The notes below the pieces were generated by a model. The model did no database searches and was not told where the DNA came from. It saw only the letters and a list, made by a program, of their open reading frames with translations. Positions 1 to 55,111 of a DNA stretch of 55,111 nt are shown here, piece by piece. The number at the start of each line of letters is the position of its first letter. Position 1 is the first letter of the stretch. The stretch covers positions 1 through 55,111 of the forward strand of contig JANRJA010000175.1 of the NCBI GenBank assembly GCA_033764315.1. The letters run 5' to 3'. The position numbers were made by a program, and so were the translations under genes. The DNA is from Oculatellaceae cyanobacterium bins.114 (GTDB lineage Bacteria > Cyanobacteriota > Cyanobacteriia > Elainellales > Elainellaceae).

Positions 1-106
1 GCGGTTCAAGTCCGCCTCCTGGCATTATTCCTCGACTGGGAAAACAGTGTTGCAGTTAACGCACTCAACAATGTACTCAGATTCATCTTCATCAACCACT
101 ACGCCA
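1..106 (+). repeat. Terminal overlap (left copy), identical to 55006-55111; indicates a circular assembly
   Basis: Exact match gcggttcaag...actacgcca at both ends. Confidence 0.95.
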
Positions 107-249
107 GCTTCCCATCCATGATTTTCAAGGCATAGTGGGCACCTTCCATCTGGGTATTGCTCACGTTTCTCCTGAGCTGTCATTACTTCACCATTGTTTT
201 TTATGAAATAAGTCATCTTGTTTACCTGCGTGATAGAGCAATTAGTCAA
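25..249 (-). CDS. Small zinc-ribbon protein adjacent to attP
   Basis: CPLC...CVNC; stop codon abuts the tRNA 3' end. Confidence 0.6.
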   Translation of the reverse strand: MTNCSITQVNKMTYFIKNNGEVMTAQEKREQYPDGRCPLCLENHGWEAGVVVDEDESEYIVECVNCNTVFPVEE

Positions 250-409
250 GCAGCATCGGTTAGCTGTCTAAGTTTTTCAATCAATTCACTTGGCACTAAA
301 TAGCCCTTTTGAGTGGGTTTTGCCGCCTCAAGAATTTGCTTGAGCAGGAGCTTGCGATCGCGGTACTCTTTCGCTGTGCGCTTGAGTAATTGTCGCGGGG
401 ATTCGTGGG

Positions 410-892
410 TCATGGGCGATCGCCTCCCAATTTGCCTTCAATTCGCTCAATCATGCTCTCAATGCGCTTTTCAACAGGTGCAATCGCCTCTCTAGCAATG
501 GCATGAATCACGTCAGGGCTATCCGGGTAGTAGCGGCGATCGCCCAAGTTATTGCCTGCGTGCTCCATTGCCCTGCAAGCCTCCATGAAATAGGAGAGGG
601 TTTCAGTTGAGGCGTCAGCGACGATCGCCTCACCCAGCTTCTGTTTGAGAAACTTCTGCGACTCGTCGATTAGCTGTAGCAGCTTTTCATTGTCTCTAGC
701 CATTGCGATCGCTTCAGGGGTGCTGTATTCATGGCAGTACATGATCAGCCCAAACAGGTTGGGGTGATTGGCATAGCCGAAATCAAAGAAAATCGGCTCG
801 TCGTTGAACTGCAAACGATTCAGGTTGGCTTCTGATAGCCCGAAGCCGTAGAGTGTCCCTCCATCCTCTTTTTGAGCGGTGAACTTAATCAT
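410..892 (-). CDS. Hypothetical protein
   Basis: Start MIKFTAQ at 892 overlaps the upstream ORF stop; part of the leftward operon. Confidence 0.65.
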   Translation of the reverse strand: MIKFTAQKEDGGTLYGFGLSEANLNRLQFNDEPIFFDFGYANHPNLFGLIMYCHEYSTPEAIAMARDNEKLLQLIDESQKFLKQKLGEAIVADASTETLSYFMEACRAMEHAGNNLGDRRYYPDSPDVIHAIAREAIAPVEKRIESMIERIEGKLGGDRP

Positions 893-1313
893 GGCGATCG
901 CCCTCCATGCTTTGAACAAAAGAGTCGTAATCGATGCACATGTCAACGGTTCCGTCGAATGCTTCCTCCAGTTCTTCGGGGGTGTATTTGCGATCGACTC
1001 GTCGGGTCAGGTTCTCCAGCAACGGCAGATCTACGTTTTTGAAAATGTAGAAATTGAAAAAGGCTTTTATCGCTTTGAGGTCGGCTGGATCGGGTGCTCT
1101 CTCTAAATCCCCATCTGCCATTTCCATTACTGCTGCGTCTGCTCTAAGGATGGTTGGGGCGATCGCGCAGATGCGCTCAAGCTGGCGATCGTGTCTACCA
1201 CTCCTGCCATCTGGAACAATGAGCACATCAAAACTCATTTCAGATGCGGCATTGAGTTCAACGTGTAGAAATTTGTGGTCTTCGTCAGATACATCGATTT
1301 TGAGAATGCACAT
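885..1313 (-). CDS. Hypothetical protein
   Basis: Operon position; AGGAG RBS upstream. Confidence 0.65.
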   Translation of the reverse strand: MCILKIDVSDEDHKFLHVELNAASEMSFDVLIVPDGRSGRHDRQLERICAIAPTILRADAAVMEMADGDLERAPDPADLKAIKAFFNFYIFKNVDLPLLENLTRRVDRKYTPEELEEAFDGTVDMCIDYDSFVQSMEGDRHD

Positions 1314-1437
1314 TAGCGATCGTCTCCTTTCCTAACTGGCTGAATAATTTGGGCTTGCGGGTATCGTTCGAGCAGATTGCTCAACTGCCGTTGGCTGTAG
1401 GCAACCAGAATCGTTTTGCCAACCGCGAGGTAGTAGA

Positions 1438-1887
1438 TCATTCAGCCTCCTCTGTTTGCCATGCAGTTTGACAATCACCGCATTGCCACCAGCTAGGAGC
1501 ATGGAAACTTGTGGCGGTGTTAATGCTGCCACAGTCAGGGCATTGCTCTCCTTCAAAAACCACTTCCTCTTCAAAGATCGGCTGCTTATCTTGCAAGGCT
1601 TTAAACTCCTCATCGGACACGTCGAACTCTGGATGCCAGCCGTGTTCTAGGGCTTCAGCGATCGCCGGGTGGATTTGCCCCAGCCTTGCCTGAAGCCTTA
1701 TTGCCATATCTCTGGCTACATCTGCGGACGGTCCTCGGTTTTGCGGATGTCTTAGAGCGAGTTGGATCTGTCCGACCAACACAAAGGCTCTAAATGGCAT
1801 GATTGCCATTTCAATCGGCTCAGCTTCATCAAGGATTTTGCCTATTTGCTCAAAGTTGGGTAATTGCATAAAAGCTCCTATGTCCAA
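1438..1887 (-). CDS. Hypothetical protein with C-terminal zinc ribbon
   Basis: CPDC...CGDC. Confidence 0.65.
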   Translation of the reverse strand: MDIGAFMQLPNFEQIGKILDEAEPIEMAIMPFRAFVLVGQIQLALRHPQNRGPSADVARDMAIRLQARLGQIHPAIAEALEHGWHPEFDVSDEEFKALQDKQPIFEEEVVFEGEQCPDCGSINTATSFHAPSWWQCGDCQTAWQTEEAE

Positions 1888-4106
1888 TCAAGTAACCAGT
1901 TGCCAATCTCAGCTTTCTCTGCCTCGCTGCAAGCCTTTAGAGCTGCCATCGCCACCTCTTTTGCCCCATGCGCGACGATCGCTTTCTTGATATCCGCTCC
2001 CGCAAAATCAATGGGCCGCTCAAACGCCATGCAGCCGCCGCGTTCGGTTGCCCAATCAGATCTCAAGGGGCGATCGCCTTCAAACTGCCCTGCCATGCAG
2101 GTGTAAGTGCTGCCGTCACCGCCTAATTTTTTGCGATCGCAGTTGTAGCAGCTCTTACCCGATGCACCCCAACCCCTGCTCATCTCCTGGTTGAACTCCT
2201 CCGGAGTGATAGAGGGTTTAAAGGTGAGTGGGACCCGATGACCAGCCGCTGTAGAGGCGATCTCTGTTACGTCATCACCCTCGTAAATCTGCTTAACTAC
2301 AGCCGATCGCCCTTCGTATCTGCCATGTGGGACCGTGACGCGATCGCCCTCTTTTACCTCTCCCAGGTCTTCTATTGCAAACAGTTCGCCCACGGCACCA
2401 AAGTTGTCCAACCAAAGCCTGCAATAGCGAAAGGTTTCCGACCCCTGCTCCTGTGATCGTTTTTCAGCCGCCGCTTGGTTTGCGTCAAACCGCTCTTTCA
2501 GTTCCTCCAGCGAGTTGACCAAATCGCGCTCAACCACTGCTGGAGCGGTGGGTGTTTCCGTTGCGGATTTGAGGGAGCGATCGCTCTTGAGCAATGCAGC
2601 CGCTTCACGGAGGGTGCAGACCCTTGCCTGCTCTAACTCCTTCTGCCGTTTTGCCATCCGCTGATACAGAGTTGCAGTGGAGCTGGGCAGCGGATTGCCA
2701 GACCGGGGGGATTTGATTTGAGCACGGGCAGCTTCCCAATTACCGTGCCCACACTCAGCTTTAGCTTTGATCAGTTTGTGCCCAATCTCCAGGGCAAAGC
2801 TAAAGGCGGATTGCGCGGCGTTTTCAGCAACTTCCTCGGCTTCTTCTAGGTTGCCAAAGAGGGTGTTGATTTCGGTGATGAGGGTGTCGAGCGTTGTTAT
2901 CGATTGGGTGGGGGTTTCGATAATAGCGATCTGGTTATTATCGAGATCGGATTCATAAGCCCAAACCTTACCCTTCCTGCCTGTAACTTCGTAAAGGTAG
3001 TCATCCTGGCTTCTTTCTCTGCTAAGCACAACCACCGAGCTACCTTCAAGTAAAGGGGGTATGCTGCGCTTAAGAATCAATTGCTGCCCCTGCTGAAACT
3101 TTGGCTTTGAATGGCGCACAGAAGGGGCGATCGCGTCTCCTGCACGAAACTCAACCTCTTCACCTGTCAGCACTAGACGCCGTTTTTTGTGCGAGATTAG
3201 TTGCCCTTTGCGGGTAATCGATCCGCTTATGCCGTCACGCGGTAGGTTGCTGTGGCTGTAGGTAGGCTCCTTCCATTCCTCTAGCGAGACCACAGAAGAT
3301 GCCCAGACCGCTTCATATGCAATAGCACTGCCCGATCCTCGTCCACCAGTTGCAACCCACTCCCGATCGTCCCAACTGAAAGTGCCTCTAACTTTGTCTT
3401 TGGTTAGCAAATCGCAAGAGATTAGCTTCGCAAAAGATTCAAGAGCTTGCTGGTCAATACAAGCGATCGCTGGCTGTGACTCAATTTCTGCGATCGCCTG
3501 CGCTTCGGCTTCGTAAGCTTCGGCAAAGGCACTCCCCTTATCCTTGCTGTTTGTCTCAGTCGCTTCGACCGCTTCAGCCCCAGGCTCAAGCAATGGATTA
3601 AGAGGCTCCAGCAGGTTAGCAGTAGCTCTTTCTACAAAGCTTGTGGGCTTTTGTTCTCCATTTACCCATCTGTGCCGAGTGACCCTATACCCCTCCTGAT
3701 CCTCATCTGGGAAAATGGCTATCACGGTTTTACCCAAAGCATCAACAGTGCCACGCAGCCTGATTCGATCGCCGTTGCTGCTGTTGGTGTGCCAGCCCTC
3801 AATGCGATCGCCCTCTATAAACTCGTCACATCTAGCCAAAACATCCGCGCTGTACCAGTTTTGAATCTGTAAGTCGTTCGGGTCAAACCGGATTGAGTAT
3901 TTTGTCTCCAAAGATGAATCGGGAATGGCGTATTTTTTGCGGTTTTCGGCTGTGCTAACGCTTTGAACCCAGCCGTAGAGGTACTTTTTCCCAGCACACA
4001 GGAAATACTCTTGGGTGCTATGCCAAACGCGATCGCCTATCTGATAACCGTTATGAGATGGGTCGATATCATTACCCACCTTTAGTTCAATTTGGGGTGC
4101 AACCAC
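1878..4106 (-). CDS. Large mosaic protein with DUF3102-like helical domain
   Basis: EIGHKLIKAKAECGHGNWEA motif typical of DUF3102-like phage proteins; 742 aa. Confidence 0.65.
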   Translation of the reverse strand: MVAPQIELKVGNDIDPSHNGYQIGDRVWHSTQEYFLCAGKKYLYGWVQSVSTAENRKKYAIPDSSLETKYSIRFDPNDLQIQNWYSADVLARCDEFIEGDRIEGWHTNSSNGDRIRLRGTVDALGKTVIAIFPDEDQEGYRVTRHRWVNGEQKPTSFVERATANLLEPLNPLLEPGAEAVEATETNSKDKGSAFAEAYEAEAQAIAEIESQPAIACIDQQALESFAKLISCDLLTKDKVRGTFSWDDREWVATGGRGSGSAIAYEAVWASSVVSLEEWKEPTYSHSNLPRDGISGSITRKGQLISHKKRRLVLTGEEVEFRAGDAIAPSVRHSKPKFQQGQQLILKRSIPPLLEGSSVVVLSRERSQDDYLYEVTGRKGKVWAYESDLDNNQIAIIETPTQSITTLDTLITEINTLFGNLEEAEEVAENAAQSAFSFALEIGHKLIKAKAECGHGNWEAARAQIKSPRSGNPLPSSTATLYQRMAKRQKELEQARVCTLREAAALLKSDRSLKSATETPTAPAVVERDLVNSLEELKERFDANQAAAEKRSQEQGSETFRYCRLWLDNFGAVGELFAIEDLGEVKEGDRVTVPHGRYEGRSAVVKQIYEGDDVTEIASTAAGHRVPLTFKPSITPEEFNQEMSRGWGASGKSCYNCDRKKLGGDGSTYTCMAGQFEGDRPLRSDWATERGGCMAFERPIDFAGADIKKAIVAHGAKEVAMAALKACSEAEKAEIGNWLLDWT

Positions 4107-4633
4107 TACGCCACCTCCTTGAGCTGCTCATTAACCAGAGCAACGATGTCAGCAGGGGCATCCAATAGCTTCCCCTGGCGAGACTTGAAAGGGATGGGTT
4201 CGGAGAGCGATCGAACGCTGTCGAGCTGAAGAGCGTAGCGTCCCGGTTCCCATAAACCCACTGCTTGCTCTAAAGCACTTTTGTCTTGAATGATTGTGAA
4301 TCCTTCTGGAGGGTCTGCTTCAAACCAACCAACCACAATCCCCGGAAGATTCATCATCTGCGAGCATTTGGTTAAATCAGCGATCGCCACGATGCAGCCC
4401 AGCGGTAACTGCTCAGCAAAAGGAACCTTTTCGGGGGGAAGGCCGAGTCCTAATTTGCGTCCATCTTCAATCGCAGATAGGTAGAGCTGTCGTTCGGAAA
4501 ATCCCATTACCCGTTTGGCTGCATGAATCAGCAGCGGTCCGCGATAATCAGTCGCCCAATGCCGGGTTTCGTATCGCTTCAGCTCAAGGGCTACCAGGCT
4601 TGCCCAGGGTTGGTGCAGTGTGATGATTTTCAT
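4106..4633 (-). CDS. ASCH domain protein
   Basis: ITLHQPWASL...KRYETRHW...YRGPLLIHA signature. Confidence 0.9.
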   Translation of the reverse strand: MKIITLHQPWASLVALELKRYETRHWATDYRGPLLIHAAKRVMGFSERQLYLSAIEDGRKLGLGLPPEKVPFAEQLPLGCIVAIADLTKCSQMMNLPGIVVGWFEADPPEGFTIIQDKSALEQAVGLWEPGRYALQLDSVRSLSEPIPFKSRQGKLLDAPADIVALVNEQLKEVA

Positions 4634-4884
4634 TACTCTTCTAGCTCCTTAACTCTTGCTAATGCCTGCGATCGCAATTGGTGCAGGCGGATAATTTCGT
4701 GTCGCTTTACGTGTGGCAGCAACCGGCTGCTCGCCATGATGTTGTTCATGAATCGCAGATACACAGAGGCTTTAGCTTCGTAAAAGGCGATTTCATGTCT
4801 GTTGATGGGCGACTTGGGTTGTGGTGGTGTCTCGGCGGCTTCCTCTGGGGTCAGAGCGTAGCTGAGTAGGTCAAGTTGGATCAT
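4633..4884 (-). CDS. Hypothetical protein
   Basis: Translationally coupled within the operon. Confidence 0.6.
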   Translation of the reverse strand: MIQLDLLSYALTPEEAAETPPQPKSPINRHEIAFYEAKASVYLRFMNNIMASSRLLPHVKRHEIIRLHQLRSQALARVKELEE

Positions 4885-5337
4885 TTAGCCCCCCCGAATT
4901 GGTAATTGAATTCGTGTTGGGTCTTTTCCGTTCCCAGCGGGCTTAGGAGGGGTGAGCATGTCAAGACTTAATTGCCCTTTACGCTCTAACTTTGCCTTGG
5001 TATTTGCCGCTCGAAATGGGGCATCGTGCTTCAGATGACAACCAGAACACAGAGCTTTGAGGTTACTAGGGTCGTTGTTGCTGGGATCTTGATCCAGGTG
5101 GGCAACGGTGAGAACGAACCGAGCAGGATGCTCACAGATCGTTGAAACTGCTGTCTGATTCACCCAATCAAGAGAGGAATGATTGCAGCCTTGAATCTGC
5201 TTAATGAAATCGCCTAGATCTTCGCCAGTACGACGACAAGGGCGATCGCACTGCTGACATTTCCAATCAGCCGACTCTTTGACCTTGAGGGCTATTTCAT
5301 CCCAGTTTTTGGGGTAGCGATCGCGCTCCATCGGCAT
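4885..5337 (-). CDS. HNH endonuclease family protein
   Basis: CQQC...LTVAHLDQDPSNNDPSNLKALCSGCH. Confidence 0.9.
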   Translation of the reverse strand: MPMERDRYPKNWDEIALKVKESADWKCQQCDRPCRRTGEDLGDFIKQIQGCNHSSLDWVNQTAVSTICEHPARFVLTVAHLDQDPSNNDPSNLKALCSGCHLKHDAPFRAANTKAKLERKGQLSLDMLTPPKPAGNGKDPTRIQLPIRGG

Positions 5338-5618
5338 TACAGCTTCACCTCCCCTTCAACCAGTACTCCATCAAAGAACCTGGCAAAGTCGATCGCCGCT
5401 GACCTCAGCTCATCTGGCACTCTCACCATGAGCCGGTGCTGATCTCCAGACACCAGAATTGAGTTGCCACTGCAAATCACTTTGACGTTGGTGCCAGCGA
5501 TCGCCCTCACCTTTTGCAGTTGCTCTAAAGCCAGTGGGATGCAACCTTTGGGAGCACTTGAGCGGTAGTAGAGCGCCTCATCAGCGGGATTAAAAACAAG
5601 CGGTTCAGGTTGTTTCAC
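5337..5618 (-). CDS. Hypothetical protein
   Basis: Coupled ORF in the operon. Confidence 0.55.
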   Translation of the reverse strand: MKQPEPLVFNPADEALYYRSSAPKGCIPLALEQLQKVRAIAGTNVKVICSGNSILVSGDQHRLMVRVPDELRSAAIDFARFFDGVLVEGEVKL

Positions 5619-5934
5619 TGGGCACCTCCATCGGTTTTTCCGGTCGTTGTGCTTGGCTTAATTTGCGCTCTAAAGCTCTCAAGGCTTCTTCAGGTAGTCG
5701 GGTTTGGAAATAAACCCAATGCCGTTCTGGTGGGCGTTCTTGCAAGGCTGTAAGGATGCTTTCGATTGAGTAGTTGGGATTGCGACTGAGGGCTGCGATC
5801 GCCCACTGTGTCACCCGCTCGTCAAGGATTAGAAGGTTCCGACCCGAACGCTCTGCCATGCCGTGCTCAATCAGCAGGCATTGGAGGTTCACAAAGGTGT
5901 CGATCAGGTGCTTTTCCCTGGTGATGATTGCCAT
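5605..5934 (-). CDS. Hypothetical protein
   Basis: GGAGG RBS; operon position. Confidence 0.6.
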   Translation of the reverse strand: MAIITREKHLIDTFVNLQCLLIEHGMAERSGRNLLILDERVTQWAIAALSRNPNYSIESILTALQERPPERHWVYFQTRLPEEALRALERKLSQAQRPEKPMEVPSETT

Positions 5935-7447
5935 ATATCCCCCCTCCTCCGTAGTCAGCGGACTGAGGCGATCGCTTCCAAGCCTCTAAAATCTGGCTTA
6001 AATCGCTGAAACCTCCACCAGATGGGCTATTACACCCTGATCCATCCAAATCCCACCCCTTAAACCACTCCTGAACCACATCCAATGCGGGTTTACGGCC
6101 ATCACTAGGCAATAAGCTTTTAGCCGCATTTGGGCGCGGCGCTCCAACGCCAGCGACCAATAGGCTTTCTGATAAACACTGGGGGGGCGCGGGGGGGTTA
6201 TCCACAGGCTCAACCTCTGCGGGTCTGCCGATGTATTCGGGGTGCCACAGATCCAGGTGATGGTAGAGGGTTTCTCCTGAAAAGCCGTATTCGGCGGTCA
6301 AGATGTTGAATCTATCGGTGATGCCTGCTGGAAACCGCTCTTGGTTGAGCAGATCAGCGATCGCAAAACAGATGCGCTCGATCGCCCTTGCCTTGAGAAA
6401 GTCATTCCACTTCGTCCAGGTGGGCTTAACTTTCTTCTGCTCTGCCTTGCGAGTGGGAGTTTGTCCGTAGGGGTAGTATTTCGAGTTCTCAACGCACCTT
6501 GCCCAGTCAGTGGCCCTCGACCAAATCTCAGTTTTGTGCCTGCAATAGCGGTTGTATCCGGGAAGCGAGGCAGCAACTTTGACGATTTGAGCAACCAGGC
6601 GATCGCCCGTTAATGGCTCACCGCCATCAATCCGGTGGCGAAAGATGTACTCTCTCAGCGTGATCCGGCCCAGCAGGTGATTGGTCTGCCCAAAATCAGT
6701 CCACCCCGGTTCGATCTCGGTATCGAGGTCGCTCAGAAATTTCTCACCCTTGTAGCCAATCCGGCGATAGTTGGTATTGGCAATCTTTCGGAGTCGCTCA
6801 AACTCCTCCTCGTCAACGACATTTCGCGCTTGGCAGAACTGCCACTGCTTCACGAACTCAGCGGGGCTATCCCAGCTCAATGCCCAGTTATCGGTGAGCA
6901 AGTAACTGCCTGCCTGGAGGGGCAAGCGGTGGGCTTTGTATTTAGCAAAGGATTGCTTTTCGATGTCGTAGTTGCAGACATTGGGGAATGTCTCTAGGAG
7001 GCCATCTGCCACCTTTAAGCCTTTGCATTCGAGCAGGTGACGAACCACCAAAGCCAGCTCCCAGCTCGATTGCCCATTTGAGAGGGGGAAATACAGATGG
7101 ATGCCATTGCTGTAGGAACTGGTGACAGGGACAAAGCTGGTGATGCCAATTGTTTCGAGTGCCTCAATGATTCGGGAGATGGCAAAGCGATCGCGTCTGG
7201 GGTGGTAGTAGCTGCCCCAGTCGATGTCGAGCATCAGGTAGTTGGTCTTTGAGCTGAAAGAAACTCCGTAGAGGTGCTCTCCAGCCTTGAGCATTCGATC
7301 TGATAGGGGGTAACGATCTTCACGCTGCCACTGTGGGGCTTCGAGGGGTTTGGAATGTGGCGCAAATAGAAAATCGTAGCGATAGGGGAAGAGGTTAAAA
7401 AACGGGTCATTTTCAGGAATCGAATGAAACGTCATATCACGAGCCAA
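5867..7447 (-). CDS. Putative primase-like (AEP superfamily) replication initiator
   Basis: LMLDID (DxD) and TSSYSNGIHLY (SxxGxH) motifs; position in the early operon. Confidence 0.6.
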   Translation of the reverse strand: MARDMTFHSIPENDPFFNLFPYRYDFLFAPHSKPLEAPQWQREDRYPLSDRMLKAGEHLYGVSFSSKTNYLMLDIDWGSYYHPRRDRFAISRIIEALETIGITSFVPVTSSYSNGIHLYFPLSNGQSSWELALVVRHLLECKGLKVADGLLETFPNVCNYDIEKQSFAKYKAHRLPLQAGSYLLTDNWALSWDSPAEFVKQWQFCQARNVVDEEEFERLRKIANTNYRRIGYKGEKFLSDLDTEIEPGWTDFGQTNHLLGRITLREYIFRHRIDGGEPLTGDRLVAQIVKVAASLPGYNRYCRHKTEIWSRATDWARCVENSKYYPYGQTPTRKAEQKKVKPTWTKWNDFLKARAIERICFAIADLLNQERFPAGITDRFNILTAEYGFSGETLYHHLDLWHPEYIGRPAEVEPVDNPPAPPQCLSESLLVAGVGAPRPNAAKSLLPSDGRKPALDVVQEWFKGWDLDGSGCNSPSGGGFSDLSQILEAWKRSPQSADYGGGGIYGNHHQGKAPDRHLCEPPMPAD

Positions 7448-7488
7448 TAAGTAAGGCCCCAGCTCAGTTGCCTAAGCCAGGGCGTTGT

Positions 7489-7896
7489 CTAGGAGGGAGA
7501 GCTAGGGGCGTATTCAGTCGCCCATGCTTTGATGTGCGAGCACCGCTCAACTTGATTCTCAGGAGCAACCTTAGACCAAGCTTCTAGAGCCACCAGCAGT
7601 TCATTGAATAAGTCTTGAGGAATAACCATGCAATCTGGCTCTGTGGGCTGAATCAAGCCGCAGTAGCCACAGATGGTTTGTTCTCTGGAAGGCAGCAAGT
7701 TTGCTGAGTGGCAGTAGACGCATGTGGGGGTGCTAGTCGCTTCTTCAAGCGAAAGGTAGCGATCCAAAGCACAGCAGATGATTGCATCCCCATCTAGATC
7801 GGGGTTGCGCTGTTGATGAGCAAACAGCCGTTGTTGCAGCAATTCTGGGATCTCAACAAAGTAAGTAGTGGTTGACTCGTAAGGTTGTTGGCTCAT
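7489..7896 (-). CDS. Hypothetical protein (RHH-like N-terminus, zinc ribbon)
   Basis: CVYC...CGYC. Confidence 0.6.
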   Translation of the reverse strand: MSQQPYESTTTYFVEIPELLQQRLFAHQQRNPDLDGDAIICCALDRYLSLEEATSTPTCVYCHSANLLPSREQTICGYCGLIQPTEPDCMVIPQDLFNELLVALEAWSKVAPENQVERCSHIKAWATEYAPSSPS

Positions 7897-8288
7897 GCCG
7901 CACTACCCTCCACCACTGCATTGGTTTCGATCGCAGTTGCTTTCAGGGCCTCTAAATATGCAATCAGAAGGGCGATCGCTGGTTCGTCTTGAGGTTCGCT
8001 GCTGAGAGATGGCTCCTCAGCTTTGCGCCACACATCCGCGCTGTATTTAGGTTCGTCGTTCAGATCTAAAACCATCTCCAGAATGAAGCACCAACCCTCC
8101 TGAGAGGCGATCGCGTGCTGAACCATCTCCTGAAGCATCGCCCAGTTCTCGCAGCTCAAGTCCCCCTTGTAATAAATGGGGTAGCGATCGAAACCAATCC
8201 AGGCGATTGGTAGATGCTTGTCGAACTTGCACGAATCAGGTTGTAGGTCTGCCCATTGCTTAAGAAGGTCTAAGAGTTTGTTGGTCAT
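7893..8288 (-). CDS. Hypothetical protein
   Basis: ATGA-coupled ORF. Confidence 0.65.
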   Translation of the reverse strand: MTNKLLDLLKQWADLQPDSCKFDKHLPIAWIGFDRYPIYYKGDLSCENWAMLQEMVQHAIASQEGWCFILEMVLDLNDEPKYSADVWRKAEEPSLSSEPQDEPAIALLIAYLEALKATAIETNAVVEGSAA

Positions 8289-9325
8289 GCCGCACCTCCA
8301 ACCGCGATCGCGTGTTTGCCATTGCCATTGGAGGGATTTGCTACAACCATCTCCAGGTCAACAGGTGGGCGATCGCCTGTCTCTAACTCATAAAGTTCGT
8401 GCAGAGCGTGGAGTTTGAGTAGGCAGGCTTTTTCATCAGCATCTAGCTGCTTCCGTGACTCTTCAAGGCGTTTGAGGGTGGCTCTCAAGGTTGAGATGTG
8501 ATTCTCAATGCGCTTTAGGATCGCAGTTTTCTCGTCGGCGGATGGCTTAGTAGATTCCAGTTCACGGCATCGATGCTCTAGCTCGGCAATTTTTTGTCTC
8601 AGTGCCCAAACTTCTGTTTCTTTGGTTTCCGCAACAGGAGTTGGGGGTGTTGCGGATTTGGTTTCTGCCTCTGTTTTGATCCGTTCTCGATATTGAGCAA
8701 TCGCATGATCGGCTCGATATTTCAAATCGCTAAATTCTGCCTCGTAAAAGACTCCGCGCCCTACACCTGCTTTTTTGCGGATAGTTTCAAGGGTTATTTT
8801 TGCCCCTGATTTCTCTAGGGCAGCGATCGCTTCAATCACTCTCTTTCTGATCTCGTCAGCAGTGGATTTTGCTTTGTGTGAGAGCTGTGGCTCGGTAGCC
8901 ACATCAAACTGACTGAGGCGATCAATAATCGGCTCTGGTTGTGTCATGGCAGGTTTGGTGGGAGAAGGTTTGGGTTTTGCCACTGAGTTGCGCTGTGGTG
9001 GCGTTGCACTAATCAGGCTGGGGTCAAAGTAAGTTTTGCAAGGCTCAGGAGGCTTGGCGGCGCGAAACAGCTTGCTGTCTCGCACTCCAGGCTCATAATC
9101 AATCGCCCAAGCTCTGATCTCTGGATGCACTTTGCTGGAAAAGCGATCGCAGCCCAGCCGGATTTCACCTCTTTCAAAAAGGTGGGTGAGAGTGCGGTCA
9201 GTGATAGCGCGGCTGCAACCCAGCTTCACGTCAAGCCTGGGCTTAGTGATGCCTGGGCTCTGAGTGATTATCACAAGGGCACAATCGCACTGATGCTCAA
9301 ATTCGCTGCTGCTGAGTCTGCTCAT
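8285..9325 (-). CDS. DNA-binding protein (HTH plus coiled coil, DUF6262/KfrA-like)
   Basis: VIEAIAALEKSGAKITLETIRKKAGVGRGVFY followed by a coiled coil. Confidence 0.6.
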   Translation of the reverse strand: MSRLSSSEFEHQCDCALVIITQSPGITKPRLDVKLGCSRAITDRTLTHLFERGEIRLGCDRFSSKVHPEIRAWAIDYEPGVRDSKLFRAAKPPEPCKTYFDPSLISATPPQRNSVAKPKPSPTKPAMTQPEPIIDRLSQFDVATEPQLSHKAKSTADEIRKRVIEAIAALEKSGAKITLETIRKKAGVGRGVFYEAEFSDLKYRADHAIAQYRERIKTEAETKSATPPTPVAETKETEVWALRQKIAELEHRCRELESTKPSADEKTAILKRIENHISTLRATLKRLEESRKQLDADEKACLLKLHALHELYELETGDRPPVDLEMVVANPSNGNGKHAIAVGGAA

Positions 9326-9558
9326 GATTGCGCCGCCTCACTCCGTTGTAATTCGTCGATTAGGGCGATCGTTTGGGCTTCCTCAAGGCTGATAGTCGTT
9401 GGCTCGTCTCGGCATTTGAGCCAAAGCAAATACTTGCGGTTCCAGTCGCTCAGGTTGCCGCTCAAAAGGGTTTCAATCTTTTGGTGGGAAGAGTGTGAGC
9501 GATCGTGTGTTATTGTTGTGGCTTGAACTTCAATCATTTGTGTCTCCGTGTGAGACAA
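9322..9558 (-). CDS. Hypothetical protein
   Basis: Coupled to the downstream gene; start uncertain. Confidence 0.5.
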   Translation of the reverse strand: MSHTETQMIEVQATTITHDRSHSSHQKIETLLSGNLSDWNRKYLLWLKCRDEPTTISLEEAQTIALIDELQRSEAAQS

Positions 9559-9597
9559 AAAGCCGCTCAGCCAGTGCTAAAGGGAGAGCGGCTTTTT
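9557..9597. terminator. Bidirectional terminator/attenuator hairpin
   Basis: AAAAAGCCGCTC ... GAGCGGCTTTTT. Confidence 0.6.
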
Positions 9598-9604
9598 GTT
9601 GTGA

Positions 9605-9766
9605 TTAGGAAGCTTTGGCGATCGGCTGGGGTTGAGAGTTGCGCTCGATGTATTCATCAATAGCGGTACTGGCAACCTCTCTCATTTCCCGTCCGCTAAG
9701 AGCTGCAAAAACTTTTAGCTTTCGGTGAATTTCTTGACTTAGAAGTACTTGAGGGTTGGTTTTCAT
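9605..9766 (-). CDS. Ribbon-helix-helix regulator (Cro position), 53 aa, not in the ORF track
   Basis: Translated by hand: MKTNPQVLLSQEIHRKLKVFAALSGREMREVASTAIDEYIERNSQPQPIAKAS. Confidence 0.75.
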   Translation of the reverse strand: MKTNPQVLLSQEIHRKLKVFAALSGREMREVASTAIDEYIERNSQPQPIAKAS

Positions 9767-9907
9767 TTCAGATCTACCAATCGACTAATTCACTTAGCTT
9801 AGAAAAGCAAAAGCTTTTTGTCAATAAAGGCAAATGTTTTTGCTCTAATCCTAATATTTGCCGTGCTACCGTTTGTGTAAACCAAAAGCACTTGGTTGAT
9901 TGGCTCA

Positions 9908-10624
9908 ATGGATTTATCCGACGAACAACAGCGATTGCTATTTGCAAGGCTGGCAAGACATTTAATGGAAGGGTTGGGCGAAACTCGTGATGAGTTTGCT
10001 GCCCGTTTTGACATGACAACCCAAAATCTTTGGTACTGGATCGGATCAAAAAACAATCCGATTGCTCGCACTAGTCCATCAAAAATTGCACCAAAACACC
10101 TCACTACATTGGCGTCTTTGGCGGGCTGGTCAATTGAACAGCTTTGGTTTTACTTGAAGACGGGCAATGAACCCAGTAATGATTCAGTAGCTAACCTGAA
10201 GCTACTAATGCAGTCGGCCCCACTGACGGATGTTGAAGCGGCGATCGCGATTGGCGTACGCCGTTTGGCTCAAGCTGCTGGCGTTCCCGCAATTGAACGC
10301 CCTGTTGATGTAGCATTAAATACTCAAGATGTTAAGTATAAGAAAACGTATATATCTAGAAACAGCCAAGAGGGGGTTACTATGTCGGTCGGCTCCATGA
10401 TTGCAGGAGGTTTGCAAAAGTCAGGGGATAAATTCATTGTGGCGTCTGGTCTTAGCGAAAGCAGGCTAAAGACCCTGGCCAACAATCCGTCGCTAGCGAG
10501 CAACGAAGAGCTGGAGGCAATTGCTAAAGCACTCTACAGTACCAAAGTCACCAAAGAACTTTGGACGGTTGCAGAGCTGCACGATTTAATTCGTACCACT
10601 CGCCGACCCACGGGTCAGACTTGA
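9908..10624 (+). CDS. Putative immunity repressor (XRE-like HTH)
   Basis: ETRDEFAARFDMTTQNLWYW HTH; divergent from the early operon across an AT-rich spacer. Confidence 0.6.
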   Translation: MDLSDEQQRLLFARLARHLMEGLGETRDEFAARFDMTTQNLWYWIGSKNNPIARTSPSKIAPKHLTTLASLAGWSIEQLWFYLKTGNEPSNDSVANLKLLMQSAPLTDVEAAIAIGVRRLAQAAGVPAIERPVDVALNTQDVKYKKTYISRNSQEGVTMSVGSMIAGGLQKSGDKFIVASGLSESRLKTLANNPSLASNEELEAIAKALYSTKVTKELWTVAELHDLIRTTRRPTGQT

Positions 10625-10950
10625 TCGGGTTCAGGCTGCTCTTGCTCCATCGCTTCGGCAACGAAAACGGCCTCAACCCGAACACCTAAATTTTTTGCTA
10701 TTACGATTAGATCTTCTTGCTGACTGATGGCGTCAAAAACCCATTCATCTTCGCACTCAAAGACAATGGCTTGACGAGCGGAAGAATAGTAGGGAGGGCA
10801 ATCGCTTTGCCGCAAGAGTTTACGTTGAGCTGCGGTCAGCTTGTCTAGGAATATTGCGATCAGATGCTCAAAAAGCCTCTGCAACGCAGGGACTTGGGAC
10901 GATTCAGGACACATGCAAGGGCAAAGATTGAACAACTTAAAAGGAGGCAC
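10615..10950 (-). CDS. Hypothetical protein
   Basis: ORF with protein-like composition; start uncertain. Confidence 0.45.
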   Translation of the reverse strand: MPPFKLFNLCPCMCPESSQVPALQRLFEHLIAIFLDKLTAAQRKLLRQSDCPPYYSSARQAIVFECEDEWVFDAISQQEDLIVIAKNLGVRVEAVFVAEAMEQEQPEPDQV

Positions 10951-11278
10951 ACCCTTAATATTGCCTCAGTATTCTCCCTGAGTGCATTAGTGTTTATACG
11001 AGTCGAGAAGCAGTATTATGCAGCACCCTTTTAATCGAGCTGGTGACGGTCGTCACATCTCCGTTTAAACTGAAACAACAATATTAGTACATTGATACTA
11101 ATTGCGATCGCAAATCCGCACAGTTGCGTAATGAGTTTGACGATATGTGCTGACAGACGCTAATGCATTTGAGATGATTTTCAACGGGCAGCCAACTTTT
11201 CCAGGGTCGGGCTGCCCGTCGTTGTTTTTGGGAGATAGACGGTAGACCGCTAACGGTGCACCGTCTTATTTGCATTGT

Positions 11279-11497
11279 ATGAGATTAGGTGGTGAAGAAA
11301 TCACGCCAAAATTGTTGCGCGAACGAGTAGGTTTAACGCAGCAACAGGTGGCGATCGCTTTGGGCAAAAGGGTCGGGACTGTCTCGGAGTGGGAGCGCAG
11401 GCTCTACGCGCCCCGATTGACGTTTAGGGAGACCTTGAAACTGATGGAGATTTATCAATGCACACTAGAAGATTTGGCTGAGGCTTTTGATGAGTAG
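11279..11497 (+). CDS. XRE-family HTH regulator
   Basis: LRERVGLTQQQVAIALGKRVGTVSEWER; AGACGGT..ACCGTCT inverted repeat upstream. Confidence 0.9.
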   Translation: MRLGGEEITPKLLRERVGLTQQQVAIALGKRVGTVSEWERRLYAPRLTFRETLKLMEIYQCTLEDLAEAFDE

Positions 11498-11592
11498 CGA
11501 TCGCCCAACTTCATCAATACTTCATGACTGCCACCTGTTAAACCCTATGAATACAAGGGCATTTTGAAAGAAGCGTTTTGTTCACTACCACC

Positions 11593-11934
11593 ATGAAAAG
11601 ATTTTTGCTTGCGTTTGCAGCGGTTTCCCTGCTTGCTGGGTGTGCCGCTCCTACCCCTACTTCCACATCCTCCGGCTCTACAGCCCCTACTTCCTCCAGT
11701 CCCAGTCCCACCGCCAGTGAAATCACGCTTGAAAAATACAATCAAATCAAAGCTGGCATGACCCAAGATCAGGTTGAGGAGGTTTTGGGCAAAGGTACTG
11801 AGATGAGCCGCGTTGAAATGCCCAATGTGCCCGTAACTGTGGTTTACATGTGGCAGAACCCGAACGGCTCAAATATGAACGTAACCTTTCAAGGCGGTAA
11901 GGTCGTTACCCTAGCTCAGTTTGGATTGAAATAA
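11593..11934 (+). CDS. Lipoprotein (DUF3862/BLIP/SmpA-like), possible superinfection-exclusion factor
   Basis: Signal peptide with LAGC lipobox, S/T/P linker, ITLEKYNQIKAGMTQDQVEEVLG. Confidence 0.8.
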   Translation: MKRFLLAFAAVSLLAGCAAPTPTSTSSGSTAPTSSSPSPTASEITLEKYNQIKAGMTQDQVEEVLGKGTEMSRVEMPNVPVTVVYMWQNPNGSNMNVTFQGGKVVTLAQFGLK

Positions 11935-11966
11935 TTCGATTTGTTTATCGTGGTGGACTCTAAGCA

Positions 11967-11995
11967 AAGCCCCTGATCTAAGTGGTCAGGGGCTT
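11967..11995 (+). terminator. Intrinsic terminator after the lipoprotein gene
   Basis: AAGCCCCTGA..TCAGGGGCTT followed by a T run. Confidence 0.65.
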
Positions 11996-12010
11996 GTTTT
12001 TGCCTATGGT

Positions 12011-12044
12011 AGATCCGCAAAATTTCTTTGATCGTTGCGGATTT
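12011..12044. other. 34-bp 13-8-13 inverted-repeat site (loxP-like architecture)
   Basis: AGATCCGCAAAAT TTCTTTGA TCGTTGCGGATTT. Confidence 0.5.
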
Positions 12045-12091
12045 GATTAAAGCTTTTCTGTGGCGATCGCGCCCTTAGATCTTAGGCATGG

Positions 12092-12582
12092 TTACTGACG
12101 AATAATCAGCGGAGTTCCATCTGGAGCCATTCTGAGGAGCAACGCTTGACCTGCGGCTCAGTAATAATGCATCCCTGACTACCATCCTTTAACCCAGTGC
12201 TCATGGTGTGAATGGAATACACAATCGGTAGCCTGCGCTCATAGTTGTAGCCTCCATCCTTAAAAGCCAGAACCGGCATTAAGTGCAGTTCAGGGTCAGC
12301 AGAAATGTTTCTCATAACTTGAAACGTGCCCGTAGGGGTGGGCGTCTCTGGGGCACCGATGCCGATGGGGTAACAGCGGCTTAGGTAGCAAAGCTGGCGA
12401 TCGCTTAGGTCAACAAATATCGCCTGATTTGTATTTGATAGCGATCGCGTTTCGGCTGAATTAGCAATCGGATAATGGGTGCGACTTCCAACTTGAAGAC
12501 AGGTAATTCCTAGCCACAGTAATATCAGCGAGGTCAAAAGGCTTGAAAATTTAGAAGCCATCGCTTTCTCCGATAAATTCAA
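12092..12582 (-). pseudogene. YkuD-like L,D-transpeptidase, apparently frameshifted near the C-terminus
   Basis: IFVDLSDRQL, PTPTGTF, IH..SQGC; the alternative frame gives the canonical end MAPDGTPLIIRQ* (stop 12092). Confidence 0.65.
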
Positions 12583-12865
12583 CGTTTACAAGCGGGATGC
12601 TTTTTTTGTCTCTGGTGTTATATCTCGAAGCACTCATCCAGCGGGAAATTACCCGCCACTGATACCCACCCCAGTCAATAAAATCACCGGGGATTGGATC
12701 GGCATAAAAGCCCATCAAATATCTCCCTTCAATTTGCTTGCTTTTCTCAAAGGTCATTCCTTCTTTGACCGAACCAGGTAAGAGAAAATCTACCATCCAA
12801 AAGACCTGTTTTCGAGTTGCTTGAACAGGGGTTGCATCAACCCCAAAGCTCATAAATTTAGGCAT
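12551..12865 (-). CDS. Hypothetical protein
   Basis: ATG ORF overlapping the L,D-transpeptidase start region. Confidence 0.6.
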   Translation of the reverse strand: MPKFMSFGVDATPVQATRKQVFWMVDFLLPGSVKEGMTFEKSKQIEGRYLMGFYADPIPGDFIDWGGYQWRVISRWMSASRYNTRDKKSIPLVNVEFIGESDGF

Positions 12866-12902
12866 TGCCGTAAACCTTAATGTTGATAGTTTATTAGCCC
12901 TT

Positions 12903-13059
12903 TGTTGGGCATTGAAATTTGTTGGGTGGCTTGTTGGGTAGGTTGTTGGGTTGTTGGGTAAATTTGTTGGGTAAGTGCTGTTGGGTTGTTGGGTTGCCTG
13001 TTGGGTCGTTACCCAACAACCCTTTCTGGGGGTCTACCCAACAACCCAACAACCCAACA
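12903..13059. repeat. Heptamer/octamer repeat locus: 9 x TGTTGGG then 4 x inverted CCCAACA (clt-like or centromere-like)
   Basis: Counted directly; begins at the stop codon of the ATPase gene. Confidence 0.9.
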
Positions 13060-13061
13060 GT

Positions 13062-14609
13062 TCACCCAATAGAGTTAAGTTTCTGATAGTAAAAATCTTC
13101 TTGCTTGGTAAGCTTGCCCTCTGCCACAAGCAAATCAAGATACACAGAAAGATCTTCAGAACTAACCCCAACCAATCCCTTGGCCTTGCTCATCACAATG
13201 TCTCTAACTTTGTGCTTTTGCCCAGAGCGTTTAGAGAACCAAGACAGCAGTGATTCTTCAATCGTTGGCTCACCTTCGCTCACTTTAGGCTGTAGCTCCG
13301 TGCTCTCAAAAAGCTCTGCATCGTCGGGCAAGCTGAAAGCACTTGCAGTGGGTTGATTGTCAACTTGAGAGCGCGTGTCTCGGTTGTATCCAGAGTGGTT
13401 TTCAAGGGATGGCATTGCATACCAATGCTGCCCATCACACCAGCAGCGACTGACTGGAGATTCGTCCATTTTGGCTTTGATATCTGCCATATTTCGAGCC
13501 GAATCAGCCACAAATTTGGCAGCTAAAACCGCCTCAATTTGCATTTCCTCTCCCCTCAATCCAATGATGAGAAGTCTGAATCTAGAGCGAGCTGCACCAT
13601 TGACTCTAAGGTCATCAGTGTGAGCACTTTGCCCTGCTTCAAAGACGTATTTTTGACGGCTATCACCTGTGCTCACTAGGGCGTTAACCGCTTCTACATA
13701 GCGGCGTGAGTGTGTGCGTACCTCAGTGCCCTCGTTACAGATGAGGATTGCCATCTCAGGTACGCTCAAAAACTCATCTAAACAGCCCTCAATCCAGTCC
13801 TTAGCCTCTCTCCAGGTAGCGATCGCGAGGTTCTTGCGATAGAGAGTCGTGTTAGGCAGATTTGCATAGTAGGCCGTTTCCTTGGGGTCATCTTTGCAGT
13901 CCATCACAAAGAATTTGAACCCTGGCCTCTGGGCTATCAATTGCCGCAATACGTTGCTGAGCACAATATCTTTGCCACCACCGCTGACACTGACAATCAG
14001 CGAGGTACGCAGACGAGAGCCAATCAGGTGATCTACGGGCGATCGCAACTCCACAGCTTTTTCCTCCTTGACCTCCTCAGCAGGGGTGTCTAGAACTGTT
14101 GCGTCAAATGGATTAGCAACTGCTGGTTGTTGCGACTGCTGAGCATGTGCAGGTGTGGGTGTGCTGACAATTGGCTGTTGCACCGGCTGTGGGTGGCTCA
14201 CCACAACCGGAGTAATCGCGGTGGGCTCAGGAGCCGCAATTGCCTTGACTGGAACCGTTGCAGATAGTTGATAGTGTTTCGAGTCTTCTTCGTATGCCTT
14301 GCGATCGCTCTCATCCAACAGGTCTACAAAATCGCCTGCAACGATTCTGCGACGTGATTCAGCACGCTTGTTGTAGGTCTGATACCAGTTGTAAGCAAGT
14401 AGCCCCGCAAAGATGGGGGCTATCCCCATGCCTCCGAAAAAGACAGCTACTGCACCAACTGCTAGATGCTTGATGGCTGAAAACACATAGTTGTCCTGGC
14501 TTTGCAATTGACGCAGTGCAGCCCTTTGATAAACCAGTTCGGGGGTTAGTTTTCCTGTTCTTTCAAGCTCTAACAGAGCTTCAATCTCTTTTGGTGTAAG
14601 ACTTTGCAT
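13062..14609 (-). CDS. Membrane-anchored FtsK/TraB-like P-loop ATPase with C-terminal winged helix
   Basis: N-terminal TM segment, P/Q-rich linker, SVSGGGKD (Walker A variant), VMDCK, ILICNE (Walker B variant), EAGQ, C-terminal wHTH-like region. Confidence 0.65.
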   Translation of the reverse strand: MQSLTPKEIEALLELERTGKLTPELVYQRAALRQLQSQDNYVFSAIKHLAVGAVAVFFGGMGIAPIFAGLLAYNWYQTYNKRAESRRRIVAGDFVDLLDESDRKAYEEDSKHYQLSATVPVKAIAAPEPTAITPVVVSHPQPVQQPIVSTPTPAHAQQSQQPAVANPFDATVLDTPAEEVKEEKAVELRSPVDHLIGSRLRTSLIVSVSGGGKDIVLSNVLRQLIAQRPGFKFFVMDCKDDPKETAYYANLPNTTLYRKNLAIATWREAKDWIEGCLDEFLSVPEMAILICNEGTEVRTHSRRYVEAVNALVSTGDSRQKYVFEAGQSAHTDDLRVNGAARSRFRLLIIGLRGEEMQIEAVLAAKFVADSARNMADIKAKMDESPVSRCWCDGQHWYAMPSLENHSGYNRDTRSQVDNQPTASAFSLPDDAELFESTELQPKVSEGEPTIEESLLSWFSKRSGQKHKVRDIVMSKAKGLVGVSSEDLSVYLDLLVAEGKLTKQEDFYYQKLNSIG

Positions 14610-14622
14610 CGTTTTTGCTTCC

Positions 14623-14644
14623 AAAAAAGGGGCATTGCTGCCCC
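14623..14644 (-). terminator. Terminator-like hairpin directly upstream of the ATPase start
   Basis: Minus strand GGGGCAGCAATGCCCC-TTTTTT. Confidence 0.5.
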
Positions 14645-14669
14645 GTGACTGCTGGGATTTAGGAGAGGA

Positions 14670-15452
14670 TTAGTTATTGGCAAAGTGGTTGGTTGCGACG
14701 CTCACCACCAATTTGTAAGCCTGATAGACCAATTCGACGGCAAACAGCGTGCCAAAGGCGTTGAAGATGTTGCCCCAGTCGAGGTAGTCCCACGCACCGG
14801 CTGCAAGCAGAGGAAGATTTACCCAACCACCTTGAACTGGGGGATAAAACCATAGGCAAATGCCACCATCAATTAGGTAGGCGACGGCTCTGCCGACATT
14901 GGCACGCTCTATCGCCTCTTCTGGAATGGAGTTAAATCGTGCTTTCAGTCGCCTGGTGAGTGGACTGTCATTTGCATCTTCTTTGAGGCGTGACCATTGT
15001 TTGATGCGAATCAAGGTGCTGAGGATGAATGCGGGTGAGTCCATCATGAGCGTTGGCAAAAGTTCAAGCCCTTGCAGAGCACACCAAAGCAGGAAAGCGG
15101 TTATAGCAACAAGAATGCCGCCTACACCTCCAAAAATCAGGTTCACCCCAGGGATGCCCATGATGAGTATCCCTAGCCCTGTATCAGCCCACTGCCCGAT
15201 CGCCTTGGAGACGATATCAACATACGGGCGAATGTTGCTGAGGATGAAGAATCCGCCAGTTGCCATCAGGCTGATTTTCAGAATCTCAAGAATTCTGTGT
15301 TCGCGGCTATCAATGCCCTCGATAGGCTCTGCCTGGGGTTGAGGTTGTTGGGGTTCGTGTTTGCGAGTCTCCGATTGCTGCGTTTCTTGCTTTTGCTGGC
15401 GATCTCTTAATCGCTTTCTGAATCGGTTTCCAACGGTTTTAGTTGAGGTCAT
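14670..15452 (-). CDS. Multi-pass membrane protein
   Basis: Basic N-terminus and several hydrophobic segments. Confidence 0.75.
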   Translation of the reverse strand: MTSTKTVGNRFRKRLRDRQQKQETQQSETRKHEPQQPQPQAEPIEGIDSREHRILEILKISLMATGGFFILSNIRPYVDIVSKAIGQWADTGLGILIMGIPGVNLIFGGVGGILVAITAFLLWCALQGLELLPTLMMDSPAFILSTLIRIKQWSRLKEDANDSPLTRRLKARFNSIPEEAIERANVGRAVAYLIDGGICLWFYPPVQGGWVNLPLLAAGAWDYLDWGNIFNAFGTLFAVELVYQAYKLVVSVATNHFANN

Positions 15453-15462
15453 GGCAATTTCC

Positions 15463-15954
15463 TTACTGAGCGGGGTTGTTGTGCTGGGGAATTGAATCGA
15501 GAGTGGTGTAGCGGAGTTTGGCCTGCTCGACTACGAGGCGATCGCTAGCAAACGCCATACTGGTGAGCCTGCCGCCTTTCAAAATCCCTGTGTTTCCAAG
15601 GTGGTCACAGTAAACGCCACCGTTTGGCAGTGGCTGGTTGGTGACAGGATCTAGAATTGCTTGCCCCTCTTGCAGGGCAACGAATGAGGCGCGATTGCGA
15701 CTAAACACCATCTGACAACCCTCCTCGTAACGCTTTACAGCGATCGCGTTTTGTCGCTCGGCTGAGGCAGTATCGAGCATCGCCTGACGCTCTATTTCTT
15801 GATTGGCCTCGATAATCTCGCTACTGGCCGCACGGCTCTGACTCATCTTGCGAAGTGAATCACCACCGTTCATGACGATGAACACCAGGGCGATTAGCCC
15901 TCCAACGGCGTATACGGGGTCAATCTGGGGAATCTGAAGCTGTTTTTTCATCAC
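15463..15954 (-). CDS. Single-pass membrane protein
   Basis: VYAVGGLIALVFIVM TM segment followed by a coiled coil. Confidence 0.7.
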   Translation of the reverse strand: MMKKQLQIPQIDPVYAVGGLIALVFIVMNGGDSLRKMSQSRAASSEIIEANQEIERQAMLDTASAERQNAIAVKRYEEGCQMVFSRNRASFVALQEGQAILDPVTNQPLPNGGVYCDHLGNTGILKGGRLTSMAFASDRLVVEQAKLRYTTLDSIPQHNNPAQ

Positions 15955-16262
15955 TTCCCCTCCGTCGCATAGACCTTGGCGTTGACTTGCTCCGAGAGAG
16001 CAACAAGTAGTCCATTCTGGATAGACTCTTTTTCTTCCAGAATCACCTCGATCGCTTCGCGCACCACTTCATCGCAAACGTGGTCAGGGTCGAGCGATTC
16101 CATGACCACGTTGAAGCCCTCTCCTAGTGCGGCATTGAGGGCGATCGCGCTAATCATCAGCAACTTGTCTTGCCTGCTGATTTTTTGGAACTTGGTGCCG
16201 AACTCCTCAACTAACTGCTGAGTTAGCTCGGTGTCGGCGTAGAAAGTAACAACCTTCGACAT
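15951..16262 (-). CDS. Hypothetical acidic protein
   Basis: AGGAG RBS before ATG 16262; ATGA coupling downstream. Confidence 0.7.
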   Translation of the reverse strand: MSKVVTFYADTELTQQLVEEFGTKFQKISRQDKLLMISAIALNAALGEGFNVVMESLDPDHVCDEVVREAIEVILEEKESIQNGLLVALSEQVNAKVYATEGK

Positions 16263-16342
16263 AATGAGGTATCTCCTTTTTCGAGAGGGGTGAAGCAATA
16301 GCCACTGCAACGGGGTGAGATTCGTGAGCGGTGGCTATTGCG

Positions 16343-16570
16343 TTAGTCAAGTAGTCCGGCAAATTCCGCGAGCGTTGCGGATTCAGGAGTGCTTTCCTGT
16401 ATGGGTGACATTGAACTAGGGTGAGCATTGAGGCAAAGGAGAAGTGTTTCTCGCTGGATGCAAACTGCCAAGATGAGATCTGAGATATCTGTGGTTCCAA
16501 ATTCGTCGGAAGCTTTCATCAGGCGGTCTATGGCAAATTGGCGGATTGAGTAGCGACCAGATGAGTTCAT
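16343..16570 (-). CDS. Small ParR-like adaptor (putative)
   Basis: ATGA-coupled to the ParM-like gene; size and position typical of ParR. Confidence 0.5.
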   Translation of the reverse strand: MNSSGRYSIRQFAIDRLMKASDEFGTTDISDLILAVCIQRETLLLCLNAHPSSMSPIQESTPESATLAEFAGLLD

Positions 16571-17655
16571 CGCCCACCACCTAACAGCACCGCAAACCGA
16601 CGCAACCCGCGAGCATTAGCCCATGCCCCGTCCTTGACGGGTACAATTCCCTGCTGGGTGAGTAGCTCTGAGATCAGGGGCAACTGCGAGCCACCACCAA
16701 TCGCGATGCTGTGTGAGCAAGTAGGTCGCCACTTTGAGCCAGCTTTGAGAGCGGTTTTGAGGACTGCCACGATCCAGGGCTTTAGCTCGCTGCGGTAAAT
16801 CTCCTCAAAGCTCCAACCTGTTTCGCCGTAGCGGAAAGAGCCAGTTTCAATTCCAGCGCGAACGATCTGGCGATCGCCTTCCTGCGAGAGCTGTCGAACC
16901 AAGTCAATATTTTTGGCGATCGCATTGATCAGGTTCTCGACACCGCCTGGTCTAACCTCTCGGTCAACTAGGCGACCTTTGGAGCCAAACACACTGATGA
17001 TGCAGGTTCCGTTGCCAAAGTCGTAGACCAGTGTTTGTTTTTCGGGGTCAATTTCCGAGCGGCATTGAACGATCGCCCCAGCTCCTTCCTCCAGGGTTTT
17101 GAGAATGTTGACAGTGATGGTCGTTTGTTTGCCGCAAGCATTGAACTCAACAACATGCTTGCCTTGCAAAACCGCCTGTAATTGGTCGCCAAATGCTTTT
17201 TGTAGATGGATAGAGGCAACCAAGTTGAGAATCATTTGAGCCTGATAAGGCAATGTGGCGAGGCATCCTAAGAGCAGATGTAAGCCATATGTAATCTTGC
17301 CTTGAGGGTCGTCTACTACCCTGAAATAGCTCTCAGGGTTTTGCTGGTAAGCAGGATGGCCAGCCAGCCAACGCGAGCCTTTAAGGTCAGTGCGATCGCC
17401 ATCGATATAAGCCACCAGTCCACCCTGGTCGCTGGTGGGTGGGTCGTAGATGTCGGCGTGAATTGGCAGGATGTAGCTAGGGCAGCGAACTTCGTGGATA
17501 TCGAGAGCAAGCTTGACTGAACCGTTGCCACAGTCAAAGCCTCCCGGCATGGGGTGACATGTTTCTGTCAAATCCTGACGGTTTTCTGACGGTTGCTTGG
17601 GTTGGGGTTTGGGGGTCATGGCTGATGGATTTAGGGTCAATGTTGCGTCACTCAT
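16567..17655 (-). CDS. parM: ParM/StbA-family actin-like ATPase
   Basis: GFDCGNGSVK (phosphate 1), EEGAG (connect 1), YDFGNGT (phosphate 2), AIGGGS (adenosine), ANARGL. Confidence 0.9.
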   Translation of the reverse strand: MSDATLTLNPSAMTPKPQPKQPSENRQDLTETCHPMPGGFDCGNGSVKLALDIHEVRCPSYILPIHADIYDPPTSDQGGLVAYIDGDRTDLKGSRWLAGHPAYQQNPESYFRVVDDPQGKITYGLHLLLGCLATLPYQAQMILNLVASIHLQKAFGDQLQAVLQGKHVVEFNACGKQTTITVNILKTLEEGAGAIVQCRSEIDPEKQTLVYDFGNGTCIISVFGSKGRLVDREVRPGGVENLINAIAKNIDLVRQLSQEGDRQIVRAGIETGSFRYGETGWSFEEIYRSELKPWIVAVLKTALKAGSKWRPTCSHSIAIGGGSQLPLISELLTQQGIVPVKDGAWANARGLRRFAVLLGGGR

Positions 17656-17780
17656 GGTTTTGAGGTGATTGATGGGTAGAAGTAATGCAAAAGTAGCCTG
17701 TCAAAATCTGCCTAATTTCTGGCGATTTCCTGACAGTGCATCTACACAATAAAAAACCCCTGGCTAGGGGTCAAGGGATT

Positions 17781-17799
17781 TACTGTAATATCTCCAGTA
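17781..17799. promoter_or_regulatory. Operator-like palindrome upstream of the parM operon
   Basis: TACTGTA-N5-TCCAGTA, variant of the site at 18209. Confidence 0.5.
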
Positions 17800-17810
17800 T
17801 TTAATTTTGC

Positions 17811-18101
17811 TTATAAGTTACCTTGCGATCGCAATTGTTCAATAACGGCTCTCATGATGTCTTCACTGCCAGAGCTGGCAACCTCAACTATCCGTTTGAT
17901 CGTTAAAGCGTAGCCCAGAGTGTTTTCGTATTGAGGGGGCATGTCGGGAAAGTCAATCCCAGAACCCCATCGCTCAACAGTGTCAACCTTTACGCCAATC
18001 ACCTCAGCTAAAAGATTGACGCATTTTTTGCGATACCCCCAGGCTTGCTCGCCCTCTTCTGTGACATTAAACCAATTTCGGCAGAAGTCACGCGGTTTCA
18101 T
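17811..18101 (-). CDS. HTH-like regulator
   Basis: LLAEVIGVKVDTVERWG; likely start MKPRDF at 18101. Confidence 0.65.
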   Translation of the reverse strand: MKPRDFCRNWFNVTEEGEQAWGYRKKCVNLLAEVIGVKVDTVERWGSGIDFPDMPPQYENTLGYALTIKRIVEVASSGSEDIMRAVIEQLRSQGNL

Positions 18102-18208
18102 GGTTTTAGGCAAAGTGACAGACAACACTCTACCTTTACTCGCTAATAGCAACATTTGCGTCACGTTTAATGGAGCCTTTCCACCAAATTTAGCATGAAT
18201 TCTTTGTG

Positions 18209-18233
18209 AACTACTGGATACTTTCCAGTAGTT
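18209..18233. promoter_or_regulatory. Perfect operator palindrome in a divergent promoter region
   Basis: AACTACTGGA-TACTT-TCCAGTAGTT. Confidence 0.6.
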
Positions 18234-18287
18234 TATGTATATTAGAGATATGGGGCAACACCCCAAACCTTCAAACCAAACAAGCCA

Positions 18288-18584
18288 ATGCAATCACGCC
18301 AAATCAAAGCCCAAAACTACAACGCCACGATCGCCTCTCTTAAGGGAAACGATGCCTGGTGTAACGACTGCCAAATGCTTAAAGTGCTTTGCCCCTGCAA
18401 CAGCACAAATCCCACCAACGCCGATGTTGATGCCTTGCTCAATCGTGCCGCTGAACTCAACGGCACACCAGTCTATGACGATGGCGATGATTCCTTGATT
18501 CCCGATGACTGGGATGACCTGTGGCAACGCTACAACCAGTTTGTTGGCGATCGCCCCTACCTGTCCGATAGATCGCCTGCCTGA
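18288..18584 (+). CDS. Hypothetical protein (Cys cluster)
   Basis: WCNDC...CPC; first gene of the rightward early unit. Confidence 0.55.
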   Translation: MQSRQIKAQNYNATIASLKGNDAWCNDCQMLKVLCPCNSTNPTNADVDALLNRAAELNGTPVYDDGDDSLIPDDWDDLWQRYNQFVGDRPYLSDRSPA

Positions 18585-18782
18585 GAAACATCGCGATCGC
18601 CCCTCTAAAACCTTTAACCACCATGACTGACAACAAACAACAAACCCCTAAGCCGCCGCCGTACTGCATGGCTCAACCCCGACCTTTACCCCCCCCTGAC
18701 CCTAAAACTGGTAAGCCACGGGTTTAAAAGCCGAAAGGCGATCGCCTGCCTGAGAAACATCGCGATCGCCCCTCTAAAACCT
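18571..18782 (+). repeat. 43-bp direct repeats (18571-18613 and 18740-18782)
   Basis: GATCGCCTGCCTGAGAAACATCGCGATCGCCCCTCTAAAACCT twice. Confidence 0.9.
18623..18727 (+). CDS. 34-aa proline-rich micro-ORF between the direct repeats
   Basis: MTDNKQQTPKPPPYCMAQPRPLPPPDPKTGKPRV. Confidence 0.4.
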   Translation: MTDNKQQTPKPPPYCMAQPRPLPPPDPKTGKPRV

Positions 18783-18830
18783 CCTACCACTCGGTAGGAA
18801 CCCCCAAACCAAACAGTAAGGATTAATAAC

Positions 18831-19331
18831 ATGGTATCAACACCGATCAAGATTTCAACCGAAGAAGATGAGAAGCGTGGTAGTGGTCGGCTTCAACCTC
18901 AAAACTTCCGAACGCCCACCGGCTTGTGCATCCAGTTCATCCAGCAGCATCTGGATCGTCCCGTATGGGATGTTTCAGTTACTTTCCCCGTCGCCCGCTT
19001 CTTAGGCAAGATTGAGCACGCTCGTAGTGGCTGGAAAATTGTCAGTGTCAATCGCCAACCCCACGCCGACATGGTTAGTCACCCTTCTTATGAGGAAGCA
19101 GCGATCGCCCTGTTAGACCTTTGCCGCAAGCCTGCTAGTCTACCTGATGCCAGCAAAACAGCCCATGAAGTGGTTCTCACTCACCCTCGAAAAAGCAAGG
19201 TCTTGATTGTGGTGCTGACTGCCACCGACGCGGCTACAGACGTATTTCGTGAGATTCAAAATCAGTTGAGTATTCGGCGGTTAAACGGTTACTCGATCGC
19301 ATCCCTCAAGCTCTTATCCGACCCGTTCTAG
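18831..19331 (+). CDS. Hypothetical protein
   Basis: AAGGA RBS and ATG. Confidence 0.65.
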   Translation: MVSTPIKISTEEDEKRGSGRLQPQNFRTPTGLCIQFIQQHLDRPVWDVSVTFPVARFLGKIEHARSGWKIVSVNRQPHADMVSHPSYEEAAIALLDLCRKPASLPDASKTAHEVVLTHPRKSKVLIVVLTATDAATDVFREIQNQLSIRRLNGYSIASLKLLSDPF

Positions 19332-19409
19332 CAAGCCAATTGCCCCTACTCCCCCAAGTGGGGGCAAACATCCCCCTCTTGCCCTCTTACCCCCTCACCT
19401 CCTAAGCCC

Positions 19410-19655
19410 ATGTACAACCTTAGAGCGCGACTCGAAGAACACCGAAGACGCTTGCTTGCCTCATGCCCAGTGCCCTCAGAGCCGCATGTACAAGCCTTTG
19501 AAGCTGACTGCTCAGACAGTGTCCGCGATACGGTGAACCATATCAGAACTGTGATGAACGAACTGGACACAGAGCGACTAGGGGAACTCCAGCACATGCT
19601 CGAAATACTCGCCGATGAAGCCCACGCAATGGCGATCGCCAATCAAGACCTATGA
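19410..19655 (+). CDS. Hypothetical protein
   Basis: ATGA-coupled to the Rad52-family gene. Confidence 0.6.
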   Translation: MYNLRARLEEHRRRLLASCPVPSEPHVQAFEADCSDSVRDTVNHIRTVMNELDTERLGELQHMLEILADEAHAMAIANQDL

Positions 19656-20092
19656 CCTTATCTGAAATCTTTCCTGAACTGACCGCCAAATTTGAGCCAC
19701 AGGAGCACAAGAAACGCACCGTGCCTGGTGGTGGTGATTGGTACTTTGTGCCCTGGCAGACGATTAGAGCACGGCTCAACCGTGTCTGCCCTGACGACTG
19801 GACAAACGTTTACTCAGACCTCACCTTTGTTGAAGGCTATTGCATCATCGTTTGCACCCTGACCATTTGTGGTGTAAGCCATCAAGGGATTGGCTCAACC
19901 CAGATTGAGATTCTAAATGCCCAGGGCAAGAACACAGCCTATGGCGACCCGATTGAACGGGCAACCGCCGATGCTTTCAAGAATGCCGCAGAGCAGTTTG
20001 GTATTGCAGCTTATCTGGACGCTCAAAGTGACCCCAGCAAGAAGCAGGCATTCTTCAACTACGTGAGCGGTCGCACCAAAGCGGCTGCATAA
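19652..20092 (+). CDS. Rad52/Rad22-family (Sak-like) ssDNA annealing protein
   Basis: FVPWQTIRARLNRV...GIG...ATADAFKNAAEQFGIAAYL. Confidence 0.85.
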   Translation: MTLSEIFPELTAKFEPQEHKKRTVPGGGDWYFVPWQTIRARLNRVCPDDWTNVYSDLTFVEGYCIIVCTLTICGVSHQGIGSTQIEILNAQGKNTAYGDPIERATADAFKNAAEQFGIAAYLDAQSDPSKKQAFFNYVSGRTKAAA

Positions 20093-20167
20093 TAAGCTTA
20101 GATTGCAATTCAAACATTCACGCTCACACCCCTACCAACTTGGTGGGGGTTTTGCTTTAAAGCACTT

Positions 20168-21148
20168 CTAAAGCATGTCTCCCAACAGGTCTGTCAGATC
20201 GCGTTGGTGATTTATCCGGTTGTCGTCATACACCATCAGCGTTTCAATCCGCTTATGACGGCTGAGCTTCTTTACACGCCGCACATCACCCCCAGTTGCA
20301 TCTAGAGCTGCCGTAACGCTGGAGTGGCGAATCCTGTGGGGTGAGAGGTGCTTCTGCACGCCGGCTGCGACAGATGCCTCAACCACCAGGTTGTAGATGG
20401 CGTTGCCCGTGATCCGCTTGCCAGGGCTGTTGTTAGAGAGCGAGATAAAGAGAGGGTCTGAAGGGTGAAGGGTGAAGGGTGAAGGCTGAAAGCGAGCAGC
20501 AAGCCATTGGGCGATCGCGTCCACCGTCCCAGAATTCAAGCTCACCCACTCTGCTTGGGTGCCTCGCCCTTTCCCCAAAATTTGCAGCCGTGCTCCCTGC
20601 TGGTCGAAGTCCTTCACATCACACTTCACTAGCTCCCCCCGGCGGAGTGCGTTCGACCAGAGCAGGATCAGAATTGCGTAGTTCCTTAGCCCCAGCAGGC
20701 TAGAGCGATCGACGCTACTCAAGATTTGGCTGTAAATGTCCCTCTCGACTCCACTGGTATCGCGGTAGTGTTGCACCTTCTCACCGTCGATTTCTTCCAG
20801 ACTCCACTGGCATTTATCAACCTTCTGGGCAAACTTTACCAGGCTCTTAATCGCTGCCAGCCTGCGGTTAATCGTTGCCTCAGCCAGGTTTCGCTCAATC
20901 AGCCCTGCTTTGTATTGCAACACTAGGGAGATGGCAGTGGCTCTCTCTAACTTTAGGAATTCCGCAACGAGCTGCGGGTTTGGTTCGTGCCCTGAAATCG
21001 ATTTGAAAAAGTCTTTGAGGTCTTTAGCGTAGGCTCGGCGGGTTTCTGGCGATCGCTTGTCTCTGAGCAACTCGGCTACTAAATCTCGCTCTTGAACTTT
21101 GAAAAAACTACTCGGCTGGAGTGAGTGAGGTTGAATGCTTGCATCCAT
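20168..21148 (-). CDS. Tyrosine recombinase (Cre/XerC-like resolvase)
   Basis: LRRGE, GKG, HRIRH, SRH, terminal Y (VYDD); N-terminal SAM-like domain. Confidence 0.92.
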   Translation of the reverse strand: MDASIQPHSLQPSSFFKVQERDLVAELLRDKRSPETRRAYAKDLKDFFKSISGHEPNPQLVAEFLKLERATAISLVLQYKAGLIERNLAEATINRRLAAIKSLVKFAQKVDKCQWSLEEIDGEKVQHYRDTSGVERDIYSQILSSVDRSSLLGLRNYAILILLWSNALRRGELVKCDVKDFDQQGARLQILGKGRGTQAEWVSLNSGTVDAIAQWLAARFQPSPFTLHPSDPLFISLSNNSPGKRITGNAIYNLVVEASVAAGVQKHLSPHRIRHSSVTAALDATGGDVRRVKKLSRHKRIETLMVYDDNRINHQRDLTDLLGDML

Positions 21149-21312
21149 GTATGCAACCTGGGCTATCTATCACCCTCACCGTTCCTACTGGTGATAATGA
21201 CTGTTTCCGCTAGTAGGATTTGCGGATTTGACGTGTGAAGCTTCGATGAACTTCAAAAAGTCAAGTGGGATCACAGGGGATTTTGAGGGGTCAGACCCCT
21301 TATTAAAGAAAT

Positions 21313-22047
21313 ATGAATTCCGCTGCACCCATGAATACTGCGATCGCTACAGAAACCATTTGGCATCAGTTCCGCAATCAGGGGTGTCCTACAAGGCTCC
21401 GCGATCGCCTAGCATCTGCCAACGACAACCTTGCTCGCAAGATTGCCCATAGAGAGGCAGGCTGCTGCCCAGAACCGATCGAAGACTTGACCCAAATTGC
21501 CAGAATTGGCCTGCTGAAAGCCATTGACAGATACGACCCGACTAAGGGCGCGGCGTTTAGTTCCTTTGCAGTTCCCTACATCCGAGGTGAAATCCAGCAT
21601 TTCCTCCGCGACCACTGGGGGCATCCCAAAATCCCAAGACGTGCCCATGAGGCGGTTGGCAAGGTCAAAGGAACCCGACGACGGCTAGAAAAATTAGGTT
21701 ATGAAATTGACGAAGAACGTATCGCCCGTGCCCACGGAATGGATCGGCAGCGGTGGCGATGGACTAAAGAAGTGGTGCAACGCAAGCCCCTTGTCAGTCT
21801 GGACGATGCCCTGCACCTGACCACCGAAGCCGATGACATGGAGCGAGAGCGGTTGATATTGGCAGTTAAGCAAGCGATCGCCACCCTACCAAAGTTAGCT
21901 CGCACCTGTATCGTTGAGCGGTACTTCAGCCAGCTCAGCGATGAGGCGATCGCCCGTCGCCATCGTCGCACCGTTGCCGAAATTCAAGTTTTACTAACTC
22001 AGGCTATTGACACTCTTCGCACCCAACTACAGGAGCTTGCCCCATGA
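21313..22047 (+). CDS. Phage group-3 (SigF/SigB-like) sigma factor
   Basis: EDLTQIARIGLLKAIDRYDPTKGAAFSSFAVPYIRGEIQHFLRD. Confidence 0.92.
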   Translation: MNSAAPMNTAIATETIWHQFRNQGCPTRLRDRLASANDNLARKIAHREAGCCPEPIEDLTQIARIGLLKAIDRYDPTKGAAFSSFAVPYIRGEIQHFLRDHWGHPKIPRRAHEAVGKVKGTRRRLEKLGYEIDEERIARAHGMDRQRWRWTKEVVQRKPLVSLDDALHLTTEADDMERERLILAVKQAIATLPKLARTCIVERYFSQLSDEAIARRHRRTVAEIQVLLTQAIDTLRTQLQELAP

Positions 22048-22802
22048 CTTTGACCGTAGACGAGAAGATCCGGCGCAGTCACCTGGAGCAAACGATCGAG
22101 CGGGGGCTGAAAGCATTTTATGAAGCGGGTCAAGCGTTGATGGAGATGCGCGATCGCCGCCTGTATAGAGAAGAGTTTGCAACTTTTGAAGACTACTGCC
22201 AGACTCGCTGGGAGATGTCCAAAACTCATGCCAACCGACTGATTGAAGCGGCTGAGGTTATCGAAACACTGACACCAATTGGTGTCATTCTGCCGATCAA
22301 TGAATCTCAGGCTCGACCCCTAGCCCCCTTGTCTGTTGAGGCAAGAGTGGAGGTCATGCAAGCCTCAGCCGCGATCGCCCCCAGTGGCAAGCCTACGGCT
22401 GCTCATGTGCAGCGTGCAGTAGAGGCGGTGAAAACCAAGCCTCAGCCGCTCACACCAGGCCAACGTCTTACCGTGCTGGACGAGCAATCCCCCTACTATG
22501 GGGAGGAAGTTGAGGTGGTTGCCGCCGAGGGCTTAATTGTCGAATGTCAGGTTGAAGGGGTTATAGGTAAAACGGCATTTTTGAGCAACGAACTCAGCAG
22601 CCAACCCAAGCGGTGCTCATCGATTGAGCAGACTTGGAAAGAGCGCAAACATAGCCCCGTTGACGAACTGCGAGGACGTGCTGAAATTGCAGAAATGAGA
22701 GTCGAGGCTTTGGAGAGGTTGCTTGGGTTCGCTCTTGTAGCTATTAAATCTGGGATTGCAGATCCGGCTCTGATAGAGCAGATTGAAGCTGCTCTGGCCT
22801 AG
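22044..22802 (+). CDS. Phage helical DNA-binding protein with C-terminal KOW-like domain
   Basis: FYEAGQALMEMRDRRLYREEFATFEDYC..RW...ANRLIEAA motif. Confidence 0.75.
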   Translation: MTLTVDEKIRRSHLEQTIERGLKAFYEAGQALMEMRDRRLYREEFATFEDYCQTRWEMSKTHANRLIEAAEVIETLTPIGVILPINESQARPLAPLSVEARVEVMQASAAIAPSGKPTAAHVQRAVEAVKTKPQPLTPGQRLTVLDEQSPYYGEEVEVVAAEGLIVECQVEGVIGKTAFLSNELSSQPKRCSSIEQTWKERKHSPVDELRGRAEIAEMRVEALERLLGFALVAIKSGIADPALIEQIEAALA

Positions 22803-23081
22803 CTGCCCAGCCTTTACCCTCAAGCTCTGTCTGAGTTCCAAAAACCAAGCCACCGCCCGTTTTGTAGGCGGTGATTTTCCCATAACAAATACTGCCGATT
22901 ATGGCAGTGCGAGTTTTTTTCCACAAAATCATCCCAACCGCCCAATCCATATACGATTCGCCTGAGTGAAGAAGCTATCTTAATTGTTTGTTACAGAGCA
23001 GGGCGATCGCTCAAATCTTAAAGAAAAGCAAAGCCTTTGCTCCTTTTGGGTAGGAATCCTGAAGCAGATTTGAGAAATGCC

Positions 23082-23348
23082 ATGCCTCCATTTCAATGCC
23101 CTGCTGAGTGTCCACGAAAAGACGAGGTTGCGCGCACGACTGGCAAGATAGGCTCTTATGCTTTTGCTCTACTGCTTTCGATGTTGGCATTAGTTTTCAG
23201 CTTTGAACCAAGCCCGCGTGGTGGTTGGCAGCCAAAAGAGGAGCCGCCTGTATTTGTGTGGGCTATTTTTCTGCCAATCATTGGCGGTTGCGTTGGAGTG
23301 CAGATATCACCTGAGTTTGTCGGTCGCCTGGTTGGTGCCCGTCAATAG
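23082..23348 (+). CDS. Two-TM membrane protein, holin candidate
   Basis: Two hydrophobic helices; preceded by the late-promoter motif. Confidence 0.55.
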   Translation: MPPFQCPAECPRKDEVARTTGKIGSYAFALLLSMLALVFSFEPSPRGGWQPKEEPPVFVWAIFLPIIGGCVGVQISPEFVGRLVGARQ

Positions 23349-24072
23349 CCAATCATTACTAATTAATTTTGTGGCACACCATGCCAATCGACCCCCTAAC
23401 AGCCCAATCGACCGCCTTATTCGCCGCCTGTTGCGATGGATGCGCCGATCGCTCGGAGTTGAGCAACCCCACAAGCCCAGCGGCATTATTGAAGCTAGAA
23501 CTGAGCGAGCAACTCTATGGCGAGCTTTCAGCGACGAGCCAGGGGTGTGCAGTTACTGGCAGATTTGCCATGAAGACGCCAGCTCAGATTTGGCTATCAG
23601 CATCATCAGTGTCGCCCAACTCAGAGAGGATCTGGGACGAGGAAGCGATCGCCTCCCATCTAGTGCAACTCGCCCTGGCTCCAAGTTTAAAGATGAATTT
23701 GAAATCTACCTCAAATCCATTGGAGGGCTGGACTCGCGGTTTATCTCTCACATCTTTGTGGTGGCATGGCGAAGCCGGATTCCTCGCAAAAGGAGTAAAG
23801 CTGGTGAGCGTCCTAGTTATTTGGTTCGCCCTATTGCAGCTATCCCTGGTGATTTCCAGGGCATCAGTAACGCATGGGCATCCGGCGATCGCTATGCCAT
23901 CAAAATTGCAGAGGTAATAGCAAAACGATTGCTGCGGATGACCCCAACTGAGAGCGTCGGTTGGGAAGAAATTATCAATGGGGTGCAGTGGCTTGATTGG
24001 CTTGAATTCTATGCAGCCCGCGCCTTGGGGAAATCACACGTTTTTCAGCCACGCCGCAACAATGGAAAGTAA
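23203..24072 (+). CDS. Hypothetical protein (overlapping frame; true start probably downstream)
   Basis: Long open frame whose stop overlaps the next ATG region. Confidence 0.4.
   Translation: MNQARVVVGSQKRSRLYLCGLFFCQSLAVALECRYHLSLSVAWLVPVNSQSLLINFVAHHANRPPNSPIDRLIRRLLRWMRRSLGVEQPHKPSGIIEARTERATLWRAFSDEPGVCSYWQICHEDASSDLAISIISVAQLREDLGRGSDRLPSSATRPGSKFKDEFEIYLKSIGGLDSRFISHIFVVAWRSRIPRKRSKAGERPSYLVRPIAAIPGDFQGISNAWASGDRYAIKIAEVIAKRLLRMTPTESVGWEEIINGVQWLDWLEFYAARALGKSHVFQPRRNNGK
23381..23917 (+). CDS. Hypothetical protein with C-terminal TM (nested in another long frame)
   Basis: ATG ORF; LVSVLVIWFALLQLSLVI. Confidence 0.4.
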   Translation: MPIDPLTAQSTALFAACCDGCADRSELSNPTSPAALLKLELSEQLYGELSATSQGCAVTGRFAMKTPAQIWLSASSVSPNSERIWDEEAIASHLVQLALAPSLKMNLKSTSNPLEGWTRGLSLTSLWWHGEAGFLAKGVKLVSVLVIWFALLQLSLVISRASVTHGHPAIAMPSKLQR

Positions 24073-24256
24073 CGAGATTGATCGAGCATTAGGCTGCGTT
24101 GGTGAAGCCTCAAGGCTTTTAAGGGAGGCTACTACTACAGATGCATCAAGCTGGATCAAGCTAAAAACAGCCCAAATGCTACTCAAGGACGTGCAGCACC
24201 TGCTAGAGAGAGCTAATGCGATCGCCTCAGCTGATTCTCAAGAATCCCAACAGTAA
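24062..24256 (+). CDS. Hypothetical protein
   Basis: MESNEIDRAL..., helical. Confidence 0.55.
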   Translation: MESNEIDRALGCVGEASRLLREATTTDASSWIKLKTAQMLLKDVQHLLERANAIASADSQESQQ

Positions 24257-24431
24257 CATTCCTGACTGGCTCTCTCTTGTAGAGCAGTGTGTTGTCGTAG
24301 ATAACGACCAATATTGCTTCTATGTGGCGGCAATGCCGATTGAGCAGGCGATCGCCCATCTCGCCCAGCTTGGCTTTGAGGTTTGGGCTAAAGAGCACTG
24401 GAATTATGGTTGGGTTTCCAGGAAGCTCTAA
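24216..24431 (+). CDS. Hypothetical protein
   Basis: GAGAG RBS-like sequence and ATG. Confidence 0.5.
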   Translation: MRSPQLILKNPNSNIPDWLSLVEQCVVVDNDQYCFYVAAMPIEQAIAHLAQLGFEVWAKEHWNYGWVSRKL

Positions 24432-24438
24432 TGCATTT

Positions 24439-24472
24439 ATTTCCGCAACAAAGGGTTAGTTGTTGCGGATTT
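24439..24472. other. 34-bp 13-8-13 inverted-repeat site (loxP-like architecture)
   Basis: ATTTCCGCAACAA AGGGTTAG TTGTTGCGGATTT. Confidence 0.55.
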
Positions 24473-24575
24473 GAGTAGACTTTAGATAGCGATCGCCTGG
24501 TAGGGGGCTACTGGCGATCGCCCTTTCCCACACCCAAGGGAACCCTCACAGCGTTAAATGCGGTGAGATAAGCGA

Positions 24576-25838
24576 ATGTCAGGCGATACCTTGGGCGTAT
24601 ATTGGGGTGGATTTCTACTAAACAGTTGCTCGCCACTGGAGGTCTACCTAAACGTCTGCTCGCATCGGTGCTCCTACTGTTTCGCTAACCTCAACAAGCC
24701 CGATCGCAGAGCCAATCTGCCTCAGATGTTCAACCTGCTCTCCGAACTGTGGCAAACCGACGATAAAGGCGAATTCAAGCGCAAAACCTACGCGGCTCAC
24801 CTCCTTCGCTCTGGCTACGCTGTCACTCTCTCAAACCACGTCGATCCACTGGCTGCATCCAATTGGTTCCAGGCATTGCCCCTCATCGAAACACTGCAAG
24901 AAATGGGCATTCCCTTGAACCTGATGACCCGCTTTGGCAAGGACGAGCACACTCAAGAATTATTCAGCCTACTCAAACAGCCCACACCCATTTATGTGAG
25001 CGTCCCCACCCTCAACGCCGAGATTGCCCGTAAGTGTGAGCCAGGAGCACCCCTGCCAGAACAACGGCTGGAGTATATCAAACAGGCGATCGCGCTTGGT
25101 CATCCTGTCAATGTGGGCATTAACCCTGTAATTCCAGGCTGGATTGATGACCGTGATTTGATGGCTAAAACCTTCAAAGAGATTGGGGTTTGGGGGGTGT
25201 GCCTCGGTAAAATTCACCTCAGCAAAGACCAGATAGCCAACATGAGCGAGCGTGAGCAAAAGAATTTGGGCGATCGCGCTATTGAAGCTGCCAGCCGTCG
25301 CCACAAAGACCCTGAACTCAATGAGCTTTACAAAGCCGTCGAAGCGGCTTGCGATAAATACGGGCTGCACATCTACACGGCTCAGCAAGGGCGGTATTCA
25401 AAATTTTTTGAGCATGAAAAACGCTTAGCCTCAAAAGGCTTCCCGCTAATGCAAGAGTTTGTGAATCACTGCCATAAAACCAAGAAATCGGGGGATTTGG
25501 TGGTGTGGGGTGAGTTTCACGATTTCTTTGCCCCTCACCTTCCCAAGGGGGTCTGGAATCTCAGAGAGCACGTCAACTCAACCACTCGTATCCGCGTGCT
25601 CAATGAAAAGAAAGTTCCTCAGCGGATGGATTATTCGCAGCTACTCTGGCACGGCTGGCAGTACACCGAAATAGGGTTTTGCCCTGCTAATGTCGATTGC
25701 TTTGCCTGGGCAGGTGATCCACTAGATGCGAAGAAGAACGTCTGGACAACGCTTTTAGACGATTTGGATCTCCCCATTTTGGTTTTTAAGCCTGAAGGAA
25801 CAAACGGGCAGGCGTTTACGAAGGAGCACAAACTATGA
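24576..25838 (+). CDS. Radical SAM enzyme (spore-photoproduct-lyase-like family)
   Basis: CSHRCSYCFA (CxxxCxxC), EPGAPLPEQRL, INPVIPG. Confidence 0.85.
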   Translation: MSGDTLGVYWGGFLLNSCSPLEVYLNVCSHRCSYCFANLNKPDRRANLPQMFNLLSELWQTDDKGEFKRKTYAAHLLRSGYAVTLSNHVDPLAASNWFQALPLIETLQEMGIPLNLMTRFGKDEHTQELFSLLKQPTPIYVSVPTLNAEIARKCEPGAPLPEQRLEYIKQAIALGHPVNVGINPVIPGWIDDRDLMAKTFKEIGVWGVCLGKIHLSKDQIANMSEREQKNLGDRAIEAASRRHKDPELNELYKAVEAACDKYGLHIYTAQQGRYSKFFEHEKRLASKGFPLMQEFVNHCHKTKKSGDLVVWGEFHDFFAPHLPKGVWNLREHVNSTTRIRVLNEKKVPQRMDYSQLLWHGWQYTEIGFCPANVDCFAWAGDPLDAKKNVWTTLLDDLDLPILVFKPEGTNGQAFTKEHKL

Positions 25839-26257
25839 ATCTTGAATTGAGCCTCGAATATTTGGAGAATTGCCAGGACGGACGCAACCCCAGTGGCAGA
25901 GCCAAAGGTGCTAGTGGTGGCAGTCGTGGGGCTGGTGGTGGGCTTACAACCCAGCAGCGATCGCTCTCCGGCGAGGTGGGGCAGTTGGCCGCTCGAACCG
26001 CAGCCGTTACCTCTAGTCCCCTAACTGCCAGCAGTGCGGCTGGTAGAGCAGGACAATTGGCAGCAAGGGGGGCAGCGATCGCCCGTGCAACTGCTAGTGC
26101 AATTAATTCCCCGGCAGCAAGGCAAGCGGCGTTTAATGCGGGGCAAGCCGTTGGGCAGGCAACTAGAGCTGCTGCTAACCGAGCACGGCAAGATATTGGA
26201 AGAACAACCAGGGCAGCGCGTGGAGCAAGAGCATTGGCTCGTCGGCTAGGAATCTAA
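25835..26257 (+). CDS. Ala/Arg/Gly-rich basic protein
   Basis: ATGA-coupled to the radical SAM gene, AGGAG RBS; low complexity. Confidence 0.7.
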   Translation: MNLELSLEYLENCQDGRNPSGRAKGASGGSRGAGGGLTTQQRSLSGEVGQLAARTAAVTSSPLTASSAAGRAGQLAARGAAIARATASAINSPAARQAAFNAGQAVGQATRAAANRARQDIGRTTRAARGARALARRLGI

Positions 26258-26261
26258 ATCT

Positions 26262-26906
26262 ATGTCCAAAATTAATCTTAGAGTCCAGCAGCGTAACGCT
26301 AATGGTCATACCGAGCGCGGCATGACGATGCTGGATAGCAGCATTACTCAGGATGGCTTTATTGGAGCCGTAACAGTCGCTGCTAATGGCGAGGTGTTTG
26401 ACGGCTCAGCTCGAACTGAGACAATCGAGAACCGTTTTAGCGATGTTGAGCCAATTATTGTGCGGAGTAATGGCGATCGCCCAATCATCCATATCCGCGA
26501 AGACATTGCCACTGCTGAAGACCCTAAAGCGGTCAGGTTATCGGTTGCAGCCAATCAAATTGCGGCTGTAAACCTCAACTGGGATGGCGAAATCCTTGAG
26601 GAGATGCAATACGAGGCTGACCTCTCAGGATTGTTCAACGACGAAGAGTGGAGCATCGCCCTTAGTGATTTAGCCGACTCCGAGTCTGAGGGCTTGGGCG
26701 GTCATGACTCCGAAAACTCGGACGATCGCAATGTCTCCAACGACTCTGAAGATGAGGAGGACGAGCCAATATCCAACCTGCCTAACAACCTCAGACCCCT
26801 CTCAATCGTCCTCACCTGGGCAGAATACCAGGAGTGGAAGGTGATCAAAGAGAGCTTAGGTGCAAAGTCCGACAAAGACGCCTTTCTCAAGCTGATGCGT
26901 GAGTAG
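26262..26906 (+). CDS. ParB/Srx-like N-terminal domain protein with acidic linker
   Basis: RNANGH...SITQDGFIG...FDGSART. Confidence 0.7.
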   Translation: MSKINLRVQQRNANGHTERGMTMLDSSITQDGFIGAVTVAANGEVFDGSARTETIENRFSDVEPIIVRSNGDRPIIHIREDIATAEDPKAVRLSVAANQIAAVNLNWDGEILEEMQYEADLSGLFNDEEWSIALSDLADSESEGLGGHDSENSDDRNVSNDSEDEEDEPISNLPNNLRPLSIVLTWAEYQEWKVIKESLGAKSDKDAFLKLMRE

Positions 26907-26955
26907 CCAGGGAACTCTGGGGCAGTAATACCGCAGTTTTGCCTCACTCTGCCCC

Positions 26956-27432
26956 ATGCCTCAAAGTCGCTCTCTGAAGGAAATACAGCTCAAAGCGATC
27001 GCTGAACTTGCCTCTGGTAAGTCGCAGTCTGCCACAGCTAGAGACATCGGCGTAGACCGTAAAACGATCAACCGCTGGCTGGCAGAAGAAGAGTTTAAAG
27101 CAGAGCTAGAACGCAGGAGCGATCGCCTCCAACAGCAGCATCAAGAACAGGCTGACGCCCTCCAGGACGAGGAAATTAGCCAGTTTTATGAGGGATTAAA
27201 GGCTTACCGCGATGCACGACTGCAAATCTACAGAGCCAAGCTGGCACGGGGCACGAAGATCCTCAAAAAAGCGGGTGAGCGGTTTGATGATTTGCCTGCT
27301 GAAGCGATCGCCGCTAGCAGTCTCGTTGGTTTCCTGAGTATCGCTGACCAGCTCTGTGAATCGGGCTTGAGTGGATGGGCAGAGCTGCTCGCACTTGAAG
27401 AGCTGTTGAAACGATTAGAAGATGCCGCTTAA
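26956..27432 (+). CDS. terS: Terminase small subunit (HTH)
   Basis: GKSQSATARDIGVDRKTINRW; overlaps the TerL start. Confidence 0.75.
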   Translation: MPQSRSLKEIQLKAIAELASGKSQSATARDIGVDRKTINRWLAEEEFKAELERRSDRLQQQHQEQADALQDEEISQFYEGLKAYRDARLQIYRAKLARGTKILKKAGERFDDLPAEAIAASSLVGFLSIADQLCESGLSGWAELLALEELLKRLEDAA

Positions 27433-29137
27433 GTCAGCACTTGCCATTGTTCACGGTCGAATGAAGAGTCAGGCGATCGCAGCCGTTGAACCCGTGATAA
27501 AGCCTAAGCCAAAGAAAAGGCTTATTGCACCCTTAAGTTTGGCTGAGTTCTTTAAGCAAAGCTGGCACGTTTTAGAGCCTTCCACTGAGCTGCTGTGGAA
27601 TTGGCACATGGAAGCGGTTTGCTTCCACATTGAAAGCTTGTTTTACGACTGGCTGAAGCATCGCAATGACCCAGACTATGTGCAGCGTGCTCAGAATTTA
27701 GTCGTGAATGTTCCACCAGGCAGCGCGAAAAGTCGGATTGTCTCTGTGAATGCTCCTGCCTGGATTTGGACAATTTTTCCAGGCTTTAAGATGATTTTCC
27801 TTAGTGCCAACCCTCGTGTGGCTCTGCGTGATAGTGTTTACTGCCGTGACCTGATTGAGAGTGAGTGGTATCAGAAGACATTTCAACCTGACTGGGAATT
27901 GAGAGCCGACCAGAACAGCAAAAGTGCTTACTGGAACACAGTCGGGGGTGTAAGAAGTGCAGCCGGATTTAATAGCCGCATCACGGGCGATCGCGCTGAC
28001 GGCTTGTTTTGGGATGACCCCCATGATGCAACTGAGGTCAGAAGTGATGCAATTAGAGAAGGGGTTTTAGAACGCTGGGATTCAGCCATCAGAAACCGGG
28101 TTAACGATCCAAAGTCATCCATTCGGGTTGGCATCATGCAGCGGCTGCATCAGAAGGATCTGGCAGGGCATGTGCTGACAACGGGTGAATGGGACCATCT
28201 GTGCATCCCACAGGAGTTTGAGCGCGAGCGATCGCCCACCGCATTTGGCTGGATTGACCCACGCACCAAACCAGGTGAGCTGATGTTTCCCGATCGCTTC
28301 CCTGAGAGCGTATTACAGGCTGAACGATTGGTGCTAGGAGATGGTTACTCAGGGCAGCATCAGCAGAACCCTACCGCGTCAGGTGGGGGCATCTTCAAGA
28401 TTGGCAATTGGATGATCTACACCAAAATGCCGCCTATCACGCGCTGGCTACTGTCGGTTGATGCCACCTTCAAAAAGTCCGTCAACAGCGACTTTGTGAG
28501 CATCAATGCCCTGGCACAGCAGGCAAACGTAATGGAGATAGAATTGCCAGTTAAAATCGATGCTCGCACGGGCAAAGAAGTGCGGGAAACGAAGTGGCTC
28601 CATAACTACTACATCCCAGGCATCTGGCACGCCAAAGCCGGGATTACCGACACTCAAAACGCGATCAAACTGATGCGATCGCAGTTTCCCCAGGCTGGCA
28701 CTATCTTGATTGAGGACAAAGCCAATGGTTCAGCCATCATTGAGCAGCTCAGCACAACAGTTCCAGGGATAACGGAATTCAACCCAGGTAACGATAGTAA
28801 GACTTCTAGAGCCTGGTCAATTCAGCCGATTCAAGAGCGCGGCGGCTTGTTTCTTCCTGCGGCTGACTGGGCGATCGCTCAGATTGAGGCACTGGGTAAA
28901 ACCGAGATTAGCCTCGCTGAGTGGTGGGAGTTGTACCCACCACCACACCAGGAGAATGCTGAACATGCTCCCCTGCCAGAGTGGGCAAAAGGGATTGTGG
29001 ATGAGTTCACCGTATTTCCAAACGGAGCAAACGATGACCAGGTGGATTCAATTGACCAGGGTGTGATTTGGTGCGAACTGAACCCACCGCCCAAACCAGT
29101 AAGACGACACACCCCGACTGCAATTAGACGCTGGTAG
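27422..29137 (+). CDS. terL: Terminase large subunit
   Basis: NVPPGSAKS, DDPH, IMQRLH, IEDKANG, FPNGANDDQVD. Confidence 0.95.
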   Translation: MPLKSALAIVHGRMKSQAIAAVEPVIKPKPKKRLIAPLSLAEFFKQSWHVLEPSTELLWNWHMEAVCFHIESLFYDWLKHRNDPDYVQRAQNLVVNVPPGSAKSRIVSVNAPAWIWTIFPGFKMIFLSANPRVALRDSVYCRDLIESEWYQKTFQPDWELRADQNSKSAYWNTVGGVRSAAGFNSRITGDRADGLFWDDPHDATEVRSDAIREGVLERWDSAIRNRVNDPKSSIRVGIMQRLHQKDLAGHVLTTGEWDHLCIPQEFERERSPTAFGWIDPRTKPGELMFPDRFPESVLQAERLVLGDGYSGQHQQNPTASGGGIFKIGNWMIYTKMPPITRWLLSVDATFKKSVNSDFVSINALAQQANVMEIELPVKIDARTGKEVRETKWLHNYYIPGIWHAKAGITDTQNAIKLMRSQFPQAGTILIEDKANGSAIIEQLSTTVPGITEFNPGNDSKTSRAWSIQPIQERGGLFLPAADWAIAQIEALGKTEISLAEWWELYPPPHQENAEHAPLPEWAKGIVDEFTVFPNGANDDQVDSIDQGVIWCELNPPPKPVRRHTPTAIRRW

Positions 29138-29195
29138 GAATCTTTACCCAAGAAGCGATTAGCTACGCAATAGCCAAAGGCACCGCCACTCCCAC

Positions 29196-30647
29196 ATGAT
29201 TTCCAAAGAGGCTCAGGAAAATTTAGACCTATACAGAGGTGAGCATTTCAAAAGCTGGGTGGGCCCCAAAATCCCCTCCAGTGTGCCGAAAGCCGCCGAG
29301 AAGATGAAAGAGATTGAGCGCGTGTTTCAGTCTGCCAACCTCATTGCTGAATGCGTTAGCAACTGGAAGGATGGGCTGATTTCACAAGATTTCGTGTGGT
29401 ATCTCAAGGGCACGGATGGACAGCGCATCGACACCAAAGCTGGGGGCAATGAAAGTGCTGCCCAGGCAGAGATCCAACTGCAACGGTGGCTTGATTGGGT
29501 AGAGCAGCAAGCGATCGCCGCTGACCCTGAAACAACCAATTTCAAGCAAGCTGACCCCTGGAGTGAGTTTGTTCTATCCCTGGGAGTTACAGGTGAGGGC
29601 AACTTGCGGCTCTGGCAACCCCGACGCTACGAAAACGACCCAGACCCCATTCACCGAATCCACTTGCACGCTCCTAAGACTGGCTCAGTAGCCACGGAGC
29701 GTGATGACGACGGCTTTGTAAAATCGATCGCCTACACCTATGGCGACAACAAAAAAGAGGTGCAAACCCTCAATGAGCAAGGAAACGTAGTTGTTCAGAC
29801 CTCTGGTAAGACCAGTGAGCCAGAAGGTGAGGCTCTAGAGCTTGATACCGCTGGCAGGTGGACGGTGCAACAAGTGCGATCGCCCTCACTGCTCACCAAG
29901 CCCATCAAGCAGAAGCAGAACGCAATCAATCACGCGCTCACGATGAAGCTACGCAACCAAGAGTTGAGCGGCTTTCGTGAACGCACATTTCTCAATGCCC
30001 AGTCCCCCGGCGAGTGGGTGGATGACCCAAAAGAACCCGGTGGACAGCGGTTTGAACCCAGCACCGAGCCGATGGAGCGAGGACCAGGCTATGACAACTA
30101 CGTGTATGGAGTTCCAACGGGCGATGCAGCCAACCCTGGCTACACCAATCCCCAGGTTCACGAGTCCCAACCCATCCCAGTGACCACTTTCAAGGAAGGG
30201 ATTGAAGTCGATCGGGTGCTGATGTACCTGGAATTCAAGCAAGGACACCTGCTTAGCCAGGGCGACGGAGGCTTAAGCGGTGAGAGCCGAATCCAAATGC
30301 GTCAAGGGTTTGAGTTGTACCTCAGAGGGTTCAAACGTCGCATTGAGAGTGCGATCGCCAACATCCTCAACATCGTCCTGAAAATTCTTGAATATGAAGG
30401 GTTTGAGGTGGTTGTAGAGCTGCAAATCACAACAGGCAAGCTTAGCAGTGAGGAGCGGCAAATCATTATCAGCGAACATCAAGCGGGATTACTCAGCACG
30501 CCAACTGCGATCGCTCGCCTGGGCACAGCCGACCCTGATGCTGAAATGGCTCTAATCGAGGAAGAACAGCAACGCCAAATGCAGCGGCGATCGCCCATCA
30601 CGGACCCGTTTGAAACCGATGAAGACGAGGATGAGGATGGAAATTAA
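29196..30647 (+). CDS. Portal protein
   Basis: Follows TerL; 483 aa; SGES motif; acidic tail. Confidence 0.8.
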   Translation: MISKEAQENLDLYRGEHFKSWVGPKIPSSVPKAAEKMKEIERVFQSANLIAECVSNWKDGLISQDFVWYLKGTDGQRIDTKAGGNESAAQAEIQLQRWLDWVEQQAIAADPETTNFKQADPWSEFVLSLGVTGEGNLRLWQPRRYENDPDPIHRIHLHAPKTGSVATERDDDGFVKSIAYTYGDNKKEVQTLNEQGNVVVQTSGKTSEPEGEALELDTAGRWTVQQVRSPSLLTKPIKQKQNAINHALTMKLRNQELSGFRERTFLNAQSPGEWVDDPKEPGGQRFEPSTEPMERGPGYDNYVYGVPTGDAANPGYTNPQVHESQPIPVTTFKEGIEVDRVLMYLEFKQGHLLSQGDGGLSGESRIQMRQGFELYLRGFKRRIESAIANILNIVLKILEYEGFEVVVELQITTGKLSSEERQIIISEHQAGLLSTPTAIARLGTADPDAEMALIEEEQQRQMQRRSPITDPFETDEDEDEDGN

Positions 30648-30837
30648 CTTCACCCCGCAAACCGAGGAGCAACCGCCTCAGCAGCGTAATTTCACCATTC
30701 CAGGATGTTGCGTAACCATCGTTTGCAACCAAGAAGAGGGCATCCCAGTGAGTGAGTTTCTGGCGATCGCATTCCAACTCGCCCATTCAAACCCAGATGC
30801 CAAGGTCGATTTTTGGATCAAGGTTGTGGGTGAGTGA
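30637..30837 (+). CDS. Hypothetical protein
   Basis: Coupled between portal and MuF genes. Confidence 0.5.
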   Translation: MEINFTPQTEEQPPQQRNFTIPGCCVTIVCNQEEGIPVSEFLAIAFQLAHSNPDAKVDFWIKVVGE

Positions 30838-31751
30838 ACGCAGAAGTTTTAAGGCTAATCAAGCGCTATGATCGCCTTTCTCGAAGTCTGGAGAGGCAAG
30901 CGATCGAGCGGCTTGATGGTGCCATTGATGCCAGCTACAAAAGCCTTGAGCAAGAGTTCTTGAGGCAATACCCCAACATCCAATCTCAAGGCAGTCTGCT
31001 GGCAGCTCAACGGCGAGCGGTGTTGCTCAACGACCTGGGCGGTTTGCTGCAAATCATTGAGCCAGAGCGGGAGGCTGAGTATGAGCAAATGTTCGATCGC
31101 CTGATTCGTGGCTCCTATACTCTGGGCGGTGACTTGGGAGGGGCACTGATTAGCGCGATCGCTCCTAACTCCTTTGTCAGGGCATTTGCAGGGGTCAACC
31201 TTGAAGCAGCGGCACTCCAGGCAAGAGACGGAGTTAGACGACTCTACCGGTACAACGATGAGTTTAGAAGCAAAGCATCAGCCATTGTTGAGCAGGGCAT
31301 CATCCAGGGCTGGGGTGCAAGGCGTGTTGCTGGGGTGCTTCGCAGCGAGATGGCGATCGCCAAGTACAACGCCGAGCGCATCGCACGAACAGAGGTGCTC
31401 TCAGCTCTCAATGATGGTGCTCAGCTCAGGTATCAGCAGAATGGAGTTGATGGTGTGCAGTTGGTGGTGAGCATCGGTGAAGTGTGCCCTTACTGCGTGG
31501 CTCGTAATGGCAACGTGTATGAGGTAGGGAAAATCAGGGTTCCGCTCCATCCTTTCTGTCGCTGTGTGCTGGTTTGTTGGAGGCGGGAATGGCAGGAGAT
31601 GGGACTAACCGATGACGACTTCACCCGACAATATCGAGATGCGCGGCTAGCAGACTTGAGAACAGAAGGTAAAGAGCCGAATTATGGGCTGTCACCGTTT
31701 GAAAGGATGGCAAAATTGGATAGACCACCAGAGCCGATTTGGACACCGTGA
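30834..31751 (+). CDS. Minor head / head morphogenesis protein (MuF, SPP1 gp7)
   Basis: AERIARTE...CPYC...PLHPFCRC. Confidence 0.9.
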   Translation: MNAEVLRLIKRYDRLSRSLERQAIERLDGAIDASYKSLEQEFLRQYPNIQSQGSLLAAQRRAVLLNDLGGLLQIIEPEREAEYEQMFDRLIRGSYTLGGDLGGALISAIAPNSFVRAFAGVNLEAAALQARDGVRRLYRYNDEFRSKASAIVEQGIIQGWGARRVAGVLRSEMAIAKYNAERIARTEVLSALNDGAQLRYQQNGVDGVQLVVSIGEVCPYCVARNGNVYEVGKIRVPLHPFCRCVLVCWRREWQEMGLTDDDFTRQYRDARLADLRTEGKEPNYGLSPFERMAKLDRPPEPIWTP

Positions 31752-32191
31752 ACAAGCGAGCTAAGCGACGACAGAGAGGGCGCGATCGCGCTAGGAAGCA
31801 GATTTCTCAAACCCTAAGAGGTTTTCAGAAAGGGCTGAATGGGCTTGTCATAAGTTTTGGAATTAATGTATCTCCATTTGTGGAGGCGATGAACAGAATG
31901 GCCGGGGTGTTCAACTCTGAAAGCTTTATGGAGCAAATCAGAGAAGTGTCAGCATTAATCAGCTATAACGTGACTCTGGCAATGAGTAGGCAAGCTCATA
32001 GTCGCAGGGATTTTGATGTCGTTTTTGTTGACGACTTGCGATCGCCGTCAGGCTTCCTAAAAGATTGGTGCAGTGAGCATGGCTACACAGACCTTTTCTA
32101 CCAGGAGGGCGAGTGGTGGGCGTTCCCACCCAAAGGGGTCATGCCCGTGCAATTGTCGGCTGTGATGGGTAAAGAGCGATCGACACCATGA
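31748..32191 (+). CDS. Hypothetical protein
   Basis: GTGA coupling. Confidence 0.55.
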   Translation: MNKRAKRRQRGRDRARKQISQTLRGFQKGLNGLVISFGINVSPFVEAMNRMAGVFNSESFMEQIREVSALISYNVTLAMSRQAHSRRDFDVVFVDDLRSPSGFLKDWCSEHGYTDLFYQEGEWWAFPPKGVMPVQLSAVMGKERSTP

Positions 32192-32490
32192 AGACGCCAG
32201 AAGAGCGCAAACAATACTTTGAAGACAAGTTCCGAGAGATCCCGCCCCAAGTTTTAGAGCAGGCGATCGCTGTTTTTGAGTCGCTACCTGCCGAATTCAA
32301 GACTGAATGCAGAGTGAGGCACGCGATCGAACCTGACAATTGGATCTCTTGCTGGCATTTAAGTGTGGGGATGCAGCTCAGAAATCTTCTGCGCCAAAAA
32401 GGACTGACAGATGATTTGCTGCCTGACAAAAACTGGGATGACTACTATGTGCAGGTGCTAGAGGTCAGCCTGGGGTTGCGATCGCTCTAG
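32188..32490 (+). CDS. Hypothetical protein
   Basis: ATGA coupling. Confidence 0.6.
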   Translation: MKTPEERKQYFEDKFREIPPQVLEQAIAVFESLPAEFKTECRVRHAIEPDNWISCWHLSVGMQLRNLLRQKGLTDDLLPDKNWDDYYVQVLEVSLGLRSL

Positions 32491-32536
32491 CCATTAGTGG
32501 GAACTCTGCCACCGAACACCACACGGCACTTCCCAC

Positions 32537-33238
32537 ATGAAATTCAGCGAAGCTCTGGCAGCTATCAAAGCTCTTGAAAATGGCACTGAACTGGCTTCAG
32601 CCATTGAGGGAGAGGTTGAGGGACTGAAGACAAAGAACTACGAAATTATTGGCGAAAAGCGTAACGCCACGGGCAAAGTTACCGCCTACGAAGCCGCGCT
32701 AACCGCGATCGCCAAAGCACTCGGTATTGAGGGAGATCTGGAATCTATCCTCTCGGATACCGAAGGCAAGGTGAAAGCGATCGCCACCGAAGTTGCCACA
32801 CTCAAGACTGATAAAACTGCACTTGAAACCCGTACAACTGAAGCTGAGGGCAAGGTCAAGACGTTTGAGCGCAAAGCCAAGTTTAGCGACATTGCTACAG
32901 CAGCCGGGGCAAATGCAGCGGTATTGGAACGATTATTGGGTGATAAGTTCGACCAACTCAAGGTTGAGGGTGAAGGCGAGCAACGAGTCGTCAAATTTGG
33001 GGACAAACCCTTGAAGGAGGCGATCGCCTCTGATGAAAGTTTGAAGCCGTTTGAGGCTGCATTGTTTCCCGCCACCTCAGCCAGTCCATCACCTAGCCCA
33101 TCCCCTGCACCAAAGACCTCTCAAAAGTTGCCTAGTGGTTCACCCAATGGCACCACGCCAGCTACCAAAAACCCGGTGGCTGCCACCGTTACAAAAATGA
33201 AATTTGCCGTTCCCGGTGCCTCTAATACGGGCAAGTAG
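32537..33238 (+). CDS. Capsid scaffolding protein
   Basis: Coiled coil, P/S/T-rich tail; upstream of capsid genes. Confidence 0.7.
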   Translation: MKFSEALAAIKALENGTELASAIEGEVEGLKTKNYEIIGEKRNATGKVTAYEAALTAIAKALGIEGDLESILSDTEGKVKAIATEVATLKTDKTALETRTTEAEGKVKTFERKAKFSDIATAAGANAAVLERLLGDKFDQLKVEGEGEQRVVKFGDKPLKEAIASDESLKPFEAALFPATSASPSPSPSPAPKTSQKLPSGSPNGTTPATKNPVAATVTKMKFAVPGASNTGK

Positions 33239-33282
33239 GAACGCTCAAGCGATTGAAACGCATTAGCAATTGGAGTCAATGA

Positions 33283-33918
33283 ATGTCGCCCAAAGTTACC
33301 TTTAAGCCCTACAAGCGAGTTACACCAAACTGGCTAGGCACAAAGATCACAGATCCTAAAGTTGTCATTCCGGGCGGCATTCTTCTCAATGCTGCTGCTT
33401 TCCCTCGTGAAGATCAGGTGGTTGTCACCTTGGCGGCTGGAGCCGTCACTGCTGGCTCAAACAAAACCCTGACGGCTGCTACTGCATTAACTGGCAATAT
33501 TCCTGCTGGAACCATTCTGGACTTTGGGGCGGGTGAGTTTGCCACGCTGACCACAGGAGCAACCAAAGGAGCAACCTCAATTACTGGGGTAACGCTTGCG
33601 GCTGACCTGGAAGGCAGCGAATCTGCGACCTACTTGGGAGTGGGCGATCGCAAGATCGAAGGCGGAGCTTTCTTGGGACGGACACTGACCGAGCGCGATG
33701 CTGGCACGGGCTATGGCATTGCAGATCCCGCCAACGACGAACAGTTTGCATTGTTGCTCCATGACGTGGACTTGAGCGAGGAAGACGTTGCGGCAGGCAT
33801 CCAGCCTAATGCAGGCAATGTGATTTACGAAAACTTATTGCCTGGATGGAGCGCATTGTCGAGCCAAGCCAAAACCAAGGTGCGATCGCTCTATCACTGC
33901 GTCACTGCCACGGCTTAA
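33283..33918 (+). CDS. Head decoration protein
   Basis: Between scaffold and major capsid; beta-rich. Confidence 0.6.
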   Translation: MSPKVTFKPYKRVTPNWLGTKITDPKVVIPGGILLNAAAFPREDQVVVTLAAGAVTAGSNKTLTAATALTGNIPAGTILDFGAGEFATLTTGATKGATSITGVTLAADLEGSESATYLGVGDRKIEGGAFLGRTLTERDAGTGYGIADPANDEQFALLLHDVDLSEEDVAAGIQPNAGNVIYENLLPGWSALSSQAKTKVRSLYHCVTATA

Positions 33919-33976
33919 ATCCTTCCTGACTGCGATCGCACCCGCCCACCCTCCTACCAAGACTTGAGACAAGAGA

Positions 33977-35107
33977 ATGGCTGACCTACTAAGCTTCATT
34001 AATGAATTCACAAAGTACGGCTACCCACGGCAGGTAGCCAATGACCCACGCATCCAGTTTGGCACTCAAGATCGTGCCTATTTGGGTGCTCAAATCATGC
34101 CCATGCAAACCTCTGATACCAACATGATCATTGAGGATCTGGGACGCTTTGAGGTGGTAGTCGCTGGCGACGGCGACTCCCTCAGCCCTCCCCAGATCAA
34201 GCAATCGGCGGGTGGGGCAGAGCTTATGGTGCGACTGGGGCATATCGACATCGCTTCCCAGATGACCGCTCGTGACATGAAGCGACTTGGGAATTTGCTA
34301 GACCAGGGCGATCGCGCGGCGGCTGAAGAATTTTTAACCCGGTGGCTTACCCGCGCAATTCGTCTCGGTATTGAGGAGAAAGCTGAAGTCCAACGCTGGC
34401 AGATGCTGTGCAACGCACAAGTGACGGTGCAATATCTCGATCAGCCTTCTCGAACGCTCAACTTCCCCGACCTGCAACCATCCGGGCATCGGGTGACGGT
34501 TCCCAGTGGCACTACAGGCTCTCCCACAGGCTGGTACTCTGACACCTTCGACCCCATGAAGGAAACCATCATTCCTCTCAAGATCATGCTTGAGGAGAAG
34601 GGATACATGGTTTCTCGCATCGTCACTAGCACCACTATTCGTGATGGTGTTCTGGCTTCCAACGCCAAAATGATGCAGCGATCGGGCGGCACGATGGTCA
34701 TCAACACGGGCGGGCAACTGGAGACGATCGATCGCAACCTCAGCGATGTGAATTCTCGCTTTATTGCCAACGAACTGCCACGCCCTGAAGTCTACAACCT
34801 TCGCTACAAAACCCAATCCAATACCGCTCGATTCTTGGGCGAAGACAAGTTTGTGATGCTCTGCACCACCGGGCGATCGCTTGAAATCGACTTGGGCGAC
34901 GAAGGTATCCAGGTCATTGAGGATGTATTCGGCTATTACGGCGTGGGTGTCTCGGACGGTCAAACTGAACCCGGTGCGGTCATCACCACTCGCTACAGCG
35001 ACCTCAAGCCCGTTGGTATCTATGCAGAGGGCTACGAAGAGGGCTTCCCTGTCCTGCTTGAGCCTGAAGCTTTGGTGGTTATCACGATTCCCAAGCCTAC
35101 TGCCTAA
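33977..35107 (+). CDS. Major capsid protein
   Basis: 376 aa, lambda gpE-like features, position. Confidence 0.8.
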   Translation: MADLLSFINEFTKYGYPRQVANDPRIQFGTQDRAYLGAQIMPMQTSDTNMIIEDLGRFEVVVAGDGDSLSPPQIKQSAGGAELMVRLGHIDIASQMTARDMKRLGNLLDQGDRAAAEEFLTRWLTRAIRLGIEEKAEVQRWQMLCNAQVTVQYLDQPSRTLNFPDLQPSGHRVTVPSGTTGSPTGWYSDTFDPMKETIIPLKIMLEEKGYMVSRIVTSTTIRDGVLASNAKMMQRSGGTMVINTGGQLETIDRNLSDVNSRFIANELPRPEVYNLRYKTQSNTARFLGEDKFVMLCTTGRSLEIDLGDEGIQVIEDVFGYYGVGVSDGQTEPGAVITTRYSDLKPVGIYAEGYEEGFPVLLEPEALVVITIPKPTA

Positions 35108-35349
35108 TGAAAGTTAACCTCCAACAATCCTATTTTTGGAATCGTCGCACTTACGGACCGGGCGAGGTTGAGATCCCTGACGATCTGGCGATCGCCTTGG
35201 GGATTGCCGAAGGCACCGCCTTGGGGATTGCCCTTGAACCGGACGAACCAACTCTCATTGAGCCGCCTGACAAATCCGCAACGGCTGCGGATTTTAAAGG
35301 TGACGACGAACCAACCCAACCGCTTGACACACCCCCCACCACCGCCTAA
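35107..35349 (+). CDS. Small head-associated protein
   Basis: YGPGEVEIPDDLA; coupled to the capsid gene. Confidence 0.6.
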   Translation: MKVNLQQSYFWNRRTYGPGEVEIPDDLAIALGIAEGTALGIALEPDEPTLIEPPDKSATAADFKGDDEPTQPLDTPPTTA

Positions 35350-35373
35350 GCCCACCAGTAAGCGGAAACGCTA

Positions 35374-35784
35374 ATGTACACCACCATCCCGGCTGCACTG
35401 ACAGAGGTGAAAACCAACCCTGCTACACGGGGGCTAATCGGGGCTGAGTACGACTCCTATCTCACCAACCTGCTTACCCTCTCGGCAGGCAAAGACGCGG
35501 CTGATGTTACTCAATATCGCCCCTTCTATGTGGCTGCAAAGCTCCTAGAACAGTTGCGATCGCAGCAACAGATCTCAAAGGCAGACGGGGCTGAATTTAC
35601 TGGCTTGGCTAAACCAATTGAGTCGCTACTAGGGACACAAATTGCCTTTGATAAAGCCCTGGGATTAACCATTCCTGAAGGCTTTGAAGCAGTTTTACCC
35701 AAGTGCGTAACGTGTGAGGGGCAATCATCAGGGGCAATTCGCCGATTTGGAACGCGATCGCAAACCACACAAATCCGACCCTAA
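35374..35784 (+). CDS. Head-tail adaptor (putative)
   Basis: Position and size. Confidence 0.55.
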   Translation: MYTTIPAALTEVKTNPATRGLIGAEYDSYLTNLLTLSAGKDAADVTQYRPFYVAAKLLEQLRSQQQISKADGAEFTGLAKPIESLLGTQIAFDKALGLTIPEGFEAVLPKCVTCEGQSSGAIRRFGTRSQTTQIRP

Positions 35785-35787
35785 ACC

Positions 35788-36474
35788 ATGAACCTCAAGC
35801 AACTGATCGAGAAAGGCATTAGCTACGAATTACAGAGCATTAAGGCTGACAGGGAACTGGTAAAAGACATCCAGCTCAATCTCAACCGCACTGGCTTTGA
35901 ATGCGGCTCTGCTGATGGCATTTGGGGAGCGAAGACCCAACTTGCTCTTAACCGCTTTGTTGACTCAAAACAATTAGTCTCCCCTCGCTTTACACCGGCG
36001 ATCGCCCAAGCCTTGCTCACAAGCGAAACCGTGGTGAAGACCAGGCGGCAAATCAACACCGCTGGATTGGAGCTGATCAAGAGCTTTGAAGGACTGCGGC
36101 TCACAGCCTACAAATGCCCTGCTGGAGTGCCCACCATCGGCTATGGCACAACTGAGGGCGTGAAAATGGGCACAAGCATAACCAGAGAGAAGGCTGAAGA
36201 GCTACTGAAGCGGGACTTGGAGAAGTTTGAGCGAACCGTTGAGCGATTGGTTGAGGCACCGCTCACCGACAACCAATTCAGCGCACTGGTATCGCTGACC
36301 TACAACATTGGCGTGGCGGCATTGCAGCGATCCACGCTCCTGAGCGTACTTAATCAAAAAAGTTACCGCGTTGCCGCTGATCAGTTTTTGGTTTGGAACA
36401 AGGTAGACGGCAAAGTGCTTGCGGGGTTGCAACGTCGCCGCGCTGCCGAGCGTGATTTGTTCTTGAAGTCATGA
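35788..36474 (+). CDS. Endolysin: peptidoglycan-binding domain plus GH24 lysozyme
   Basis: ADGIWGAKT; FEGLRLTAY..PAGVPTIGYG; GLQRRRAAE. Confidence 0.93.
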   Translation: MNLKQLIEKGISYELQSIKADRELVKDIQLNLNRTGFECGSADGIWGAKTQLALNRFVDSKQLVSPRFTPAIAQALLTSETVVKTRRQINTAGLELIKSFEGLRLTAYKCPAGVPTIGYGTTEGVKMGTSITREKAEELLKRDLEKFERTVERLVEAPLTDNQFSALVSLTYNIGVAALQRSTLLSVLNQKSYRVAADQFLVWNKVDGKVLAGLQRRRAAERDLFLKS

Positions 36475-36899
36475 GTAGCCCGTTTCCGCCCAATGCCACG
36501 CTCACGTTTCAGTTGCCAGTAAGCGGCGAAACGATTGACGAGCTGGGTAATGCCGCTTCAACCACTGAAGATCTGGTGTTGCTCTGCTACCTCAAAGAGG
36601 GCAAAAACCGTACCCGAACGGGTGACGCTCTAGATGCAGGCGAAATTTCGCGCACACCTGTAGATGGGCGAATTGTGGGGAGATTGGTCAGTGGTGAGCT
36701 GCAAGATTTGGCAGAGCTGCCACCATCGCTTTTGCCAGGAGCCAAAGCAACAGCCACTATCGATCGCACCGGTGGAAACATCACGGGCGATTTTTTCTTA
36801 GAAGCTTCAATCCCTTCGGCATTCGGGGTCGATGCAGTACTAGGGGGAAAGATTCGAGGCTACTTGGTGATGGCGATCGCATGGGGTGAAGCGTTGTGA
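36471..36899 (+). CDS. Head closure / connector protein (putative)
   Basis: IDELGN motif; position. Confidence 0.55.
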   Translation: MSSPFPPNATLTFQLPVSGETIDELGNAASTTEDLVLLCYLKEGKNRTRTGDALDAGEISRTPVDGRIVGRLVSGELQDLAELPPSLLPGAKATATIDRTGGNITGDFFLEASIPSAFGVDAVLGGKIRGYLVMAIAWGEAL

Positions 36900-36982
36900 T
36901 TGAGATCTTTTGCCTATTGCTGCTGATAGTGGTTGCGATCGCTGTAATCCTCTTCATGCAAGGGGCTGACGGCGATGATTAG
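36896..36982 (+). CDS. 28-aa single-TM micro-protein, not in the ORF track
   Basis: GTGA coupling; MIEIFCLLLLIVVAIAVILFMQGADGDD. Confidence 0.5.
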   Translation: MIEIFCLLLLIVVAIAVILFMQGADGDD

Positions 36983-37397
36983 CCTACGGCTCAGTGTCAA
37001 GAAGATGGGCAATGATGAGCTTGCCAAGTTGCTCAAGAAAATCGATCGCCTCCAAGTGCCCATGAGACAAGCCGGGGAATACATGGAGCGCGAAACCAAG
37101 CTTAACTTTGCAAGGCAGAGCGACCCTGATGGCAAACCGTGGGCACCGCTCAAGCCTTCGACTCGAAAGCGTAAGAGAGGCAGAGCAATTCTGCGTGAGA
37201 GTAGCACCCTAGTTGGTGGTATCTCGCTAACGAGTGTGAGCAATAGCTCAGCGACGATCGCAGCCACAGCCGGATCAGAATATGGGATCTATCACTCCAC
37301 GGGCACGAGCAAGATGGCACGGCGGCAATTCATTGGCATTGGCGATCGCCACATTCCCAAAATCACCCAAATCTTTGAAAAGTATTTAGAGGGCTAA
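36975..37397 (+). CDS. Virion morphogenesis / tail completion protein (Mu gpG, P2 gpS-like)
   Basis: PDGKPWAPLKPST...YGIYH..GT.KMARRQFIGI. Confidence 0.88.
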   Translation: MISLRLSVKKMGNDELAKLLKKIDRLQVPMRQAGEYMERETKLNFARQSDPDGKPWAPLKPSTRKRKRGRAILRESSTLVGGISLTSVSNSSATIAATAGSEYGIYHSTGTSKMARRQFIGIGDRHIPKITQIFEKYLEG

Positions 37398-37400
37398 GCA

Positions 37401-37910
37401 ATGGGCATTGCAGCGATTGAGCAGAGCATCATTGAGCGTTTAGCACCACTGCGAAATGCTGGGCTATTGGTTCGAGCATTGCCCAACAAATCGGGTGAGG
37501 TTGGCAAAATCGAGGGCAATGGAGCCATCACCCTGAGCTGGTCGGTGGATGAATCTCAGCCACCAGGCTCAATGGGCTTCTTCACTCAAGATTGTCTAAT
37601 GCAGTGGGTGCTGGATATTCGTATCCGCAACTTGCGTGATGCCAGTGGAGCCTGGGCAATCCACGATGCAATCTATGGGCTTTTGATTGGCTTTCAGCCA
37701 GCGGGTTGCAGGAAGATGTATGCCCAAAAGTTTGAATTTGTTGATCGCACCGATGCGGTGTGGGTATTTGAAGCAACGTTTATCGCTCCCACAACGCTGA
37801 TGGAACAACCGACCCCAGATACCGGGGCGTTGCTTAAGGATGTTTTCTTGAGTGAGGAGTTGAACGGTGTGGCGATCGCCTCTGAATACCCCTTAATCGA
37901 CACTCCCTAG
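37401..37910 (+). CDS. Tail terminator (Gp37-like)
   Basis: IEQSIIERL...LIGFQP; precedes the sheath gene. Confidence 0.7.
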   Translation: MGIAAIEQSIIERLAPLRNAGLLVRALPNKSGEVGKIEGNGAITLSWSVDESQPPGSMGFFTQDCLMQWVLDIRIRNLRDASGAWAIHDAIYGLLIGFQPAGCRKMYAQKFEFVDRTDAVWVFEATFIAPTTLMEQPTPDTGALLKDVFLSEELNGVAIASEYPLIDTP

Positions 37911-37954
37911 AGAGTGGGAACTCTGCCCCAGAACTCAAGCTCTGAGGCAACGGA

Positions 37955-38170
37955 ATGCCACTCTACACCTATTTGGGAGTGCAAACGGCAATTACTCTCC
38001 CACCTGCCAGCGAGGGAGAAACCCCTCAAGAAGTGCAGCTTATTCCCCACGCACAGGTGGAACTGCCTGAAGATTTGCCCTATGTGCAACGGGCGATCGC
38101 CAAAAATCTTTTAATCCCTGTGGAAGCTCCGAAGCCTGTTAAATCTCGCAAATCGGAGGCTGAAAGCTAA
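37955..38170 (+). CDS. Small tail-associated protein
   Basis: VELPEDLPYVQR; coupled to the sheath gene. Confidence 0.65.
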   Translation: MPLYTYLGVQTAITLPPASEGETPQEVQLIPHAQVELPEDLPYVQRAIAKNLLIPVEAPKPVKSRKSEAES

Positions 38171-39672
38171 TGGTTACAGCATTCCAGCATGGTGTTTCGA
38201 CAAGATATCTCGACAATGTTCCACGTCCAGTAACGGTTGTGCCCTCGGCGGCGATCGTCCTAATTGGTACGGTGCCAACTTATAAACTTGCAGTGGCTGA
38301 CAGGCACATCAACGACCCGGTACGCTGCCTTAACGATTTGGATGATGCTCAATTTGGGGGCGCAAAAACCCCAGGCTTCACGATTCCCTACGCTCTGGAT
38401 GCCATTCGTGACCACGGAGCTGGTACCGTGGACATCATCAACGTATTTGATGCGGCAACTCACAAGACAACTGCCCAGGCTATCTCCTACACCTTCCCGA
38501 CCACGGGAGCCAGTGCAGACAAAATTCAGCTCTTAAAAGTTAGTGGTACAGCTCCCTCTCAAACGGTTGTTGCAGGCACTCTCGCCGAAGGCTTAACAGG
38601 CACATTCACTGTTACAAACCAGGCAGGAACCACAACCTACGTCGCAACAACCGACTACACCTATAACGCCACAACCGGGCTATTAACTCGTGTTGTGGGA
38701 GGTGCGATCACCAGCGGGTTGCAGGTCGAAGTGACGTACACCTATGCTGACCCCAGCAAGGTGGTTGCAGCCGATATTGTGGGTGCAGTAGTAAGCGGCG
38801 ATCGCACTGGCTTGCAAGCAGCCCTAGATGTTTACCCTCTTAGAGGATATAGACCGAAAATCATCATCTGCCCTGGCTACTCAGAGCTGGCGACAGTCGC
38901 CACCGAAATGGGCGTCATGGCAAACAAACTTGAGGCTTATTACTGCCTCGATGCTCCAGCGAATGCAACTCGTGATGAGGCGATCGCTGGCAGGGCAGGC
39001 ACCGCACCTGTCACCACCTTTGGCACCGCCAATCGTCGCGCTATCCTTTGCTATCCCAGAGTGTTTGACTCTGAAGGGCTATCTCAGCCACTCTCTCAGT
39101 CTGTAGCGGGCGTAATCGCTGCAACTGATGAGGAGTTTGGCTATTGGTGGAGTCCATCCAATAAGCCAATTCAGGCGATTACAGGGCTAGAGCGAAGGCT
39201 GACGGCTGACTTTACCGACCCTAATACCGATGTAAATGCGCTCAACACCGCTGGCATCACAACGGTTTACAACGCTTTTGGAACGGGCTTTTTGCTGTGG
39301 GGCAACCGCTCGGCACTTTACCCAAGCGACACCACACCACTGAATTTCATTTCGGTGGGCAGGACACTTGATATCTTCCATGAATCGCTGCAACGGGCAT
39401 CACTGCCTTATGTCGATCGCCCCATCAATGACGCGCTGATCGATGCGATCGAGGCAACGGGCAACAACTTTATTGCTGAGCAGGTGATTTTAGGGGCACT
39501 ACTCCCTGGCTCACGACTCTACTATGAGCCTGCCCGGAACCCTGCTTCTCAGCTTGCAGCCGGGAAAATCGTTTTCAGCATCGTACTGATGATCCCAACT
39601 CCAGCGGAACACATCATCTACGAGTCCACACTCGACATCAACCTCTTGAATCTCTTAGGGCAAGGTGAGTAA
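38170..39672 (+). CDS. Tail sheath protein
   Basis: HGV, PKIIICPG, WWSPSN, LWGNRS. Confidence 0.95.
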   Translation: MVTAFQHGVSTRYLDNVPRPVTVVPSAAIVLIGTVPTYKLAVADRHINDPVRCLNDLDDAQFGGAKTPGFTIPYALDAIRDHGAGTVDIINVFDAATHKTTAQAISYTFPTTGASADKIQLLKVSGTAPSQTVVAGTLAEGLTGTFTVTNQAGTTTYVATTDYTYNATTGLLTRVVGGAITSGLQVEVTYTYADPSKVVAADIVGAVVSGDRTGLQAALDVYPLRGYRPKIIICPGYSELATVATEMGVMANKLEAYYCLDAPANATRDEAIAGRAGTAPVTTFGTANRRAILCYPRVFDSEGLSQPLSQSVAGVIAATDEEFGYWWSPSNKPIQAITGLERRLTADFTDPNTDVNALNTAGITTVYNAFGTGFLLWGNRSALYPSDTTPLNFISVGRTLDIFHESLQRASLPYVDRPINDALIDAIEATGNNFIAEQVILGALLPGSRLYYEPARNPASQLAAGKIVFSIVLMIPTPAEHIIYESTLDINLLNLLGQGE

Positions 39673-40190
39673 TGAGTAACAGCACAATTTACAAATTTGA
39701 TGGGGCGGTGCTGTGGCTCAATGGCACTTCTCTTGCTGGCTCAATCAATGAGATTGAGTTACCTGAGATTTCCTGGGATGCGATCGAGCATGAAACCATT
39801 GCCCTGATTGGTACACCTGAGTTTGCCAACAAGCTTGAAGCTCTGGAATGCACCATCACATGGGCATCCTATAGCCCTGAGATGGCAGAAGCCGCAGCCA
39901 ATGCATTTAAGGCGGTCAACTTGCAGCTCAGAGCCTCTATGGGTGAATACACGGTCAATGGAAAAACGGCTGACCGCTCTCTCAAGATAGACCTCACTGG
40001 ACGCTGCCTGAGTAACTCAATGGGCACCTTCAGCCCTGGCGAGATGGAAAGAGAGTCGATGTTCAAAATCGATTTTATTTCCGAACGGTGGAACAACCAG
40101 GAAGTTTTAGCGATCGGCATCAACCCGCCTATCTACCGGGTGAAAGGTCAGGATTTGCTGGCAGGGATGCGCCGCAATTTAGGCGGTTAA
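39672..40190 (+). CDS. Tail tube protein (P2 FII-like)
   Basis: EIELPEI...VKGQDLLAGMRRNLG. Confidence 0.9.
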   Translation: MSNSTIYKFDGAVLWLNGTSLAGSINEIELPEISWDAIEHETIALIGTPEFANKLEALECTITWASYSPEMAEAAANAFKAVNLQLRASMGEYTVNGKTADRSLKIDLTGRCLSNSMGTFSPGEMERESMFKIDFISERWNNQEVLAIGINPPIYRVKGQDLLAGMRRNLGG

Positions 40191-40251
40191 GGACGAGGCG
40201 ATCGCCCAGTCATCGACGAGTACGCAACTTTAGAAGATTTTGAGATAAGCC

Positions 40252-40599
40252 ATGAGTGACGCAGACGCAGCAGTATTGACCTTAAAAGACGGTCGAACCA
40301 TTGAGCAGATTGACGAAGAGGAACTGGACGGCGATCTCTATTTCCGATTTCAGCGGGAAAGCGTGAAACACAAAAACGCACCCGATGAAGCGATGAAGTG
40401 GTTGATGATGCGGCTTTTCACGGTTGGCGGTGAGCCATTGACAATCGATCATCTGACCGAGAAACCTTCCCAAGGTGGCTTAGGCTTTCGTGCCGTGGCT
40501 TCGCTTGGAAACCTGGCAGGGGAGTTTATTCAAGGCTTGCCAAACCCAAAGACACAATCCTCCTCAGTAAGTTCACAGGCTGGGGACTCGGAGAGCTAA
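40252..40599 (+). CDS. Tail assembly chaperone (gpE-like); -1 frameshift extension to 40706
   Basis: Between tube and tape measure; in-frame slippery C CCA AAG at 40545-40551. Confidence 0.75.
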   Translation: MSDADAAVLTLKDGRTIEQIDEEELDGDLYFRFQRESVKHKNAPDEAMKWLMMRLFTVGGEPLTIDHLTEKPSQGGLGFRAVASLGNLAGEFIQGLPNPKTQSSSVSSQAGDSES

Positions 40600-40837
40600 A
40601 AGCCGCGTCGATCGCTGAGCTGCGCTTCTGGACTAGGGAAGCGATCGCTCTACAAAAGGACATTGAAAAGGCTGAAAAAGAAGCTGAGAAAAAGGCGCGG
40701 AAGTAAATAAATAAATCCAACCAAACCCAATAATGGCAAGCATTTCAGCTTAAAATGGAGTAGCGGCGATCGCCAGTGTTGAAGCCACTGACGACAGCCT
40801 AACCCAGCAATGTTGAAGCCATTGGAGGGCTTGGTTT

Positions 40838-41038
40838 ATGGTACAAAAAATTGATTTAACAGATCAAAGATTTGGCAGCTTGCAGGTGATTCGGGAAGAT
40901 GAGAATACCGAATTTACAAGGGTTTCCTGGATTTGCAGGTGTGATTGTGGCAACACGGTCACAAGAACTGGCAAAAGCTTAAGAGCTGGCAGAACTAAAG
41001 ACTGTAGTCAAAAACAAGTAGGAAACCTGATACCGTAG
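40838..41038 (+). pseudogene. Truncated HNH/AP2-type homing endonuclease remnant
   Basis: IDLTDQRFGSLQVI...WICRCDCGN...LRAGRTKDC only; nuclease domain absent. Confidence 0.75.
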
Positions 41039-41052
41039 CTATCGGGTTTGTC

Positions 41053-43506
41053 GTGTCAGTTCAAGCTCTAGAGATCCTCATCCAAGCCACTAATGCCGCA
41101 AGCGGCCCGATTCGTGAGGTGCAGGAGCAAATTGATAAGCTCCAGCAAAATGCCAGAAATATCAGCGACGTAGGCGATCGCATCAGTGGCTTTGGACAGC
41201 AAATGACCCGCAATGTCACGGCTCCCATTGTGGCGGGTCTGGGGGCATCAGCTTATGCTGCCATTCAATTTGAATCAGCGATGGCTGATGTCAACAAGGC
41301 TTTTGGTCTGCAACGGGGCACTGAAGAGGCTGATGCGATGGCTCAATCCATTTTGAGGATGAGCCGCACACTGCCCTATAGCGCAGATGGATTGGCTCAG
41401 ATTGCAGCTGAGGCTGGAATGCTTGGGGTGAAAGCTCCCCAAATGCAAGATTTTGTGCAGCTCGTAGCCCAGATGGGAACTGCCTTCGACATGAGTTCTG
41501 CCCAGGCAGGGGAATCGATCGCCAAGCTTTCCAACGTTTTCGGCTACATGAATAGCCAAGGACAGGTTGATATCCAGGGGCTAAACAGCCTGGGTGACAC
41601 GATCAACTACCTTGCCGATAGTGGTGCAACCTCAGCCAACGACATCGTGAGCGCGATGACACGGATTGGGGGCACAACTCGAACCTTTGGGCTTGCCAAT
41701 AATGAGGCGGCTGCTCTGGCGACTTCCATGCTCAATTTGGGCAGACCTCCAGAAATTGTGGCGACGGCAATCAGCTCAATGCTCCCGGCTCTGCAAAACG
41801 CAACTGGGGGAACTGACAAGTTCCAGCAGGGCTTAGAGCGATTGGGGTTATCAGCCACCCAGATGGAGCAGAGCATCAGCCAGGATGCCAGCGGCGCAAT
41901 TCAAGACTTTTTTGGCAGGCTTAACAAGCTCGATTCTCAAACCCGCGTAAGAGCCATTTCTGAGATGTTTGGGACTGGCTCTGACAGCCAGATTGTTGCC
42001 CAACTTGCGGCGGATACCGGACAGCTAACTACTGCGTTTGCAGCACTCAATAACATTCCAGCAAGCGGGATGCTCAACGAATTTGAGAATCGCTCTGCCA
42101 CAACCGCCAACCAGATTCAGTTACTGAAAAACAACGTAATGGAGGCGGCAATCAACCTGGGTAGCGTACTTTTACCCGCAATTAATGGGATTATCAGCGC
42201 GATCGCACCGATGGTGAAAGGCTTTACTGATTTTGCCGCAGCTAATCCAGGCATTACCAAGCTTGCTGTGGCATTTGCTTTGGTACTCGCAGCCGTGGGG
42301 CCTTTATTAATCATCATTGGACAGATTATTAGCGCAATCAGCGCAATTGGCAGTGCGATCGCAGCGGTGCAGGGCTTTATGCTTCTGGTGTCTGCAATGG
42401 CGGCTGGGGCAGTGCCAGCGGCGGGATTTGCTGGGGCGGTTGCTGGGATTGCTACAGCGATCGCAGGCATCGGACTTGGCCCTATTTTGGCGATCGTTGC
42501 GGCTCTAGCCGGTGGAGCCTACCTCATCATCTCCAACTGGGGCGCGGTTAGCAGTTTCTTTCAAAGCACATTTGCAAGTATCGTGGCAGCGATTCAGCCT
42601 GTAGTAATGGCGATTATGCAATTTGCTCAAGGCTTTGCTCAAGGGTTCATGGATGGTATCCAGCCTGCCATCCCTGCCTTGATGCAGATTGGAACTGCAT
42701 TTCAGACCATGTTTACCGCACTCTGGCAAATGATAGTGGCGATCGCCCAGATTGTGATGGGCTTCATGCAGTTTGCTAATGCAGCGATGCAGCTAACCCC
42801 AATCGGGATGATGATCACAGCCATTGGCATGGCATTTAATAGTGCTGGGGTTTCGGTTGGCACATTTGGGGCAATGGTGGGTGCAGCTCTAGGGGCGGTG
42901 ATTAGTGCGATCGCCAACGTTGCAGCCCAGGCGATGACTCTTGTTGCCACCTTTGCCAGCGTCACCGCTTCTATAGTTGCCACTGTTAACGGCGTTGCGG
43001 GGCAGATGTTTGCAGCCGGAGTAAACATCGTCAATTCGATCGCCCAGGGTATTCGCTCGGCAATGGGTAGCGTGATGAGTGCTATTTCATCCGTCGCCAG
43101 TGCAGTACGCGGGGCGTTACCCTTCAGCCCTCCTGAATGGGGCCCTTTGAGCGACATCATGAGCAGCGGCGGCAACATCGTGAACTCGATCGCCAGCGGC
43201 ATTGTGCCAGGACCGCTCACAACTGCAATGGATACGGCTCTCTCGCCTATAGCTGGAATGATGCAGCCGGGTAGTGGGATACTGCCGACTCAATCAACCG
43301 GGGTAGGAATGGGGACTACAGGGGCGATCGCTCCCAGTGCAACAGGCAGCGGAATCAACCTGACCTATGCTCCCCAGGTGACAATAGGCGGCAATGGGGC
43401 TGAGGCTGAAGGTAACTTCGCCCAAATGCTCAATGAGCACAAGGACCAGATTTTAAGGCTCTTGCAAGGTGAGGAGCGTCGCAAGGAGCGTGTAGCGTAT
43501 GGTTGA
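41053..43506 (+). CDS. Tape measure protein (TP901-type core)
   Basis: FESAMADVNK, Ala/Gly-rich helical repeats. Confidence 0.93.
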   Translation: MSVQALEILIQATNAASGPIREVQEQIDKLQQNARNISDVGDRISGFGQQMTRNVTAPIVAGLGASAYAAIQFESAMADVNKAFGLQRGTEEADAMAQSILRMSRTLPYSADGLAQIAAEAGMLGVKAPQMQDFVQLVAQMGTAFDMSSAQAGESIAKLSNVFGYMNSQGQVDIQGLNSLGDTINYLADSGATSANDIVSAMTRIGGTTRTFGLANNEAAALATSMLNLGRPPEIVATAISSMLPALQNATGGTDKFQQGLERLGLSATQMEQSISQDASGAIQDFFGRLNKLDSQTRVRAISEMFGTGSDSQIVAQLAADTGQLTTAFAALNNIPASGMLNEFENRSATTANQIQLLKNNVMEAAINLGSVLLPAINGIISAIAPMVKGFTDFAAANPGITKLAVAFALVLAAVGPLLIIIGQIISAISAIGSAIAAVQGFMLLVSAMAAGAVPAAGFAGAVAGIATAIAGIGLGPILAIVAALAGGAYLIISNWGAVSSFFQSTFASIVAAIQPVVMAIMQFAQGFAQGFMDGIQPAIPALMQIGTAFQTMFTALWQMIVAIAQIVMGFMQFANAAMQLTPIGMMITAIGMAFNSAGVSVGTFGAMVGAALGAVISAIANVAAQAMTLVATFASVTASIVATVNGVAGQMFAAGVNIVNSIAQGIRSAMGSVMSAISSVASAVRGALPFSPPEWGPLSDIMSSGGNIVNSIASGIVPGPLTTAMDTALSPIAGMMQPGSGILPTQSTGVGMGTTGAIAPSATGSGINLTYAPQVTIGGNGAEAEGNFAQMLNEHKDQILRLLQGEERRKERVAYG

Positions 43507-43981
43507 TGCAGCTAAGCAGCCCAGCAAGAAGAAAGCCAATCAGCCCCCACTGTTTCTGTTGGGGGATATTGAGTTTGAGCTGATTGAAGCTCCCAAGGGA
43601 TTTAACTTCACCGAGAAATCGGTCTATTCAGAGCACCCCAAGATTGAGAAAAAGCCAGGACTGCAATGGGTGGGTGAGAACCTCAATGAGATCAGCATGG
43701 ATTTTCGCTTCGCCTCCCAGTGGGGTGACCCGGACGCACAGCTCAAACGGCTTCAGGCAGCGCGAGTGCAACACAAACCAATGGCTCTAATCCTTGGAAC
43801 AGGACGATTCCAGGGCAATTATGTGATCGAGGACATTCGCACAAATTTGCTCACTACTGACCAGCAGGGCAGGTTCGATCTGATTGAGGTGCAGGTGAAG
43901 CTCAAGGAAACCCTGACCAAACCCCCTGCCAATAAACCATTTGGCAGGTCGCCCTCACCATTTCAAAAACGGAGGCGCTGA
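43499..43981 (+). CDS. Tail protein (P2 gpU-like)
   Basis: LGDIEF...KPGLQWVGENL...GNYVI. Confidence 0.85.
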   Translation: MVDAAKQPSKKKANQPPLFLLGDIEFELIEAPKGFNFTEKSVYSEHPKIEKKPGLQWVGENLNEISMDFRFASQWGDPDAQLKRLQAARVQHKPMALILGTGRFQGNYVIEDIRTNLLTTDQQGRFDLIEVQVKLKETLTKPPANKPFGRSPSPFQKRRR

Positions 43982-44199
43982 TGGACTACACCGAATACAC
44001 CACAAGGCAAGGGCAACGGTGGGACACGATCGCCACCGAAACACTCAATGACCCTTATGGGTACCCTGCGATTATTGAACTCAACCCGCAGTGGAGAAAC
44101 AACTCCACGCTCCCAGGTAATGTGAAGCTACTGATTCCTGTGGTTGAGGCAACTGAAGTGGCGATCGCGGCTGAAAACTTACCCCCTTGGAAGCGTTGA
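43981..44199 (+). CDS. Tail protein X (LysM-like)
   Basis: YTTRQGQRWDTIA...LNP...LPPWKR. Confidence 0.88.
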   Translation: MDYTEYTTRQGQRWDTIATETLNDPYGYPAIIELNPQWRNNSTLPGNVKLLIPVVEATEVAIAAENLPPWKR

Positions 44200-44829
44200 A
44201 CGATGCTGAACAGGAGTAGTCAGGGCTTTTTCTACGCCCCATCCGGCTTTCAATCGATAGTGCAGTGTTGTGAACGGTATTTGAAGTCTTTCAGACCAGT
44301 CCCCCAGCACCAATGTTTCGCCTTCAAACGTGATCCAGCGATTATTTCTCATGTTCCGGTTCTGCTCTCCTCTCGTAGCCCATTTGCAATTTTCTGGAGA
44401 ATAGTCTCCATCGCTGTCAATACGCTCAATGGAATGATTCTTGGTTGGACGCTTTCCCATGTCAGCCAAAAAATTCTCAAAGCTATTTGCCCAGCGATCG
44501 CACACCTTTATTCCCCGACCGCCATAGTTTTTATACTCTTTGGCACGAACATTGTTGCAGCGTTTCTTTATATTTTTCCAAGCCGTGTACTCTGCCGTGA
44601 CAACATCATTGTGTGTGCATCCATGAGTCGTATGAAGTCGTCGCATAAAACATCCACGGCATTTGTTGTTAGCTCCACTGCGAAGTCCGTCAAGCCGAAT
44701 CTCTTTTTCTTTGCCGCAGTCAGTGCATTTGCAAAGAATGTAACGCCTTCGCCTATCCGCTTTCTGAGACTCCTGAATAACCTCCCAGTCTCCAAAGATA
44801 TCGCCGGGTTGAACGTAAAATTTAATCAT
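44179..44829 (-). CDS. Free-standing HNH homing endonuclease, antisense within the tail operon
   Basis: CKCTDCG, YKNYGGRGIKVCDRW, SIERIDSDGDYSPENCKWAT. Confidence 0.9.
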   Translation of the reverse strand: MIKFYVQPGDIFGDWEVIQESQKADRRRRYILCKCTDCGKEKEIRLDGLRSGANNKCRGCFMRRLHTTHGCTHNDVVTAEYTAWKNIKKRCNNVRAKEYKNYGGRGIKVCDRWANSFENFLADMGKRPTKNHSIERIDSDGDYSPENCKWATRGEQNRNMRNNRWITFEGETLVLGDWSERLQIPFTTLHYRLKAGWGVEKALTTPVQHRSTLPRG

Positions 44830-44954
44830 GCTGTGACTCCTGTTAGCCATAGAGGACTGGGTGTTAGCGCACCGCGAGTCCATAAACTACGTTTATTTTA
44901 CCTCAAAGCCTTGCTGTGTAATGGTTTCAGCATTTAACAACACTAAGAATTTAC

Positions 44955-45974
44955 ATGGCTAAAGTTCCTATCTTTAAGCTCAAATATCAAGGCAAGGACA
45001 TAACCCAAAATATCAAGCCGCTGACAACCTCCATTGCTTACACAGATAAGTTGGAAGGAAGTAGCGATGAGATTGAGGTGTCTCTAGACAATGCGGATCT
45101 TCGGTGGATGGATTCGTGGCTTCCCAAGGAGGGAGATTTAATCACGCTGCAAATGGGCTACGAGGGTGAGGTGCTGTTTCCAGAGGTGAACGGGGAGATT
45201 GATGAACCGGAATACCAGGGGCCACCTGATACACTCAGACTGCAAGCACAAGCCACACCCATCACCGCGAGCTTGAGGCAGAGACGAACTCAAGCCTACG
45301 AAAAGACTACACTGAGGGCGATCGCCCAACAGATTGCTGGGCGACACGGGCTAGAGCTGGTGGGCAACGTACCCGATCTGAGGCTGGAACGAGTGACTCA
45401 GAAGGAGCAAACTGATTTGGAGTTTCTTTTGGAGCAAAGCCAGGAGTATGGGCTTGTTTTCAAAATTGAGGGAGCTAAGCGGCTCGTGTTCTACAAGATT
45501 GAGGACCTGGAAAAAGCCCCTGCTGTGTTGACGCTCGATCGCACTGACCTGCGGAGCTATCGCCTGACCCGCAAAACTAAGGGCACGTACAAAGCCGCCA
45601 AAATCAAGTACTACAACCCTGCAACGGGCAAATATATTGAGGTAACGATCGATGCTAATGGCAGCGTATTGCCCAAACCGAAAGAGGGTGATCAGGAGCA
45701 AGCGGTGGGAGATATCCTCAACATCCGCGAGCGAGTTGAGAACTTGGATCAGGCAAAGGAACGGGCTAAAGAAGCTCTGAGGCGAGAAAATAGCAATCGG
45801 ATTGAGCTAGATATCGACCTTGAGGGCAATGTAGTCTTAGCCGCTGGCATCAACTTCAACCTAACTAGCTTCAAGAAGTTCGACGGCAAGTTCATGATCG
45901 AGCAAGTGAAGCACAGCCTGACCAAACGTCAGGGCTATCAATGCAGTGTCAAAGGTAGGAGGGTAGAGCAGTGA
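44955..45974 (+). CDS. Baseplate hub / late control protein gpD
   Basis: YTDKLEGSSDEI, QTDLEFL. Confidence 0.9.
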   Translation: MAKVPIFKLKYQGKDITQNIKPLTTSIAYTDKLEGSSDEIEVSLDNADLRWMDSWLPKEGDLITLQMGYEGEVLFPEVNGEIDEPEYQGPPDTLRLQAQATPITASLRQRRTQAYEKTTLRAIAQQIAGRHGLELVGNVPDLRLERVTQKEQTDLEFLLEQSQEYGLVFKIEGAKRLVFYKIEDLEKAPAVLTLDRTDLRSYRLTRKTKGTYKAAKIKYYNPATGKYIEVTIDANGSVLPKPKEGDQEQAVGDILNIRERVENLDQAKERAKEALRRENSNRIELDIDLEGNVVLAAGINFNLTSFKKFDGKFMIEQVKHSLTKRQGYQCSVKGRRVEQ

Positions 45975-46459
45975 AATCAAAGCCAGAGCAGAGTAGTAAG
46001 GGGCAATCTTCGCTGCACTTTGGCACGATTGAGGAGGTCTACCCCAACGGCACAGCGCGGGTAAAACTTGAAGACATGGACGGCATGACCACGATGCCCA
46101 TTCCAGTTGGGCATCACAACTCGTTTGAGCGCATTTGGTACTGGATGCCCAGCGTCGGACAGCCGGTGGCTTGCCTTATGGACGAAAAAGGGGAGGCTGG
46201 GGTGGTTTTGTGCGGCATCTACACGGAATCAAATCCGCCGCCTGTTGAGGATTTAAACAAGTTTCATTTCAAGTTTGGGGATATTGAAATCACTGGAGAT
46301 GTGACTACTGGGGTGATTGAGGCGAATTTCACCCGGATCGACATCACCAACCCAACCGAAAGTACCATTAACGGGAAGGCGATCGCGGTGGTCGGAGCCG
46401 TTGACTCAGACGGTGAATCAGATGGACCTGATACCCTTGTGACAAGTGGACAGCTTTGA
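45971..46459 (+). CDS. Baseplate spike gpV
   Basis: ARVKLED...WMPSVGQPVACL...GVVLCGIY. Confidence 0.88.
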   Translation: MKSKPEQSSKGQSSLHFGTIEEVYPNGTARVKLEDMDGMTTMPIPVGHHNSFERIWYWMPSVGQPVACLMDEKGEAGVVLCGIYTESNPPPVEDLNKFHFKFGDIEITGDVTTGVIEANFTRIDITNPTESTINGKAIAVVGAVDSDGESDGPDTLVTSGQL

Positions 46460-46769
46460 TATTGATAAATTAATTGCGGCAAGAGACGTGGCTAGGGCAA
46501 ACAAGAATTACGCCTTAGCCGACGAGTTACGATCGCAGGCTTTAGAACTCGGCTGGCAACTGATAGATAGTAGCGAAGGGACTAAGGCGATCGCTCTCAT
46601 CAAAAAGTTTGGCTGGCGCGACGACTGGTACAAGCAGTATTTCTACACGGTTCGTCGAAACGAGCTGACTCGAACCTGGTGCGACACATTTGTCAGGAAA
46701 AACGGCAGCAAAACGGCAATTGTCGGCGGCTGGATAGAAGAGGGATGGCAGGAGGGCGATCGCCCCTAG
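46446..46769 (+). CDS. Protein with CysRS C-terminal (anticodon-binding)-like domain
   Basis: IDKLIAARDVARANKNYALADELRSQALELGWQLIDSSEGT. Confidence 0.7.
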   Translation: MDSFDIDKLIAARDVARANKNYALADELRSQALELGWQLIDSSEGTKAIALIKKFGWRDDWYKQYFYTVRRNELTRTWCDTFVRKNGSKTAIVGGWIEEGWQEGDRP

Positions 46770-46904
46770 TCTTGTCACGACTCCAGTACCCTGCGCGTTC
46801 GTCAGGGCTTCCCAAAAGGCTTTGACATGCCACTGGCTGAGGCGATCGCAAGCGATACCCGAAGGATCGCCACGCCCATCCTAACCTGTAGGAATCCTAC
46901 GGGC

Positions 46905-47354
46905 ATGGTAGATCCAATCCGCTCACACCCCGATAACACCACCTTAGATAACTGGTGGCAAACCAAACTCACCCAAGCCCCTGAAATCCTCAATCAGAAC
47001 GGGATAGACGCACTTTGGTGGGGATTTGAGTTGTTTGGCGATGGCATCGTGCAGGATGCTGCCGAGCTTAATCAAACTATTAAAATTGTGCTTTCAACTC
47101 AGCAGGGAAGCGACTTACATCGCCCTGAATTTAGCTCTGGGATTTGGAATTTTATCGACTATCCAATCCCTCGCGCTACGCCTTTTGTGGTGAGAGATTC
47201 GGTGCAGGCGATCGCTACTTGGGAGCCAAGAGTAAGCCTAGATACTGTCTCTGTGCAGCCTTACAGCCCTGGCATTTCAGGGCTAATGGTCAATGCTCAG
47301 TGGGCGATCGCAGAGACTGACGTAACAGGACAAACGGAGGTGGAGATTGGTTAG
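46905..47354 (+). CDS. Baseplate wedge gpW/gp25
   Basis: LSTQQGSDLHRPEF...WEPRV. Confidence 0.88.
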   Translation: MVDPIRSHPDNTTLDNWWQTKLTQAPEILNQNGIDALWWGFELFGDGIVQDAAELNQTIKIVLSTQQGSDLHRPEFSSGIWNFIDYPIPRATPFVVRDSVQAIATWEPRVSLDTVSVQPYSPGISGLMVNAQWAIAETDVTGQTEVEIG

Positions 47355-48462
47355 CTCTCTACCTCGTCCCAGTTTCATTGAGCGATCGCCCACTACCATC
47401 GAAGCCGAGCAGATTGCTCTGTGGGAGGCGATCGCAGACAAAACCCTCTACCCAGGGCAGCCAGAGCGGCTGCTGATTAACCTCCTCACATACCGTGAAG
47501 CATTGGTGCGAATTGGCATCCAGTACGCGGCTGAGCAAAACCTGGTGAACTATGCGGTCGGAGTAAATCTTGACCAGCTTGGGGCATTGCTGGATGTGGT
47601 GCGCTTACCAGCTTCTAAAGCCCGGTGCACGATGCAGTTTGTACGGGCGATCGCCCTTCCGACCTCCCTCCTGATTCCAGCGGGAACGCGAGTGGCAGTA
47701 CCAGGTGACGCGGGAATTATCTTTGCCACCATTGAAAACGCCACCATCCCAGCCAATCAAAACGGCGTGAGCGTTATCGCCGAGGCAACTGAATCAGGTA
47801 TCGCCGGCAACGGATTTGCCACAGGGCAAATTAACGAGTTGCTTGATGCCTTCAGCGGCGTGAGCATGACAGCGAGCAACACTTCGACCAGTGCGGATGG
47901 AGCTGACATCGAAAGTGACGATCGCTTCCGTGACCGCATCAAACTCGCTCCCAATAAGTTTTCTGTGGCTGGCAGTGTGGGGGCTTATCGCTACCACACC
48001 CTGACCGCTGACCAGACCATCAACGACGCGGCTATTGTCTCTCCCTTTCCTACCAGGGTTGAGGTCTATCCGCTCACATCGGGCATTCCATCGGCGGGAA
48101 TTCTTGCCAAGGTCACGGCTGCGCTCAGCAATGAGAAGGTCAGGCCGCTCACTGATGAAGTAGCGGTGTTACCGCCCACTCAACTGAGCTACAGCATCAA
48201 CGCCAGCGTCGTGGCCCTGGCTTCTGCTGATACTGCCACGCTCAGCAGCCAGTTGCAGACAGCGGCTGCCACCTTTGCGAGCGATCGCCGCTCTGGACTA
48301 GGGCGTGATGTGGTGCGAAGTCAGCTCATTGCAGCGTTATCACTACCGGGGGTCTATAGCGTAACCCTAGCCTCCCCTGCTAGTGACTTGATTGCCCAAC
48401 CTAGTCAGTGGGCAAACTGCACCGCGATCTCTGTGTCAATTACTGGAACCAATGGAGGATAA
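47347..48462 (+). CDS. Baseplate gpJ
   Basis: NLDQLG, GADIESDDRFRDRI, SVAGSVGAY, VRPLTD. Confidence 0.93.
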   Translation: MVSSLPRPSFIERSPTTIEAEQIALWEAIADKTLYPGQPERLLINLLTYREALVRIGIQYAAEQNLVNYAVGVNLDQLGALLDVVRLPASKARCTMQFVRAIALPTSLLIPAGTRVAVPGDAGIIFATIENATIPANQNGVSVIAEATESGIAGNGFATGQINELLDAFSGVSMTASNTSTSADGADIESDDRFRDRIKLAPNKFSVAGSVGAYRYHTLTADQTINDAAIVSPFPTRVEVYPLTSGIPSAGILAKVTAALSNEKVRPLTDEVAVLPPTQLSYSINASVVALASADTATLSSQLQTAAATFASDRRSGLGRDVVRSQLIAALSLPGVYSVTLASPASDLIAQPSQWANCTAISVSITGTNGG

Positions 48463-48864
48463 ATGCCGAATCAACTTTACCCGTTGGGCAAGAATGCTCT
48501 ACTGGGAAGCTTAGATGTCTCAACCGCTAACCTCAAAGTTGTCTTGGTTGATGCCGGAGCCTATACCTACTCATCAGCTCATCAGTTTCTCTCTGATATA
48601 GCAGCCGGAGCAAGGATCGCCACATCGGGCAACCTGGCAAACAAGACAATTAGCAACGGTGTCTTTGATGCCGACGACATAACCTTTACAGCCGTTTCGG
48701 GTGTGCAGTCTGAAGCCCTCGTGATTTACGAAGACACAGGCAGCGCGGCAACATCCCGATTAGTGGCCTACATCGATTCAGCGACTGGCTTGCCCGTAAC
48801 GCCTAATGGCGGAAACATCCTCATCACCTGGGATAACGGCTCTAACAAGATTTTCGCGATTTAG
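48463..48864 (+). CDS. Virion structural protein (tail/baseplate associated)
   Basis: FDADDITF...LPVTPNGGNI. Confidence 0.65.
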   Translation: MPNQLYPLGKNALLGSLDVSTANLKVVLVDAGAYTYSSAHQFLSDIAAGARIATSGNLANKTISNGVFDADDITFTAVSGVQSEALVIYEDTGSAATSRLVAYIDSATGLPVTPNGGNILITWDNGSNKIFAI

Positions 48865-48873
48865 CGATAGAGC

Positions 48874-50742
48874 ATGACAATTCTCAGGCAGCTATTGACG
48901 GGGACTACAACCCTGGCATCTGGCAGTGCTACAACCACTGTCACACTTGGCACTGCTCTGCTTGATACCTCCAAGGCGTTCATCGTTGCGATGGCGGAAC
49001 CGGGCAATGCTTCTCCTGAATTTGGCAGCTTCACCTATCAAATCCTCTCAACCACCCAGATCCGCTTCCAGCGGTTCACAGCAACATCTGCCCCAGTTCA
49101 GAATATCCGGTGGTATGTCGCTGAGTTTTCAAGCGGGATTACAGTTCAACGGGGCAGCTTAACAACATCCTCAACCCCTATCACAGCAACAATTACAGCC
49201 GTTGATTTAAGCAAATCTTTTATCATCGGCTCGACGCGCTCTAGCGGGTCAGGGTACAACCAGGATGATTTTGTAGAGCTAGATTTTCAAAGCTCAACCC
49301 TACTGAGAGCACGGGTAAACACCACAGCCACACAGATTGCTACTGAGTGGCAAGTTATCGAATACGCAGATTGCAGTGTCCAGTCAGGCCGGGTTACGTC
49401 TTGGACAACAGCGCAAACGCCTCCTGTCACGATCGCCTCGGTTGACACCTCAAAAACCCTGCTGCTGTTTTCTTATCAGCAAAACGGAGCAACCGCTAGC
49501 GGTATTGGACAAAAACTTGTTAGAGGCGCGATCGCCAGTAGCACCACTCTTATCTTTGATCGCGATGCGACTGGATCTACGGTAGAGCTGAGCTGGTTTG
49601 CTATAACCTTCACAGACGCCACAGTTCAGAGGGGAAGTACGACATTTGGCGTTTCTGACACGTCGCTGCCAGCAACGATTACAGATGTTGATACAAGTCG
49701 CTCGATCCCACTGCTGACAGGGCTTGATCAAAGGCACGGAACGGCAAACTACCCAACCGATGACCATCCTGGCATTTCTGGATTCATTCCTGTCTTCACT
49801 TCCTCAACTCAACTAAGCCTGACTCGTGGATTTACGGCCTCAAACACAGTTGGGGCGATCGCTAATTGGCAGGTTATTGAATTTACGGCAACTATTGCCC
49901 CAACGGGTATTGCGCCTACTGGTGGGGTAGGCAGTCCGACTCTTACACTGCTCACCCAAACCGTTGCCCCAACGGGCATTGCAGCTACTGGTGGGGTGGG
50001 GAGTCCGGTCGTTACGCTGCTTAACCAGGCGATCGCCCCAACGGGCATTGCTCCAAGCGGGGGCGTAGGAAGTCCCCTGATAACGCTTGCAGGTTCTCAA
50101 GTCCTGACCCCAACAGGTATTGCGCCTACTGGTGGGGTGGGAACGCCAGCGCTCATCAAAGAGATTGAGTCGCTGTTGCCGCCATCGATCAAAGACGAGC
50201 GGTTTTTAACGGCTGAGCAGGTGTTTTACCGCATCACCGAATTACCTCTTGAACCGCTCAATATCTACGATTTCGACAATGTTGACGCCTCAGCCTTGCC
50301 TCATCTGACTGAGCAGTTCAACGTCACCGGCTATCGCGGTTGGTTGCTCGCTGACACTGAGCAGAAAAAACGAAACCTACTCAAGGCAGCGATCGAGCTT
50401 CATCGCTATGCGGGTACACCGTGGGCAATCAAAAATGCCTTGACGACCCTGGGTTATGGCGACGTGACGATCCAGGAGAACCCAGGAGCTAGATTCGACG
50501 GGGAATACTCGTTCGATGGCTCCACTCGATTCTCTGGTAAGGCTTACGGCACCTTCCGCGTAAATCTCAATATTGGGGGGCGATCGCTGCCACCAGCAGA
50601 GATTGACCTCATCATCAAGCTGATTGGTGAGTGGAAGAATGCTCGCAGCCACTTGATAGAGGTAATCTTCACCAATTTTGCTCGCTATGACGGGCAAATC
50701 TACTTCAACGGAGTCTACAACTTTGGAGGCCAGCCAATTTAA
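48874..50742 (+). CDS. Large beta-rich protein fused to a C-terminal baseplate gpI domain
   Basis: 4 x (I/V)APTGIAPTGGVGSP-like linker; ALPHL..QF...AIELHRYAGTPWAIK...KNARSHL. Confidence 0.8.
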   Translation: MTILRQLLTGTTTLASGSATTTVTLGTALLDTSKAFIVAMAEPGNASPEFGSFTYQILSTTQIRFQRFTATSAPVQNIRWYVAEFSSGITVQRGSLTTSSTPITATITAVDLSKSFIIGSTRSSGSGYNQDDFVELDFQSSTLLRARVNTTATQIATEWQVIEYADCSVQSGRVTSWTTAQTPPVTIASVDTSKTLLLFSYQQNGATASGIGQKLVRGAIASSTTLIFDRDATGSTVELSWFAITFTDATVQRGSTTFGVSDTSLPATITDVDTSRSIPLLTGLDQRHGTANYPTDDHPGISGFIPVFTSSTQLSLTRGFTASNTVGAIANWQVIEFTATIAPTGIAPTGGVGSPTLTLLTQTVAPTGIAATGGVGSPVVTLLNQAIAPTGIAPSGGVGSPLITLAGSQVLTPTGIAPTGGVGTPALIKEIESLLPPSIKDERFLTAEQVFYRITELPLEPLNIYDFDNVDASALPHLTEQFNVTGYRGWLLADTEQKKRNLLKAAIELHRYAGTPWAIKNALTTLGYGDVTIQENPGARFDGEYSFDGSTRFSGKAYGTFRVNLNIGGRSLPPAEIDLIIKLIGEWKNARSHLIEVIFTNFARYDGQIYFNGVYNFGGQPI

Positions 50743-51839
50743 TGGGCGTTCAACCTGAATCAACCCCCAGCACCGCTACTTACACCTCCACTATTTACCA
50801 GTGGGAAACGAATGATCCTGTCTTAGGTGGGTCGGGAGGGATTGCAAACAACCCAATTTTGGGGTTATGCAACCGCACCCAGTGGCTCTTCAACAAGGTT
50901 AGTAGCCTAGTTATTGGTACGGACGTGCAAGCCTATGACGCGGATTTGGCGGCGATCGCCGCTCTTACGGGCACTGGTTTGTTGAGACGCACGGGCACCA
51001 ACACTTGGGCACTCGTTAGCCCGTTTTCAGACAACTCGATCGCACAAGGTAGGCTCACGCTCAGCAGTGGAACCGCTGTTACAACTACTGACCAGGTAGG
51101 GCAAACAACGCTCTATTACACTCCGTATGGTGGCAATGGAATTTCACTTTGGAATGGCTCAGAATGGGTGTTCTACACTTTTCAGGAGCGCACGTTGTCG
51201 CTTGCTGGATTGGCCGCGAACACAAATCACGATATTTTCGTTTGGGATAGTGGCGGGGGTAACTTGTCCCTGCAAGCGATCGCTTGGACGAATGGTACTA
51301 CACGAGCAACCGCACTCTCTCTCCGCAATGGAGTTTGGGTTAAATCGGGCGACGATCGCCGCTATTTAGGCACGATTCGTACAACCGGATCGGTGGGACA
51401 GTGCGAAGATAGCGAAGCGAAGCGATTTGTCTGGAATGCTAGAAATCGCGTCCCCAGGAAATTGTTTGGTTTTGATGGAGCGGTAAATTACACATACTCT
51501 GGAACATCTTTCAGGGCCACAAATAATAACGCCCTTTGCAGGATTGAAATTGTTGTGGGCTTGCCTGGGGAGGAGATTCTTTATGTGCAGGGCGGTAACG
51601 GTCATTCATCGGGAGATGGACTGGTTTCGATCGGAGTCAATAGCACCACCATTGCTAGTGCTGATCTTTCAGGAAATAGCGCACAAGGTAACGCGACTAA
51701 CAGAAATTTGACCTATTTCACCCATCTTTATAGTCCTCCCAGCCTAGGCTACTCTTACTATCAATTGCTCGAAGCGTCCGAGACTGGGGCCGTTACCGAG
51801 TTTGTAACCCCTCGTATTGCAGGAGCATGGAGAGCATGA
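50742..51839 (+). CDS. Tail fiber protein
   Basis: IYQWETNDPVLGG..GIANNP..LCNRTQWL N-terminus; VQAYDADLAAIAAL. Confidence 0.85.
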   Translation: MGVQPESTPSTATYTSTIYQWETNDPVLGGSGGIANNPILGLCNRTQWLFNKVSSLVIGTDVQAYDADLAAIAALTGTGLLRRTGTNTWALVSPFSDNSIAQGRLTLSSGTAVTTTDQVGQTTLYYTPYGGNGISLWNGSEWVFYTFQERTLSLAGLAANTNHDIFVWDSGGGNLSLQAIAWTNGTTRATALSLRNGVWVKSGDDRRYLGTIRTTGSVGQCEDSEAKRFVWNARNRVPRKLFGFDGAVNYTYSGTSFRATNNNALCRIEIVVGLPGEEILYVQGGNGHSSGDGLVSIGVNSTTIASADLSGNSAQGNATNRNLTYFTHLYSPPSLGYSYYQLLEASETGAVTEFVTPRIAGAWRA

Positions 51840-52288
51840 GCTTAATTAGATTACACGAGGCGATCGCCGCTGTTTGTCCTATTGTTGGCGTCGCCCTTAA
51901 CGAAGATGGCACTCATCGCATTGATTTTGCCGATGGCGTAACTGAGGCAGAGATTGCAGCAGCGACATCGGTTCTAGCCAATTGGCAACCAGAGCCAGAG
52001 CCAAAATGGGATGAGTTTGTAGCAAACTTCAACTACCCCGGCAACACGCTCTATGCCTCGGTGGTGGGCAAAGTTTCTCAGGCAGGATTTGCCGCCCAAG
52101 ATCACTGGGGCAATTTTAAACTGATGATGGTTGATTCGAGATTGCGATCGCCCCAGGCCCTGCAAGCCTCGATTGGCTATTTGAAGCTGCTATTAGAGCA
52201 AGCCAATCAACCCCTATCACAACAGGATATTGAGGCTTGGAATAATGAGATGGAGAGCTACGACTTTCCCGAAATCTGCAAGCTGTAG
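51836..52288 (+). CDS. Tail fiber assembly protein (putative)
   Basis: ATGA-coupled to the fiber gene. Confidence 0.55.
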   Translation: MSLIRLHEAIAAVCPIVGVALNEDGTHRIDFADGVTEAEIAAATSVLANWQPEPEPKWDEFVANFNYPGNTLYASVVGKVSQAGFAAQDHWGNFKLMMVDSRLRSPQALQASIGYLKLLLEQANQPLSQQDIEAWNNEMESYDFPEICKL

Positions 52289-52317
52289 GGAATGCTAGGG
52301 CAGATTTGAGATGCCCA

Positions 52318-53013
52318 ATGCAACTATCAGACAACGACCTAAAACGCTTTGAAGCAGTCGGCTTTGAAATACTTGAAGAGCGATTGCCAGATTTAGAGAT
52401 GGCAATTTTTCATCTAGATTTAGGCAACAAGCTCAACGTGATCTGCCTAAACGAAACCCAGAGCAAAGCATTGGTTGATCAGAGTAGCGCGATCGCCCAT
52501 GAAGCATGGCTCGTTTTTGGGTGTGAACTGGTGCAAATTTGGCTAGGGAGCGAGCAGCTTATTGCTGCTGGCATACAATCAGCAATAAGCACTGATGAGG
52601 CAACCCGCATGACAGTAACTTTAGAGAAGCCGGTAACCCAGGCTAATGGGGCAACCGCAGAGCAGCAAACCTTCTACCCAATTGAGCAAGTAGCCCAAAG
52701 TTTGGCTGCTTTCACCAAACTCCCTGCCGATCAGATGATTGATTTGATTTTGGAGAGTCGCCCGCTAATTAAGAGAGAGGGTGGAGTTTTCAAGGTGATG
52801 CCGAGCGCGGCGATCGCTGCTTTCAGGCAGTGGGCGAGCGAGATAGAGGTGAAACTTGAGTCGGGTGACTTAGCAATTGGTATACCTACCCCAACAGCTC
52901 CAACAAAAGCTTCGGCTACCAGAAAGGTGACTGCCAAGAAGACACCAGCCAAAAAGACGACCACTAAAAAGCCAGCCGCGAAAAAATCAACTCCTACCCC
53001 AATCGAGGCGTAG
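52318..53013 (+). CDS. Hypothetical protein with histone H1-like Lys/Ala/Thr tail
   Basis: KVTAKKTPAKKTTTKKPAAKK. Confidence 0.65.
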   Translation: MQLSDNDLKRFEAVGFEILEERLPDLEMAIFHLDLGNKLNVICLNETQSKALVDQSSAIAHEAWLVFGCELVQIWLGSEQLIAAGIQSAISTDEATRMTVTLEKPVTQANGATAEQQTFYPIEQVAQSLAAFTKLPADQMIDLILESRPLIKREGGVFKVMPSAAIAAFRQWASEIEVKLESGDLAIGIPTPTAPTKASATRKVTAKKTPAKKTTTKKPAAKKSTPTPIEA

Positions 53014-53078
53014 AATAATAGCAAGTCCGAGAATGCTCCTTACCTCTGCCACAAGCAGAGGATTTTGCTTTTTAGGGG

Positions 53079-53409
53079 AACTGGCACACGTCTCAACTTA
53101 AGACAAGCGAGACGTACTACAACCCCGGACTAATTTTGGACTTGACCGACTTGTAATACGACCTGTAGTACGAGTCTCAAACCCTCAAAAACTCGTGAGA
53201 CTGTAATACGACAGTGGACTAGGGTTAAAAACAGCTAAAACTCAACCACATCAATGGTTTTAGTGATTTGGACTAATCTTGACTATCTGCTGTCTTGAGC
53301 AGGTGATCAAGACTGGACTAAGCTCAACTGGCACAATCAGGGGCGATCGCACTAACCTTTAACTATCCGCCATTGGTTACTCTTGCACTGCGGTATACTC
53401 AATGGCGGA
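53079..53409. repeat. Short-repeat-rich non-coding region upstream of the integrase
   Basis: GGACTA x4, TGTA(A/G)TACGA x3 plus an inverted copy, AACTGGCACA x2, TCCGCCATTG/CAATGGCGGA hairpin. Confidence 0.7.
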
Positions 53410-53424
53410 CATTGAGGACGGTGG

Positions 53425-54978
53425 ATGAGTGAAGCCTTAATTTGTGGCTACGCACGGGTTTCAACTGAGGAGCAAGCGCATCAAGTAGCTCTCAGCAATC
53501 AAATCAAGCGACTTAGAGACTCAGGATGTCAGCGGATTTACGCCGATGTTGCGAGCCGTGCTGATAGCCAGCGCGATGGCATACTGCAACTCATCAGCGA
53601 TATTGAAGCTGGACTGGTGGGAGAGCTACGCATCACCAGGCTCGATCGCATCACTGCCTCACCAGCCCTCTTTGAGCAATTAGTTGATTTGCTTAAAGCC
53701 AAAAAGGTTGCTCTGACAGGCTTAGACGAATATCTTGATATCACCTCAGCTGATGGCGAGTTTTCAGCCGGACTCCAGATTTACTTTGGTAAGCGCGAGG
53801 TGAGGACCATCCAACTTCGATCGCAGCGAGGGCACGAAATCAGGCAGCAAAACCGACGACCTAACCCATCCGTGCCATGGGGTTATCGTTCGGTCAATCG
53901 CACCTACAAACTAGACTCCGAGACGTTTTTGTGTCTCTTGAGCGATCGCTCAGAGCTAACCAGGGCACAGCTTGCCAGAGATGTGATTGATCTGTTTTTT
54001 GTAGCTGGCAGCCTGAGTAAGGCGGTGGGGCTGATCCACACAAAGTATGGTGTGCTGAAACGAGGACACCCCAAGCGAAATCAGCAGGTCAAGGTTGCCT
54101 CATACGTGGTGGAAGATGAGGCAGAACTGCGGGCGATCGCCCCAACTCGCAATGCCCGGAAAGGAGTGTTCCAGTGGAGCCATGACGGATTAGCACGATG
54201 GCTGAGAAACCCGGTGCTACGAGGTCACACACCCTACAACACCCGAAAGTATTTGGGCACTGACGCAGCGGGGCGAAAGCGATATGGCAACGACAATCCC
54301 CGTGAGCAGTGGCAAGTGGAACGCGATACCCACCCCGATCAACGGCTCATGAGCGAGGAGGAGTATGAGCAAATTGAGCAAATCCTTTCTTACAACGCCA
54401 AAACACGGGGCTTTGCATTGATTGGTGGGAGCGATCGCCGTTACCCAGTTTCAGGGCTACTGGTGTGTGGTGAGTGTGGCAGTCGGATGAAGTCTCAAGG
54501 CTCGAAGGTCAGACAGGGCAAGAAAATCAACTATTACAGGTGCAAAAACAGTTTAGATAAAGCTTGCACCAACACTTGCAGCCTTCGAGGTGACAGGGCT
54601 GAGGAGTTGATTATCGCCGCTCTCACGACCAGGGCTGAAGCGATCGCCCTGGCTGCTGATGAGTCCGAAGAGATTGCCTCACCAGAGTTGGCAGAACTTA
54701 AAGAGCAGTTGCAGAGGCTAGAGTCAATCCCTGGCAGCAATCCAGCGATCGAAGCGGCAAAAGTAGATTTGCAAGGGCAGATTGAGCGGCTGATCTGGGG
54801 GTTGAAGCAGAAGAAAGTAGCTACCCAAGCGAAACAGCTTGACCTTGTTGAAACCCTTCAAGATCCCGATTATTGGGAAACCTTGAGCGATTCTGATAAA
54901 GGCAAGCTGTTCAGGTGGTTGGTGAAAGATGTGGTGGTGAAAGAGGATAGAAGCGTAAGAGTTGAATTAGATGTTTAG
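53425..54978 (+). CDS. Large serine recombinase / integrase (XisF-like)
   Basis: YARVST, TRLDR, PWGY, LRNPVLRG, CGECG..YYRC..C zinc ribbon, coiled coil. Confidence 0.95.
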   Translation: MSEALICGYARVSTEEQAHQVALSNQIKRLRDSGCQRIYADVASRADSQRDGILQLISDIEAGLVGELRITRLDRITASPALFEQLVDLLKAKKVALTGLDEYLDITSADGEFSAGLQIYFGKREVRTIQLRSQRGHEIRQQNRRPNPSVPWGYRSVNRTYKLDSETFLCLLSDRSELTRAQLARDVIDLFFVAGSLSKAVGLIHTKYGVLKRGHPKRNQQVKVASYVVEDEAELRAIAPTRNARKGVFQWSHDGLARWLRNPVLRGHTPYNTRKYLGTDAAGRKRYGNDNPREQWQVERDTHPDQRLMSEEEYEQIEQILSYNAKTRGFALIGGSDRRYPVSGLLVCGECGSRMKSQGSKVRQGKKINYYRCKNSLDKACTNTCSLRGDRAEELIIAALTTRAEAIALAADESEEIASPELAELKEQLQRLESIPGSNPAIEAAKVDLQGQIERLIWGLKQKKVATQAKQLDLVETLQDPDYWETLSDSDKGKLFRWLVKDVVVKEDRSVRVELDV

Positions 54979-54979
54979 G

Positions 54980-55029
54980 GCAGAGGACTGAAAATCCTCG
55001 TGTCGGCGGTTCAAGTCCGCCTCCTGGCA
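54980..55029 (+). other. attP core: 3' 50 nt of tRNA-Phe(GAA)
   Basis: GCAGAGGACTGAAAATCCTCGTGTCGGCGGTTCAAGTCCGCCTCCTGGCA: anticodon arm (GAA 54990-54992), T arm and acceptor 3' strand; 5' half absent. Confidence 0.88.
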
Positions 55030-55111
55030 TTATTCCTCGACTGGGAAAACAGTGTTGCAGTTAACGCACTCAACAATGTACTCAGATTCATCTTCATCAA
55101 CCACTACGCCA
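55006..55111 (+). repeat. Terminal overlap (right copy)
   Basis: Identical to 1-106. Confidence 0.95.

Follow-up and report, generated by a model that had tools for sequence, protein, structure and literature searches.

The 55,111-nt window (the whole stretch of DNA analysed here) encodes a contractile-tailed cyanophage together with plasmid-type replication, partition, and resolution genes. With moderate confidence, we read it as an integrating temperate cyanophage that acquired a cyanobacterial integrative or plasmid backbone, whose genes would copy and sort the circle formed on excision and probably also pump it. The phage genes and their regulators were located as follows:

9896..10624, plus strand: candidate repressor, diverging from the leftward early operon (role from position only)
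11270..11497, plus strand: Cro/CI-type helix-turn-helix regulator (Pfam)
18571..18790, unstranded: two 51-nt direct repeats (94%) at a spacing of 169 nt, in a stretch with no convincing gene; candidate origin or operator (repeat scan)
19652..20092, plus strand: Rad52/Rad22-family annealing protein (Pfam)
21313..22047, plus strand: SigF-like sigma factor, first gene of the rightward (late) transcription unit (family match)
26956..53013, plus strand: head and contractile tail, with terminase, portal, capsid, endolysin, sheath, tube, tape measure, and baseplate (Pfam, PHROGs)

The virion, packaging, and lysis genes expected of a phage-plasmid were thus all present. The candidate repressor matched no family in Pfam or PHROGs; homologues of the helix-turn-helix regulator recurred near parM and rep in related elements. 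Element and genome are both HIP1-rich, which indicates a cyanobacterial host and not an actinomycete. Within the window, no complete tRNA gene or Rfam family was found, and promoter and terminator scans reached chance level only. The host assembly contained no spacer-length match to the phage at E 1e-5, and a search of 56 further genomes from the same order found no counterpart of the terminase at E 1e-20. A phage collection yielded no match for Rep, capsid, or a related ATPase, and IMG/VR no confirmed relative of ParM or the ATPase and three loci for Rep. Since none of 11 capsid-related virus records carried the Rep, ATPase, or membrane genes, a plasmid- or ICE-type backbone looks to have been grafted onto the phage.

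Integration at tRNA-Phe by a serine integrase is well supported by the sequence at the ends of the window:

1..251, unstranded: left end, the final 29 nt of tRNA-Phe plus 222 bp common (98%) with the left end of a second element on contig C172
25-183, minus strand: small Zn-finger-like ORF inside the left end
53425..54978, plus strand: XisF-family large serine integrase (438 bits against a cut-off of 375)
54980..55111, plus strand: 3' part of tRNA-Phe (54980-55034), then 77 nt that repeat the window start exactly; either a circle's attP or the junction to the second element

The support is threefold: the integrase, already named as such in the preliminary description and well above its family cut-off, abuts the tRNA copy (the 3' two-thirds of tRNA-Phe begins 1 nt past its stop codon); the tRNA-Phe site is empty in a genome of the same genus (G426); and the 251 bp are shared with a resident element. 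An integrating phage should carry an integrase and an att site matching a host locus, and both were found. Serine integration into tRNA genes is described as rare (PMC3218068). Window and C172 were identical over positions 1-141 and 98% identical to position 251 (mismatches at 142, 165, 232, and 233), diverging from 252; past the shared block, C172 continues with a different 12.4-kb element, another tRNA-Phe 3' copy, and then host genes. Most simply, the shared block would be the scar of an earlier tandem residence.

The contig ends can be joined into a circle, and the preliminary description took the assembly to be circular, with attP intact. That claim was not confirmed: the terminal repeat (106 nt) is shorter than the commonest contig-end overlap in the assembly (141 nt, 36 end matches), and its sequence is common to the window, C172, and host contig C220, which ends with a full tRNA-Phe followed by window positions 1-141. 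Because the end sequence also lies on C220 and C172, the right end has the two readings listed above; with 168 nt separating the closest informative bases, the assembly cannot phase circle versus tandem. Tandem integration fits the assembly as well as a circle does. In this sample, the phage was probably integrated in tandem with the 12.4-kb element, an arrangement only just favoured over a circle. Circularity cannot be deduced from a terminal repeat when that repeat lies at a tRNA att site.

The plasmid-type genes for replication, partition, and resolution were the following:

5867..7447, minus strand: AEP primase-polymerase-type Rep of a cyanobacterial plasmid family (AlphaFold model and homologues)
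16343..16570, minus strand: ParR-like ribbon-helix-helix protein, overlapping the parM stop (strand-helix-helix pattern)
16567..17655, minus strand: ParM-like actin with intact phosphate motifs (Pfam ALP_N above cut-off)
20168..21148, minus strand: tyrosine recombinase from a clade of cyanobacterial plasmids, probably a dimer resolvase (Pfam Phage_integrase and SAM domain)
21193..21209, minus strand: candidate res site, 44 nt upstream of the tyrosine recombinase

Two assignments of the preliminary description, an AEP-like Rep and a ParM with a ParR-like partner, were borne out, and a third, a Cre/Xer-like tyrosine recombinase, was borne out in part. The AlphaFold model of Rep matched AEP prim-pols (CAPP prim-pol at E 3e-7; RepB' at E 1.4e-5), its DxD and GxH motifs were invariant in 67 aligned homologues, and homologues occurred on 74 plasmid records, every genus listed being cyanobacterial; the window had no Pfam Prim-Pol match. 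Identity with CyRepX was rejected on the lack of a tblastn match to the slr6031 locus at E 1e-4; Slr6031 itself we take to be about 1100 aa long, with helicase motifs. The integrated 12.4-kb neighbour carries the same Rep family (54% identical), and two Rep-family records are classed as proviruses.

The top solved-structure sequence match of ParM was a ParM, and its family, common in cyanobacterial plasmids, occurred on 88 plasmid records. The ParR-like protein has no Pfam family; of 66 distinct small genes lying immediately after parM homologues, most share its pattern, and a profile built without the window's own gene recovered it at E 1.4e-7 among 60 window proteins. Both partition motor and adaptor, as expected of a phage-plasmid, were therefore present. 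The gene at 17811-18293 is not favoured as ParR, since the conserved gene with the ribbon-helix-helix pattern sits downstream of parM. No repeat array that might serve as parC adjoins parM or parR; a cluster of CCCAACA repeats is 3.3 kb distant and, in homologues, its counterpart comes after the ATPase gene. A ParM 77% identical to that of the window was found on a 55.7-kb contig. Members of the clade also lie within scaffolds of 7.7 and 8.2 Mb and, in 5 of 29 loci screened (L035, L042, L054, L057, L063), the module sits beside tRNAs or tRNA fragments and tyrosine integrases; no ParM homologue was seen on the 12.4-kb neighbour. As the module also occurs on tRNA-anchored elements with integrases, ParMR is no proof of plasmid lysogeny. 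More plausibly, it leads an operon for partition plus DNA transfer.

The tyrosine recombinase has the family match and catalytic-type motifs, but falls below the XerC/XerD cut-offs. It was matched on 109 plasmid records at E<=1e-60, the best being Leptolyngbya boryana pLBA (NZ_AP014639; 56% over full length), which was deposited as a plasmid and also carries a terminase and a Rad52 homologue (48%). The res pattern, picked after looking, lies upstream of 15 of 31 recombinase homologues and downstream of none. At about 20 kb from the att site, in a plasmid clade, and with a candidate site of its own, the enzyme is unlikely to be the phage integrase.

Downstream, the parMR operon ends in membrane proteins and an FtsK/HerA-type ATPase that the preliminary description had passed over:

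12106..12582, minus strand: YkuD (L,D-transpeptidase-like) with an N-terminal hydrophobic segment, the operon's last gene (Pfam)
12551..12865, minus strand: small conserved gene, behind the ATPase in 11 of 31 homologous-operon rows
12903..13059, unstranded: 13 exact CCCAACA copies (4 in one orientation, 9 in the opposite one) immediately past the ATPase stop codon; candidate clt-like loading site
13062..14624, minus strand: membrane-anchored FtsK/HerA-superfamily ATPase with a winged-helix-like tail and deviant Walker motifs (GGGKD, CNE)
14670..15452, minus strand: conserved membrane protein of 260 aa with two predicted hydrophobic segments
15463..15954, minus strand: conserved membrane-anchored protein of 163 aa

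Among the 31 rows with 7 kb of sequence or more, 24 had the ATPase on the parM strand and downstream of parM, a count in which some rows are near-duplicates and the operon-conservation profiles were built from the same loci as were scored. The ATPase is predicted to have a hydrophobic segment at its N-terminus and a helical tail at its C-terminus. Structural matches included HerA (Z 14.1, rmsd 3.5, 203 aligned), TcpA (Z 13.1, 3.4, 191), and FtsK (Z 12.4, 3.1, 186); the best were tied among HerA, EccC, VirB4, a viral packaging NTPase, and TcpA, with TrwB also among the matches, and thus the fold does not single out TraB. No window protein matched Pfam FtsK_SpoIIIE, the tail had no Pfam match above cut-off, and no relaxase, VirB4, or type IV secretion family was found among 79 window proteins (Pfam). 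The deviant Walker motifs mean that ATP-driven pumping is not assured; their invariance in the 54 aligned homologues of the subfamily suggests selection. Many viral packaging ATPases match the fold, but a role as packaging motor was rejected: the phage has its own terminase, and the family occurs on virion-less plasmids. In genome G435, a serine integrase and the same Rep and ATPase families share one contig, which has no match to the window's virion proteins.

Elsewhere in the 6.6-Mb genome, the largest separate CCCAACA cluster has 3 copies. A single 6-mer recurs six or more times behind 27 of 35 ATPase genes, compared with 7 of 145 control ORFs. Its sequence varies from element to element, so that an adjacent element-specific short-repeat locus, as in TraB-clt, is present. 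Trees of ATPase tail and body conflict: L059 groups with L077 by body (100/100) and with L045 by tail (99/98), and L059 and L077 are 89% identical in the body, 19% in the tail, and differ in repeat motif. The window's tail is closest to that of L077, and CCAACA occurs within the repeat motif of each. Across the full set of pairs, similarity in motif followed similarity in tail weakly (rho 0.10, 89 of 3000 permutations; partial 0.08, 145 of 3000), with rho 0.09 for the ATPase body (189 of 3000). These patterns suggest that tail and repeat motif may swap together, like Streptomyces TraB/clt; being adjacent, they could also be inherited as a unit even if the tail does not bind the repeats. Alternatively, the repeats could function as parC or as an origin.

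The proposed order of events is as follows: at rest, the phage would be integrated at tRNA-Phe, here probably in tandem with the 12.4-kb element. After excision, judging from gene families and layout, Rep would prime replication of the circle, the tyrosine recombinase would resolve dimers at the site upstream of its own gene, and ParMR would position or segregate the copies. The ATPase may then load on the CCCAACA cluster via its C-terminal tail. Together with both membrane proteins, it may pass double-stranded circles through the septum or to a cell in contact, relaxase-free, as does Streptomyces TraB/clt. More tentatively, the phage may have four routes (insertion into the chromosome, a circle that segregates itself, virions, and cell-to-cell transfer of the whole double-stranded genome by relaxase-free pumping, for example along a filament), with a TraB/clt-like machine in which the DNA-reading tail and the repeat code are exchanged as one cassette.

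The preliminary description had proposed a switch between integrated prophage and episome. Its integration half stands on the integrase at the tRNA-Phe copy, the empty site in G426, and the 251-bp block; a stable plasmid state does not, the circle not being established by the assembly, although the gene set makes an extrachromosomal phase plausible. A switchable phage-plasmid, inherited over generations either as an episome segregated by ParMR or in the integrated state and using the pump mainly to secure inheritance across the septum, is possible but doubtful. The plasmid records of the Rep, ParM, and recombinase families, the candidate res site, the closable contig ends, and terminase-bearing pLBA are consistent with it, as is circular Scytonema NIES-4073 plasmid2 (AP018265), deposited as a plasmid, with a terminase, capsid, portal, sheath, and tape-measure homologues, and ParA. 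Neither plasmid showed the window's Rep, ParM, ATPase, or serine integrase (tblastn). The occurrence of the Rep family on the integrated neighbour and in provirus-classed records, and of the ParM clade on integrated elements, argues against such a switch, as does the lack of a recognised toxin-antitoxin pair in the window (Pfam, PHROGs); autonomous replication by the Rep family is predicted only, no published demonstration having been found.

It is improbable that the module is simply the lytic-cycle kit of an ordinary integrating prophage, with Rep replicating and ParMR positioning the excised genome as AlpAC does for Corynebacterium prophage CGP3, and with the pump genes as ICE-like passengers or in an intracellular role. 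CGP3 is a precedent (PMC4446434), Rep reads into a leftward early-type operon, the capsid relatives manage without the module, and the Walker motifs are deviant; yet the module genes are all intact, in conserved order, with all 13 exact repeats retained, and the deviant motifs appear to be under selection. Far less probable still is a coupling protein for relaxase-mediated single-strand transfer, with helpers in trans and the repeats as part of an oriT. TcpA, VirB4, and TrwB are among the structural matches, and two relaxase-family genes lie on other contigs of the host genome, but the window itself has no Pfam relaxase, a Fischerella plasmid with parM, a same-family ATPase, and repeats is typed as non-mobilizable, and the motif is element-specific and changes with the ATPase tail.

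Phage-plasmids with integrated and episomal states are known (phiC725A, phi80b/phi84b, P88; PMC7969092; PMC10879196). The window resembles phage-plasmids in combining full virion genes with a putative replication initiator, partition genes, and a probable resolvase-type recombinase, and an integrase can coexist with these (PMC7969092, PMC10879196); it differs in its cyanobacterial-plasmid AEP Rep, actin-type partition, and FtsK-type membrane operon with repeats, and its episomal maintenance is putative. The main texts of those two papers do not mention cyanobacteria. With AICEs and Streptomyces TraB/clt and Spd, the window shares a tRNA-gene integrase, a prim-pol-type Rep, and a relaxase-free layout (PMC3218068, PMC4447253), as well as a single, putatively FtsK-like membrane ATPase with a DNA-recognition-like C-terminal tail, adjacent element-specific repeats, and membrane-protein neighbours. 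It would work like these elements without being a member: its host is cyanobacterial, with an outer membrane, the Pfam FtsK_SpoIIIE and Prim-Pol matches are absent, ParMR heads the operon, and a complete phage morphogenesis module is present. Streptomyces clt repeats are described as direct, whereas those of the window are direct and inverted; SpdB2 homologues occur on some actinophages (PMC4447253). SXT/R391 likewise integrates and stabilises its excised circle with an actin-type ParMRC (srpMRC), but is non-phage and uses a relaxase and single-strand conjugation (PMC4489591). CGP3 is an integrated prophage whose actin-like protein and DNA-binding adaptor act on the excised circle; its demonstrated function is efficient phage replication, and its abstract mentions no FtsK-type operon (PMC4446434). 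Cyanobacterial ParM forms two mostly plasmid clades, one without known function, and these ParMR/CorMR systems share a ribbon-helix-helix partner with the window (bioRxiv 10.1101/2025.06.27.661541), whose ParM differs in being phage-borne and heading a membrane/ATPase operon; the main text of that preprint does not mention phage.

A literature search (top titles and abstract openings) found no description of a TraB/clt-like system in cyanobacteria or of a ParM-bearing temperate cyanophage. A dual lifestyle alone would be one further case of a known type. The Rep, the resolvase and its site, and the tRNA-Phe serine integrase could serve as small parts in vectors for cyanobacteria. If the pump works as proposed, cyanobacteria would have a relaxase-free DNA transfer so far studied in actinomycetes, a ParM clade of cyanobacterial plasmids would gain a role through the module, and a phage could colonise a multicellular host without particle release.

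The window, which is all of contig C150 of genome G000, carries the genes of a contractile-tailed phage, a serine integrase and a set of plasmid-type genes, as follows:

5867-7447 (minus), Rep
12903-13059, repeat cluster
13062-14624 (minus), membrane-anchored FtsK/HerA-superfamily ATPase
16343-16570 (minus), ParR-like gene
16567-17655 (minus), ParM
20168-21148 (minus), tyrosine recombinase
26956-53013, terminase, portal, capsid, endolysin, sheath, tube, tape measure and baseplate
53425-54978 (plus), serine integrase

The integrase is a large protein of the XisF family, scoring above the cut-off; its stop lies at 54978, and the 3' two-thirds of tRNA-Phe come directly after it. The preliminary description also held that the element had assembled as a circle with an intact attP, which could not be established. 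The contig is the only one of its assembly whose two ends match. Its terminal repeat (106 nt) is shorter than the commonest overlap between contig ends (141 nt; 36 end matches) and is common to two other contigs, C220 and C172. Host contig C220 ends in a full tRNA-Phe followed by window positions 1-141; C172 opens with those 141 nt as well, continues at 98% identity to position 251, and then becomes a different 12.4-kb element (element 2), with a tyrosine integrase, a Rep 54% identical to the window's, and tail-fibre-like genes. The right end of element 2 is another tRNA-Phe 3' copy, followed by a host nitroreductase gene; in a genome of the same genus (G426), tRNA-Phe is directly joined to the nitroreductase gene. 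The contigs are consistent with two paths, either host, phage, element 2 and host in tandem, or a phage circle plus an integrated element 2; of the bases that discriminate them, the nearest pair is 168 nt apart. Because the tandem path uses every contig once, we lean slightly towards tandem integration. Beyond the tRNA, phage and element 2 have 222 bp in common, containing a small Zn-finger-like ORF that was not detected in two further elements at tRNA-Phe (in G443 and G471), which suggests that the two once adjoined and swapped left ends.

Element 2 (L001:1-12425, on G000:C172) also encodes an HTH protein, a collagen-repeat protein and two unassigned proteins of 258 and 238 aa; its Rep is of the AEP type, and neither a terminase nor a recognised capsid was found in it. 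The sole Atlas match of the 258-aa protein was an unnamed, mostly viral cluster (TM 0.79), and a relative with a different Rep lies at tRNA-Phe in G471. Element 2 may be a satellite, or else a small virus without a tail. In these cyanobacteria tRNA-Phe is a hotspot for integration; in G443 it is occupied by a 17-kb element (L210, G443:C31:65500-85000) that brings an integrase of its own together with uncharacterised genes.

The plasmid-type genes first reported held up. Rep has the AEP primase-polymerase fold with invariant DxD and GxH motifs, and homologues of it were found in 74 plasmid records, the phage collection yielding none; its identification as CyRepX (described in PMC10899382) was rejected. 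ParM passed Pfam ALP_N, and 88 plasmid records carry homologues of it; a further ParM, with 77% identity, is encoded on a contig of 55.7 kb. Its proposed ParR-like partner, a 75-aa gene overlapping the parM stop, was recovered (E 1.4e-7) by a profile built without it. Its RHH-like pattern recurs in most members of a set of 66 distinct small genes that lie behind parM homologues (71 of the 110 ParM ORFs examined have such a gene). Among the nearest named Atlas clusters of the 75-aa protein is RHH_1 (0.88), no more than a lead. No parC-like array adjoining parMR was found in the window. The gene described as a Cre/Xer-like tyrosine recombinase has plasmid homologues (109 at E<=1e-60; the best, at 56%, on pLBA, which bears a terminase) and scores below the XerC/XerD cut-offs. 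A search of 301 genomes found the recombinase in 34, G000 among them. A two-arm pattern, selected after the sequences were viewed, occurs upstream of 15 of 31 recombinase homologues and downstream of none of the 31 (shuffles mean 0.1); the window has one copy at 21193-21209, a candidate res site, and two more within coding sequence.

Overlooked at first were the run of genes behind parMR and the repeat cluster. On the same strand follow a 119-aa gene, two membrane proteins, the 520-aa ATPase, a 104-aa gene and a YkuD protein. Of the 110 ParM rows, 31 have 7 kb or more of downstream sequence (window included, L102 twice, three near-duplicate pairs); in these, the window's ATPase family follows in 24 and a longer, Walker A-bearing relative in four; the operon-conservation profiles derive from the very loci scored. 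In the predicted structure of the ATPase, helices at the N terminus, which include a hydrophobic segment, precede a motor domain and a small helical tail (pLDDT 61-77). Structural matches of the motor were HerA, EccC, VirB4, a viral packaging NTPase, TcpA and FtsK, at Z 14.1 to 12.4 with several ties; among viral proteins, the best match was one from a Nodularia phage that is as yet uncharacterised (E 4.5e-11, with a high rmsd). The Walker motifs are deviant yet invariant across 54 aligned sequences; other subfamilies have a canonical Walker A. Facing the operon's end is a lipoprotein with a BLIP/BamE-like domain (11578-11934), a possible exclusion factor. In a family of integrated elements (L035, L046, L056, L057), parMR precedes a Walker-A protein of 714-724 aa and a cluster of GTCCACA-type repeats.

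A 157-nt stretch that adjoins the stop of the ATPase gene holds 13 copies of CCCAACA, 4 in one orientation and 9 in the opposite one; the genome's next separate cluster has 3. Clusters above local controls, their motif varying from element to element, lie immediately behind the stop in 26 of 35 ATPase genes and behind the next small gene in five more. In a matched census, whose low-complexity filter undercounts the window's own motif, at least 6 copies were found at 27/35 ATPase genes versus 7/145 control ORFs. Trees of ATPase body and tail conflict with strong support (28 sequences; 7 of 35 excluded as longer relative, near-duplicates, tail-less or cluster-less): L059 groups with L077 by body and L045 by tail, L036 with the window by body and L084 by tail. 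CCAACA is part of both the window's motif and that of L077, whose tail is the nearest to the window's (34%, not starred in the tree). Over all pairs, the motif-tail correlation is weak and barely exceeds that of motif and body (31 rows, 4 dropped); joint travel of tail and repeats could be explained by adjacency alone. TraB, of the relaxase-free Streptomyces transfer system, has a winged-helix tail; a Pfam search with the ATPase tail gave nothing above cut-off.

The cyanobacterial HIP1 octamer is denser in the window (2.8 per kb) than in the genome (1.6). A filamentous host appears likely, because the module proteins have their closest named homologues in Leptolyngbya-like cyanobacteria. Host contigs encode a Rad52 homologue 83% identical to the window's (G000:C178:14494-14930), a distant ParM-like gene (G000:C55:14560-15192) and a lysozyme homologue 65% identical to the window's (G000:C92:7077-7523). 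Within the window, a radical SAM gene, a 140-aa gene and a ParB-like-domain gene lie directly upstream of the terminase (24576-26906), a possible DNA-modification module; homologues of the first and last occur together in virus record G459. Among the tail genes, a lower-GC 244-aa gene without a family hit is inserted (44203-44937), the other strand bearing an ORF of the same length, and the gene at 48874-50742 contains 69-nt repeats (49890-50168) encoding a repeated peptide unit. Non-coding sequence upstream of the integrase (53014-53424) holds four GGACTA-type words, possibly regulatory sites.

The ATPase family occurs in 19 plasmid records, and the module on a Fischerella plasmid; in 5 of 29 loci screened, the module adjoins tRNA sequence and tyrosine integrases. 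One contig of G435 bears a serine integrase, Rep and the ATPase, with no matches to the window's virion proteins. Rep, ATPase, membrane genes and ParR were absent from all 11 capsid-related IMG/VR records examined (of 12; four incomplete, several fragments), one of which has a distant actin-like gene. Since the module is found on plasmids and integrated elements and is missing in capsid relatives, the plasmid-type backbone appears to have been grafted onto the phage from an integrative element or a plasmid, and the presence of ParMR does not by itself mark a plasmid lysogen.

Phages with both integrated and episomal states have been described (PMC7969092, PMC10879196, and PMC4490671 for one with an integrase plus ParAB), as has actin-type partition on integrated elements (PMC4489591, PMC4446434). 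A preprint on CorM (bioRxiv 10.1101/2025.06.27.661541) recognises, on cyanobacterial plasmids, a ParM clade whose function is unknown. None of the papers listed in our literature searches describes such a module in cyanobacteria. Integrase, prim-pol and FtsK-like Tra define the actinomycete integrative conjugative elements (AICEs; PMC3218068), and TraB binds 8-bp clt repeats (PMC4447253). The window element works like an AICE-phage hybrid, yet is no member of the AICEs.

The proposed switch between tRNA-integrated prophage and segregated episome thus survives in part: plasmid kit, integrase and tRNA copy were confirmed, the circle was not, and the interpretation is partly supported. Stable lysogeny as a plasmid, for which ParMR is no diagnostic, is a tentative alternative; use of the kit in lytic growth only seems unlikely, and relaxase-dependent coupling of the ATPase highly improbable. 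The reading we prefer, with about even confidence, is an integrating phage with a kit that would replicate, resolve and position its excised circle and probably pump it from cell to cell.
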